Shown: piece by piece, positions 1 to 64,000 of the stretch
Numbering within the stretch: position 1 is the stretch's first letter
Layout: every line of letters starts with the position of its first letter
Assembly: GCA_030704615.1 (NCBI GenBank)
Contig: CM060732.1
Span: 30,876,001 to 30,940,000 of the forward strand
DNA from: Takakia lepidozioides
Lineage: Eukaryota; Plantae; Bryophyta
Length of the DNA: 64,000 nt
Direction of reading: 5' to 3'
Program-made: the position numbers and the translations under genes
The notes under the pieces: generated by a model
The model's input: only the letters and a program-made list of their open reading frames with translations
What the model was told of the DNA's origin: nothing
The model's database searches: none

Positions 1-678
1 TGTGGTGGGGGCTGCGGCAACAATAGATGCAGGGGCTGAAGCACCCTTGAGTGCCTACCCAAGGCACTCAAGGAGGCGGAGGCGCTCACTAGGTAGAGCC
101 CCGCACACCGGGTTGCGGTGGGGGTGGTTCCACGAGGGGTGGTGGTAGCGTAGTGGGTCTTAGTGGGGGTGGCATAAGACTCACCGTGGGGCGGAGACCT
201 TGTGGTAGGAGTCGTAGGGAGTCTTGGGACTCATCACGGTCCAATGGGGACGTGGTGGGTGGGCCAAGACTCACCGCGACTCATCACCGGGAATCGAGGG
301 TCTTCGTGGTGGTTCGCCATAAAAGGATGGTGTTGTTTGTGGAACCCCAGCGGACAGTCACAGAAGTCTATATAAGGAGTAGTAACCCCGAAAACGGTGC
401 AAGCCCGTTGGTGACCAAAAACTAGTGAGTGAGCGAGCGAGCGAGCCGGAAAGCAACCAAGGAGTGAGGAGCTATTCCGGACTGCCATCTACCAAAGGGA
501 ATTTCCACTAGGCCCGAATTGATGGAGGGTCTGTTGGAGGAGCAAAGGGGGACCGTTATGCCCCGGTGAGCGGCTGAAGCTCCGAGTTGGTCCGGCGGCC
601 AGTTGGGGAGTTAGGTGCGCGCATCAAAACGAGTAACTATGACTTGAAGGGGAGCTTACCGAAGTGAGGTGCGCGACA
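1..678 (+). repeat. 5' LTR (3' part only)
   Basis: Aligns by eye to 6255-6929 with about 30 substitutions (mostly transitions) and small indels. Ends in CA just before the PBS. Confidence 0.93.
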
Positions 679-680
679 CT

Positions 681-692
681 TGGTATCAGATC
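681..692 (+). promoter_or_regulatory. Primer-binding site (tRNA-iMet type, TGGTATCAGA)
   Basis: TGGTATCAGATC starts 2 nt after the LTR end. Confidence 0.85.
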
Positions 693-733
693 TTAGAGTT
701 CAGTACGCGATCGTCCTTGAGATCGACCTCATC

Positions 734-3700
734 ATGGGGTCGGGCAAGCCAAAGCGAAAGCAAAACGGCCCGAAAGATGATGATCTTGGTGAGCCCGATA
801 GGGGCGACGTGTCACCGAAGCGGCAATTTGAGGAGGCGATTCATGCTTTTGAAAGCGAGGCCGCTCAAGAACGGGAGGAATCTGGGGAGTCGGAGCCCGA
901 GGACTCCCCGGAGGCTCCGACAGACCAACAGATGCCTCCCATGCCAGTAGCCTTTTGGGAAGGGTTATTGGTGCAGTTTGGCGGGACGTTGAAAGACGTG
1001 TTGAAGGCAGCTAATGCCACTTCCACTAAGGCAAAGTTTAAGGTGAAGCCTAAAGAACTCGGCACCTTCGAGGGCGTCCGAAATCGGAAGGCACTCAATA
1101 CCTAGCTCTTGGAGCTAGAGCAGTACTTCCTGGCGGCCAAGTTGAGTAACGAGGATCGGGTGGAAGTGACTCCCACCTATTTGAGGGGCTATGCTCAACA
1201 ATGGTGGCAGAAACGCCTTCACGACCAAGGTCCAAACCTGGAAACCTTGAACTGGAGTGGGTTCAAAGAACTTATGAAGAGACAGTTTGTGCCCCTCAAC
1301 GCGTCCTGGCTCGCCCGGGACAAGATGCGGAATTTGAAGCAAACGGATGACATTCGGGGATATGTTCAGGCTTTCAATGTGCTATTGCTCAAAGTCGCGG
1401 ACATGGAAGAACCAAAAATGGTCTTCAACTTTGTGGCGGGACTGGCCTCGTGGGCCAGGCGGAAGTTGGAGGAGAAGCCACCTAAGACTTTGAACGAGGC
1501 AATTGAGAAGGCTGAATGTTTCTCGGATGTCCCTAGGGGGGAAAGACAAGGCCGTACGGAGCTGAACCACAAGAAGACCCGGCGAGAGGGTGACTCCTTC
1601 CGACCGGAAAAGAAGTGGGATAGGCCACGCGGCGACAATGGCACGTGGAAATCGAAGGGAGGACCTTCACACGTCAAGGCGGCACCCGGTGCTCCGAAAA
1701 GAAAATCAGGTGCGGCGGCTTATGGCAGACAGAAGGCGACCTTCGATGGAGTATGCTTTAATTGCGGGGAGCCCGGGCATATGGCCAAGAAGTGCACAAA
1801 ACCCCGACAATTGAACACGACTTGGGCGGCCACGGAGCTGTCCGAAGATTCCAGTAGCCGCTTGGTGGAGGCGGTGGTCGCCAAGACTTGCAAGGTAGGC
1901 AACTACTCTTGTGAGTTGTATCAGGGAACTGGCGCCTTGCGTAAAGGGAGTCAGTTAATGTTTGTGAGTGGGATAATCTCCGGAACTAACGTATCGTTGT
2001 TGGTGGACACAGGAGCGTCGCACTCCTTCATGACACCGGCAACGGCATGGAAGCTGGGGCTCCCGACAAGTGATGTGGGGCCCTCCATTGAAGTGCGTTC
2101 TGCCAAAGGAGAACTATAATTGACGACGAGGTTGGCGTTCGATGTTCCTCTTCAGCTCGGGAGTTGGGAGGGACGTGAGAACTTCACCATTTGCGAGATC
2201 GATGGAGTGGATCTCATTTTGGGGATGACCTTTTTGAGCAAATCCGGAGCGGTCATAGATGGCTGCAAGAGAATAGTCGCGCTACCGTGTGGGAATGGTG
2301 GCGAAGTTTTAAGAGTGTCGGAAACGCCCAACCCAATGGGAAGACGAATAAACCTGCTGTCAGCAAAGAAGTGGGCCGTGGAGGAGCCACACGAGCCCCA
2401 GTTTTTGCTTTATGTAAGACAAGTGAAGGGAGAAGGCGATAGGGAGCCGAGCCCAGATTGGATCAAGGGGATTTTGGAGAAATACCAGGATGTGATGTCG
2501 GAGGATTTACCAAGTGGTTTGCCACCGCGAAGAGGAGTGCCACAAGATTGAGGTGATACCGGGATCGGAGCCGCCTGCCAAGGCGCCCTACCGGTTGAGC
2601 CACACAGAGTTGGTCGAGCTGAAGGCTCAGCTCAAGGATCTAATGTCAAAGGGGTACATCCGGCCGAGTAAGTCATCCTACGGAGCCCCGGTGCTATTCG
2701 CAGACAAGAAGGATGGGACGATGCGGATGTGTGTCGATTACAGGGCTCTGAATAAAGTGACTATCAGGAACCGGTACCCTTTGCCAAGGATCGACGACCT
2801 ATTCGATCGATTGGCAGGAGCGAAGTATTTCAGCCGGATCGATTTGCGCTCCGGATATCATCAGATCCGAGTGGCGGAAGGAGATGAGGAGAAAACCGCG
2901 TGCAGGACAAGATATGGTTCGTATGAGTTCTTGGTGATACCTTTTGGGCTCATCAACGCACCCGCGACCTTTAACACGCTAATGAACAGCCTTTTCCAGG
3001 AGTGGTTGGATGACTTTGTGATCGTATACATCGACGACATCCTGGTGTACTCGAAAACAAAGGAAAAGCACCTGGAGCACCTCAAAAGGGTGTTCCAGAA
3101 ATTGCGGGAAGGGAAGCTGAATGCCAAAGTTTAAAAGTGCGAATTCGGGGTCACAAAAGTGGAGTTCCTGGGGCATGTGATTACACAGGATGGGATCAAA
3201 ATGGATGACAGAAAGGTGAGGGCGATCTTGGACTGGGAGCCTCTGACTTCAGTCTCGGGAGTGCGATCTTTCCTAGGACTCGCCTCCTATTACCGGAAGT
3301 ATGTGAGAAATTTCGCCAAGATCGCGGGGCCGCTGTCAGACCTTTTGTGTAAATCCAAAGTCTGGGTATGGAACACATTTTGTTGCCAAGCTTTTTCCGA
3401 GTTGAAGCAGCGGATGGCGGAAGCTCCAGTCCTCAAAATCCCGGAGTTCGACCGTCCATTTGAGATTCATACGGATGCGTCGGACTTCGCAATAGGGGGT
3501 GTGCTCATGCAGGATGGACGTCCAGTGGCTTACGAAAGTAAGAAACTGAATGAAGTGGAGCGAAGGTAGCCTACGCACGAGAAAGAAATGAAGGCGGTGG
3601 TGCATTGCCTTGAGCTTTGGCGCCACTATGTTGGTTCCAACCCGGTAAAGGTGTTCACGGACAATGTCACGGTGAAGTATTTTGCCACACAGCCTAAGTT

Positions 3701-5271
3701 ATCCCCAAAACAACTTAGGTGCAAGACACTTTGGCGGTGTTCGACGTGGATATCCAATACAAACCGGGACGGGACAATGTGGTGGCCGATGCTTTAAGTA
3801 GAAAGCAGCAGCTCATGTTGGTGTACAAGGGCGAGACGGCGCTCCAAAGAAAGATCCGGAAGGCTTACCGGAAGGATGAGATGGCGAAGTCCGTGATGCC
3901 GGACTTGACGATGGGGGTTAAATCGCAGTTCCACTTGCACAATGGACTGCTTCGGTACAAGCAAAAGCGTCTCTACGTGCCGAAGGGAGGGATCCGAGAT
4001 AGTCTCTTGAGAGAATGCCACGATGGCCCGCTTGCGGGCCACGGCGGAGCCAAGCGCACCGCGGCACTCCTGAAGAAAGAGTATTTTTGGCCCAAACTGA
4101 GGGAGGAGGCTGAGGAGCCAAGGAGTATGTCAAGACATGCACCACATGCCAACAAAACCGGAGCGAGTACAAAAAGCAAGCGGGGCTGTTACAACCCTTA
4201 CCGATTCTAGAGGGGTTTTGGGAAAGTGTCTCGATGGATTCCATGACTGCTATGCCGCTGTCAAAAGGATTCGATGCAATCATGGTAGTGGTAGATAGGT
4301 TCAGTAAAATGGGCCATTTCATCCCCACCAAGGAGACGGCAACAGCGCAGGAGACGGGGCGACTTTACTTCGCCCACATCTTCAAGCATCATGGACTCCC
4401 GAAGGATATTGTCTCGGACCGCGATCCAAAGTTTACAAATAAATTTTGGAGGGCACTTTGGAAGAAAATGGGGACGAGGCTCAAGATGAGCACCGCCTTC
4501 CGACCTACGACGGACGGCCAAACGGAAAAGGTGAATTCCGTAGTGAAGCAGATCTTGCGGAATTACGTGTCGGCAGACCAATCGGACTGGGTGGAGCACT
4601 TGGAGAGTTCTGTTATAATAACACAAAACACTCCGCAACAGGAGTTTCCTCTTTCGTATTGGTCTATGGAAAAGCACCTCTGGTGCCGACAAGTTGGGCC
4701 GCCCAAGACGTTGAGGAACCGGCAGCAGCAGCGGTGCTGGAAGAACGCGAGCGTTTATTGAAGCTCGCAAAGTACAACATTGCCAAAGCTAGGAAACGGT
4801 ATGAATGGCAGGCGAATCGGAAGCGGAGGGAAGTTAAGTTTGAGGCAGGCACGGAGGTCTGGATGAACATCAAGAATTTCCGACTACCTCCGGAAGTGAG
4901 ATCGAAGTTTGTACCTCCGTATACGGGACCCTTTCACATCCGGAAGGTTATGAATGAGGATGTGTATGAATTGGAGCTGCCGGCAAATAGCAAGGTGCAC
5001 CTGGTATTCCACATCTCCCTTTTGAAGCCTTACTTCAAAGATGAAGCGCGTCCAAATCGGCAGCAAGTGTTGCGTCCGCCACCTATGCTGTTGGATCATG
5101 AAAATGAACCTGAGTATGAGGTGGAGGCAGTGCTTAAGTCGAGGAGGTTTCAAGAATCGAGAAACGGAGTATCTCATGAAATGGAAGGGCTATCATCATG
5201 TAGAGGCATCTTGGGTGCGTGCCTCAGAAATGGGAAACGCATCCGAGGCGGTTGCAGCTTTCGAAGGGTGA
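734..5271 (+). pseudogene. Disrupted gag-pol polyprotein with C-terminal chromodomain
   Basis: Zinc knuckle CFNCGEPGHMAKKC; protease LVDTGA; RT YIDD; RNase H TDAS...YES; integrase HDGPLAGH, VDRFSK, SDRD; chromodomain EYEVEAVL...EYLMKWKGY..EASW. Stops at 1103, 2117, 3132 and 3567, and several frameshifts (~2540, 3720, 4120, 4600, 5150). Confidence 0.93.
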
Positions 5272-5329
5272 CCTCAAAAGCGGAAGAAGCGTTGATGGGG
5301 ACATCAACCTTGGAGCGTAAGGGAAGAAA

Positions 5330-6929
5330 TGCATGCTTAGCCCGGCTTAGCTAGCTCAGGAATCCGATTGCAAAAACTTGTATTGTACAAATTTTGTTAT
5401 AAATGAAATGGTTTCCAAATGTTGTGCGTCCTATTTGGTTTGGAATGGTGATGCATGGTATGGTTGGCTAGTGTGTAGAATGCATGCTAGCTTACAAAAG
5501 TGGGAGAGGTAAATTGGGTTAATCGTGTGTTTGCGCAGTGCCAAAATTGGGTGACTCCCATCCAAGGGGCAAGGAAACTTGCGCCTTCCTTGGGAGTTCA
5601 CGTGCTAGTGCGCACCTGGCGCGTGCGCGTACTATAAATGTGCTACCAAGGGAGTTGTCTTGTAGTGCGGGCTAATGCGGAAGCTACGTGCTTCCGTTCA
5701 CGTACTATAATCGTGTAGTCTCGGGACGAGGACGTGGTGCGGCTTCGGCGTGTTCCCGTACCTCAGGCCAGCATTCCAAGGCGGACCCAATTGTAGTGAT
5801 TGGGGCGCATGGTTAGTTCAAGGTTATCTTCCTAGTCAAAAAGGGTTCAAGGTGAACCCTTGCTCAAGGTGATGCCAAAAGCGGCATCATGAGCAGTCGC
5901 AAGCAATGTTGTTGCAGTAAGGCGATTTGATCCTCGGGGAGGATCGTTCCTTGGCCTTGAAGTGGGCCAAGAAGTGTGCACTGGGAGGAGCTTGAGAGGC
6001 TCCACCCTGGTCCGGGACTTGGAGGAAGTCGGCCAAACTAGCTAATGAAGAGTAGAGTCAAGTAGGGGTTTGGTTCTTTGCTATGGGACGCCATGGTACG
6101 GAAACAAACTCCTTGATGTGGGATGCCACAACTTGGATGTTCGTTTCTACAAAATGGACAAGTCGATGAGGACATCGACTCCCTGTTGGTAGGGGTGTGT
6201 GTCGCGGCCCTTTGCCTTGAGGGCAGGGGGTCGGGACACAAGAGGGGCTGCCCCTGTGGATGGGGGCAGCGGCAACAATAGATGCGGGGGCTGAAGCACC
6301 CTTGAGTGCCTGCCCAAGGCAATCAAGGAGGCGGAGGCGCTCACTATGTAGAGCCCCGCACACCGGGTTGCGGTGGGGGTGGTTCCACGAGGGGTGGTGG
6401 TAGCGTAGTAGGTCTTAGTGGGGGTGACATATGACTCACCATGGGGCAGAGACCTTGTGGTGGGAGTTGTGGGGAGTCTTGGGACTCATCACGGTCCAAT
6501 GGGGCCATGATGGGTGGGCCAAGACTCACCGCGACTCATCACCGGGAATCGAGGGTCTTCGTGGTGGTTCGCCATAAAAGGATGGTGTTGTTTGTGGAAC
6601 CCCCGCGGACAGTCACAGAAGTATATATAGGGAGTAGTAACCCCGAGAACGGTGCAAGCCCGTTGGTGACCAAAAACTAGTGAGTGAGCGAGCGAGCCGG
6701 AAAGCGACCAAGGAGTGGGGAGCTATTCTGGACTGCCATCTACCAAAGGGAATTTCCACTAGGCCCAAATTGGTGGAGGGTCTGTTGGAGGAGCAAAGGG
6801 GGACCGTTATGCCCCGGTGAGCAGCCGAAGCTCCGAGTTGGCCCGACGGCCAGTTGGGGAGTTAGGCGCGCGCATCAAAGCGAGTAACTATGACTTGAAG
6901 GGGAGCTTACCGAAGTGAGGTGCGCGACA
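5330..6929 (+). repeat. 3' LTR (~1.6 kb)
   Basis: Starts TG after the PPT-like GTAAGGGAAGAAA and ends GCGCGACA. Its last ~675 bp match 1-678. The left boundary is inferred. Confidence 0.8.
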
Positions 6930-8309
6930 GTGGAGCTCATGTGAGTCGTTCATTTTTGCTTCTCAATTATCCGTTCCCATGCCCAACTGCCGCTCATGTG
7001 GTAGCATAACATTGGCCTACTCTCCATAGCATCACTATGCTACAATCCTAGCCACGGACTTCCATGTCACTCAAGCTCACTGCCGCTCGTGTGGTAAGGC
7101 CCTCAACTAGGCACAATATGCATGAAAAAATGTCACGTGTTCTCTCATAAGAAGGTATACCCATGAAGGGTTATATCCATGTCCATAGAAAATGTTCGAG
7201 AGTAATGTCCATAACTCTCCAAGGGTCATGTCCATGACCTTCAAAAATGTCAAGAGTCAGGTAGACGACTCTCCACGAATCATATCCATGACAATCGAAA
7301 ATGTTCAAGAGTAAGGCCCATTACTTTCATAAAGCCTATTAAGCTATACACGTGGCAATCTTTAATTCGTACAAGTGGTCATGTGTGGCGTGCGTACATT
7401 CCTATATTTGTCATCATTTCAACACAAGCTTCCTTCTCCCTCAATGCCTCCACTCACAAGCTATGGAACTAGCTCCAAGGAAATCCTAGAATGCAATGCA
7501 AATGAGATAGTACCTAAAAAGAATATAGAGAGACAAAGTAGCTCGACGACTTCAAGTCACACATCACACGACAAGCAACGGAAACGAGGGACAGTGAGAG
7601 AGAAGGAGGAATGCGGGAAGCACAAGTGAAACCACAGGAAGCAGCACCCACCGACCCCCGGCTGCTTCGATCGAAGGATCTTGCCCTAAACCTAACAGCT
7701 GCCTAATCTGCTTTGCACACCTACTCCTGACATCGAGCGCAATTATTATTATTTAAATTGAAGCAGATCTCACATAATTACATAAGCCGAAAGTTGGCTG
7801 GAGGCCCATTTCAGGCCGTGCGGGCGCTTAGGGGTTAATTTATATATCTACGGTTCATGTTTGCGGGTTTTTTGGGGCCCTACGTGTGCAAAGCCCACTC
7901 CAGTAGGTACTAACTTAGTAAGTCATACTAACATAGTAGTAAATAATTAGTACTAAATAAGTAGTAAGAGGCAGTGGAAGAGAGCACATTTCTCCTTTAT
8001 ATACCCTCTGAGGGCGGCGCCCAGACCCCTCTCAAGTGGTGGGATCATTCTAGAAGGTTGCCCCAACCGTAGCAACCACCACGTGATGCTGCTTACCCTA
8101 ATTTGGCACCCGACCATCCCCCATTTAATAGCTGTCGTCTTCCTAGTGTCTTTTTCCTTACCCCCTTATAGCATGCGCTCTATCTGGCGCGCTATCATCA
8201 ACATAGCGTGGCCGCCGAGATCGCGCATCCCCAGCTGCACCTTCACGTGCTTCAAAATGGTGAGCCTCACCAAAAATCGTCGCAATCCCGCGCTATCTTC
8301 CTTCCCTTC

Positions 8310-8890
8310 AGTGTGCGTGACTTGCAAACGAGGCAAGTGCAACCTCTAACCTATATCTTGGAGAATGTTCCTCTTATGGGGGACTTTCAGGCCAGGGTTA
8401 TGACCAGTGTGTATCAGGTGCGGTCTTGGATTGGATCGGCGGTGCTATTGGATGCAGCAGCAGTGGGATCACGAGCGCATCGACCTAGGTTGTGGTGGAC
8501 CAATCTTGCACCACCAGAGTTGCTCAAGAGAGCATATGGTTCCATTCAACGGCCACCCAATCTCACGGTTGAGGGCATTTTGGACCAAGGGAGGCAACCA
8601 TAAATGGTGCGACATGATGACCGTCCACCTTTGGTGGTGGTCCATTGAGTAGGGCAGCCACGTGCGGCCTTGCCTACACTCATGAGCTTTCCCTCGTCTC
8701 ATGCTTTTTGAGACAATGGTCTAGGGTTGATTTGAGACAGTGCACTACAGCAATTGGTGGAGCCCAATGCGGATGAACGAGAACAGACAATGGGATTTGC
8801 CACCGGCACTACAGATGTGTCAGCTCTGTCAGAGACATCACGCCGCCAGTGTGTTGGGTCAAGCAACGGATCTAAATTGCTTGACATGGG
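8310..8890 (+). pseudogene. C5-cytosine DNA methyltransferase domain (DNMT3-like), C-terminal half, degenerate
   Basis: Reading through stops gives YILENV (motif VI, 8361), LDAAAVGSRAHRPRLWWTN (VIII, 8451-8504), EPNADEREQTMGF..GTT (IX, ~8760) and RRQ-VLGQATD (X, ~8841). These are in the correct order. Confidence 0.75.
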
Positions 8891-9399
8891 TCATTGGCTT
8901 GTGCATGGCTGAGCAACGGAGATTGCAAACATTGATGGCTACTTCTGCACTCCCATTAGATAGTGCATCATTCCTGCCAACCGGGACGGTTGAGGCAGTG
9001 AGTGGGGGCGAGCACAGGATCGTGGGTTGCAAACATCCATGGCAAATGTGGGATGAGATGCGTAAAGAGAGAGTCATTGGATCTCTCAAGCAGCAGTATG
9101 AGGAGTGGGGAGAGCCATGGACTGAAGATCAGTTGGAGGCCAAGATGACGAAGGTTTTTGAAGAGGTTGAGAATGTTTCTTGCTCAGAGGATGTTCTCAA
9201 GGTGGCTATGCTGGAGCAAGTGGAGGCTACGCCATAGTCAGATTGGGCGGACAAAGCCCAAGAGATTGTTATCTAGTAATCAAATGATATGTCTCCTACC
9301 TCCAAGCCTGGTGTACCCAAGGTTGCAGTCACTGAGGACAACTGGGAACTAGATGTTCGACCTACAGTCACCGGAGGAAAGAGACGAAAGATCCAGCGA

Positions 9400-11911
9400 T
9401 TTCTAAGGGCTTATAGAAATTGCTTTGCCTTCGGTTTGAAGGATTTGGGGAGTTTGAAGGACCAGGAGATTCTCGCGGGGCTAGAGTTTGCCCGGTGCTA
9501 TATCGATGACATCATCATTTTTAGTGCTACGGTTCAGGAGCATGAGAAACACCTTCAGACGGTGTTTGAATGCTTAAGAGTGCATGGGTTGAAATTGCAC
9601 CCTGGGAAGTGTAAGTTCTTTCATAACCAAATTGAATATCTGGGCCACATGATATACCCTGGAGGATTGGGTGTTCAAAAGACGAAGGTGGAGGCCATTG
9701 CATGCATTCCACGCCCCATAGATGCTAGCAGAGTTCGTGCTTTCATGGGGTTGGCAAACTACTATCGATGGTTTGTCAAGGGATTTAGTAGCATTGCAAA
9801 GGCTCTTCCCAAGTTGATCAAGGTAGGTCAGGAGTGGCAGTGGGAGCAGGAGTAGGAGGAAGCCTTTGAGGAACTCAAGACTCGATTGACTTCTACACCT
9901 ATTCTGAGGCGGCCTATTCGGGGGCGGCCTTTCCAGCTACATACGGATTGGAGTATGCTGGGGATTGGAGCAGTGCTTACATAGGTGGATGACGAGGGAA
10001 GAGAGTTCGTAGTGGCATATGCCAGCCGCTCGAACAATGATGCCGAGACGAAGTATAGCTCATATGAAGGGGAGTGTCTAGCTGCGGTATGGGCAGTGAC
10101 ACATTTCAGATGCTATCTCTATGACAACCTCTTCACCTTTGTCACGGATCACCAACCATTGAAGTGGTTGATAGAGTCAGACAAGCTTATAGATAAGTTT
10201 GCACAATGGGCACTTATACTTCAAGAGTACGATTTCCAAGTGGTGCATCGAGCCGGTATAGTCAATCAGGATGCAGATGGGTTGAGTCGTTATCCATGCA
10301 CGAGCGAGCATGATGATACTGGAGCTCAGTGGCATGGTGAGACGGATGAGGAGATGGTGCCAAGATGACATGCATCGGTCTTTTTGTGCATTCTAGCAAT
10401 GGGAGCTCAAGCTGGTCCTCATGTAGATAGCGTGCATGACGATCCAGAGACTAGTAAGGAGTTTAGTGGTGCTAAGGATATGCATGAAGATGCAGCAGTG
10501 TTGGCATACCTTCGTACCGGAGAGACAGCAGCCAGTGTGACTGCTAAGGAGAGAGATCGGGTCCTTCAACGAGCCAAGAGGTTCAAGTGGGAGAGGACTC
10601 ACCTACTCCGGGTATGGGAGGATGGACGAGTGAGGATTGTGTCTCATCCAATACAACGAGCGCGATTGGTACGCCATGCCCATGAGGAGTTGGGACATTT
10701 TGGGGTGTGGCGCACTCATAGTTTGCTCCAAGGGCAGTATTGGTGGCGGGGCATGCACACGGATGTCCAACAGTTAGCGGCAAGGTGCATAGTGTGTGAT
10801 AGAGTGCGGGCTTCTTTCAATGCCTCTACTCCACAATTGCATCATTTACCCATTATGGGTTTGGGCTATCGTTGGAGTCTTGACTTCGCAGGCCCATTGC
10901 CATTGACGATTCGCCATAACAAGTATGTGCTGGTGATAGTGGAACATTTCTCCAAGTGGATTGAACTGGTGGCATTGCCTGACAAGGCAAGTGAGGGGGC
11001 TGCGTATGCATTCTTAGATCGAGTGCTTAGCCAATTTGGTGCTCCAGCCGAGGTACTCACGGACCAGGGGAGAGAATTCTTGGGGGAGTTTCAAGCTTTG
11101 TGTGAGCAAGCCTCGATAGACCACCGCACTACTTCTCGGGATCATCCCGAGGCTGATGGCTTGGCGGAGAGAGTTGTTCAGACAGTCAAGAAAGGTTTGC
11201 GCAAGTACGGTTTGCAGAAGGGACACCTAGGAGATTGGGACCTTCAGCTATCTTGGCTAGCTATGGGCTATAGGTTCAGCAAACAAGCTTCACTTGCCTC
11301 CTTCTCACCTTACTTTTTTCTCTTCAGCCGAGAGCCGGATTTGCCTGCATCTATTTCATGGAGGCTGCAATAGTTCTCAACCTGATGATCCGGATGTGTG
11401 GACACAAGCATGTGCCCAGTGGGCAGAGTTGTTCAAGAGAGTCATGCCTATGGCTTTTGAGAACCTTGCTGTTGCCCAACACTGAGACACATTGAGGTAC
11501 GTCACTATACGTGGAGGGGGATATCGGCCAAGTGTTCGGCGTTTCCACCCTGGGGATTATGTGTATCTGCAGCAGACAGCACCTACGACCTTGGATGTCA
11601 CAGCAGGACGTGTGATTCTAAGGGTCAGGGAGGTGTTACCTTCAGGAGTATTGATTCTGGAGGGTCGAGATGGCATGGTATGGAAAGGCCATGTGCGCAA
11701 TTGTGCACCATTTGACCTTCCACATGTGGATGGGAGGATAGATCCCAACCTTGCAGTGGTACCTGCAGGGTTGCGTTACATGTTATGTGGGCATGTTGGT
11801 GGTGCCGCAACCATGTTGGTGTGTGACAAATGCTCAAGGGGGTGGCACATGGGATGCTTGACACCGCCACTTGAGGAGGTTCCTAGTGGAGAATGGTTGT
11901 GCCCATGATGC
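9400..11911 (+). pseudogene. RT (internally deleted), RNase H, integrase and PHD finger of a Gypsy pol
   Basis: Most of RT is missing (LKDQEI joined to LAGLEFARCYIDD). RNase H and integrase are recognisable. C-terminal LC..GGAATMLVCDKCSRGWHMGCLTPPLEEVPSGEWLCP*C fits a PHD finger. Confidence 0.88.
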
Positions 11912-13024
11912 CTTGGCCATAGGTAATGGGCATGACAATGGTGTAGTTGACAAGTGATCCAAGGTCTAGCTGGTGGGAACTCAACACCATGGATACTCAA
12001 TTGATCCTGGATTGCAAGCAGACGACTAACGATGGGGCTCTCTTTGCACCTGGCCTCTTGATCCATAGACTTTAGATACTCGGACATGTGCGGTTGAAGA
12101 CCAAGCGATGATCTTATTGAGATGGATACTTGTCAGCTATCCAGTGTTAGATGGACCTAATCACCAGCTAGGGGGGCGATTGTGGCATAGCTTTCTAGGA
12201 TTGTGTGCTTAGAATGTATAGTGGACAGTGATGTATGTTGTGGCACGATGCTTAGGTGCACGACAGCTGTCATGGTTTTAGTCATGGTTAACTATAATTA
12301 CCTACTTCTAGTTAACAAGGACATTTTGGATATTTATATTTGTATTTTGTGTGTTGGGACTTCATTTGGTCTCACATGCCAAGTGAGGTATCAAACCTCA
12401 CTTGGGACATGGGGATGGGTTTTCCCCTTGTGAGTGTTGAGGAGGGCTCATCTTCTTGTAGTTGAGCCTCCATGAGCCTCTCTCACCTCCATAGCTCTAG
12501 GTATTGAGAGGGAGTGTGTTGAGGGCTTTGTAAGGTGGATTCCCTTAGCAAGGGTGCCCTTGGCTTGACTTAGTTTATGTGATTGAGTGGATTCAAGAGT
12601 GGAGTGTTTCCATTGTGTTCATTTTCATTATCGATTGTGGTATAGCTTTCTAGGATTGTGTGCTTAGAATGTTTCGTGGACAGTGATATATGTTGTGGCA
12701 CGATGCTTAGGTGCATGACAGTGAAAGTAACAAGTTACTGATGGAGGATCGGCATTAATGCACCCCCTAAGATCTATCTATGGAACTGAAGTATGGTTGC
12801 CGAGGAAGAGGGCCTGACATGCATATGCTTCCAATTAAACCTCCGATCTTTCGAACTTAGGAGGTAGGATCTGTGTAATCTGTCCGCCCAAACATAGCAG
12901 AGATCATTAGTGCAGCTACAAATGAGGCCGTGCTTTGCCCATGTTGCTCACAATGTTGAGAGGTGGGTCGGCTGGTGCTGTGATTTCTTTGCAGCCTCTG
13001 CACATAATAATACCCATGCGCATT

Positions 13025-13315
13025 AATATTATTTCATAAATTTGTATATGAATGTTGTGTTGTTTCTTTTCAACATGGTCAATATATTTGATATAACTAA
13101 TGGGGATTCACAAATCATTTTCAGATTTATAAAAAAAACAATCAAAATTTTAATATATATTTTTAAATTCAAAAAATAGAGAACGGAACCGGAAACTGAA
13201 ACCGGCGGTTCCTTCCCAAAAAAATCCGAAACCGGAACCAGAATCTGCTCATGAATTTTGGAACCGGAACCGGAACGGGCGGTTCCTTCAATATGGCAAG
13301 ATCCGCACAACACTG
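13025..13315. mobile_element. Non-autonomous hAT-like DNA transposon end
   Basis: AT-rich stretch, clustered GAACCG/CGGTTC subterminal repeats and terminal CAACACTG. A similar end (GAACCGCCGGTTCAACACTG) occurs at ~16670-16706. Confidence 0.5.
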
Positions 13316-13319
13316 CAAA

Positions 13320-14128
13320 TAACTGCTGTGTAAGAGCATGCCCAACAGAGGCTCACTAAACTGCCGCGCTATCATTATGCTCGTGAGGCATATGGTGAGG
13401 CAGGCAAGTTAGATAGCGCATCGGCTGGCAAGAGCCCCAACAGCAATGCACCATAACCGAAGGGGAGTAATGGCGCAGGCTGAGGTGACCATGGGCCCCG
13501 CCACTCGTCATTACGTGTGAGGCTGAGCGGTAGGTAGCGGGGGGGGCTCCTGCAAGCCCAGTGCTCATGCCTCCAAACATATCTAGCAAACAAATCACTG
13601 AGGCAGGTGGTTGCCTGGTAATGGGCACCATGTCCAAAAGAGCTAACTGAGGAGGTCCAGGTCATGTCACTGAATTCCCCTCGCCCACCAATGGAAAGGC
13701 CTCCTGCCATGCTTGTTGCACACACTCACCTGCTACTCGATGCAAATTCCCAACTGTACCCCATAGTGGAATATGAACAGGCACATGAAGAAGCAAATCA
13801 GCCTTGTATGCCAATTGTCTGTCCTTATCATGAGGTGGCCTATCATCTGCATGGCTATTGCCCTCCAAGAGCTCACCACCCCTGAGAATGCACCCAATGT
13901 AGGCATCATGTTCCTATGATCCATCGTTACATTCCCAAGAAACCGCACTAGGAATAGTGTACGTCGACCATCCCCTGACTGTCATTCCGGGCTGTAGGAA
14001 GTCGTTTCCTCCCAAAAGTCCAAAGTAAAGCCCATTGGGTATAACACACCCCCACCAACAAGCACATCATAAGACATCGCGTCCGTGACAATGGCTTTAG
14101 CTCTCATGACTGAACCATCTGTAGGATC
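13320..14128 (-). pseudogene. Second DNMT-Gypsy fragment: protease C-terminal half followed by DNMT motif I
   Basis: Minus strand reads DPTDGSVMRAKAIVTDAMSYDVLVGGGVLYPMGFTLDFW (retropepsin C-half), then VICLLDMFGGMSTGLA (~13598-13551), resembling SAM-binding motif I. Confidence 0.65.
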
Positions 14129-14365
14129 TTGGTGGACAATAAGGATGGCGTATTTCAGTTGGGTGGCCCAGCCGGGAAGAGGTATAGACCACTACGGGTC
14201 TTGTTGGACTCGGGAGCACAACCATTGATGTTGGGGAGAACAACAATTGTAGGCTTGGGCCTTACAGAGGCGGATTTGGAGCCTTGCCCTTTCCAAATTC
14301 AAACACCTTTAGGCAGTTCAGAAAAGGCACGAGGGATTACAAGCCATGAACTTTTCATGAGGTTT
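14129..14365 (+). pseudogene. Retroviral-type aspartic protease N-terminal half, inverted relative to its C-half
   Basis: RVLLDSGAQPLMLG...PFQIQT on the plus strand abuts the minus-strand C-half at 14128. Confidence 0.7.
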
Positions 14366-17300
14366 AGCCTTACCAAGCTAGGGTTTGTGCTCCTTGGGGC
14401 TCTATGCTTAATCTCCTCAAGCATCCATGAATTCTATGGGGTACCAAGGCAAATTCCCTTGATCTTCTTCACCTTAAGCTACTCAAGTTTGTCTCCAACT
14501 CAACTAGCAATGCATTGGCCACACAACAAGCTCAATTTCTCATTGGAACTCAAAATCAAGCTTGTACCTCCTTTGGCAAGCCACCAAGCCTTGTCTCCTC
14601 TCAAGCCTTGGTCATTCAAGCTCCCTTCACTTGCTAGCTCAAGAGCCACTCCTCTCAAGCTTGCTCAAGCCAAAAGCATGCTCCACACATCACTTCATAC
14701 ACAAGGGAATCAACTTGCTCCTTCACCTTCTAGCTCTCCTCGAGCTTGAAGTTGGAAGCCACACTTGGGAAGCATGCTCCACATAAGCATCACTTGCTTG
14801 GTAAAACCACTTGCTTCACCAAGAGCAATCCACCACAAAGCTCACACTACTATGAGCATGCATAGCCGGGCATAGCCTCCCCCTCTTGTCACATTACATA
14901 GTTAAGGTGAAGCTATGAATACCTTGAATGATGATCTCTCTTCAAGGACTTCCCCACAAGTTGTTTTCCAAGCCTTTCCAATGCACTAAGCTTGGCTCCA
15001 CACCACCATGATTGGAAGATTTCTTCACATGCTCCCCTTCAAACCTCTTAAGTTTCATACTGCTCTCCAAGTGCTTGCCCTTGTTGTCTTCAAGCCCAAG
15101 CCTATGTAGCTCCTTGGCTTCTCTTCCACAACATCCACAATTGAGCTTTGCTTAACCCTAAATTGATAGTGAAATGAGCACTAACAATCCCTTAGTTGCT
15201 CTTCTCAAGCCATGGCACACACCATTGATTCCATAATGCATAGAAATGATTCTCAATCCATGCTTCCATACACACAAGACTTCCCTTTTGCAATCCTTGC
15301 AAATATTGTGGCAAACAAGCTCTTTCTTGAGCTCCCCAACACCTTGGTGTAACACCACGAGTACCTTTACAAGAGCTAAATCCTCCTTGCTCTCAATTTA
15401 TTGATAGGGGCAACTTCACCAAACATCTTTCCTTACAAGTCTTGTGATCTACAAGAGCTCCATCTTTGAGCTCTCTACCTCCTTAGGGCAAAGCAATATC
15501 TCTCAAAGCCCTAACACCACAAGGATTTTCCTTTGCAATATAAGCAACACCTTGCAACATAAGAGCTATTTTCCCAAGCTCTTCAACATACAAGTGCTAA
15601 ACTAACCCTTACACTCTGCACTCGTATAAGGTTATCTTCTTGTAGTGATAATGAAAGTGAACACAATGGAAACACTCCACTCTTGAATCCACTCAATCAC
15701 ATAAACTAAGTCAAGCCAAGGGCACCCTTGCTAAGGGAATCCACCCTACAAAGCCTTTGACACACGGCCTCTCAATACCTAGAGCTTTGGAGGTGTGAGA
15801 GGCTCATGGAGGCTCAACTACAAGAAGATGAGCCCTCCTCAACACTCACAAGGGGAAAGCCCATCCCCATGTCCCAAGTGAGGTTTGACACCTCACTTGG
15901 CATGTGAGACCAAATGAAGTCCCAACACACAAAATACAAATATAAATATCCAAAATGGCCTAGTTAACTAGAAGTAGGTAATTCTAGTTAACCATGACTA
16001 AAACCATGACATCACTGTCCCTGCTAGGATTCTCTCGCTCTACCTCTCTCTCTTAGGTTTTCATCCTCAACATTCTTTAATCTCTTCATTGTTCTTGCTC
16101 ATTCGACTTTGCTACTTCGTTGGCAGCCCTATCTGTACCCACCCTCGGTGGCAGTATGGTTTCTTAGACACCTTATGGCATAGCCTGTATGGTTTGTTTC
16201 TTCCAAGGCATTGGAGTCATAGTAACAGGTTGCAACCACGTTGCAATGGCAGTGGCCTTGTTGATGCCAGCACTGATGGAGATCCTCCATTGTTTTACAG
16301 TTCGTGAACTCCCCGACATGGTCCCCATGTTTGTGCCTTATGGCAGCCTTTGAGCACCCAAGGGTTTTAATTTTTTCCCTTCCAATAATTATAATAAAGC
16401 TCCAAGGGCTATCTCCCCTTTCCTGTAAAAAATAAAAAATAATGCCTACGTTGCTCCCTCCCCCGCGCTGATGCACATCGCACAGGTGGGAGGTGCGAGA
16501 CCACCGAACCAGGAAAACCAAACAAAAGAAAAAGAAAAAGAAAAACACTGCTACCTCGCCCTGCGCTGCTATGCTGCTTCCTCCCCCGCGCTGCTACGCT
16601 GCTCCCTCCCCCGCGCTGAAGTCGCGCTACTGCAGCAGATCGCGCAGATTGGAGGTGAGAGACAACCGGAACCGCCGGTTCAACACTGGTACCAGCACAA
16701 CACTGGTTATTTCTTCAAATCCTTGTGTAGCTTACTGTATATCCCCCGTTTTTTATTCTTGGACCATCCTCTAATGGACAGGGCCCACGCAAACTTTGGA
16801 GGCATTATTCCCATATGCTTACTTTACAAAACTTGCATGCGAGGAAACGAGAATCCCAACCCTTCGCGCAACAATTGTGCATCGCACCAGGGTTCGCTAC
16901 AAATCCTTATGATGACTGAGCCCTCACAGCCAAAGGATGAGCAATAAGTATATCTTCCTCTCATTATTCACCTAAGTTAACCCTTAGTTGGGCGTAATTT
17001 TATTGGCTCTGTCCCGCAAGGGATAGAGGCATTGTGGAGACATCTTGCCTAGGGGGAGAACTAGGCTTATCCATGAAGCCTAGACTATGGAGGGTTGATG
17101 GGCATGATTCATGAAGCCCAGGAAAAAGTATAAAACAACAACCCCAAAATTACCGAAGGACAGAGCCTCTTGTGGCATAGCCGCTTGTTGAACCAGCAAG
17201 ACGGACCAAATGTCGTTTTTGGGATGTCAGACGGTTACTGGAAGCAAGAGAAAAAGACCTCACTTTTCTTGAAGGGGATTTCAGGAGAGTTTTTTGGCTT

Positions 17301-17841
17301 GTTTGAGAGTGGCAGCTCACGTAGTTACTGAGAACACTGGGAGTCACACCGGTGATAGGGACCTGCTTCGGTGGACACTAGCAGTATCACTGATTGTTGC
17401 ATGAAACTATGCACAGTTGTTTCATACACGCTCCCAAATATGGTCTCCAACTGTAGCAATTGTGTTCTGAAGTGGGTGGCCTCTGTCCCCCAACCTTGAC
17501 CTCCAACATGCAGAAACCGATGTTATAGTGTGAGGTAGTCAAGCCGCATCCATCAATAACAACATACCCAAATACCCTTACAATCACTATATGAACTTTC
17601 AAGCAGCCACCATGGGATTAGATCTTGGTGGGTTAAGGCTAGCTTTTGACAAATATTCATGCAAGTTGGTCAAGGGCTGCATCCAAAGCCGCACCACAAG
17701 AAACAAACAAACATGTCCAAATGTAAGATGCTGAACAAACTTGTGCACAGGGCTGCCCCTCTCATCAAGCTCATTAAAATTCGTATTCACTTCCATCTTC
17801 AAGCTTTGGAGAAGCTCCACCACCCAAACCCAGAATTAGGA

Positions 17842-18415
17842 CAGCACTCTGATTTCCACCCACTGTCACCAGAATCAGTCAAATTTCACCCCTTCATCAG
17901 CCAAGTGTAATATTGGGCTGACTTCCCACCTATGCCACGTAGACCCCACTATCATTTCCAGAGGATATGCCACAGGAAATGCACTCAACAGTACATCATC
18001 GTCAATACTCTCAGGAAATGGTTGATGATCTGAGTAGCTACACAGATCAATGAATGAAGCAAGAAACTCGCAACTTTCCAAGAAAACATCCTTTCACCAG
18101 TAATCCCCACAACAACAAATCCCAGATTCAAAGCAGCACTCTGATTTCCACCCACTGTCACCAGAATCCGTCAAATATCACCCCTTCATCAGCCAAGTGC
18201 AATTATGGGCTGACTTCCCACCTATGCCGGGTAGACCCCACTATAATTTCGCATGGATATGCCACAGGAATGCACTCAACAGTACATTATGGTCAATACT
18301 CTCAGGAAATGGTGGATGATCTGAGTAGCTACACAGATCAATGAATGAAGCAAGAAACTCGCATCTTTCCAAAAACACATCCTTTCACCAGTAATCCCCA
18401 CAAGAACAAATCCCA
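17842..18415. repeat. ~292-bp tandem duplication covering the DYW C-terminus and 3' flank of locus A
   Basis: CAGCACTCTGATTTCCACCC at 17842 and 18134. A second copy of the GICxCGDYW* codons lies at ~18094-18124. Confidence 0.9.
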
Positions 18416-21400
18416 TCTTCAAAGTGGTGAAAGCGGTTAGCGTCCCGTACAACAATTGCTCGGCCAACAATCTTTGAGATGAATTTGGTGGAGGTGTGGC
18501 AGTCACCACACACTCGAAGATTCTTAATGAGACGGAGAGGCGTCCTAGGGGGCGTGCTGATCAGCCCAAAACCAATGGCCAGCTTCTCACTGTGGTGGCA
18601 AAGAGAAAATTCCTTTTCCTCCTCCCCCACATCATGCAATACAAAGCGCGTGTCAGGCACATGTCCCGCCTCCTTCATCTGCCCAGACAATCTTCTCAGC
18701 TCAGCATGGATTTCCTTCATTCTGGGATGCAACTTGTCATCTACAACAAAGGTGTGCACCCTGTTGCCAACCTCAATGCAGCAGCGACCTGGCTCCTTTC
18801 TAACCCCTCTGACCTTCATCATTCTTCTCACCTTTGCAGTATCATCCCACCTGCCAGCTGCAGCATAGATGTTTGAAAGCAACACATAAGTCGCGGCATC
18901 ATGTTCATCCCACTTGAGGATAGATGTTGCTGCACGTTCAGCCATCTCCACATTGCCATGGATTCTGCAGGCACCAAGCAAGGCCTTCCACACCACAACA
19001 TCTGGATTAATTGGCATCTTATTAATCAGATCCACTGCCTCATCCAGTTGTCCCGCACGTCCAAGAAGGTCCACCATACAGCCAAAGTGCTTTACTGTCG
19101 GAGTGACACCATGATCTTGACTCAGGGAATCAAAGTAGCGTCTTCCTTCATTCAGTAGGCCAGTGTGGCTGCATGCAGAGAGAACACATATAAAGGTGAC
19201 ACTGTCCGGCTTCAAGCCGTTCTTTTGCATTCCTTCAAATAGTTGCAGGACCTCTCTATGACAACCATGCTGGGCATATCCTGCGATCATCGTATTCCAC
19301 GACACCACATTTCGTTCAGCCATATTGTCGAATACTCCCTTCGCATCCTCAATGCACCCACATTTGGCATACATGTCCACCAGGGCAGTGTTCAGAATGA
19401 CATCGGGTACAATGCCAGCTTTGACGATGTCACCATGGACCTCTTTGCCCTTTTCCAGGGCTGCCAGGCTTGCACACGCATTGCAAACGGAAACAAACGT
19501 GACATGGTCGGGCTTCACCCCTTCCCCCATCATTTGCTCATAGGTCTCCAAAGCCTCCATCCCGCGCCCTTGCTGTGCATATCCTGCAATCATTGCACTC
19601 CACGACACCAAATCTCGTTCAGCCATACTATCAAACACTCCCTCCGCATCCTCCATGCACCCACATTTTGCATACATGTCCACAAGGGTATTGTTTAGAA
19701 TCACATCTGGTACAATTCCAGCTTTGGCGATGCAACCATGCAGCTCTTTGCCCTTTTCCAGGGCTGCCAGGCTTGCACACGCACTGCAGACGCACACAAA
19801 CGTGACGTGGTTGGGTTTCACCCCTTCCCCCATCATTTGCTCATAGGTCTCCAGAGCCTGCATCCCGCGCCCCTGCTGTGCATACCCTGCAAGCATCGCG
19901 TTCCACGACACCACATTGCGTTCAGGCATATTGTTGAACACTGCCTTCGCATCCTCAATGCTCCCACATTTGGCATACATGTCCACGAGGGCATTGTTCA
20001 GAATGACATCGGGTACAATTCCAGCTCTGACAATGTCGCCATGGACGTCTTTCCCCTTTTCCAGAGCTGTCAGGCTTGCACACGCATTGCAAACGCACAC
20101 AAACGTGATGAGGTCGGGCTTCACCCCTTCCCCCATCATTTGCTCATAGGTCTCCAAAGCCTCCACCCCACGTCCCTGCTGTGCATACCCTGCAATCATC
20201 GCGCTCCACGACACCACATCTCGTTCAGCCATATTGTTGAAAACTGCCTTTGCATCCTTCATACACCCACATTTGGCATACATGTCCACGAGGGCATTGT
20301 TCAGAACGATAGCGGGTACAATTCCAGCTCTGACAATGTCGCCATGGACCTCTTTGCCCTTTTTCAGAGCTGCCAGGCTTGCACATGCATTGCAAACACA
20401 CACAAACGTGATGTGGTTGGGCTTCACCCCTTCCCCCATCATTTGCTCATAGGTCTCCAAAGCCTCCACCCCACGTCCCTGCTGTGCATACCCTGCAATC
20501 ATCGCGCTCCACGACACCACATTTCGTTCAGCCATATTGTTGAAAACTGCCTTTGCATCCTTAATGCACCCACATTTGGCATACATGTCCACCAGGGCAG
20601 TGTTCAGAATGACATCTGGTACAATTCCAGCTTTGACGATGTCACCATGGACCTCTTTCCCCTTTTCTAGGGCTCCCAGGCTTGCACACGCATTGCAAAC
20701 ACAAACAAACGTGATGTGGTTGGGCTTCACCCCTTCGCGCATCATTTGCTCATAGGTCTCCAAAGCATTCATACCACACCCATGCTTGGTAAATCCTGCC
20801 AACATTATATTCCACGTGATCAAAGATCGTTGAGGCATTCTGCTGAACACTTGGTGAGCATCCATGATGCTCCCGCACTTAACATACATGTTGACAAGGG
20901 TGTTTAGTACAGAAACATTTGGCGTGAATCCACTTTGGATGATGTGAGTGTGCACCTGCTTTCCAGCTTCCAGGCCTTTCATCTTGATGCACTTATGCAA
21001 GAGACAGACATACGTATCTGAATCTGCTGAAATGCCTCCTTGGTTTAAAGTCTGTAGAGCCTCTTTCAGTCTGCCTGCTTTACAAAGCATCTTCACATGC
21101 CCAGAAGGGCTAGAAGAGGCATTGTGGACTCCCTCTCTTGATCCTCTTCCAGAAGCTGTGGTTATGGTTGAGGTGCCTGATTTTATCAACTGTGCCGCTG
21201 CAGCTGCTGCCTTTAGTTGACAATCTACCCATGCAGGTTTCTTGTAGCTATGGATCCACAGGGAATCATAGGTAATCTTGTGCTTGAAATCTGGCCCCCT
21301 TGGATGAACCTGGACCCACACTCTATCCCTGCTCCTTCAGCTATCCATGCCTCTGAAATCATGCATACATCCTTGCCTTGCTGCTAGCAGCTGACAATGA

Positions 21401-22698
21401 CAGCCTAGAATTGATCCAGCAAACACCCGAACCCTACTTATCACACTAGATCCTATGCTGACTTGCGTCTGCTTCCAACAGGCATTCACCTTTTTGCCTC
21501 GATTGTTCCACCATTGATTGGGATCGGAAACGAATTCATTCCAGAGCTTCTCCTCGTCTCTGTTATCTGTTTTCCGACACTTTCCTGTTGCCACATTGGC
21601 AGTAACATGTCAAAATCACTCCAAAACCACCATAGATCCACCAACGAGCTAACTTGCAAAATTCAACATGAAAAGTATGGGACGACTCTGATAACAGGGA
21701 AAAAAAGGCTGAAAGGTGTTGAAGAAGGTGCCTTCATTAGCAAGGCCTTGTTCTATCAATTGTGCTGCTGCCGCTGCTGTTTCCAGTTGACCATCTACCC
21801 ACGCAGATTTCTTGTAGCTATTGATCCACAGGGAATCAGAAGTAATCTTGTGTTTGAAATCCAGCCCCCCTGGATGAATCTGGACCTCTATCCCTGGTCC
21901 TTCAGCTATCCCTGCCTGTGTACAAATCATGAATACATCCTCAGCCTTGCTGCTAGCAGCTGACACTGACGGCGTGAAGTTCTTCCAGTAAACACCCGAA
22001 CCCTACTTATTACAGTAGTTCCAATTCTGAATTGCATCTGCTTCTCTCTGTAGTCCAATGGCATTCACCTTTTTGTCTCCATTGTCCCACCATTGACTGG
22101 GGTCGGAAAAGTGTTCATTCCAAAGCTTCTCCTCATCTCTGTTATCTGTTTGTGGATACTTCCCTGCTGCCACATCGGCAGTAACTGGTCAAAGTCACTC
22201 CAAACCACCACAGATCCACCCAACGAAGTAACTTACACAATTCAATATGCATCTCAGGGCCGAGTCTGATGAGAGGGCAAAACAGGCTGAAATAGGTCGA
22301 AGAAGAAGGTGCCTTCACCACATTGTCCTTGACCTTCTGGCATGACCCATGGAGGATTTGACCGACCATCAACCCAAAAGGACCTCTTGTGTGTGCTGCT
22401 TGTGTCTGTAGTCAGGTAATGTCGAATTGGTCTGTGAGAACCACCACGATGCAGCTGAGCAGGCAGAGGTTGAAACACGGCCTGCTACGACCAAGCTGAC
22501 TCTCCCAAGAACCTTGTAAACATCAGGAAGAATACCAAATCATGGTACTAACAGGAGCCAAGAGCCCACATTTGCAGGATGGACAAGCTTCTTCACATCG
22601 TACATTAAGAAAATGCCACACCTTGCGATTGCGGTTGTCCCATCGTGAAGGATCTTTAAAAAACTCATGCCAGCTCTGCTCCGTGCTCCAAGCTAGAG
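18385..22698 (-). CDS. Locus A: PLS-class PPR-E1-E2-DYW protein with N-terminal OSB-type PDF motif modules
   Basis: Last exon 21309-18385 is uninterrupted: VHPRGPDFKHKITYDSLW.., ~20 PPR motifs (L,S,5xPLS,P2,L2,S2), E1/E2, PG box, HSEKLA, CGDCH, DYW. Upstream PDF exons: 21584-21490, 21879-~21735, 22163-22069, 22431-22319 (frameshifted) and ~22698-22622. The true start codon and transit peptide were not found. Confidence 0.88.
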
Positions 22699-24610
22699 GT
22701 TTGTGCTCGAAAATCCGACAGCATCAACATTCTGACAAGGTCCTTTACTGAGGGGTGCTAGGGAGCTTTCAACAACATTCATGCAAGTTGTTGTGGGCTC
22801 CATTGGGCTCTACACGACGAGGAACAACGAGCATGTCCAGACGTACACAGATGCTAACCCAGAGTCTTTTACCCTGGGTCTCGGCATTTAAGTTTTCTCA
22901 CGTCATGGACAATATGGGTGCAAAGTCGGGACAAGTACAAACATGTTAACGCTAATATCCGCGATATTACCATACTAAACATTTCTTGTGGAGTATGGTC
23001 TCAAGCGATGGTGACCCAAGCCTACATGAGTCGTAAGGTCCAGACTCCATTGTGGAGCGCTCCGTCATACAACCTTTCCATTACGTATGCTTGGGTAAGA
23101 GTCTTCTCCATGTGTAATGTGTAGGTATCAGGTGCAGGGGCACGGAAAAGTCTCTAATAAAAAATGTGATGAGCACTACCTACACATTTGAAGCCTGCTT
23201 CATGTAGAAATTCCACCTCTGTTGAAATAAGGTAACTGTTTGCGCTTCAGCAAAATCTGCACACCTCCTCGCAGTATCAGGCCCTTGCAAATACCGGGGA
23301 AGAGCAGTTGAAATTGGGTGACATCCCAAAGGTATGAGCTTTCATGACACGGCATGGTACCATGAAAGCAAATGGGTTTTACTTGTGTGAGCTTCTACGA
23401 TTCTATGAGTGCAAACAGAGAGCAGACGGATTTTTGCTGTTCTTGCTACTTTGTGTTTGCGCACAAATGTCCTTTGTACGTATTTGCAATGTTTTGTAGG
23501 TGCAAGCGCAGAGAGAAAGGGAAGTAGTATATGCGATGGCGTCTAGTTATACCCGCTCTCCCCCCCCTTGCCGCTCAAGTTTATGCAGAGTGGCTTTCTT
23601 GAGTTTTTTAGGAGTATTAGTGTTCAAAAAGAAAGCGTAATGTTGTCACTCACTTACAGACGATAGTGCCCTTGTTGATACTTACTAGCACATGTTAGGC
23701 TATTCAAAAAGTAGCATGGATTGCCAAACATTATTGGTGTCAATGCCATCAATTTTAACCCTTCATTTTATTCATTGTTTGTCAATCGGTAGTGTTCATG
23801 CGAACATTATTACTATCCTTATTTCCTTCTGTCAGATTAGGTAGTTGATAAGTCTTGAAAACACACAACAGTGAGCTTTTGTATCAAGGGACCGCGTGTG
23901 TTGTTACATATGATGAGGTCCGCTCAATTCTATCTTGGTTGGGTAGTGCCATTCAAAAATAGTGGTATGGATCTACAGAGGTCAGCATCAATATGGAAAT
24001 TTTGCCTCTATGAGAACCTCACAGCAGCTATGGGTTGGACTGGAACAGACAACCAAAGGTCCAGACCATAGTGTGATCATGTTATCCAATTCCTCCAAGC
24101 CATTTGAAGTTAACCAATTCCTCCTTCAAGACCGCCCCAACCATTGAATATATCAGCCCCTGCAACAGCAATAATCCAGCTGGAGTGAGGAGTCAGAAAA
24201 AGTAAGCAACATAGTTTGAACACATAAGAAACATGCTGATGCATTACAAAATGCCAACCATACAATATAGATGTTGCAGTTGCAACTCTTATTGCAGCAT
24301 GGATATCATCAATAAAAAAAGAGGCACACTACCAAAACCTAAAAGAAGTTGCCATTATGAACAATCTCTATACAAAGATACGCAGGACGAGAAAATTGAG
24401 AAAGTAAGCTACTTTTATGCAGAGATGCGTGTGCCGAGTATCTTCTCAGCCTTTTAGGAATCCAGGGTTCAACCTTTTTTGGTTAAGAGCTTGTTGTCCT
24501 TAAGCCTTCCAAATTTTCGACACCCCTGCAATCTGATGACCATGCTGCTGTAACAAGGACTTTGCTGACATTCAGTTTTCTATAACTTCCATTCATGCAG
24601 GTCACTTGTT

Positions 24611-27600
24611 TCACCAGTAATCCCCACAAGAACAAAGCCCATTTTGGAAGTGGTGAAAACGGTTGGCATCCCGTACAACAATTGCTCGCCCAACAATCTT
24701 TCAGATGAATTTTGTGGCGGTATGGCAATCACCACACACCCGTAGGTTCTTGATGATGTGGATAGGTGTCCCAGGGGGTGAGCTGATCAGCCCACAAGCA
24801 ATGGCCAGTTTCTCACTGTGGTAGCAAGAGAAGATTCCTTTTGCTCCTCCTCCACATTATACAATGCACAGCGTGTGTCAGGCAGGTACCCATCCTCCTT
24901 CATACACTCAGACAATCTCCTCACCTCAGCATGAATTTCCTCAATTTTAGGAGGTGATTTGTCGGCTACAACAAATTTATGCACCTGGTTGTCCACCTCA
25001 ATGCAGCTATGTCCCGGCTCCTTTTTGACTCCTCTATCCTGCATCATTTTTCTCACCTTCGCTGTATCGTCCCACATACCGGCAGCAGCATAGATGTTGG
25101 ATAGCAGCACATAAGTGGCAGCATCTTGTGGATTCAACTTGAGAAGGCATTTTTCTGCACGTTCTGCTACCTCCCATTGCCATGAATTCTGCAGGCGCCA
25201 AGCAAGGCACCCCACACCTCGGTACCTGGTTCAATTGGCATTTTGTTAATGAAATCATGTGCCTCATCCAATCGCCCTGCATGGCCAAGAAGGTCCACCA
25301 TGCAACCAAAATGCTCCAATGTAGGAGTGAGACCATGTCTTGACTCATAGAAGCAAAGTAGTAATGGCCTTCATTCACGAGACCTACATGGCTACAGGCA
25401 GAGAGGAGGGAGATAAATGTGATCCCATTTGGCTTCAAGCCTTCCTGTTGCATTTGTTCAAATAGCTGGAAGGCCTCCCTCACACCCCCATGCTGACTGT
25501 ATCCTGCGATCATCGCACTCCATGAGATCACATCCCTTGCAGCCATATTGTCAAACACTTGCCGAGCATCCTTCATGTTCCCACATTTGGAATACATATC
25601 GACAAGGGCAGTCTCCAAAATGATACCCAGCACAATTTGAGCTTTGATAATGTGATTATGGACCGCTTTGCCCTTTTCCAGGGCTGCCAGATTGGCACAT
25701 GCATTGAGAATACAGATGAACGTGACATTGTCAGGTATTACCCCTTCTTATATCATTTGCTCATACATCTTCAAAGCCTCCATACCACAACCATGCTGAG
25801 CATATCCTGCTATCATCGCCTCCATGAGACCACATTTCGCTCAGCCATATTATCAAACACTTGACACGCATCCCCACTATGCTCCCACATTTGGCATACA
25901 TGTTGACAGGCGCAGTTCCCAGAATGATGTCTTGTGCTATCCCAGCTTTAATGATGTCAGCATGGACCTCCTTGCCCTTTTCAAGATTTGCCAAGTTGGC
26001 ACATGCGTCGAGAATGCAAGTGAATGTGACCTTGTCAGGTGTGACCTCTTCTCGTATCTTTTGCTCATACTTCTTGAAAGCCTCCCTAACACACCCATGC
26101 TGGGAATATCCAGCTGTCATGGCACTCCAGGAGACCAAATCATGTTGAGCCATATTGTCAAACACTTGCCGTGCATCCTTCACGTTACCACATTTGGCAT
26201 ACAGAACGACAAGAGCAGTTTCCAGAATGATATCTTGTGCGATCCCAGCTTTAATGATGTCAGCATGGACCTCTCTGCCCTTTTCCAGAGTTCCTAGGTT
26301 GGCACATGCCTTGAGAACGCCAATGAATGTGACGTTGTTGGGTGTCATCCTTCCTGTATCATGTCCTGATATATCTCAAGAGCCTCCCTACCAAACCCAT
26401 CTTTCATATATCCTGCAAACACATCTTGTCCAGGGATTTTCGCAAATACATTGCGTGCATCCACCACACTCCCGCACTTGGCATACATGTTGATAAGGGT
26501 GTTTTGTAGAAAGATGGTTTGCTTGAATCCACTTTGGATGATGTGTGCATGCACCTGCTTTCCAACTTCTAGGTCTTTAGTTTTGATGCACTCCCGCAAG
26601 AGAAAGACATATGTATTGGTGTCTGCCACGATGCTTTCTTGGTTCAAAACGTGCAGTGCCCCTTCCAGGTGTCCTGCCTTACATACCATCCTCACATCCC
26701 CACCAGTGCCTGAAGAGAATTTGTGAACTCCCTTCATTGCTACTTTTTCAGAAACAGTGGCAGCGCCAGCTTCCAGCGATTGTTCCTGATTCAAACCTGC
26801 CACCCTGTATGACTCAAACTCTCAGTTACAAACCATCCCAGTAAAACACTCACACGATGCTATTTAACAGAGTCGAACCAATTTGAGTTGTTTGTTTCGC
26901 AACCTGAATAATCAACAAAACAATACCTGTCGTATTCTTGGCCTCCAGCTCCATGGTGTACATCAACATCAGGAACACCCCCACATTGCGCTCCATCTCC
27001 TATAATGCTGGATAGCTCTGCTTTCTCACCCAAGGAGGGTTTGACTGACCCTCAATCCAAAGGCCCTCATTTGTGCGCTTATGTCTGAAGTCTGGAGATC
27101 TTGGACTTTTCTGTGCAAACCACTCCTGTGCAGCTGAGAAGCCATAGCTTCAATAGTCTTGCATGTGCCAGGCTACAAACACCAAACCTCCAAATATCAG
27201 GAACAGCCTTGCACAGTGTACTTTTGGACAACCTCTTGATAGAAATAGTAAGGACTGCTTTTGATGCCTTCTTGAGTTGAAGAGCAAAACTATCATTAAT
27301 ATAAGCTACTGGAAATGCAATCGAATCCATGAAATCATTATGCCACTTCAGTCCTCCTTGACAATGTCTTACGATCCTCAATCAAGATAGCCTCACCTTA
27401 TCAAACCTGTTGTCCCACCACTGTGAAGGATCTGAGAAGAATTCCTCCCGTAGTCCTTCCTTGCTCTGTGATTGACCTGAGCGCAAGCACTCAACAACCA
27501 TAAGAACTTGTTTCCGATTGCCTCAGTCTCTATTGAGATTACAGATAAATCTTAGCTTCTCCTCATTGACCTGGATCTTATTGAACATAGAGATCTTTAG

Positions 27601-30424
27601 CAGCTCCTACTTCATGTGGATCTCAACACTCACTCTCTCTCAAGAATGCTGAGAATGGCAGTGCAATCACAGCCACATGTCTCAAATGTGGGCTGAAGCA
27701 GCACAGCCGAAATTAGCATAGTGTTCACTTGTATAATCCTATACCGACCTTTAAATACACAATGTGTCTTCTTTTGAGGTTCACTGTGGCCAATGGGTGT
27801 TCCACAGCTGAGTTTCCATACCTGTTGACCTGTGCCCTTGGCCCCGGGATGTTGCTCAGTTACTGCTTCATATCTGCAAGTTCTGATATTTTTATCTTCT
27901 GGCCACCGATTATAGACGTGTGTGTGAGAGAGAGAATGTACTCATAAGACATTGTTTGCCGTAGCCTTGAGGCCATGGACCCCGCCCCCAGTTTGAGCAG
28001 AACACAAAGGGACAGAAACTACCTTTGTCAGGGGCTGACGCCGGAGTATGACTTACTTGAAATAGACAATTGATCCAAGTTCTCCAGATATCCTCTAGGG
28101 ATCCCTTCACACAAGCATCAATCTGCTTTATGTGATTTGCCCAATAACTAGACCCCAGAAGGGCTTGGGCTTCTGGCTCAGCCTTGAGATTTTCAAAGTT
28201 GGTAAACAGAGGTACAGGAACAATTCCATTGATGGATTTGAAGAGGGTGTCTCTCTGGTGAGAATCCCCAGGACAACGAATCAGAAAGTGGAGATTGTCT
28301 TCAGGTTGCCCACACAATGGGCATTTGCATCCCCCTTTCCTCTCTGCGTCTGTTTGCAGTTCAAAGCTAGGCTTCCTGCCCTGAGTTTAAATTTCAGTCT
28401 AGTGCCGAGAGTGGGTAAGCCCTTAAGGTCATCCATGATGGCCTCACCCATGACACAGACTGGAAACAAGTTCAGGGAAGTTTTCTGCCTAACTTCATTT
28501 TCATCAGACAATTTCCAATTTCAGCCTGTAGTGTCCAAAGCCACGTCTGTTGCCAGGAAATTGTCTGAGAGAGAGAGAGAGATAGGGCTTGTCTTGTCAT
28601 GACAAGAAAGGATCTGTCAAGACTTGACCAGATCAGAAAGTATTTTTTGAAAAAACCAAGACAAAACTTTGCAAGGCACCATCACCCTTCTCCTAAACCT
28701 TGCTCCTGATTCGTTTCACACTTCTGGGTGATCGGGGTGGGTGGTGGGGTTTGTTAGAAACCCTTCAAAACCCCCCACCTTTCTTCATAGTGACAGACAT
28801 CATACTGAACAATATTTGTATCCACTGTACTGTCACACTGGGATTTCCAGAAAGCAGAAATTCGTGTTTTTAGCATGTCAATGACCTCCAAGTCAGCCTT
28901 AACCTTTACTTGAGCAAACCAGTGCTTTAAGTATAGAGATCTCTGCCACGACATATGTCTGAGCGTAGTATTTCCCTACGAGGATAATTCAGTTTCATTG
29001 AAGTAACGTCAAAATGAATACTTCCCTGAAAATCACACGTCTCAAAACTGAGATAAAACCCAAGTCTTCCACCATAGCCCAAAAGGGGTGTACTTCCATG
29101 TCTTGAAACAAAGCACACACAGAATTCAAAATGAAATCACTCATCTGGGCTGTAGACTGAGATTGATCCAAGTCAAGACAGGTCTTCAGAGTCTTCTGGT
29201 AACAGATCCCAAGGGCAGATTACTTCCGTAAATTCGATCCCTCAAGGAAACCTGAGGCTGGCGTCAAGCGCTGTGCCATTCTTCTTAGGCAGTGGCTGCC
29301 TCATGTGATAGGTGATTTCCACCATCTATCCAGTGTACTATGTAGCAAAACTTACACATACAGCTTAGAAATCCATGAAAAGTGAAGGACCCTCATGCGC
29401 CCGTCCCAAAAACGACCACATCCAACAGAATGCGTGTTAGTGAGGATGCGCGAGGTGAGTAGCAGGTCTTCACACTTGCTATCGCTGTCCAACATGCATT
29501 TCTAAGCAAGTGAAAGATTGCAAGAGTAATAGTAAAGGTGTGATATTGCACAGAAGCTTGAAAGTTTGAGGCAGACCAGTCTGCGACGCAGCATGTATCC
29601 ATTCTTGTAGCAAGAAGTAATTGCAAAGCACAGGTAAGGGCCAAGTGTAACCTCCTGCTCATGTCAACAGCTGAGCCAAAGCTTCCCTATAACTGCATAG
29701 GAAGCTCGACCAGCATAATGAAGGCTAGGCTGGGCTTAAATCTTGCTAGCCGCAGCCTTGTTGAAACTCTTGAAGGCTGTGAGCTGTGTGCCCGACACTG
29801 TCGTACTTTCAGGTAGCAGCTTAAATTGCAGGGTTAGGGTTCTCAAACCCCAGCACATGGGCAATAAATCCCACAAGGCTCTAGGCCAGGGAATGAATTT
29901 TGCGGCAAATGTCTACTTGTCAATTTCAGGACATACATAGGAAAAAATCGATTTATCCCACCTGAAATATTCTACCCAAGACTAAAGAGAGAGAGAGAGA
30001 GAAATTCATTCTACACAAAGTACGACCTAAGCAAAACTTGCCCGTCACACTAAAGGGGTGGTCAAAGGACGGAGAGAGATAGTCCCAGTATGCACTCCTG
30101 CGCAATTTCTGCTGGGGCACATGGACACCACAATGCCCAGCTCCCTCCGAACCACACAATTTAGAGAACCAATAAGGTGTGCAAGATTCATTTGTCTATA
30201 CCTCTCTTCATTACCCCTGGAGGCGTGGGAGGTGCAGCAGCTGTAACTCGCAAGGATCTGGAGGTTGGCATTGCCGAGCTGGACACCCACTTCAAGTCCA
30301 CAACCTGGCCCGTCAATCTGCTGCATGATGTGAGGGTTGCAGCCTGTTCACCGCAAGGCGAAGACAAAACCTTGGGTATGATCTCTTGCTGCGCGCTCAC
30401 GAGAGCTGCATCAGGCGAAGCCAT
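24611..30424 (-). pseudogene. Locus B: OSB-like/PDF-PPR-DYW pseudogene
   Basis: PPR-E-DYW exon 26804-24611 has many frameshifts and stops but keeps HSEKLA, CGDCH and CSCGDYW. PDF exons: 27476-27397 (GQSQSKEGLREEFFSDPSQWWDNRFDK) and 27110-26927 (KSPRSPDFRHKRTNEGLWIEGQSNPPWV). Putative ATG at 30424 after a 5'UTR intron (30535-30429). The 5' part is less certain. Confidence 0.8.
27930..28600 (-). mobile_element. 3' fragment of a LINE-like element (ORF2 C-terminal zinc knuckle)
   Basis: GTRLKFKLRAGSLALN followed by CGQPEDNLHFLIRCP..R and ..LEDIW. Bounded by (GA)n runs. Homologous copies lie at 63560-64000. Confidence 0.65.
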
Positions 30425-30883
30425 CCCTCTGTCAGAAAACCGAGAAGAACAAGAACGTTAATCATACATTGAATGCTAATCACGCTTTACCATAATACCG
30501 CCTTCAAATAACATTCAATTCAAAGTAGATTTCACCTTTGATGGATGATTTCACTGTTCGCAAAGAGGAGCCATATGGACAAGGTTTGGTTTGAAGAAGG
30601 AAAGATGCGAGGCAAGATAAGTGCGAGGGAGAGAAGGGTCCAGAAGGGCGGTGCCTTTCTGCGCAAGTTTCTGGGCTGCGGAAGGGTCCGCCTACCTACC
30701 CTGCAGCCGTGAGCCGTGTGTACATAAGATGAAGCAACTCCGTCTCCGGAGCACGCCTCAGCATAAGCTCATACAATTGTATTTGCCGATCTCGTGTTGT
30801 CTGACTTGTCTTCAGCTTTCAAGAGAGTTATCTGCGAGCGCTTCAGGATTTTTAGAATTGCTCTGCGTCATAGTGGAGACGCA

Positions 30884-31642
30884 ATGGGAGGGACAGAGGC
30901 GTTCCCAAGTCTAGGGAAGCATTGTAGTGAAGATACCTGTCACCAGCTCGATTTTCTTCCCTTCAAGTGTGACGCGTGCTTACAGGTACAGAGCAATCAG
31001 GTCCTCATATGAATTGATCAGCTCTACGTCAGTTGCTTGGAGATGTTATAGTTGAGAAGGCAAATTTGCTTACCTAGATGGAAGTAAAATATGTAGGTTG
31101 ATTATTGCATCAGTTGTTCGTCGACATCATAGCTTCTGACAGGCTACTCTTGCCATCTTGCATATGATCAGGTGTTTTGTCTTGAACATCGCTCATACAA
31201 ATCGCACAGCTGCCGCAGGGCCGATGTTAAAGACGTCAGTGTTCTCATCTGCCCAGTATGCGCATCAACCGTGAGAAAAGTTTTCAATGAAGACTCCAAT
31301 CTGACCTTGGAGAGACATTCTCGGACAAGGTGTGATCCCAGCAATTATCCGAAAGTTATGACAAAGCCAAAGTGTCCGGTCAAGGGATGCCGTGAAGTAT
31401 TGACCTTCTCCAACAAAGTAGCATGTAAAACCTGCAGGCAAGAGACGTGCCTGAAGCACCGTTTCCCGGCAGATCATTCATGCTCGAGCTCCAACATTGC
31501 TTTGCAGAAAAGACCAGTCACATCTGTGCCTGGGGGACTGTTTTTAGGATATTTGTCAGCCCGTAGTGGTACTCAATGTGGCAGCAGCAGCAACGACAAG
31601 ACGTTGGACCAAGAGAAGGGCTTACCGTTGAGGGCACACTAA
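30884..31642 (+). CDS. AN1-AN1 zinc-finger stress-associated protein (SAP12-like), 2 exons
   Basis: Exons 30884-30985 and 31172-31642 with GT-AG, phase 0. Motifs: [32 protein letters not shown] and C.VKGC...LTFSN...C..C....CLKHRFP.DH.C. Confidence 0.93.
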
Positions 31643-34526
31643 GCCTTTCCTTCTTCTCTGCAGCCAAGATTGGTGTATTGTGGAATGAAACACCCACACA
31701 GACTAGCTGATTTAATTAGAACACTGTAAGTGACAAGGGTGAAAGGGGCGATCTTTTCATAGATCTGGCATTTCTTAGGAAGCAGCGATTGTCTTCTTTT
31801 TTTTTTGAAGAAAACACCCGGAGCGATCTCTCACTGCAAGTCGGGCCCTTTCAAATACAGCGAGAGGAAAAATGAACCTGCTGAATTAGGTACTATCAAC
31901 AATCTTCCTCACATTCCTTACAAACAGACTTTTGGATTGTTTGTATGTTCCCGAACTTGGAACTCAACGACTACGTGAAGCCCCATGTGGTCCAAAAATA
32001 CAGGGAAGAATGGTCGAAGTCAGGAAAACCATGACTACCGCGGCCTGGCAGTCAGATATACTGCGTTATGTTGTAGTGCAAGGACTTTACACAACATCAT
32101 CTCTTTCCATTTTAAAGCAAATCCCTCTTGCTGGTCGATGCATATTTCTTCCATAAGATCTCCATTGAGAAAGGTTGTACACGTACATCCATATGATGTA
32201 CCCTCAAGATTTTCAACGGCAACGCAACGTAAGAATCACTCAAATTGACTCGATCTGTAGAAGGTGGGGTAGGTGGGAAGTAATTCCAACGGTCAATTTT
32301 ACAGGGACAGGTAGATTCTCAAGATAATTTTTTTGTGGGCTAGGGTCATGTTTTTCCACGAGAGGGTGAAAATGAGTTTTGGCACTTATGGGTTAACCCA
32401 CATCCTCTAAGTCTATAACTTGACTCCACCCCATCAGCAGCCGTCGAGCCATTATAATCCTCGATTCACTATCCTATCATCTATAAACATGTCAGCCATG
32501 ACCGCAGGCAACTTTCAAGCTGACAACTCAAACTCGTCTGCCTAACCCAGCCACCACCCACACTTTCTACGCAGGCTCCCCTCTCCTGGCAGTTGACATT
32601 TCCGACACACTGGGCTTCAATTTCCTTGGGACAACCGACCATCATATTTTCATTATCCTACAATGTGCTTCCATGGGTTGGTGGTCAGGAGGCTCCATTT
32701 CTTCCTCCATGGACTCAAGTCTAAGAAAGAGCCAAAATATTTCATCAGTTGCCAAGTTTGTGTTCACTCTTCAAAACCTTCAAGACTTCCTCCACAATCA
32801 TGCATACACCACCGCCTACATGTTTTGACTGGGAGAATCCTTCGTTGCCTCATCTCTCAGTAGTCTAGTCATCGTCCACCTTTCCATCCTCCCCATCTTT
32901 TGAAAGAGTTCGCAACATTCAAGAGTCCCAATTCACTCTGATTGCACCCACTACTGCCCTCCACAGCTGTTAAAGCTTCGAAATTATACAGAAGCCAACA
33001 CCAAGTGGCTACATCACTGCACAGATGTGCTTGTTGTCCACTCTCAAAGGCCCTCTCTGCAAAACATCCATTTCCATTCACATCTGCATCCACCACATGG
33101 TCCAAGTCTTCATTCTCTTGCTGGCCCAAGATTAATTGACAAGTTGCTCCCAATGCAAGATACCCTGGAGGAGATTTTGATGTTGGTATCTTTTGAAAGG
33201 GTGGGGGTGGGGAAGAAGCCGTTATCACATCCGGCTTGCTCCGATAGTAACTCCAGCTCTGTCATTGCTATATAATGTCATTTCTTGGACTTGGCTGGAT
33301 AAACAAGAATGGATGAATCAACTCTTGGAGACGATGGACTCTAATCATTCTTTGAAACAATGGGGTTTGTGAAGCATGATTCTGCAATCTCTAATAGAAC
33401 ATGCAAGCCCTACTAATAACTGCAGTTCACCATCCTACAAAGATTTGAGAAACCTTGTACAAATGAGGGGTTCAATTTCTATGACCCCTCTTCTATTTAT
33501 CTATCTGGACTAACTGCTACAATTTTCTCATACCATTTCATCTTACCCTTCCGTTTATTATCATGTAAGCCTTGCATCCTAGAAACTGAAACAAGGAAAT
33601 TCATCAAAGAGCTTCAGTGAGAGCCAGCTCAGTGGCAAGGGCTGGAAACCACTCATGGAGCAGTTTCTTCACTACATGGCACAGCTAGGTTACCACATTA
33701 GCCCGTATGCCCAGAAGGGATGCAGCAAAGCTACAGTGAGCAGGCTTGAGCTGGATATGATGCCAGGAAAATGAGGCCAGAAAGGTGCCTATGTTCCTGT
33801 GGAAGGCTTTGAATGACTTCTCTGTAGAGTCAGCATTGCTGTCTTATTGTGAATCAGTGATCATGGATGGGTCCTTTCCCTTCATGGAGAATTGCTCCAG
33901 CGGCTAGGAAGGAATTCTCAAGCACTGCTTGTGAGCTCCAGCAAAGCCCTTCATGTAAAGACCACTCTCTGGTCTGCTCCAGACCAAGCAGAAACACTTC
34001 TTGGCAGGCTCCCCTGCTTGCTTGGTCACTCCAACAGTCTCAAGCACTGCCAGTCCAGGTGAAGAATTATTGTTCACTCCAAACTTTTCGCATGTCAGCC
34101 ATCAGATCCTGAATCCATAAGGATGTTGAGAGGTGTAGTTTTGTTGCTCAGGCTGCTCTGCAGGACTTTCCACAAGGCCTGGACTTCGAAAAGTTTCAGT
34201 GTGAGGGAGCAGCTTCTTTGGCAGCTCAGTTTCCCACTTAACTTTTGGAATTTGGGGAGCAGGTCCCTCCCTTTTCGAAAAAAAAAAATGATCGACTGTC
34301 AGCTTAATGTATACTGGCGGGAAAAGCAATCCTTCCATTCCTCATCTTGTTCAGAGATTACAATAAATTCTCAAATTCTCACTTCCTTGCAAAACAGTTG
34401 TGCTCACAGTACAGCCAGTCATAGCTCACTTAGGATGGAAGAACAGACGTTGGAATTGCAGTACCTCTGAGACACCATCCTGGGTGCTAGTCAAAATGTC
34501 TGAATCAGCATCGTCCTCCTCTCTCC

Positions 34527-35384
34527 TCAAAAACCCTTCAACCAGGCCTTGGCAATTTCAGGGTTGTTAAATATGTTATCTGAAAGCTCCGCCAAAATTG
34601 CATTCACAGTAAGCAAAACGATTGATGAACCGAAAATGATGGCCACCACCACCCCTGTAGTTTCCAGCACTTTCTTAAACGAAGGCCACTCAACGAGTTT
34701 CGTCTCTTCCAGCACACCACCCCAGAAATCCGTGGTACTTGCAGGATTGCCTAGGCCTGCAGTCATCCTCTCTTTCCTGAATGCATTTAAAGCCTTCCCT
34801 ATCTCGTCCTCTGACAGCGGCCTCTCACCATCATCGGCGGTTTTGGTTGGAGTTTCTGCGTCCCTCTCGTCAGCAATAACTGCTGCCCCATCCATCACAA
34901 GCGCATTGTTCTCAGACGAAATACCAGCAGAATCCCCTTCCCCCGAAGCCCCAGCTTCTTCAACAAGATCACTACCAGCACTTCCTGACCCGGATCCTAC
35001 ATCCTCCTCAAATGGAACATCATCCTTTGAGATTTCCGGCGACGCAGGGGTCCTAGAGGAAGTGAGAACCCCGTCCGACAATGGAGGAGACGAAATCTCG
35101 GAAGTCTGTTGATTTCCTCTCGTCTGCTTCTGTGCGGCCGTCCGCACAGACCAGGAGGCTGGTGCATTGGCGCACCTCCTAGAGGCAGGACAGTGATCCA
35201 GTGGTGACGCAGCTGAGAAGGCAGACAAGGAAGATTTATGCTTTACAGAGAGGATTGTCTGTAGGGAGATCGGCAGACAGTGCCGGGCTGCCCTTGCTGT
35301 GGCTGCCACATTTCTGTGTGAAGGCTCCAAAATTGGAGGCAACACCGAGCCCACTGTAAACCCACTCCCTTCACTCGATCCCAT
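34527..35384 (-). CDS. SECE1: Plastid preprotein translocase subunit SecE1
   Basis: Ser/Ala-rich transit-peptide-like N-terminus. C-terminal FWGGVLEETKLVEWPSFKKVLETTGVV...LLTVNAILAELSD SecE signature. Start taken at the ATG at 35384. Confidence 0.88.
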   Translation of the reverse strand: MGSSEGSGFTVGSVLPPILEPSHRNVAATARAARHCLPISLQTILSVKHKSSLSAFSAASPLDHCPASRRCANAPASWSVRTAAQKQTRGNQQTSEISSPPLSDGVLTSSRTPASPEISKDDVPFEEDVGSGSGSAGSDLVEEAGASGEGDSAGISSENNALVMDGAAVIADERDAETPTKTADDGERPLSEDEIGKALNAFRKERMTAGLGNPASTTDFWGGVLEETKLVEWPSFKKVLETTGVVVAIIFGSSIVLLTVNAILAELSDNIFNNPEIAKAWLKGF

Positions 35385-35572
35385 CCCTCTCTCCGACTTC
35401 TCCAAACACCTCCCGCTCAGGATACCTGCAAAAACAAAGAAGATGGTGATGTGGGTAAGTATGCAACTAGCCTGTACAGGCATCGCCTTCACAGACAGTG
35501 CAAGGGATGAATATGTTATATGGGAGAGACGTCACCCTGGCTATCTGGTCAAATGGTAGTTTTCTATACTCC

Positions 35573-35581
35573 CTAGGGTTT
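35573..35581 (-). promoter_or_regulatory. Telo-box (AAACCCTAG) in the SECE1/CPN10 divergent promoter
   Basis: CTAGGGTTT lies between divergent ATGs 265 bp apart. Confidence 0.5.
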
Positions 35582-35648
35582 GGCATTGGAGAGGGGGAGT
35601 ATCGCGGCGTGCGCTGCAGTGGGGTTGTTGAGGGTGCAGGAAGGGGAA

Positions 35649-37809
35649 ATGGCCTTAGCGGCAAGGAGGTTAGTGCCACTCTTGGACAGGATACTGGTGG
35701 AGAAGGTCGTCCCCCCTACCAGATCTTCTGGTGGCATTCTTCTTCCCGATTCGCTGACCTCCTCCAAGGTAACTATTCAAACTGAAGGGGTGATGTACAG
35801 GGAAACGCATGGCCGCAATGCTGTGGTATCTATGCGTTGCAGCATTGTATATGTGAATTCGCTTTCTCGACCTCGTAGTCTTGGCGGCCTCCCTCTCTGT
35901 GGTTCTTTCTATCTTACTTTCCCTCTGTCTCTCAACTTCGTACCTTTCCTTCATTTTCTTGCTCCTGGCAATGACAGCGGTTAAACCGGAGTCGGTAGTA
36001 TCCCTGATGTTCTCGGTCTGGTTGAACTAGTTTCTTGTGCATTTGCATCTTATTGCCTAAGTCATCAGCGAGCGTTGCACTGTTGATTTTAATGTGAGAG
36101 AACCTTGCTTTAACGAAACGGAGGTTTCCACATGTTTCATGTTGGGAGGGAGAGGAATGTCACCTGCGTCTCTGCCTCCTGCTTGTCTGCTGGTTTCTTG
36201 CTTCACATAGACCCCACGCTTTCTGTTCCTGCTCACTTGATGTCAAGAAAAGTTTCCGTCCATGTAGACGTGGAATCACGTGCGTATGGTCAAGGTTGCT
36301 AGGATTGTATTTGGGTTAGTCTGGTGTGTTGACCCTGTTGCATAATAGCAAATGTGGCCTTTGTAGAGTCATATTTCTCAAAGCTGAACGTGAGTAATGT
36401 GGTCAGTTATGTAATCCCCGTACATTGGCACCAGGACGATTTCGAGATGTCCCAAAATGCATGTATTCTGTAGTATGTTGACCTTTGACCTTGCACTGCA
36501 CAGCCTTACCTGCTGCAGTCAGTCTTCCACCAAATCACGAGCATCTGTGGTCGTTTTGTGAAACATTATGATCTTCTTAAGATTACTGGTTCTGAGTTTC
36601 CAAACGGAAAGGGGGACTGATGAGTCTTATTTTTATAGTTTCTGTTTCTGTTTCATACAAATGAACTCTCCTTAACTTTTCCTGGTTGAAGAAATCTGGA
36701 AGAATCATGATGAGCAGGTTTGGCAGTTCAGTCACTCAGGATGAAATCCATGATGCAACCCTCAAGTACCTTAGTAATTTGTCATAGTATTCCCACACTT
36801 GAAATGATCCTGGTGTCAAAGTGAGTGGACCATTTCAGTCATCTGGCCTTCTGTTATAATGTGTTATTACCAGCCGTAATTCAAGTGGACATGGCCTTCA
36901 TCATCTGTGATATGTGGAGTTTACCTTGCCTACTTCCATGTGTAGGTCAATTCGGGAGTGGTTATTGCCGTAGGCCCCGGCAGTCGGACAAAAGATGGGA
37001 GCACAGTCCCTGTTAGTGTCAAGGAGGGTGACACCGTTCTCCTTCCTGAGTATGGTGGTACTCAGATCAATCTTGGAGAGAAAGAGTAAGACCACTCTGT
37101 CCTCGGCTTTCTTTCAGGCACAATTCTATCTGTGGGGCTGTTTTGGCAAAGGGCTAATGTCAAGGAATTAACAGAATGCAATCCTGTTGTATGGCCTGGG
37201 TGCCCTGTAAGTGCATATCTGACATCTTTACGCAAGAGAGATAATAATTCAACCATGAAGAGTTTTGTTGTATTTGTATATGCTTTAGAGTCCTCTAAAT
37301 TTTATTAATCACACATGTTCCGTTCAATCCTCATCACAAGTCTAGATATGGAACATTTGCCACTAGACTTTGGTCTTTCTTATTGCCTTCAGGAAGTGAT
37401 AGTGTTTTCTGGGATTAACTGTGCCAAATTATTTTTATTGCACTGTGTTCTTTCACCCTAGTCAGTAGTTAGGGCGAGTTTTCTTGCGTCAGTCAACAGT
37501 ACCATATAGGATCATCTAAGTTGGTTGGGTCTGTCTGTGTGAGGCTTCTGCCCTGAGATTGCAGTCCTGATATTTTGTGATGTGTGGGGCTCATGGTTCC
37601 ATTCCTCGTGATTGTGGGAAAGCAATCCTATGGGAGTACTTCTGATCATCTGGAAAATCCAGGGTCGGACCGATATGGAAATGCTGTACTCATGAATGGG
37701 AGGCCTGTAGGATGTTCTTGTTGTATGTGAACCTCATATGGTGGTGTTGTCAACTTTCAGGTTTCTGCTTTTCCGTGATGATGACATTCTTGGGATACTC
37801 GAGCAATGA
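35649..37809 (+). CDS. CPN10: Mitochondrial-type chaperonin 10 (GroES), 3 exons
   Basis: Exons 35649-35768, 36946-37085 and 37761-37809 with canonical splice sites. Motifs: PLLDRILVEK, GGILLP, VIAVGPG, VKEGDTVLLPEYGG, FRDDDILG. Confidence 0.95.
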
Positions 37810-38968
37810 AATGTAACCTCTAGACATGCGTTTGGGTTGCAAGTTTTGGCCAAGAGGGAGGTAGTGCTCAGGGACAGTTGAGTGTTCTGGAGGGAACTGG
37901 GAGCCTTTTAACAACATTTGTGCTAGGGACACCACCATGCAATGTGCCAAATGATCATATACATGGGGGAACATTCTTGTTGCGGAGAAGACACATGTTA
38001 CTTCGCAACAATCACCTGATACAATTTTTACCTTAATTGTTCAATTGCTGATGATGAGGCCCAGACACGCGACATGTGATAATGAGGCTCGTATATGTAA
38101 CATTTGATTAGTGAGGCTCAGATGTGTGATATCTGATCCAGTTGACTGCCTCCTATTCCTCAGATACTACACCACACTTGCCATTTGTTCTACCGGGACA
38201 AGGAAAATGATTGATTAGGTTATTACACATCTAGCTTGCAGGTTAGCTGCAAGATGAGCTCCTCTCTGCTAGCTGCCTATATTGACTGAATCTGGCAGCT
38301 CAAATGACTTTGATTGGTGTGAAAGAGAAGGAAAGAGCAGTTTGTACTAGGCTACAAGGCAATTCTGCTAATGGGATCTTGGTTGCAAATGTCCGAGTTT
38401 TGTCCATCAGTTTAAGCAACCTACAAGGCTGTGTATGGTGATTACCATCATGGTAGTCCACATGAAATGGTGGGCGATTGTGGCCAAAGCATCAGAATGC
38501 CTTAAGGATTCTATGAACTATCCCATACTGCAGTCAAGACCCCTTGTTCAGACAACAACTGAAGCTTTTAGCACTACTGCAGTGTTTAACAATGTTTCTA
38601 CCTAGAAAAGGAAATTGTGGAGTTCTATCAACTAAACTCCTCAGTCAGTTGTCAAATCTCAGCCATTTTGGTTGTCAGAACAATTTTGCATGCCAGTGGA
38701 AAAATCACAGCGATACTGTACAGACATAATCATCACTTACAGTGACCATCAGAACAGTTGCTTTGGATACACAACAGCATGTGCACCTTGAAAGGGAGAC
38801 ACTAGCAACATGCACATTGAGTGCCTGTTCATGCCTACCCACGCAAGCTTTCAAAAAGGGGATTGATACTCAACACTAGTAAAACTCAAAAAAGAAGTCC
38901 ACTAGGGGCAAAAAAGGTAATATTGTCATCCTAAAAGTTCCTCTCCCCATCTCAGGCTGCGTGGTCTT

Positions 38969-41900
38969 CTATCGAAGAGATGAGGGGGCAGGTGGCGGGG
39001 TCGGCATGGAGGACTTGGCAAGACCCACCCATGCTATCACTCCAATGGCAAGCACAATCCATCCCATCACATCATATTTGAGATCACTGTCCTTCTTCTT
39101 TTTCTTTCCTCCCTGTAAGCATGCCAATAGTTACACCACGAGTCAGATCACCTAGGTATTGTCATACTCGGCCTTTTGGCAGACTGACCAGAGTCATCAA
39201 GCAATTTCTACAGATCCACAGAACTTGTTAGTGGGACAAGAATCATGCAGGAGCATGCAACGAAAGTGATCATAGGAACTTCACTTGGGAGCAAACACTG
39301 GTGACAACGTGGGAAAACTAATGATATCACTCCTCTTTGACAGTGATTTTCCTGGATTCTTGTTATGGCCGAGTCCCTTCAGCTGTTCAGTAACTAGAGA
39401 ATTCCCGGACAACTTGGAGAACAGACAAATAGAAGTCATTGATATTGCATCATTGCATGATCTCTGAGGTGTTGGGACCACAGCCAATAAAATGCTTGAG
39501 GAAATGTCAGGGTTGACACCCTCCAGTCTAATAGTACCTTCGAAGTGCTAGCGCCAATTGAACTTGCACCACCTCCCAAAATCACCTGCTGTGAGGCCAG
39601 CTGCTTCTGAAGCTCTTGATGCAATGACGGTGCCTGCCCTCCCGCAGCCAAAGAAATTCACGTTGAGCTCAGTGTTAAAACAAAAAAGTTGACTCCTGCT
39701 GTATTAATTGATGTTGATCTCAGTGCTTACGATCTAGGCCCTATGTTGTGATTGCACCCGTCACATTTCAGCCCATCAGTCAATATCTAGTCCATTGCAA
39801 TAGGTTGGTGGATAGCTGATTTCGCTTGGTTTCTGGTGGGCACACAACCTGTACGAGGGGGGTTACAATGGGGCCTATGCTGTAGGGACATGCCATAACA
39901 GCGGGTCCAATGACTCAGTTCCTTGCCACTGTCTCTAATTAGGCAGTCCTTCACTCAACTGTCACTGACTGTGCAACCACAGCCAGATGCGATGTCAATG
40001 CCAGCACACGAATCAACAGTCTGTGTTGTGTAATCAGATTCTCGTCGGATGTCTGCAAGCACTATGCCAATGTCTGGCTGAGTCTCATACTCTCCTGGGC
40101 TGAAAGACCACAACTAGCTAGGATCCTGCAAGGCTATGCCCATAAGTGGAAGTCGTAGCTAACATTTGCAGGGAGATGGCCAATGAGAGCATCTTCTCTT
40201 TGGTGAACTGCACGACCAAGGACAATTGCTTGTGGGTGAGAATACCTTGTCAGTCATCTCCAGGGCCTTCTGATAGAGCTCATTCTGGGGTGCCTGAATA
40301 TTCATCACATTCACACTACTTCAGCATCCAGTGGCACCATGCTACACGATGTCATATCTACTGAGCATGACTGGAAATTCCATTTAAACACAAAGAATCA
40401 AGGGCAATTTGATAAAATCATATCTTGACTTGGACGATTCTCTGACTAAATGATTGATTGAACATCATGTCTCAAGGGGCTGAAGATAAAATCAAACCTC
40501 AACTTTGAAGATACAACTCTCTCTGACTGAAGGAATGACTAAAGCAACAACATTCATTCAACTACCGAGTAAAGACTTCATACCAACTTTAAAAGGTAAC
40601 AGATGTTGCACAAGCCCGAGCTAAAACCTAAACTAGTGCATTAGGAAGTAACATCCACAGAGCTGCTCCTGATCAACCAACGAATAACTTGCAGATTCCT
40701 GTGTGGTGGAGGGGTTAAGATTGAAACGCACCTCGTCAATTGCCTGCTGAAAGCACCCAGCAGCTTTCTTGAAAAAACTGTTGGCCTTGTCAGTCTCAGT
40801 CACCAGAAATCCCTGGGATGTGTAGGCATTACCAAGGCACCAGAGTGTGTCATGCTTGCGAGGATTGATGCGAAGAGCTTCCTGCAGCTTTGACACCGCA
40901 TCTACAACCCCACATACAGTCCAAGACCTCAAGCTGTACCCAAGGAACCTTTAAACTGTCAGGATAACAAGATTCCACCCTTGTCCCTTTAAAAATTTTA
41001 AATTCAAAACTACACAATGCGTTCATACTTCGTACCTTCCCTTATGGTTTTTGTTGCACATGCTTCAAGTAGGCACATGTTTCAATTTGACACCTACGAT
41101 GTTCAACTGCATCCGCTAGGTGCAACCAGCATTTCTTGACTTCTGAGGTCCTTTAACAGACTGCTGACCAAACAGGCAGATACCAGAGAGATGACAAGAG
41201 AGATACCCTCAACCATGTCAATGGAATCCTGGCCCTGCCTAAAATGCGCCAGCTCCAGAAGGGCCCCACCCCATCTTGTCAAATTCTGTCCTCCCATCCA
41301 TGCCCTTAAACCCCTTGAGAATCAAGTAACAGGTTCAGGGATCCAGGCAACCCTCAGCAGTTTTGTTTTGACAAACTGGTCACTCCTTACCATACTATCT
41401 GAGCTCCCATATCAACAGATAAAGTATGGTTTGTCGTCAAAGGAAACTCTCTCCCTCTCTCTCTAGTCTCACGAGTGCAACTATTTAACTTTGAACTGTT
41501 AATCTGCTGTTGCCAGCCCTTTTATCAAACCTCACTTGACTGTTCGGACTAATGCAATGTTGGGTTGAGATTCATACCCTGGTGGATTAACAGTCTAGGA
41601 TAAGGTTTGAGAGTTTAAATATTCTGGGGCCAATTAGGCCCCCCTCCATGGTCAGTAGCAGCCAAGATCAGCAACAAGTCCAAATATTCCAAACTATTCA
41701 GAAGCACACATCCACCAAACTTAACGTGGAATCTAAGGACTCCACTTTCAATTGGATTGCTGTTGGATTTCCCTGTTCAGTCCTTCTCACTCTAGCAGTT
41801 TATTAAGAGAAGATCCAGCACACAGTGTCTTGTTGCTGCACAGCCTAGCATCGCAAATAATCTTGTTGCTCCCACCACACTGACTTCTTGGATCCGCCAG

Positions 41901-42894
41901 AAAGCAGGAAAGATAAGCAATCTGTGAATGAAAGAACCTTCCAACTGGTTAGCCCAGTGATGGGTCACTGCGGCCACATAACAGGAGGCTCTGGGTTCAG
42001 AGTCCAGTGGTGGTGTCCGTTGTTCGATGCACTGTGAGGTGGTGCGTCCAGAAGCCATGTGGTCATCGCCCCTGAAAATTCCGTAGTTCAGGGGCTTCCC
42101 AGCGGCTAGGAGACAAACCGAGCAAGCCCAGTCGTTTTGTAAGCGGCAAAATAAAGTGCCAGCAACCTCACAGGCAGTTCAAGGAGGTACTAGGGGTTAG
42201 CTCTGGCCGTCATTGTCCTTATGGATCAACGGCATGTCAACCTATCCGAGACTTGGGCTTCACTCTAATAGACCCTAGACGTACAACTCTGACACGTCTG
42301 ATCGTTTAGCCACTGTTATCCTTCGAACTACTTATGTCCTGAAAATACTTCCACTCTCACAACCCTGATCACATTTGGACACTGGTAACCAGCCGAGTCA
42401 TGATGCTGGGATGGTTATGCAGACCATCTTGAGAGCCCTAATCTGATAATTTTGTTTGCAAAATTTCCAGTAGGAGGGATGAATTCCGATTGTACGCTCA
42501 ACCCTAGAGTGCATCCCTGTTGAGAGCAATGAAATGAAGAGAGTTATCATTTACAACAAATAAGAGACTTCCCGCACTTCTCTAGAAGGATCACTTCTCA
42601 TCAATCGAAGCTACGTACACTACATGGAGCAACCAATCCAACTGCGCACTGAAACTTCAAGCAACCCTTCCCCACTGACACATTCACGCTAGAACAATTC
42701 AACCAGGCCATGAAACTCATCGGCACTGAGAGAGAGGGGTAATGCAGAGGGAGAGGGATGAGTGAGACACACAGAGAGAAGGAGCGCGTCATTACATCAG
42801 GATCTGTAGGGGAGCGAATGTAGTCAGCAGCTGCCTTCTCACGGGTCTGTTCAAAGAACATAAGCCGCTCAAGCTCCTCCCTTTGCATCTCCAT
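38969..42894 (-). CDS. TOM20: Plant mitochondrial import receptor TOM20, 6 exons
   Basis: Exons 42894-42796, 41285-41207, 40901-40732, 40293-40246, 39633-39538 and 39112-38969 are phase-consistent. Motifs: [44 protein letters not shown] plus a C-terminal TM segment. Confidence 0.95.
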
Positions 42895-43876
42895 AGCGAC
42901 CCTGTGCAGGCACACGAGCACGCAGCAGACGAGACAGCCACTCTCAAACACGCAGACAGGAACGGCACGCGAGAGAGAGGGACACTGTGCGCTTCTCAGT
43001 GCCCTAATAACAACCTCATGTCCTCTCTCATCTCATGTGTTTCTCCCATGACCCTGTGCCTCATGTTCTCCGTGCTTAATGGCTCCTCCCTCCGCTATCC
43101 TTGCAAGTGCGGTGTTTGTGTGCGCTGTGAGGATTAGAGGATGATTCAAGAACTAGAAAAGGATGAGAAGAGGGGGCTTGGGCGAGACACAGGGTGCAAA
43201 AGAAACGAAGGAAAGTGTAAGCAAGTTTCAGTTAACCCCTCAAGGACGAGAGTTTTTTTTGTGATTTAAAAAAAAACCGGACATGGCCTAACTTGAGTGG
43301 ATGTATGTTGTTGCCAAAGTTCATCCACATGGATGAACTGTACAATGTTGTCACTAACTACATCATACAGGTGGTCAAAAATTTTCAGGTCTTTTCACCG
43401 TTGGAATGAGTAGATTATAATGAGTAGATTATAATGTGGGAGTGACCCCCAATTTGTAAGCTCATATGTAAACTCATGGAAAAACTTGGTTTGACCCCCA
43501 ATTCTCCTTGTTCCGGTTCCTTCTTCCGCTCGTGTGGTAAGGCCCGGAATACTTGGGTTTTGGACGTGGGGGATCTTTTCAAGGTGTCCAGCTGGGTATG
43601 GTGTGAGGTGGCTCTGTTGGATGGATGTTGTGAATGGGAGTTCTGGTGTGTAAGGTTTGATTTCCTCATAAGACAGGTTCCTGCCTATTGAGCAAGCTTG
43701 CTTTGCCGGCTCTATCCTTAAGAAAATTAGGCAGTCACCACAGAGGAGGTAGAGTAAACCCACAGATGGGAACATTACATTACAGGCCTTGGTCAGTCTT
43801 TTCTGGATAGAGACTTTCGCCGCTTCTGTAATGCCTGTGATCGTCTCTGTGCGATATCGGTTATTTTAGTGACGTG

Positions 43877-44977
43877 TAGGGAATTCCAAAAGGCCTTGAT
43901 GTGAAATGCATCGCAATTCACTTGATCACCCCCCTAAAAGTGCGCAATTCAATTAGTTGGCAATTCAATTGAATTGCTGACTACAATTCAATTGAATTGT
44001 AATCTATAATTTTTTAACTTATTTTTATATATAATATATAATACATATGTACATGTATATATTCAAATTATATTTATACACATATAAGAGTATAAGCTAA
44101 AAATACATGTTGCCCGTCTATTCTTGCTGGCCCTCTTACTTGTGCCCTTGAGGAAATTGTGGAGTTGTGAAGCCACCCTCAGCCTCAACGAGAAAGGGAG
44201 AGCCAGAGACGGAGACAGATCGGCAGCTTCCTGTGATTCACTGGCAAAAGAAACATGGCTGGCTCCGAAAAAAACAGACAAAATCAAACCTGACAATTGA
44301 TGAAAGGCTTCCCCTGCATCACCATGTAGTCCCCTAACACTAGTATCTGGCCCAAGACAAAGAAAACAAAAAACATGTTCATCTTGAGAATTATCAAAAA
44401 TTTCGATACCCTTACAAAGGTATCATGTTGAAGTTGGGATGTGTGTTCTATATAAGTTTAATATATCAAACTCTTACACGTTGATACTCTTACATTGGTA
44501 TCATGTTTGGTATATGTACATAGCCATATATTGGCACCAACATCCACAAAGAGAGACGATCCCGCTTTTACAAGCGCTTCGTGACTTCCCCTCTCTCTCT
44601 CTCTCCCTCTCTCGCTCTCCCTTAAGCTTATCTTGGGCTCAAGCCTTACCACGGGCAAAGGATTGACAGACGGACAGCAAGAATAGACTGGCAACATGTA
44701 TTTTTAGCTTATACCTGTGTATGTATATATATATATATAATTTAAATATATACATATATATTATATACAGAAATAAGTTAAAAATTATAGATTACAATTC
44801 AATTGAATTGTAGTCAGCAATTCAGTTGAATTGCCAATTCGAAATTCAATTGAATCGTGTGCCGACAATTCAATTGAATTCCAAATTAGGGTTAGTTCAA
44901 TTGAATTGCGCACTTTTAGGGGGGTGATCAAGTGAATTGCGATGCATTTCACATCAAGGCCTTTTTGGAGTTCCCTA
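43877..44977. mobile_element. Foldback/long-TIR non-autonomous DNA transposon
   Basis: TAGGGAATTCC...GGAGTTCCCTA ends. Inverted arms of ~255-300 bp (43877-44132 and 44672-44977) contain AATTCAATTGAATT subrepeats. Possible TA target duplication. Confidence 0.85.
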
Positions 44978-47415
44978 GACATGGTCGGACCTGCAACGCA
45001 CGATAGGGGGGTTTAAGAATGCTGTGGGGACTCGTAGTGAATGTGCGATCAACCAGATCTCGCGACACTGTCAAAGCAGACGAAGTACAAAGGCATAAGT
45101 CCTGTCATAGTACGCTCTCCCTCTCTCCTGTAATGGCATACGACTACACAGGAGAAGCTGTTGCTCACAGGCGATGACTCAGACTTGTGCACATGAATTC
45201 TCATCCAAAGTACCTACTAGAAGTCTGCTAGTGTCTTTTATACAATCCGGATTACATATACCGTTATAAGTGATTGTCAGGGTGATTTGTGTCTTCATTT
45301 CAACTGCATTGTCTAAGCATTTATACAACATTATCCACCTCCTTACACTTCCCGCTTATTTTTCTCTTATCTCAGGGAAAATAGAAAAGGCAAGGACAAA
45401 ATAAAGTTGCAAGTTACCAACTCACCCATTTTGTCATTCATGATCAGGTAAAGGTCAAAGTGAAAGGTAAAAGTTAAAAAGTGAAGTTTGTTTAACGTCA
45501 AGTGAATTTACAGAGCCTACTTGCTCAACAGAGAGCCCATCCAGGGGCCAATGGACGGTTGAAGGCACATGGTGAGGATTGAACCCAGGATCACCCAGGT
45601 TCTGTACAGGCAAGGCACAGATACCTACCTGCTCAAGCTACAGTGTTGGAATCGGACTGCAAGCACACCCTATCCTTGCTACCTGCCTACCTACGTACCA
45701 TATCGGTACTTTCTCAGTAGGCCTCTCTTGTTGACTATTCTGTCAAAACAAGTGTCATACGCACACGTACACACATGGCAGGTCTGTAAGCCGCAGATGT
45801 GACCGCTTGTTGCACAGCGAGCACGTGTCACAGTCTGCAGCTGCCGGCCTTCTCGTCTCGTGCCCCTCTACCTACCTGCCTTCCTACCTACTTCTGTGCT
45901 GGGCCCCAATTCCCTGTCACATTTTAACTTAATAATCCCAAATAGAGTTTAACCACCGCCCTTTAGTTCAAACTTCACATCTCTATTATTCCTATTTTCT
46001 GTAGATTTTCGGAAGTCTTAAGAATATCCTTCCAGGGCCTCTGTCCGGTCCTGCCAGGCAGGCTCAGTTTTTCAATTAAATTTAATTTTAAAAATTAAAA
46101 ATAATTCTGTGGGCCAGCGGCTACTGTCGCTCTTCATATAGAATAAACAGGCAATCTGGATGACCCTGGGGTCAAATCCTGCTACTTGACGCGTGTGGTA
46201 CATGCTTCTCCCCCTTCCCTGCGCAGGTGTCGCATAGGAAAGCCTTACGGCGAGGTTACTGAGAGGTTATTTTCTCCTCTCTCTATCAAAGATAGAAAAA
46301 AAAAAAGAAAAAAGATTCAAGGGGCCTGATTTGTTAGCTGTCGCTCCCAGGTGTTTCCCTTTAAAAAAACAAAAACAGATAAATAATTGTGGACCTTCAA
46401 AGTTCAAAGTTAAGCCGACATTCTACCCTGGAGAGGCAAAAGATTCAAGGAGGCAGGTCGCCAGCTGGCAGATACTTTATAACTTGTGGGACCCAATTAT
46501 ATCACGTGGCACTCTCTCACTCGTTATCATCCAGATACCATCTAATATACACGAGTTTCATAGGTTCCACCGTCACACGAGTAAACTTGTTGACTCACAT
46601 GAGTATAATATTCTTTAAGAAAAAAGGTATTGAAACTTTTTGTAAATTATTTTCTAACATTACAGATGTACGTTTTTTCTTTCTATGAGATCTCTGTCTT
46701 CCATTGATTATGAACTGCAGGGCAAAGTCCTCTTTCTTCGAAAGAAACGAGAACGTGTTTATCGAGATTGAATGGAGAGAATGGAGAGATTGAACCCAGG
46801 ATCATCGTGGCTATGGTGCACAGGCAAGGCGCGCAGGTGAGGGACGCTGCTTTCCTCAGTGGCTGCCACGTGACCTCTACGCTTCCGGCGGATGAAACAG
46901 CCAGGAAAAAATGGCGGGACGGGACAAGCCAATAGAAGTGAGACAGCGCAGCCCTAACACGGTGAAGCAGTCCCTATACAAGCCCGGCTCCTTCCCCGTT
47001 TCATCACATCCTCAGTTGAGCTGCTCTCTTCAGTCTCTCTTCAAGTCTGAGAGACTTGATTCGTGAACACATCGTAAAGCTTCGATTCGTGTGTTTGTGC
47101 CTCTTTCAACTCTGTCTGCAGCTCATAGTTATATAGACGCTCTCGAATTCACTTAAGCTATGTTTTCAGTTTGGAGCTAACGATTTGCCATACTTCTCTT
47201 ACAGTAAGTCCTCTTAAGCTCTGAGCAGACACTTCACCTGAACTTCAATTACACTTCAATTTCACGCCTGTATAACCCTGCATCTGTTGGTGATCTCCTC
47301 CTTAACTTGGAAGATCTACTACTCTTTCCAAGGCTTCACTGTTGCAGCTTAGTTATCCGCTTTCAGTTGCTTAGTTATCCCTAACCTCAGAGTCCGGAGA
47401 AGCACCTCAAAGGGC

Positions 47416-47916
47416 ATGAATAGACCGAGGCATGTAGGGGGGCCGCCATCGTCACCATGGATACCAGTTGCAATTATAGGGATAATCTTCTTGATTGCAG
47501 GGGGGCCGTTCTCCGCTCGTCCGGATCCCATCGCCTACCAAGCAGCCAGGACAGCAAGTGGTTTCCAAATGCCTGTCCTATGGATTCCTGTAGTCTTAAT
47601 TATAGCTCTCCAGTGGCTAGCTGCGTCTAAACCTGGTAGTTGGTGGCCTCGGCAACAGCACAGGTACCCCCCTCGGCGGATGCCACCCACTTACAATCGT
47701 CGTGGAGGTCTCTCTTCCTTCGCGCCACCTCTTGACCAGTACGCCAACGATGCGAGCTGGGTGTTGCCTTCGTTCATGGATTTTGGAGGGCATTGGCTTT
47801 TAATTTTGCTTGCGATTGTGTTGTTTACCATAGTTGGATCAAGCCCCTCTTACGCCGTTCGACCGTCCTTTCCGTGGTCTCTCTTCTCACGTCGGGCTGC
47901 GGTGGTTCCGTTCTAG
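47416..47916 (+). CDS. Uncharacterised small membrane protein (three hydrophobic segments)
   Basis: 166-aa ORF with 3 TM-like stretches. Upstream CCAAT (~46929), TATA-like CTATACAA (~46974) and a plausible 5'UTR intron (~47204-47347). Confidence 0.6.
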   Translation: MNRPRHVGGPPSSPWIPVAIIGIIFLIAGGPFSARPDPIAYQAARTASGFQMPVLWIPVVLIIALQWLAASKPGSWWPRQQHRYPPRRMPPTYNRRGGLSSFAPPLDQYANDASWVLPSFMDFGGHWLLILLAIVLFTIVGSSPSYAVRPSFPWSLFSRRAAVVPF

Positions 47917-49157
47917 GCTCAAGTGGAGATATCAAATTGCTACTGCGGCCTTTTACTTCAGGATCTGACCAATGTAACCGAATTCGTTCCTCATCTGCAC
48001 ACGTTGTCTCCCCAGGCAATCCTTGGAGGTGAGTGCATTTAGTATGGTGGTACGACTTGACCTGTGTATATAGATGTATCCTGCATCGAGCGCGTTGCGG
48101 GAAGTTTTGTAACATCTGGACTGGGACGCAAACATATCATTCTGGTTTCCTTGTGAATATCATCCCTCTCACTCGACAATCTTGAAGACTGCGAAATGCT
48201 GAATATCCTCGGTGCCGGGCTTCATCGCAGCTTCAACAGCTTCCTCCAGACTTGTCGCTGGTGGTGCGTATCTGATGGTTTCGTGACGCATTTTCTGATC
48301 GCATGGAGCGATTGCCGGCCCGGTCTGTCATGGCTTCAGTTGAAGCATCTCGCGGGAGCGCATCCAATTGTTGCGAGATTAATTCGTTCTGATCGCATGC
48401 TCTATTACCAGCCGCCGCGAAGTTGATTGGTTTCTCCACTGAATGCATGTTACCCCTGCATGCTTGCATCCGGACGAGTTCCCCCGGTTGCTCCGACCAC
48501 GGATGTCTTTCTCAATCTTGTTCAGGCATTGCAGCACTCAAGTAGAGTATGTGATTCTATTTTTGAAAGTAGAGAAATGGTACATCTGAAGAGAGATTCA
48601 GCTTCGGGAGCGTACATGAAGATGGCACTTACAAACTGGCGAGGCCACCTTTCTTAGAGACGGTGTGTGCAGAGCGAGCACCTGTTCAAATTTTTTGCAC
48701 ATACATACCCAGTAACATGGCAGATTCAACAGTTGTAGCACGTAAGTACCATTCTGTGCGGCAGCTTGAAAGGGAAATTGGTAGCAGACAAGTGTCTTTA
48801 GCAGAGAGAAGAGTGACCATACGCCCTCAAGTACGTGACTAAGTTGTTGTTAAGAATGTAAACATGATGTTGCGGGCTTTGTAAAATATGACATGTTATA
48901 AACCGCACCCAAACTTTTTCATCCTTTCTGCCCGTGTCAGTTTGCACTCATCGCTGCACTGCTTTCCTTAATGATGGTGTGTATGTATGAATTAAAATAC
49001 TGTGGCAATGTGCGCGTCAGCCTGTTTATTTCGCACTACGCTATGTAGAGGACAATGGGTTAGATGTGAATGTAATGTAAGGTACGACCTTACGACCCTC
49101 TTCTGTGGACCCTCGTTTGGAGCGCTCTTGGCAAGCGCTTCGCGGACCACGACGGCT

Positions 49158-52100
49158 ATGTCCTTGTGCCATCTCTCTCACTCGTACCCCCCCATGGCGC
49201 CGTCTTCCCCTTCTCATGACCGCGCACGCCCACCCCATGCCCAAGCCCCTGCCCTCTCGCTTCAGTCATGCGGGAGGCGTCGCGTCGTGCAGAGGCTGTG
49301 CTGTGGAGCTGAAATCGGCATCTCCCTTGGCAATGCGCAGAGGACGACATCCCCTGCATGTAGTTGCTACGCCGCCTCGCCAACCTTCAGGGATGCCATT
49401 CAAATTAGGTGCTAACACGACACTGTTTGCGCTTTCCCTTCTTGAGTTCGCTGTGTTGTGTGGAGTTGTCTTTTGAGCAATTCAGCAGCAACAAACTTAC
49501 TCTGGGCAAAGAAGCAAGAAAGCACAAGGGCCGGTTAGACAAGGTCGATAATTGATATATCTCGCACGTAGGTTAAGGTGGAAGCATGGAGCAGCGCTGG
49601 CAGGAGTTGTATAAGGATCCTTCACAAAGGTGGCACTGCAGCGTTGCCAAGGTGAGCTTTCTTCATGTAGGATGTGAAGGAGTCATAGGGAGTTTGAAAG
49701 AACTGTGGTATGATCATGTTGCGCCTACTGCGTTGTAGCCCTAGTTGTTGAGTGAGGTTCGAAGCGCTTTGCGCTGCAAAATCTGCTTTACTGCCAATAC
49801 CGTAGGTTGTTATTTCGAAGCAGGCAATGAAAGTAGGATGCGCAAGGTCTTTTCCTGGAGTTTGCAAGGTACTTGGGAGAGTTGAGACTGGCTGCTCAGC
49901 TGCTCCCTGGTCGTTTCCACAGACCACTGCGAAATCTCCAGTCTGCAGACATAAGCAGCGCACACAGGAGGGCTTGTGGATGGAAGAAAAACTAATTGCC
50001 ATGCCACAAGATCGAGAACAGTCTGGTGATGGTGGAAAGATATCAGAGTGCGGTTCCAATTCTGGTGTAAATGGTGGAGCTCCTTGGAAGGTCGCAGATG
50101 AAAGTGAGTATGCCTCAGTGACCTGATTAGAGGGGCAGCCTTGTCATGCACAAGCTTGTTTAGCATCTGTGTAAGCGTGGACGTGTGCCTCATTGTGTAG
50201 AGTCCAATGGAGCCCACAGTGACTAGCGTGAATGTTGAAAGCTACACTAGCTCTCTCCATAAAGGAACCGGTAAAAGTGTTGATGATGTCAGAGTTTCGG
50301 GCACAAAGGTCTACCATGGAGCATGGAGCAGTGCTGGCATGAGTTTTTTAAAGATCCTTTACAATGGCAGGACAACCGCACTGGCAAGGTTGGCTTTCTT
50401 AATAGATGATGTGAAGAAGTTTGTCCGTTCTGCTAAAGTGGTCAGTATCATGATTTGTTCTTTTTCCTGGTGTTTACGCGGTACTCAGGAGGGTTAGCTT
50501 GCTCTTAGGAAGCCGTGTCCTAATCTATCCAGTTGCACTGGTGGTTCTTGCAGACCAATCCAATCCCGCCTGACTACAGACACAAGCTATGCAAACAAAA
50601 GGTCCTTTGGGTTGATTGTCAGTTGAATCCTCCTTGGGGGGAAAAAGAGCCAGGTGATCTCATGACACAAGGTCAAAGACACCTTGTTCTTCAACACATT
50701 TCAGCCTGTTTTGCCCTATTTTTCAGACCCCAGTCGGTGGGACAACCGAGGCAAAAAGGTGAATGCCTGTTCACTTACAGAGAGAAGCAGACAGCAAGAT
50801 GCATTGCCAAACTTGGAGATTGTCATGCACTCTCTCTCTCTCCCTCTTCCCAGCACATTTTGAAATTCTTGGGAGTAATTCAGCATAGGAACTAGTCTAT
50901 GATAAGTAGGGTTGGGGTGTTGATTGTCTTTGTCAGCTGCTAGCAGCAAGTGGAGGATCTATGCATTTTTTGGTGCTCAGGCAGGGATAGCTGAAGGAGC
51001 AGGGATGGACTGTGGGTCCAGATTCATCCGAAAGGGATTGAAAGCTACAAGAAACCTGCATGGGTAGATGGTCAACTGAAAGCAGCAGCGGCAGCACACT
51101 TAATAACATCAGTCACCCCCACTATGGCCACAGCTTCCAAAAGAGGACCAAGAGAGGGAATGTATAATACCTCTTCTGGCACTTCTGGGCATGTGAGGAG
51201 GTTATGTGAGGCAGGGCAACTGAAAGCGGCTCTACAGATTTTAAATCAAGGAGGCATTTCAGTCGATTCAGATACTTGTGTCTGTCTCTTGCATACGTGC
51301 ATCAAGATGGAAAGCTTGGAAGCCGGAAAGCAGGTGCACGCTCGCATTATCCAAAGCGGATTAAAGCCAAACGTATTTCTATATAACACCCTTGTCAACA
51401 TGTATGTTAAGTGTGGGAGCATTGTGGATGCAAACAAAGTGTTCAACAAAATGCCTGAACGCAGTTTGATCACATGGAATATTATGATGGCAGGATTTAA
51501 CAAGCATGGGTATGGTAGGAATGCCTTGGAGACATATGAGCAAATGATAGTGGAAGGTGTGAAGCCCAACAACATCACTTTCGTTTGTGTCTGCAATGCA
51601 TGTGCGAGCCTGGCAGTCCTGGAAAAGGGCAAAAAGGTCCATGTTGACATCATCAAATCGGGAATTGTACCAGATGTCATTCTGAACACTGCCCTGTTAC
51701 ACATGTATACTAAATGCAGCAGCATCGAGGATGCAAAGGGAGTGTTCAACAATATGGCGGAACGAAATGTGGTATCCTGGAATGTGATGATCGCAGGATA
51801 TGCCCGGCATGGGTATGGGATGGAGGCTCTGGAGACCTATGAGCAAATGGTGCGGCAAGAGATGAAGCTGGACCAGGTCACGTTTGTTTCTGCTTGCAAT
51901 GCATGTGCGAGACTGGCAGACCTGGAAAAGGGCAAAGAGGTCCATGGTGACATCATCAAAGCTGGAATTGTACCAGATATCATTCTGAACACTGCTTTGG
52001 TTGATATGTATGCCAAATGCGGCAGCATCCAGGATGCAAAGCGAGTGTTTGACAATATGGCCAAACGAAATGTGCTGTCCTGGAGCGCAATGATCACAGG

Positions 52101-53903
52101 ATATGCCCAGCATGGGTGCGGGATGCAAGCTTTGGAGACGTATGAGCAAATGATGCGGGAAGGGGTGAAGCCCGACCGGGTCACGTTCGTTTGTGTCTGC
52201 AATGCTTGTGCGAGCCTGGCAGCCCTGGAAAAGGGCAAAGGGGTCCATGGTGACATTATCAAAGCAGGAATTGTACCAGATGTCATTCTGAACACTGCCT
52301 TGGTTGACATGTATGCCAAATGCGGCAGCATTGAGGATGCAACAAAAGTGTTCAACAATATGGGCGAACAAGATGTGGTGTCCTGGAATGCAATGATCAC
52401 AGGATTAACCCAGCATTGCTGTGGGGTGAAAGCTTTGCAGATGTATGAGCAAATGATGCGGGAAGGGGTAAAGCCCAACCAAGTCACATTCATTTGCGTT
52501 TGTAGTGCGTGTGCAAGCCTGGCAGCCCTGGAAAAGGGCTGAGAGGTCCATGGTGACATCGTCAAAGCGGGAATTGTACCAGATATTATTCTGAACACTG
52601 CCCTGGTGGACATGTATGCGAAATGCTTCAGCATCAAGGATGCAAAGGAAGTGTTTGACAGTATGACTGAACGAAATGTGGTGTCCTGGAACGCAATGAT
52701 TGCAGGATATGCCCAGCATGGGTGCGGGATGGAGGCTCTGGAGACATATGAGCAAATGATGCGGGAAGGGGTGAAGCCGGACCAGGTCACGTTCGTTTGC
52801 ATTAGCAATGCATGCGCAAGCCTGGCGGCCCTGGAAATGGGCAAAGAGGTCCATGGAGACATCATCAGAGCGGGAATTTCACCAGATGTCATTCTGAATA
52901 CTGCCCTGGTGGACATGTATGCTAAATGTGGCAGCATCCAAGATGCAAAGGGACTATTTGACAATATGGCTGAACGAGATGTGCTGTCATGGAGCGCGAT
53001 GATCGCAGGATATGCCCAGCATGGTTGTCATAGAGAGGCCCTGCAACTATTTGAAGGAATGCAAAAGGAAGGTTTGAAGCCGAATAGTATCACGTTTATT
53101 TGTGTTCTCTCTGCATGCAGCCACGTTGGCCTACTGGATGAAGGAAGACGCTACTTTGAATCCCTGAGTCGAGATCACGGTGTCACTCCAACAGTAAAGC
53201 ACTTTGGCTGCATGGTGGACCTTCTGGGACGTGCGGGGCGATTGGATGAGGCAGAGGACCTCATTAATAAAATGCCAATCAAACCAGATGCTGTGGTGTG
53301 GAAGGCCTTGCTGGGTGCCTGCATAATCCATGGCAATGTGGAGATGGCTGAACGTGCGGCAACATCTATTCTCAAGTGGGATGAACAGGATGTTGCGACT
53401 TATGTGTTGCTGTCAAACATCTATGCCACAGCTGGCAGGTGGAACGATACTGCAAAGGTGAGAAAAATGATGAAGGTCAGAGGGGTTACAAAGAAGCCAG
53501 GTCGCTGCTGCATCGAGGTTAGTAACAGGGTGCACACTTTTGCTGTAGATGACAAATTGCACCCTAAAATTGAGGAAATCCATGCTGAGCTGAGAAGATT
53601 GTCTGGGCAGATGAAGGAGGCAGGGTATGTGCCTGACACACGCTTTGTATTGCATGACGTGGGGAAGGAGCTAAAGGAATTTTCTCTTTGCCACCACAGT
53701 GAGAGGCTTGCCATTGGTTTTGGGCTGATCAGCACGGCTCCTGGGACACCTCTTCGTGTCATCAAGAATCTACGGGTGTGTGTTGACTGCCACACCGCCA
53801 CCAAGTTCATCTCAAAGATTGTTGGTCGAGCAATTGTGGTACGGGACGCATCCGCTTTCACCACTTTGAAGATGGGGTTTGTTCTTGTGGGGATTACTGG
53901 TGA
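49158..53903 (+). pseudogene. Locus C: transit peptide-3xPDF-PPR-DYW pseudogene
   Basis: Exon 1 from ATG 49158 has a 2-nt deletion relative to locus D. PDF exons: 49572-49651 (TAA), 49923-50103, 50309-50388, 50554-~50680 and ~50716-50758. PPR-DYW exon from 51022 has TGA at 52540 and a 1-nt deletion at ~53850, with HSERLA and CVDCH. Close inverted paralog of locus A, including the 3' flank. Confidence 0.88.
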
Positions 53904-56871
53904 AACGATATTCTCCTGGAAAGGTGTGCTTCATTCATGATCTGCTTATCTTCTTTGTTCATCCACGATTGATCTGCTCTTGGGCCTCCAGATCAGAGGG
54001 GCTACCCAAAAATTATAAATAAATCGGTAGTGTTCCCTGATACGAAATGTTTCCGGCACTAGAAAATACATGCGGTTACTGTAGACCTATAATATCTAAT
54101 GATTTAGTATCCAAATATTTGTCATGTTGTCTTCTTTGGAGTCTAGCTTTGCCCCTTGGTAATGGTAGGAGGATCAGAAAGAGAGAGGTTTTTTTTCCTT
54201 CACCGGGAGGGATAAGTGGAAAGAAAGGGAAAGGGATGGAGGTGGGAAGAGCCTTGCTCTTATGGCAAATCCTTAGTAAGGGTGTAGCTGGTGGGCTTAA
54301 GAAGAAAGATTTGGCTGCACCCAGCCGCTTTCACCCACTGAAAGAAAACCAGCAGGATGAAGAAAATTTATAAAAAACTGTGTACATTTTTGGGATTTTT
54401 TATTTTAATTGAATATTTTTAAATTGAACGATTTGCTAAGAAGCTGTGTGTTAATTTTTGACAAAAGGTAATGATTTGTGTGGTGCTGTTTTTCTGTTGT
54501 ACAATGGTGGAATGTGCACCTAGGTCCAGAACTTCAAAAGCTCGCGTTCATTTGGATTGATGATCGAAATAAGAAATTGATCTAAATGCCCTCTGATACC
54601 TGTATAATAACCTTGATTTGTTTTTCGATAGGAATTGGTTGAGAATATTGGCGAGTATGGGTCTACCCGGCGTAGGTGAAAAGATATTCCATTATTGATT
54701 GGAGTTACGTTCCACAAGACCCCTCATACTACATCAGTTTGTGCATGTTGGAGCTCAAGGTTGACGACTCTTCCACCCACTCTAGAAAATTGCCTATGGT
54801 TCGAGAGTGCATTTGGAGCATGTACGAAACTTTTGTAGATTGTTTGTAGTTCCGTCAGGGATTGGTGATACTGCTGGTATCAGATGAAGTAGGTGGTGAT
54901 TACTGGCACATTTTTCAGTAGCTGCCTGAGTTGTTGATCTGAAACCAGCCAAAAGCTCTCCTACATACCCACTTTAAGACGAGACATGTTTTATTTTTCT
55001 TCGGAAGGAAAACAAGAGTGTATGACCACAGATCTTGACTGCATCCTTGTACAGTTACTAAATACTGTTCAGCCGGAGGTACTTCAGAAAGATCAAGAAT
55101 TAAACGAACAGTGCCATTACTGCATGGCCATGTTTGGAAACAGAAACTCTCCAGGTCTGAATTGAACGGAGATTAACAAAGGGGGGGACAAGATTTGTGA
55201 CCACGAAACATACTTCCCCGAGCATAGCTAGCCTAAACAATCTATCTCCATTACTGTCAGGCAGTTTAAAGAAAAACCCCAATGGAACTGCAATATGCAA
55301 ATCTGTTTGAGGAGGCCATTTGCCATGAAGTTTGAAAGTGTGTCAATTGGAGGTGGAAGGAGCACATGTTGCAACATCGAGTCTCTTCTAGTGTATGTAG
55401 AGTCTGGTATGGTCAGTATGAGGAGTAGCTGCAAAGATAAGAAAGAAACCAGACATCAATCTTGTTGCGCAGGAGGAGAATAACCTAGAGTGGAGTTGCT
55501 TGACACACAAGCTCTGAAAGCATAAGCCCCCAAAGCAATACAAGGCACTACAGTCATGGCCGTTCATAGAGGCCAAGCAAGGGAGGTAACAACCAGTGTT
55601 GAGAGGGTATTACTTTTTTTTAATACCAGCTGGGTCCTGGTATTGAAATATTTTTATTTTTCAATACCAGCCAGTTCCATAGTATTAGAATACTTACAAA
55701 ACTCTAATATCTGTTGGTTCTCAATAGATGTAGAATTTTGGATTTGCCGACGGTTATCGACTAGCCTAATGGTATTCCAATTGTACTACCAGCCGGTTAC
55801 CAACCCAGGTATAAATAATTTAATTTAATTTAATTTAAAGTGGTAGCCTGAGTATGGGGCCAGTTTATAAGTATACATGGTTTCCCAAAGAAAACAAAAC
55901 CGTTGCAAAAGCCCTTTGCATTCTATCCCATATTGTCAAATCAAGTGCAATCTGCTAGGAAAATTAGCTCCAAGTCTCACTGTCCAACATGGCCAAATTT
56001 GCAATGCAGAGATTCTTCTCATCCATCATATTAATCTGTTGATCAAGGAGAGATGAAGTCTTCAAGGTATGGCACGTTGGGTGAATTAGTAAAGAGCAGG
56101 TGGTGGGCTGGATTTGCACCCCAACTGGTTGATACTAATACCGTGTGCAGAGTCCCTGTTTTTACTTCTAATACGGTATTGCCTGGATATCGCCTTTGCC
56201 AATACCAGCTTAGGTAGGGTATTGACCAGTGTTAGACTGGTATATAGGGTCAAGCCGGGTATATTTTTGTATGCTTCTGTTGTCTTCGTCTGTTGTGTTG
56301 GAGCTGGGTGGTTTGTGAACTTCACATTACTGTTAGTATCTGATTTGTATAATTTATAAAGAAGTAACCCGGCTGCTATTTTGGTCCTCTTTTTTCTATG
56401 GACGAGATTCACATTTTACTGATGTTGTTCTTTACAGTCCTACCACAACCAAATTGACATTGCGTCCTCTTGGCCAGATTTATTGTGATAGAAATACAAT
56501 GTTGAACTAGTCAATAAATACATGATGTATTTGGAGAGGCAAAGGTCCCTTAGCCACAGAGGACTATCATATTCACTTCCTTTGCAGTTTTACATTTTGA
56601 ATCGCCTCACCCAGCTGTACTTGCTTCTAGCATGCAAAAGCTATAACATTCTAGGTTTTTTACCTCAGTAAGAATGTTGAAGCCTAGCCCCCATGAAGTT
56701 ATTTTACAAGATCCTCCATGATAGCAGCTATTGTTGTTTGGTTCTCCCGCTCTTTCCACTTTGGACTTTGTTTTCAGATTCTAAGATTGAAATAGTTGCC
56801 CACAGTTTCTCCTCTTTTCAGCACACAACACCTGTTTTTGTCTCCTGCCAGTTTCTCTCTCAAACTTTCAC

Positions 56872-59800
56872 CTAATCAACTCCAGCCATGGGTTCCCCCT
56901 CACCTTCACTTTCCTTGCCCTCCATAGTCATTCGGCCAGCTGTATAGTCCTCATTGAAGTCATAATCATCATTACCCTTCCCAAATTCCATCGCACCAAC
57001 TGTCAGAACAGCCTTTCCTGACTTTTTCTGCCGCTTTTTCTCCGCACGTTTTGCATGAGGATTTAAAATACCTTCAGTGTCATAAAGCTTATCATTTTGG
57101 CTTAAAAAGGCACGACCCCTTGTCACAGCAGCAACTTCAGTGTCCATCCCAGTAGGACCTAGGTCCCCTCTGGTCTCTACCTTGTCAGAGTCTTCATCGT
57201 CGATGTCATCCTCTTCATCGCTCTCCTCGTTGCCCTATAAGAAATTGCACTAAAATCTTTAAGTCCAGATCCTGCAGTATTTAACATGTGTTTCTCAAAG
57301 CAATATTTACAGAGTGCGTTAAAGGGCCAGTGACTTACTGACATCCAAGAATCCATCTGCATGTAAATATTTTCACACTTCAGGTAACCTAGAGATGAAC
57401 ACAGCAAATGAGGCAAGGCACAACGGCTGTACCACCACCATAGAAGGCTCTAGGACTTAGGTTTCAAGACAAAATCATTCTGGTCTTCCAGTTTTTCTCA
57501 ATAAAGCTCTTCACCACGGTATGAATTTGATGTGAGTACTCACCCAAGAAATAGACCAAAGGAGGGCATTGCCTCCAGCTTTTGGAAATGACCAACAAAA
57601 GGTGACAGTCATTATGCAGATTTCAACGAGGGTGATTCATTTAGAAGACCAACCAATATAGTACACCACAACGTTTCTGTCTCCTAAGCATCATGGCCAA
57701 GGATTTCCATTTTCCCAGCTCACTACAGAGGTAGGAAACCTTATCAGTAAACAAAGGAGCTGTCCGGAGTCCCACTTGTTCATCGGAAGCTGTGAAAGAA
57801 GCTCGGCATACATTTGCATGCACTTCAGCTTGTCTAGTTTGCGCAACATTTCACCTGTGGCCTTACCAGTCTTGGCCCAAGACAGAGAAAAAGGACACAA
57901 TTTTGTTGTTGCTGCCAAGGAGAAAATATAATCCTAGGTTAAATTGAACCAACCTGAACAGTGTCGATGTCCATAGTAAGTGGAGCACTTGAAGGCATTT
58001 CCACATGAAGTGTGTCGACCAGAGAAGGGAGTCCAGCTATAACAACTGACTCCTCATTCTTAAACACAGCCTCCACATCAAACTCCTTGCCCCAGTCAGC
58101 TACAATTGCAGATTCAGCATGCTCACTGGCCTCCCGCACAGGTGGCATTGTGTAGTAAGGGATTTTTCCTGGCATTGAAACACGATAAATGAATGTCAGT
58201 TCCAAGAATCTTCTCGAAGGGTAACTATAATAACTGTGAATTCTTGGCTTGCATTTGAAACGTATATTAGTGGTTTTACTGTAAAAGGAACTGTACATGT
58301 CAGCTTTACATATAGGGACATTTCCAGTTTCTAGAAGACATTCTTCTCAAACACCCACGGTGGTTCCCAAAATTAGAGACTCTTCACAACAGATATTGCT
58401 TGCTGTAGTCTTGTGACAGAGAGAGCGAGAGAGAGATGCTGATATAGGAAACCATGCATCTCATCCTTTGTCATCTAGAGATATATACCGGTTTGTCTGA
58501 CTCCCTCTATCTCTTATATCAGAACAAGATCATCCCACTCATCGCCATTCATGTATCCCTAGTAATATGAACATGCTGTCCTGGGTTGGACAGGACTGAG
58601 ACCTTCATTCCAGTCGTGAAGCACAATACGTGCAATTGCAACAGTGTCACCCACTCCCCCCTTTTTGAGCTTTCCACGCACCATAGCCAAATTTTGCAAG
58701 AACTCATCAACATTGTTGAACTTGGCAACCTTGTAAATTGACATCAGCTTCTCCGCAGGACACAGCTGCAATATCTGCTTCACTGTCAAAAAACAAATAA
58801 CCAACTTGTGGTCAAATTAGATTGATGGATGTTTTTTCATCCCCCATTGCTGGAAATTCTAATATTAGGTGACCGTTTCTATCTCTGTGTAAGGTCCAGG
58901 CTTTACACACCTGGGGTGACAGGATCAGCAAGCTTCTCTATCTTGGTACAGTTTCGCAGTGTTGCAGATGCCTCATTGTCACCTGCTGATGCAAACACAA
59001 TACCAGGGGAGTCCAGCAGCTTCACATGCTTGTCCAGGTGGATCTCTTGCATGGCCTTGGTCACACCAGGGGTTGCACCCACATTTGCCACCCGAGTTCT
59101 CTTCAAGCTGTTGATGAGGCTGCTCTTTCCCACATTTGGAAATCCAACCACCCCAACAGTGATGGCTGTTTTGAGCTGCACATGGCCAAGGTCATGTACC
59201 AGACGACAGCTTTAATTTCAAAAGCAGATATAAGTGAACATCTTTTAAATTGAAGTAAAGAGAATTTTGAAATGGACAGTTCTCAGTGGTCATACCTGCT
59301 GGTTCCTGGAGTAGTTCTTGAGAAGCTGAAGAAGAGTCTCAGCACCAAGACAATCGCTAGATTGCAACGCATCAGTGATCTCTGTTGCACGTGCAAATGA
59401 CTTGCGACCTAAGTTTGTTCTTTGCTGCTGTGTGTTTGATTTGAATGCTACAGTTGGCAGCTCCTCTCTCAGATATGTGAGCCACTGCTGGGCCACCTCT
59501 CTTGGGACTAGATCTGAAGCGAACCAAAGACTTAGTCGCAGCTTTAGGCATTGCACCAAACCCAAGATGGAGCAATGCCAGCATCACAAAAGAAAATCCT
59601 AGAACCTATTCCATCTCATTGAACTTATAAGATAATCACATCTGTTGCACTCATCGATATCCAAGATTACTGCAGTGCTACTATTTTACTGCAAGACCAA
59701 AGTATCAAGACCTGTATTTGCATCATTCAAGGCATGTAGTCTTCCAGACTGGTCTTTAGTGACGTGACCAACAGTTCTCCAGGATATACTGAATCCTTAT

Positions 59801-61734
59801 AAGTACGGCAAAGAATTTGCACAGGAGGAATACTAATCTTTGTACGAGAGAGGAATGATGAACAGATTGCTGGCAGGAATTAGCCTAAACATAAATGTAC
59901 ATAAAAAGAGATACAGATGCACATCTATTGAACCTGGGCATCTGCATGAGGACGAGAAAGACAAGGAGGGTTCACTGCCCTGGAATGCTGGAAAAACAAT
60001 AGACTTATTTCTAGGCAAGGCCCCTCCTATCCCTGAGGGGGTTTCACCAACAAATTTGATGAAGGTATCAACGAAGGTATAGTAGGTTCTTATGTCTTCA
60101 CCTGTGTCTATGTTGCCCTTGTTATTTGATTTGATTCCTCTTAGAAGGATTTTGGCCTCCGTATTTTGAATTCATGAAATCAGAAAACGAGCATCGAAGG
60201 GTGTACCAATCTTATTGAGGAGAAGTACAATCCGCTTAGTTGGGCCTGATCTGTGCACCATGCGTTCCATGTCCACACAGCGGCTACCCAAGGGGTCCCT
60301 AGCATCCAACACTTGGATAATCACATCTGCTGCTTCAATCACTTTCACAAACTCCTTATAGAATGCTCTGCGTGACCCATCTGCATACTCGCAAGACTTG
60401 GGCAAGTCAGACTTTTGAGGTGAACCAGACAGCAGAAATCCCTTCCAGCCCAACTAAAATTTTCTCAGAGTCCAATCAAAGAGCTGGGTGAGGGACACTG
60501 CAAACAGACCTTGAGAGCCAGCAGTGGTAGCATTGCTCACACAAGAGCGTTTTCGCATGTTGAAGTCTGAGTTGCGTTTGTCAGCATCCTTGGCAAGCTG
60601 TGCAATATCTGCATCTGCCTCGACGTCCAGCAATCCCAGCTTTCTCTTCTCAGCCTGCCATCATGACATGTTAATTTGAAGGCTACTTAAACTGCTGAGG
60701 ACAGCTGACAATGTTTGTTAAGCAAACACATGTTTGTTAAGCAACCTGACAAGTAGTGTTCTCCAATGGAATGAGAGAAGCAGGTAGCTGGGATGTGGAA
60801 TTGACTCACAACTCCCGCACAACTCACAAATAACTTGGCATAATAAAAAGTGGAGCAGTTCGCAATGCATGCAGTTCAGACAGTGTCCACAGTCCACACT
60901 CTCGTTGGTGGCGTACTAGATTGGCTCTCTCGGGGTGTAGGAGATGAGGGAAAGACAGACGAGCAGGTTTGATCACAAATTCAACCAGAGCAGAAGGAGC
61001 AAAAGAAAAGGGAGGCTCACCCGCTCTTTCTTGGCTTGCTTCTTTTTCTCAATTTCTTCCAGTGCACGTGCACGACGATCCTCAAGAGCCTGGAGTTCCT
61101 GTTCCTTGAAGGGCCATGCATTGGGGATTCCCGGGTCTTTCTCAACCTTTTGTTTCTTACTAGTGCCCGCCTTTTTGGCCTCTTTGGCCTTCTTCTTATG
61201 GTGCTCCTTCACCTTCTTCAGGATTTTGTATTTCTTCCTCAAGGGCATACGCTTGCTTTTACTCTCTGCACCATTAATCAAACCCCACCCTCAATGCAGT
61301 CCACTTCCAACACTAAATTTCCTAACCAAGTGACAGAAACGCCATCTACTTCCCGAGCCTGAAATTCCATCTGGTTCGACTCAGTCGAGGACTATCCCCC
61401 TACCGTGAGTTCAAGGGCTCACATCGACAACAAGGATATTGATCTACTTGACCGGCTGTGCGACCTATAGTGTGGTTGCCAAGCCAGTAATAGTTCAAAT
61501 GTCCGTGGAAAGCTCCAAGAGATTATGTTACAAGAGAAAGCATGAAACAAGAAAGAGGGATTGGCCCTCCACAAGCAGCCCAAAAACAGCAATTGCTGGA
61601 GGTATTGTCTAAGAGTGAACGCCAATGCAGACATGTTGCAAAGCAAAACTGATCCTCGTAATGGAGCACCTCTGTGAGACAAACATATTTTTCGTGTGAG
61701 AGGGCGAGGCATTACTTTTGCTTTTCTTCACCAT
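56872..61734 (-). CDS. NSN1: Nucleostemin/GNL3-like circularly permuted GTPase, 9 exons
   Basis: Exons 61734-61716, 61265-61021, 60654-60510, 60380-60207, 59513-59296, 59175-58911, 58782-58603, 58168-57954 and 57234-56872 are phase-consistent. Motifs: [34 protein letters not shown]. Confidence 0.95.
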
Positions 61735-61986
61735 CTTCGCTAACTCTTTTCCGGAGTCTCCGACCTTCGACCTTCGACGGTAGATATTAGAGAGCAGACG
61801 GCAGCTCTGCGCACGCACACACAAACAGCACTAGCGCTGCAAACTACAAAGCCCTAAACCCCAGCTGTCCCCACCAGAACGGCACCTCACATTAATCCCA
61901 AGTTTTGGGACAACCTCATACGAGATCCCACGATAATTTCGGGAAATGGTTTGGAGCGTCGGAAGTTCAGAATGTGAACGAACGAT

Positions 61987-62190
61987 GACGAATGTTCAGA
62001 GCCGTCTCCGCTCACGACGATCATCCATCACCGACTCGACGAATGTCCAGAGCCGTCTCCGTCGACGACGATCATCCATCACCGTCGCGACGATTGTTCA
62101 GATCCGTCTCCGTCGACGACGATCATCCATCACCGTCCCGACGAATGTTCAGAGCCGACTCCGTCCACGACGATCATCCGTCACCGTCCA
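61987..62190. repeat. Minisatellite, 4 x 51 bp
   Basis: Unit GACGAATGTTCAGAGCCGTCTCCGTCGACGACGATCATCCATCACCGTCNC, head-to-tail with no spacers. Confidence 0.92.
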
Positions 62191-62393
62191 CGGTGACGGG
62201 CTCCGTGACCCATCGCCGTGGAGGAAAGACTGTGCGTCCCTGCCCGTCCAAAATGTATTCCGTAGTTCGAACAGAGAGTGCGGTTATGGGGAGTGCCAAG
62301 GAAGGGAGCGACAGGGACCCTCGTTTGGAGCGCGCACCCGCTCTTGCAAGCACCTCGTGCAGCGGGGCTGCACGCACGCGGACCACGACGGCT

Positions 62394-63453
62394 ATGTCCT
62401 TGTGCCATCTCTCTCACTCGCACCCCCCCATGGCGCCGTCTTCCGGCCTTCTCATGACCGCGCACGCCGACCCCATGCCCAAGCCCCTGCCCTCTCGCTT
62501 CAGTCATGCGGGAAGCGTCGCGTCGTGCAGAGGCTGTGCTGTGGAGCTGAAAGCGGCATCCCCCTTGGCAATGCGCAGGGGACGAAATCCCCTGCATGTA
62601 GTTGCTACGCCGCCTCGCCAACCTTCAGAGATGCCATTCAAATTAGGTGCTAACACGAAACTGTTTGCGCTTTCCCTTCTTGAGTTCGCTGTGTTGTGTG
62701 CGTCGTAGGATCCAGGCTTGGAATTGTCTGTTGAGAAATTCAGCAGCAACAAATTTACTCTGGGCAAAGAAGCAAGAAAGCACAAGGGATGGTTAGACAA
62801 GGTCGATAATTGGGTATATCTCGCACGTAGGTCAACGTGGAAGCATGGAACAGCGCTGGCAGGATTTCTATAAGGATCCTTCACAAAGTTCACAATGGTG
62901 GGACAACTGCAATAGCAAGGTGTGGCTTTCTTGATATACCATGCGAAGAAGTTTGTCCGTTCTGCAAAAGTGGTCAGTATCATGATTTGTTCTTGTTCCT
63001 GGTGTTTACAAGGTACTCAGGAGGCAGCTTGGTCTTCTAAATCCATTCAGCTGCACTGTGGTGGTTCTCACAGACCAATCCAGGACGACCTGGCTACACA
63101 CACAAGCTATGCAAACAAGAGGTCCTTTGGGTTGATGGTCGGTTGAATCCTCCTTGGGTGAAGAAAGAGCCAGGTGATCTCTTGACACAAGGTCAAGGAC
63201 AATGTGGTGAGGGCACCGTGTTCTTCAACACACTCCGGCCTGTTTTTCTCATCAGCGTCGGTCGTAATTTTTCATGTTGAGTTGTGCAAGTTAGTTCGTT
63301 GGGTGGATCTATGGCGCTTTGGAGTGATTTTAACATGTTACTGCCAATGTGGCAACATGCAATTATCGGAAAGCAGAAAATAAAGACGAGGAGAAGCTTT
63401 GGAAGGAATATTTTTCAGACCCCAGTCAATGGTGGGACAATCGAGGCAAAAAG
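62394..63453 (+). CDS. Locus D (5' part): transit peptide plus PDF modules; probable PDF-PPR-DYW gene continuing beyond the window
   Basis: Exons 62394-62646, 62831-62919, 63074-63206 and 63377-63453 join without stops: MSLCHLSHS...PRQPSEMPFKLG|QRGSMEQRWQDFYKDPSQSSQWWDNCNSK|TNPGRPGYTHKLCKQEVLWVDGRLNPPWV...|ENKDEEKLWKEYFSDPSQWWDNRGKK. The last exon needs an alternative acceptor because the paralogous AG is mutated. Homologous to the locus C 5' region. Confidence 0.7.
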
Positions 63454-63559
63454 GTGAATGCCTGTAAAATACAGGGAACGGGCAACAGGATGCATCCCAA
63501 AACTTGGAAATTGTCATCCTCTCTCTCTCTTTCTCTCTCTCTCTCTGCCGGTAGTATGA

Positions 63560-64000
63560 CTTACCTTGAAACAGATAATATATCCGAGTTTTCCAGATAT
63601 CCTCTAGAAATCCCTTCACACAAGCATCAATCTGCTGAGTGTGGTTTGCCCAATAACTAGGCCCCAAAAGGGCCTGGGCTTTTGGCTCAGCCTCGAGACT
63701 TTCAAAGTTGGTAAACATCAGCCCTGACAAAGGTAGTTTCTGTCCCTTTGTGTTCCTCTCAAACTGAGCACGGGGTCAATGGCCACAAGGCTACGGCAAA
63801 CAACGTCTTATGAGTGCATTCTCTCTTTCTTCCCAGGAAAATCAAGAACATTGTCTCGCACCTCTGTTGACCAACTTTCATAATCTTGAGGCCGAGCCTA
63901 ATGCCCTGGCCCTGTTGGGGTCTAACTTTTGGGCTGCTCACAGACAGAAGATTGATGCTTGTGTGAAGGGCTTTACTAGAGGATATCTGGAAAGCCCGAA
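63560..64000. mobile_element. Two LINE-like 3' fragments in opposite orientations inside the locus D intron
   Basis: ~63565-63720 matches ~28060-28210 in the same orientation. ~63860-64000 matches it in reverse complement. Both follow a (CT)n run. Confidence 0.7.

Follow-up and report, generated by a model that had tools for sequence, protein, structure and literature searches.

Four loci in the 64-kb window (the whole stretch of DNA analysed here) share one architecture, in which a PPR-E-DYW body is preceded by copies of a symmetric two-exon cassette, each cassette being predicted to encode one OSB-type PDF mini-domain. The number of cassettes differs among the loci and has been altered through recombination, and most of the module copies in this window are now decaying. 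A literature search found no published description of a PDF-PPR-DYW fusion; the cassette structure and its dynamics are new here.

Cassette structure and module census

Scanning the six-frame translation of the 64 kb with one profile per motif half, we detected nine WWDNR halves and eight PDF halves (A1, A2, A3, B, C1, C2, a C3 remnant and D1), with E values from 1e-19 to 1e-4. Every half lies 5' of the PPR-E-DYW body of one of the loci A and B (minus strand) or C and D (plus strand), and no comparable profile match was found in the 64 kb outside these four loci. The sequence-only reading had claimed the same exon pair for all four loci, with three modules each in A and C, at least one in B and at least two in D. 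Both claims were borne out, with one module in B and two in D up to the window end, but the modules are less intact than the counts imply, A1, C1 and C3 proving broken on closer look. The loci are very probably paralogous genes that form a tandem birth-and-death cluster.

Table 1. Features of the four loci, in positions of the window
Locus	Feature	Positions	Strand	Remarks
A	Last exon: PDF half of A3 (PDFKHK...), PLS PPR array, E, E+, DYW	18385..21309	-	Pfam, translation
A	Tandem duplication, ~570-bp unit	21175..22317 (21175-21736 + 21745-22317)	-	blastn
A	A3 WWDNR exon	21490..21566	-	77 nt; alternative acceptor 21584, giving 95 nt; phase 1 in, 0 out
A	A2 PDF exon	21654..21879	-	alternative acceptor 21915
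A	A2 WWDNR exon	22069..22145	-	77 nt; alternative acceptor 22163, giving 95 nt
A	A1 PDF exon remnant (PDYRHK)	22313..22431	-	1-nt insertion frameshift; donor region deleted
A	A1 WWDNR exon	22622..22692	-	71 nt; SRWDNR, one Trp codon lost
B	PPR-E-DYW body	24614..26803	-	split over frames -1, -3, -2, -1
B	PDF exon (PDFRHK)	27030..27110	-	in-frame TAG follows
B	WWDNR exon	27397..27476	-	80 nt
B	Candidate first exon	30202..30424	-	ATG start, 223 nt, phase-1 donor AGAG/gtatag
C	Exon 1	49194..49408	+	2-nt deletion vs D; ATG out of frame with conserved peptide
C	C1 WWDNR exon	49572..49651	+	80 nt; motif decayed to RWHCS
C	C1 PDF exon	49923..50064	+	142 nt; decayed (PVCRHK); phase-1 donor
C	C2 WWDNR exon	50309..50388	+	80 nt
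C	C2 PDF exon (PDYRHK)	50554..50653	+	100 nt; phase-1 donor CAG/gtgatc
C	C3 WWDNR remnant	50727..50758	+	32 nt; 5' half deleted, phase 1-0 kept
C	C3 PDF remnant + PPR-E-DYW body	51001..53943	+	alignment, Pfam
D	Exon 1	62430..62646	+	ATG start, 217 nt, phase-1 donor
D	D1 WWDNR exon	62831..62919	+	89 nt; hybrid
D	D1 PDF exon (PGYTHK)	63074..63173	+	100 nt; phase-1 donor
D	D2 WWDNR exon	63377..63453	+	77 nt; 6/6 conserved positions kept

Exon borders in this window are predicted. So defined, all nine WWDNR exons are entered in phase 1 and left in phase 0. This holds for the three exons previously given as exactly 80 nt (B, C1 and C2), which were confirmed with AG and GT borders; an alternative acceptor that lengthens the exon to 95 nt exists in A2 and A3 only. 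The claim that the PDF exon leaves in phase 1 where an internal donor is clear likewise agrees with the predicted borders of C1, C2 and D1, and the resulting cassette lengths of 222, 180 and 189 nt are all divisible by 3. With equal flanking phases, a length that is a multiple of 3 and a conserved internal intron position, the exon pair is a class 1-1 cassette, and its gain or removal therefore preserves the reading frame. The symmetric 1-0-1 cassette is real.

An AlphaFold2 model of the module (pLDDT 94) places the intron site in the loop that joins strand 1 to strand 2, and we consider it highly likely that the two exons together encode one fold. In this model, the WWDNR exon (phase 1 to 0) would supply helix 1 and strand 1, and the PDF exon (phase 0 to 1) would supply strands 2-3 and helix 2. 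One cassette would thus correspond to one OSB-type PDF mini-domain of ~50 residues, with the phase-0 intron in the strand 1/strand 2 loop. Since half a fold would be useless alone, the exon pair would be the unit of duplication. The proposed gene begins with a putative transit-peptide exon ending in phase 1 and would continue through one to three PDF cassettes into a PLS-PPR/E/DYW RNA-editing body, the PDF exon of the last cassette being fused to the PPR body. A sequence search returned no solved structure of the module, and structural comparison of the model gave nothing significant (best Foldseek E 1.8, best VIA Z 2.5).

The same junctions recur in Sphagnum. One contig (L021) lacks exactly the two GT-AG introns present in another (L014), like a spliced transcript; in this pair, exon 1 ends in phase 1, the WWDNR exon measures 116 nt and ends at a phase-0 junction. 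When the S. jensenii protein P0086 was mapped on a further contig (L001), exon 1 again ended in phase 1; next came a WWDNR exon of 80 nt and then an intron in phase 0. In all 25 WWDNR matches other than the intron-free L021, one and the same Lys codon is directly followed by GT. Both introns, the one in phase 1 and the one in phase 0, are thus old and common to Sphagnum and the window loci. Each Sphagnum locus examined has one module, clubmoss proteins have one to three, and a 4.8-kb Logan contig holds a PPR open reading frame (ORF) with three.

An OSB-type module on an editing-factor body

The invariant columns of the module are W5, D17, R19, P28, D29, L39 and W40. A 54-aa motif from the Sphagnum contig retrieved 721 representatives with phmmer at E<=1e-3; of the best 150 of the 721, 55 have the N-terminal region of poplar OSB1, in which the OB-fold-like domain lies, and 13 have PPR bodies. 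The motif of the Sphagnum PPR protein matches the Populus "protein OSB1, mitochondrial-like" (XP_061960961.1) in two stretches (phmmer, E 1.1e-23). Peptides of the window exons align with the two halves of each poplar motif (E 2e-9 to 9e-6), the border between the exons mapping between poplar OSB1 residues 313 and 314. The module spans ~50 aa with a conserved Trp, WWDNR, Pro-Asp-Phe and LW, as an OSB-type PDF motif does, and judging by these matches it is the OSB PDF motif.

OSB proteins carry the same ~50-residue motif, LW..F...P..WWDNR..K....PDFKHK.....LW....PPW, but there it lies C-terminal to an OB-fold, whereas here it is N-terminal to a PPR-E-DYW body, with no OB-fold exon in the window. 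Pfam identified no SSB/OB family in the ORF of locus A, and tblastn with the N-terminal parts of the ten top PDF-motif matches, poplar OSB1 included, yielded only PDF modules in the window. Although a module is common to both, the loci do not qualify as OSBs over the whole protein, and they are not OSB genes.

The body of locus A has the P/L/S array, E, E+ and DYW domains of PLS-class PPR-E-DYW factors. Its ORF is intact over 978 codons and open back to 21321, behind a phase-0 acceptor gtccag/GTT at 21309/21310. Pfam matches cover PPR_2 (E 9e-112), E_motif (3e-20) and DYW_deaminase (2e-43, over positions 1-93/93) as well as E+, and the translation (HSE...CGDCH...GDYW) contains the HxE and CxxC motifs of the deaminase and the terminal DYW. 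The PLS triplets of the array show internal tandem duplications. Locus C fits the same class save for one stop and one frameshift, and locus B is broken. The usual picture of PPR-E-DYW genes is of few introns and of a protein made up of a transit peptide, directly followed by the repeat array, and a deaminase; here, by contrast, two to seven small upstream exons encode an extra mini-domain predicted to bind nucleic acid.

In the passage of PMC6963530 that cites Zaegel 2006, the PDF motif of OSB1 (AtOSB1) is stated to suffice for ssDNA binding. By analogy, we infer that the modules may add sequence-unspecific single-stranded nucleic-acid binding to the editing factor, and that copy number may alter binding strength. 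The number of motif copies also varies among OSB proteins: a 2026 survey (PMC13393729) gives one to five, and a Kingdonia protein has up to 13 matched motif stretches.

Changes in copy number

The ~570-bp tandem duplication claimed for locus A was recovered by blastn, with 81% identity over 580 columns. Its unit comprises an intron, a WWDNR exon, an intron and the coding part of a PDF exon, and yields modules A2 and A3, which form a clade with 99% SH-aLRT support in a phylogeny of single modules. A2 and A3 thus represent an old tandem gain. In locus D, the 5' half of the D1 WWDNR exon is C1-like and its 3' half C2-like, and an in-frame insertion of 9 nt marks the switch. This D1 exon is therefore a hybrid: recombination in register between the WWDNR exon of module I and that of module II has removed one module.

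Neither of the two events shuffled a cassette cleanly from intron to intron. The recombination in D lies in register inside homologous exons, so that the frame is kept whatever the phases, and the event in A has one breakpoint in coding sequence and created a new internal PDF exon with weak phase-1 donors. The proposal that symmetric phases let the cassette expand and contract holds as to the frame-neutral pair and the differing counts, with this qualification on the two events. Symmetric class 1-1 modules are the classical case of exon shuffling in animal mosaic proteins. The present cassette resembles them in having phase 1 at both ends, which makes duplication and deletion frame-neutral, and in showing both a tandem gain and a loss by unequal recombination. 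It differs in being a pair of exons whose internal phase-0 intron halves one fold, in belonging to a plant protein presumed to be organelle-targeted, and in that neither event had both breakpoints in introns.

Decay, constraint and alternative readings

At present, locus A has an intact body and two readable modules but no recognisable start exon (tblastn with the D exon-1 peptide, within the window). Two invariant residues are gone from A2 (R19G, P28L), and the phase-1 donors of its PDF exon are all weak, the best being CAA/gttagc at 21654/21653. Because of a shared 5-nt insertion, the pyrimidine-rich acceptor of A3 and C3, which looks the better one, is out of frame; their only in-frame acceptor is a purine-rich one 36 nt downstream. 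The B body carries at least three frameshifts, the B PDF exon lacks a donor whose frame would fit the PPR exon, and the putative first exon of B rests on a weak tblastn match to the D exon-1 peptide (33% identity, 72 aa, E 0.018). In locus C, the second codon of the C1 WWDNR exon is an in-frame TAA, a second phase-1 donor (AAA/gtgagt) lies ~40 nt 3' of the C1 PDF donor, and a 39-nt in-frame deletion has removed the C3 PDF core (PDFKHK...LW). The C body contains one in-frame stop at 52540-52542 and, near 53850, a frameshift within the DYW domain. Both B and C are pseudogenes. Locus D keeps four 5' exons that, as predicted to be spliced, are open for 161 codons in correct phases; the intron 3' of the D2 WWDNR exon is broken by a repeat from ~63547, and the PPR body lies beyond the window.

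The bodies of A and C differ with a dN/dS of 0.27 at a dS of ~0.4. Among the modules, A2 versus A3 points to constraint, with a dN/dS of 0.24 (15 nonsynonymous changes over 157.5 sites versus 12 synonymous over 37.5; Fisher p 0.001) and no indels in the exons as against 27 gap columns in the flanking introns, whereas C2 versus D1 gives 0.63. Nucleotide identity between A2 and A3 is about equal in exons (85-87%) and flanking introns (81-86%), which, together with the C2/D1 value, suggests that constraint on the modules is weak or was recently lost. Conserved motif positions are kept at 11/12 in each of A3, B and C2. The substitution patterns show purifying selection on the A and C bodies and, in weaker form, on A2/A3. 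The earlier picture of an evolving family thus holds for the cassette, the old introns, the count differences and the two events, but much of the variation is decay.

It is accordingly quite conceivable, though on balance doubtful, that the duplicated 5' ends are a graveyard, that no locus makes a multi-module protein and that the counts record decay and rearrangement. The lesions of B (body) and C (stop, DYW and exon-1 frameshifts, C1 TAA, C3 core deletion) would fit such a relic, as would the frameshifted and donorless A1, the missing start exon and weak A2 donors of A, the near-equal exon and intron divergence and the repeat in the last D intron. An ORF of 978 codons still intact in A at that distance from C argues against it, as do the dN/dS and indel-free exons of A2/A3, the open 5' exons of D and the invariant positions retained almost completely in A3, B, C2 and D2.

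An unlikely alternative is that translation is confined to the cassette adjoining the PPR body, in the manner of Sphagnum, where every locus examined has one module; upstream cassettes would then be untranslated or skipped, and their count would have no effect on the protein. The greater decay of the upstream modules C1, D1, A1 and A2 is in line with this. However, upstream C2 is well conserved, an in-frame ATG is missing from the proximal WWDNR exons, the only ATG exon of D runs in frame through both cassettes toward the body, and clubmoss models and the 4.8-kb contig show two to three good modules per ORF. That the peptides are random ORF fragments with phases read from fitted splice sites draws on the predicted nature of the window's exon borders and is refuted: most halves score between E 1e-19 and 1e-9, matches occur only 5' of PPR bodies, the exon peptides match poplar OSB1, and the same borders appear in the intron-free Sphagnum contig and the S. 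jensenii model, an NCBI protein model.

As a long shot, we suggest that the PDF cassette might serve as a copy-number "dial" on editing factors, each mini-domain raising the unspecific single-strand grip. If so, grip on nascent RNA or on a displaced nucleoid DNA strand would couple editing to transcription, the frame-neutral two-exon layout would allow rapid retuning of that grip among the paralogues of seed-free plants rich in editing, and PDF would be a general single-strand binder common to OSB (DNA maintenance) and PPR-DYW (RNA editing) proteins. Apart from the dial, the PPR-DYW factors described here bear an ancient extra mini-domain known only from organellar DNA-maintenance proteins, which suggests an unstudied contact of RNA editing with single-stranded nucleic acid in organelles, and the cassette structure offers a concrete account of domain-number change. 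With most copies decaying, the value of this window alone is moderate. For annotators, where a PPR ORF begins with ..PDFKHK, hidden 5' exons can be found by looking for an exon of 77-116 nt in phase 1-0 that lies 130-300 nt upstream.

Exon borders and phases of the cassette

A half-profile scan, together with a check of exon borders and phases, confirmed the sequence-only reading's observation that the four neighboring PPR-E-DYW loci (A to D) carry one recurring pair of exons, a "WWDNR" exon and a "PDF" exon. We used two profiles, one per motif half, which were cut from the module alignment before the scan and whose sources were clubmoss, moss, liverwort, and fern proteins plus the window copies. 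Run on the six-frame translation of the 64-kb window, they detected the WWDNR half nine times and the PDF half eight times (E values from 1e-19 to 1e-4), in every case immediately upstream of the four PPR bodies and on the matching strand; the next-best matches in the rest of the 64 kb had E values above 0.1. Exons were searched singly; only the dN/dS estimates, the module tree, and the module alignment used joined exon codons or peptides.

The three WWDNR exons for which a length of exactly 80 nt had been claimed indeed have that length (modules are numbered 5' to 3' within each locus in the table). Every WWDNR exon is preceded by AG, begins with the remaining two bases of an interrupted codon (phase 1), ends with a complete Lys codon (phase 0), and is followed by GT, in agreement at all loci with the phases first proposed. 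For A2 and A3, an alternative acceptor lies 18 nt upstream and leaves the phase unchanged. The proposed phase-1 exit of the PDF exon holds as a prediction for the internal exons of C1, C2, and D1, and the cassettes of these modules therefore measure 222, 180, and 189 nt, respectively.

Positions of the PPR loci, their exons, and other features in the window
Feature	Position	Strand	Length	Remarks
Ty3/gypsy retrotransposon sequence	1-12000
Ty3/gypsy retrotransposon	1-6929			LTR-like direct repeats 1-678 and 6255-6929
Further gypsy fragment	~8700-11400
Inverted repeat pair	12268-12632 / 15647-16011		365 bp	96% identical
Stretch adjoining A-end duplication	17726-17873			resembles 50022-50168 (74%)
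Tandem duplication at end of A	17818-18133 vs 18110-18424		~300 bp	90%
A, PLS-PPR-E-DYW body	18385-21321	-		978-codon ORF intact, all DYW catalytic motifs
A, repeats in PPR array	19265-20964		~303 nt	84-86% mutual identity
A, tandem duplication with A2 and A3	21175-21736 vs 21745-22317		~570 bp	81% identical
A1, WWDNR exon			71 nt
A2, WWDNR exon			77 nt	predicted borders
A3, WWDNR exon			77 nt	predicted borders
B, PLS-PPR-E-DYW body	24614-26803	-		broken over four frames
B, WWDNR exon	27397-27476	-	80 nt
ORF adjoining B-intron repeat	27910-28317	-	135 codons
Repeat in B first intron	28040-28208			88% to 63547-63717
B, candidate first exon	30202-30424	-	223 nt	weak similarity, phase-1 end
AN1/ZFAND2-type zinc-finger ORF	31172-31642	+
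ORF with SecE domain	34527-35492	-	321 codons
C1, WWDNR exon	49572-49651	+	80 nt
C1, internal PDF exon		+	142 nt	predicted; ends one base into codon (phase 1)
C2, WWDNR exon	50309-50388	+	80 nt
C2, internal PDF exon		+	100 nt	predicted; ends one base into codon (phase 1)
C3, WWDNR exon		+	32 nt	stump
C, PLS-PPR-E-DYW body	51010-53943	+		one stop and DYW frameshift
C, repeats in PPR array	51398-53118	+
Four-copy tandem repeat	61987-62189		51 nt	90% matches
D, first exon	62430-62646	+	217 nt	phase-1 end
D1, WWDNR exon		+	89 nt
D1, internal PDF exon		+	100 nt	predicted; ends one base into codon (phase 1)
D2, WWDNR exon		+	77 nt	predicted borders
Repeat in D last intron	63547-63717
D, PLS-PPR-E-DYW body	beyond 64000	+		window has only 5' part, from 62430

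Identity, intron positions, and predicted fold of the module

Pfam has no model for the PDF motif. In word searches, the initial 95 residues of A's ORF gave no match, and the Sphagnum motif returned Sphagnum-type PPR proteins only and no OSB, for want of common words; an exhaustive HMMER search was therefore used. A Sphagnum-type relative, used to scan metagenomes, had yielded 72 loci, and these supplied the query. One contig, L021, lacks exactly the two GT-AG introns of the genomic contig L014, to which it is otherwise 99 to 100% identical, and thus provides the motif in a naturally uninterrupted form. With 54 residues from L021 as the query and 1.84 billion representatives as the target, 721 proteins passed E≤1e-3, of which 231 also passed E≤1e-10. 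Among them is the Populus nigra "protein OSB1, mitochondrial-like" (XP_061960961.1; E of 1.1e-23), which has two motifs near its C terminus. The N-terminal region of this poplar OSB1, which holds an OB-fold-like domain, is present in 55 of the 150 best matches and PPR bodies in 13, the remainder being fragments or too diverged for classing. Searched singly, the WWDNR exon peptide of the window aligns with poplar OSB1 residues 224-239 and 299-313, and the PDF exon peptide with residues 243-272 and 314-343. By sequence homology, we identify the window module as the OSB PDF motif. Loci A to D are not themselves OSB genes, since no OB-fold exon is present at them. A Transpos_assoc Pfam match in A was rejected, as it sits in a PPR repeat and has no passing stretch.

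For OSBs, the PDF motif, its ssDNA binding, and the variation in its number are already known (PMC6963530; PMC13393729). A 2026 survey gives one to five PDF motifs per OSB protein (PMC13393729) and mentions neither PPR, exons, nor introns; our literature search found no paper connecting the PDF motif with PPR or DYW proteins. Far above the survey's maximum of five are two database proteins among our matches, one from Kingdonia uniflora (P0130; 1160 aa) with 13 matched PDF stretches and one from JGI (P0131; 908 aa) with 11.

Comparison of L021 with L014 shows that exon 1 (ATG to ..CGTC/gtaagt) leaves in phase 1 and that the 116-nt WWDNR exon is followed by a phase-0 junction, ..GAGAAG/ACAAAT. 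The Sphagnum jensenii NCBI protein P0086, mapped on the metagenome contig L001, has a matching intron pattern and a WWDNR exon of 80 nt. L021 aside, the moss loci gave 25 WWDNR matches, and in all 25 GT comes straight after the same Lys (or Met) codon; the introns that follow are 130 to 298 nt long, and an in-frame AG lies 4 or 5 codons ahead of the PDF. A clubmoss model (P0076) contains a 21-residue insertion that begins with Val exactly at the intron site and looks like a read-through of the common phase-0 intron. At a PPR locus on one moss metagenome contig (L045:2279), the PDF motif is unsplit (..WWDCRPEKVTERYPDFKHK..), starts with a donor-like GTGACT, and is shortly followed by a stop; this locus looks like a pseudogene with most of the intron deleted.

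An AlphaFold2 model of the 54-residue motif, made with a 40-sequence alignment (mean pLDDT of 94), consists of a helix (residues 2-10), two strands (15-17, WWD, and 30-32, FKH), a short strand (38-39, LW), and a C-terminal helix (49-53). Sequence and structural searches found no solved structure resembling it, and WW-domain rows in the structural search, with E values above 1, were not counted as evidence. In the model, Lys22 is the last residue before the phase-0 intron, whose site is in the loop joining strands 1 and 2, a region overlapping motif positions 19-30, where OSB motifs have insertions (PMC13393729). A single exon of the pair is predicted to encode no fold by itself, which would explain why the exon pair is the duplication unit.

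Copy-number change and selection on the modules

What is new here is the verified 1-0-1 cassette and its conservation in Sphagnum, as well as a model-based structural reason for the two-exon unit and two reconstructed copy-number events. The sequence-only reading had interpreted the cassette as making the PPR-DYW fusion an evolving family. This interpretation is partly supported, with the 1-0-1 cassette, the gain of A2/A3, and the loss at D1 in its favor, but the window's cluster is mostly in decay.

The tandem duplication claimed at A is present, and A2 and A3 lie inside it as sister modules, paired with 99% SH-aLRT in the module phylogeny that had been proposed. One of its breakpoints sits within the coding linker that follows the PDF half, and the other is at a shared GGCACC of the upstream intron. 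Because the first is in the coding linker, the original donor is missing from the new internal PDF exon, which has only weak phase-1 GTs; the best of these is CAA/gttagc, one base ahead of the stop. The WWDNR exon of D1 is C1-like upstream and in its first half and C2-like in its second half and in the intron after it; where one turns into the other, 9 nt are inserted in frame. The pattern marks a module loss, in which the WWDNR exons of modules I and II recombined unequally.

Among the clubmoss relatives, one module is found in 35, two in three, and three in one, and a further protein (P0001) has two and a half. In the module tree, their upstream modules group apart from the proximal ones, indicating that the clubmoss arrays predate the expansion of the paralogues. 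A 1371-residue ORF (P0140) has three good motifs ahead of its PPR array; the 4755-nt Logan contig that carries it is most simply an mRNA.

Estimates of dN/dS, suggested earlier as a check, gave a mixed answer, as A2/A3 show a signal of constraint but their exon identity (85 to 87%) is about equal to their intron identity (81 to 86%). Over 65 codons, A2 and A3 differ by 15 nonsynonymous and 12 synonymous changes (dN/dS of 0.24; Fisher p of 0.001), and no indels occur in their exons versus 27 gap columns in their introns; scaled to introns, the nonsynonymous rate is just ~0.6. For the WWDNR exons of A2 or A3 versus D2, dN/dS is 0.16, and for C2 versus D1 it is 0.63. We take these values to mean that constraint on the modules is real, though weak or in part lapsed.

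State of the four loci and their surroundings

The window comes from the nuclear genome of a seed-free plant. Among public proteins, its closest PPR relatives are just 55 to 60% identical, and most of them belong to the clubmoss Diphasiastrum complanatum. Between the A and C bodies, dN/dS is 0.27 and dS is 0.39. At A, blastn and tblastn found no start exon between A1 and the 3' end of B, and A1 is frameshifted and no longer has its donor. A 5-nt insertion common to A and C3 throws the pyrimidine-rich acceptor out of frame, and gtccag/GTT is the sole in-frame acceptor left at A. The tandem repeats in A's PPR array each correspond to one P-L-S triplet, and the array thus grew by internal duplication, as in C. 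The tandem duplication at the end of A comprises its last codons and 3' flank. The adjoining stretch resembles, in A's orientation, the 3' end of the C module-I PDF exon plus intron and may be the stump of another locus.

B's one module is the closest to the consensus despite the broken body. At C, exon 1 is frameshifted, C1 contains a TAA, and two deletions affected C3, one trimming the WWDNR exon and one of 39 nt taking the PDFKHK..LW core. The 5' part of D is open for 161 codons across four exons, and phase arithmetic on these predicted exons gives Gly and Glu as the split codons at the joins. The last intron of D is broken at ~63547 by a repeat also present in the first intron of B. The ORF adjoining the latter copy has no Pfam matches and, by eye only, resembles translated 63840-64000 (+), inverted. 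The four-copy tandem repeat lies within a long GC-rich ORF that is upstream of, and in frame with, the first exon of D.

At the other end of the window, the Ty3/gypsy retrotransposon has 679-bp LTR-like repeats (94.7% identical) and ORFs for gag, protease, RT, and integrase-SH3, and the further gypsy fragment has RT and integrase. The inverted repeats have ~3 kb between them, in which the ORFs have no Pfam matches, and could represent the ends (terminal inverted repeats) of a DNA transposon. Between the PPR loci lie two ORFs unrelated to them, one of the AN1/ZFAND2 zinc-finger type and one with a SecE domain at its C terminus.
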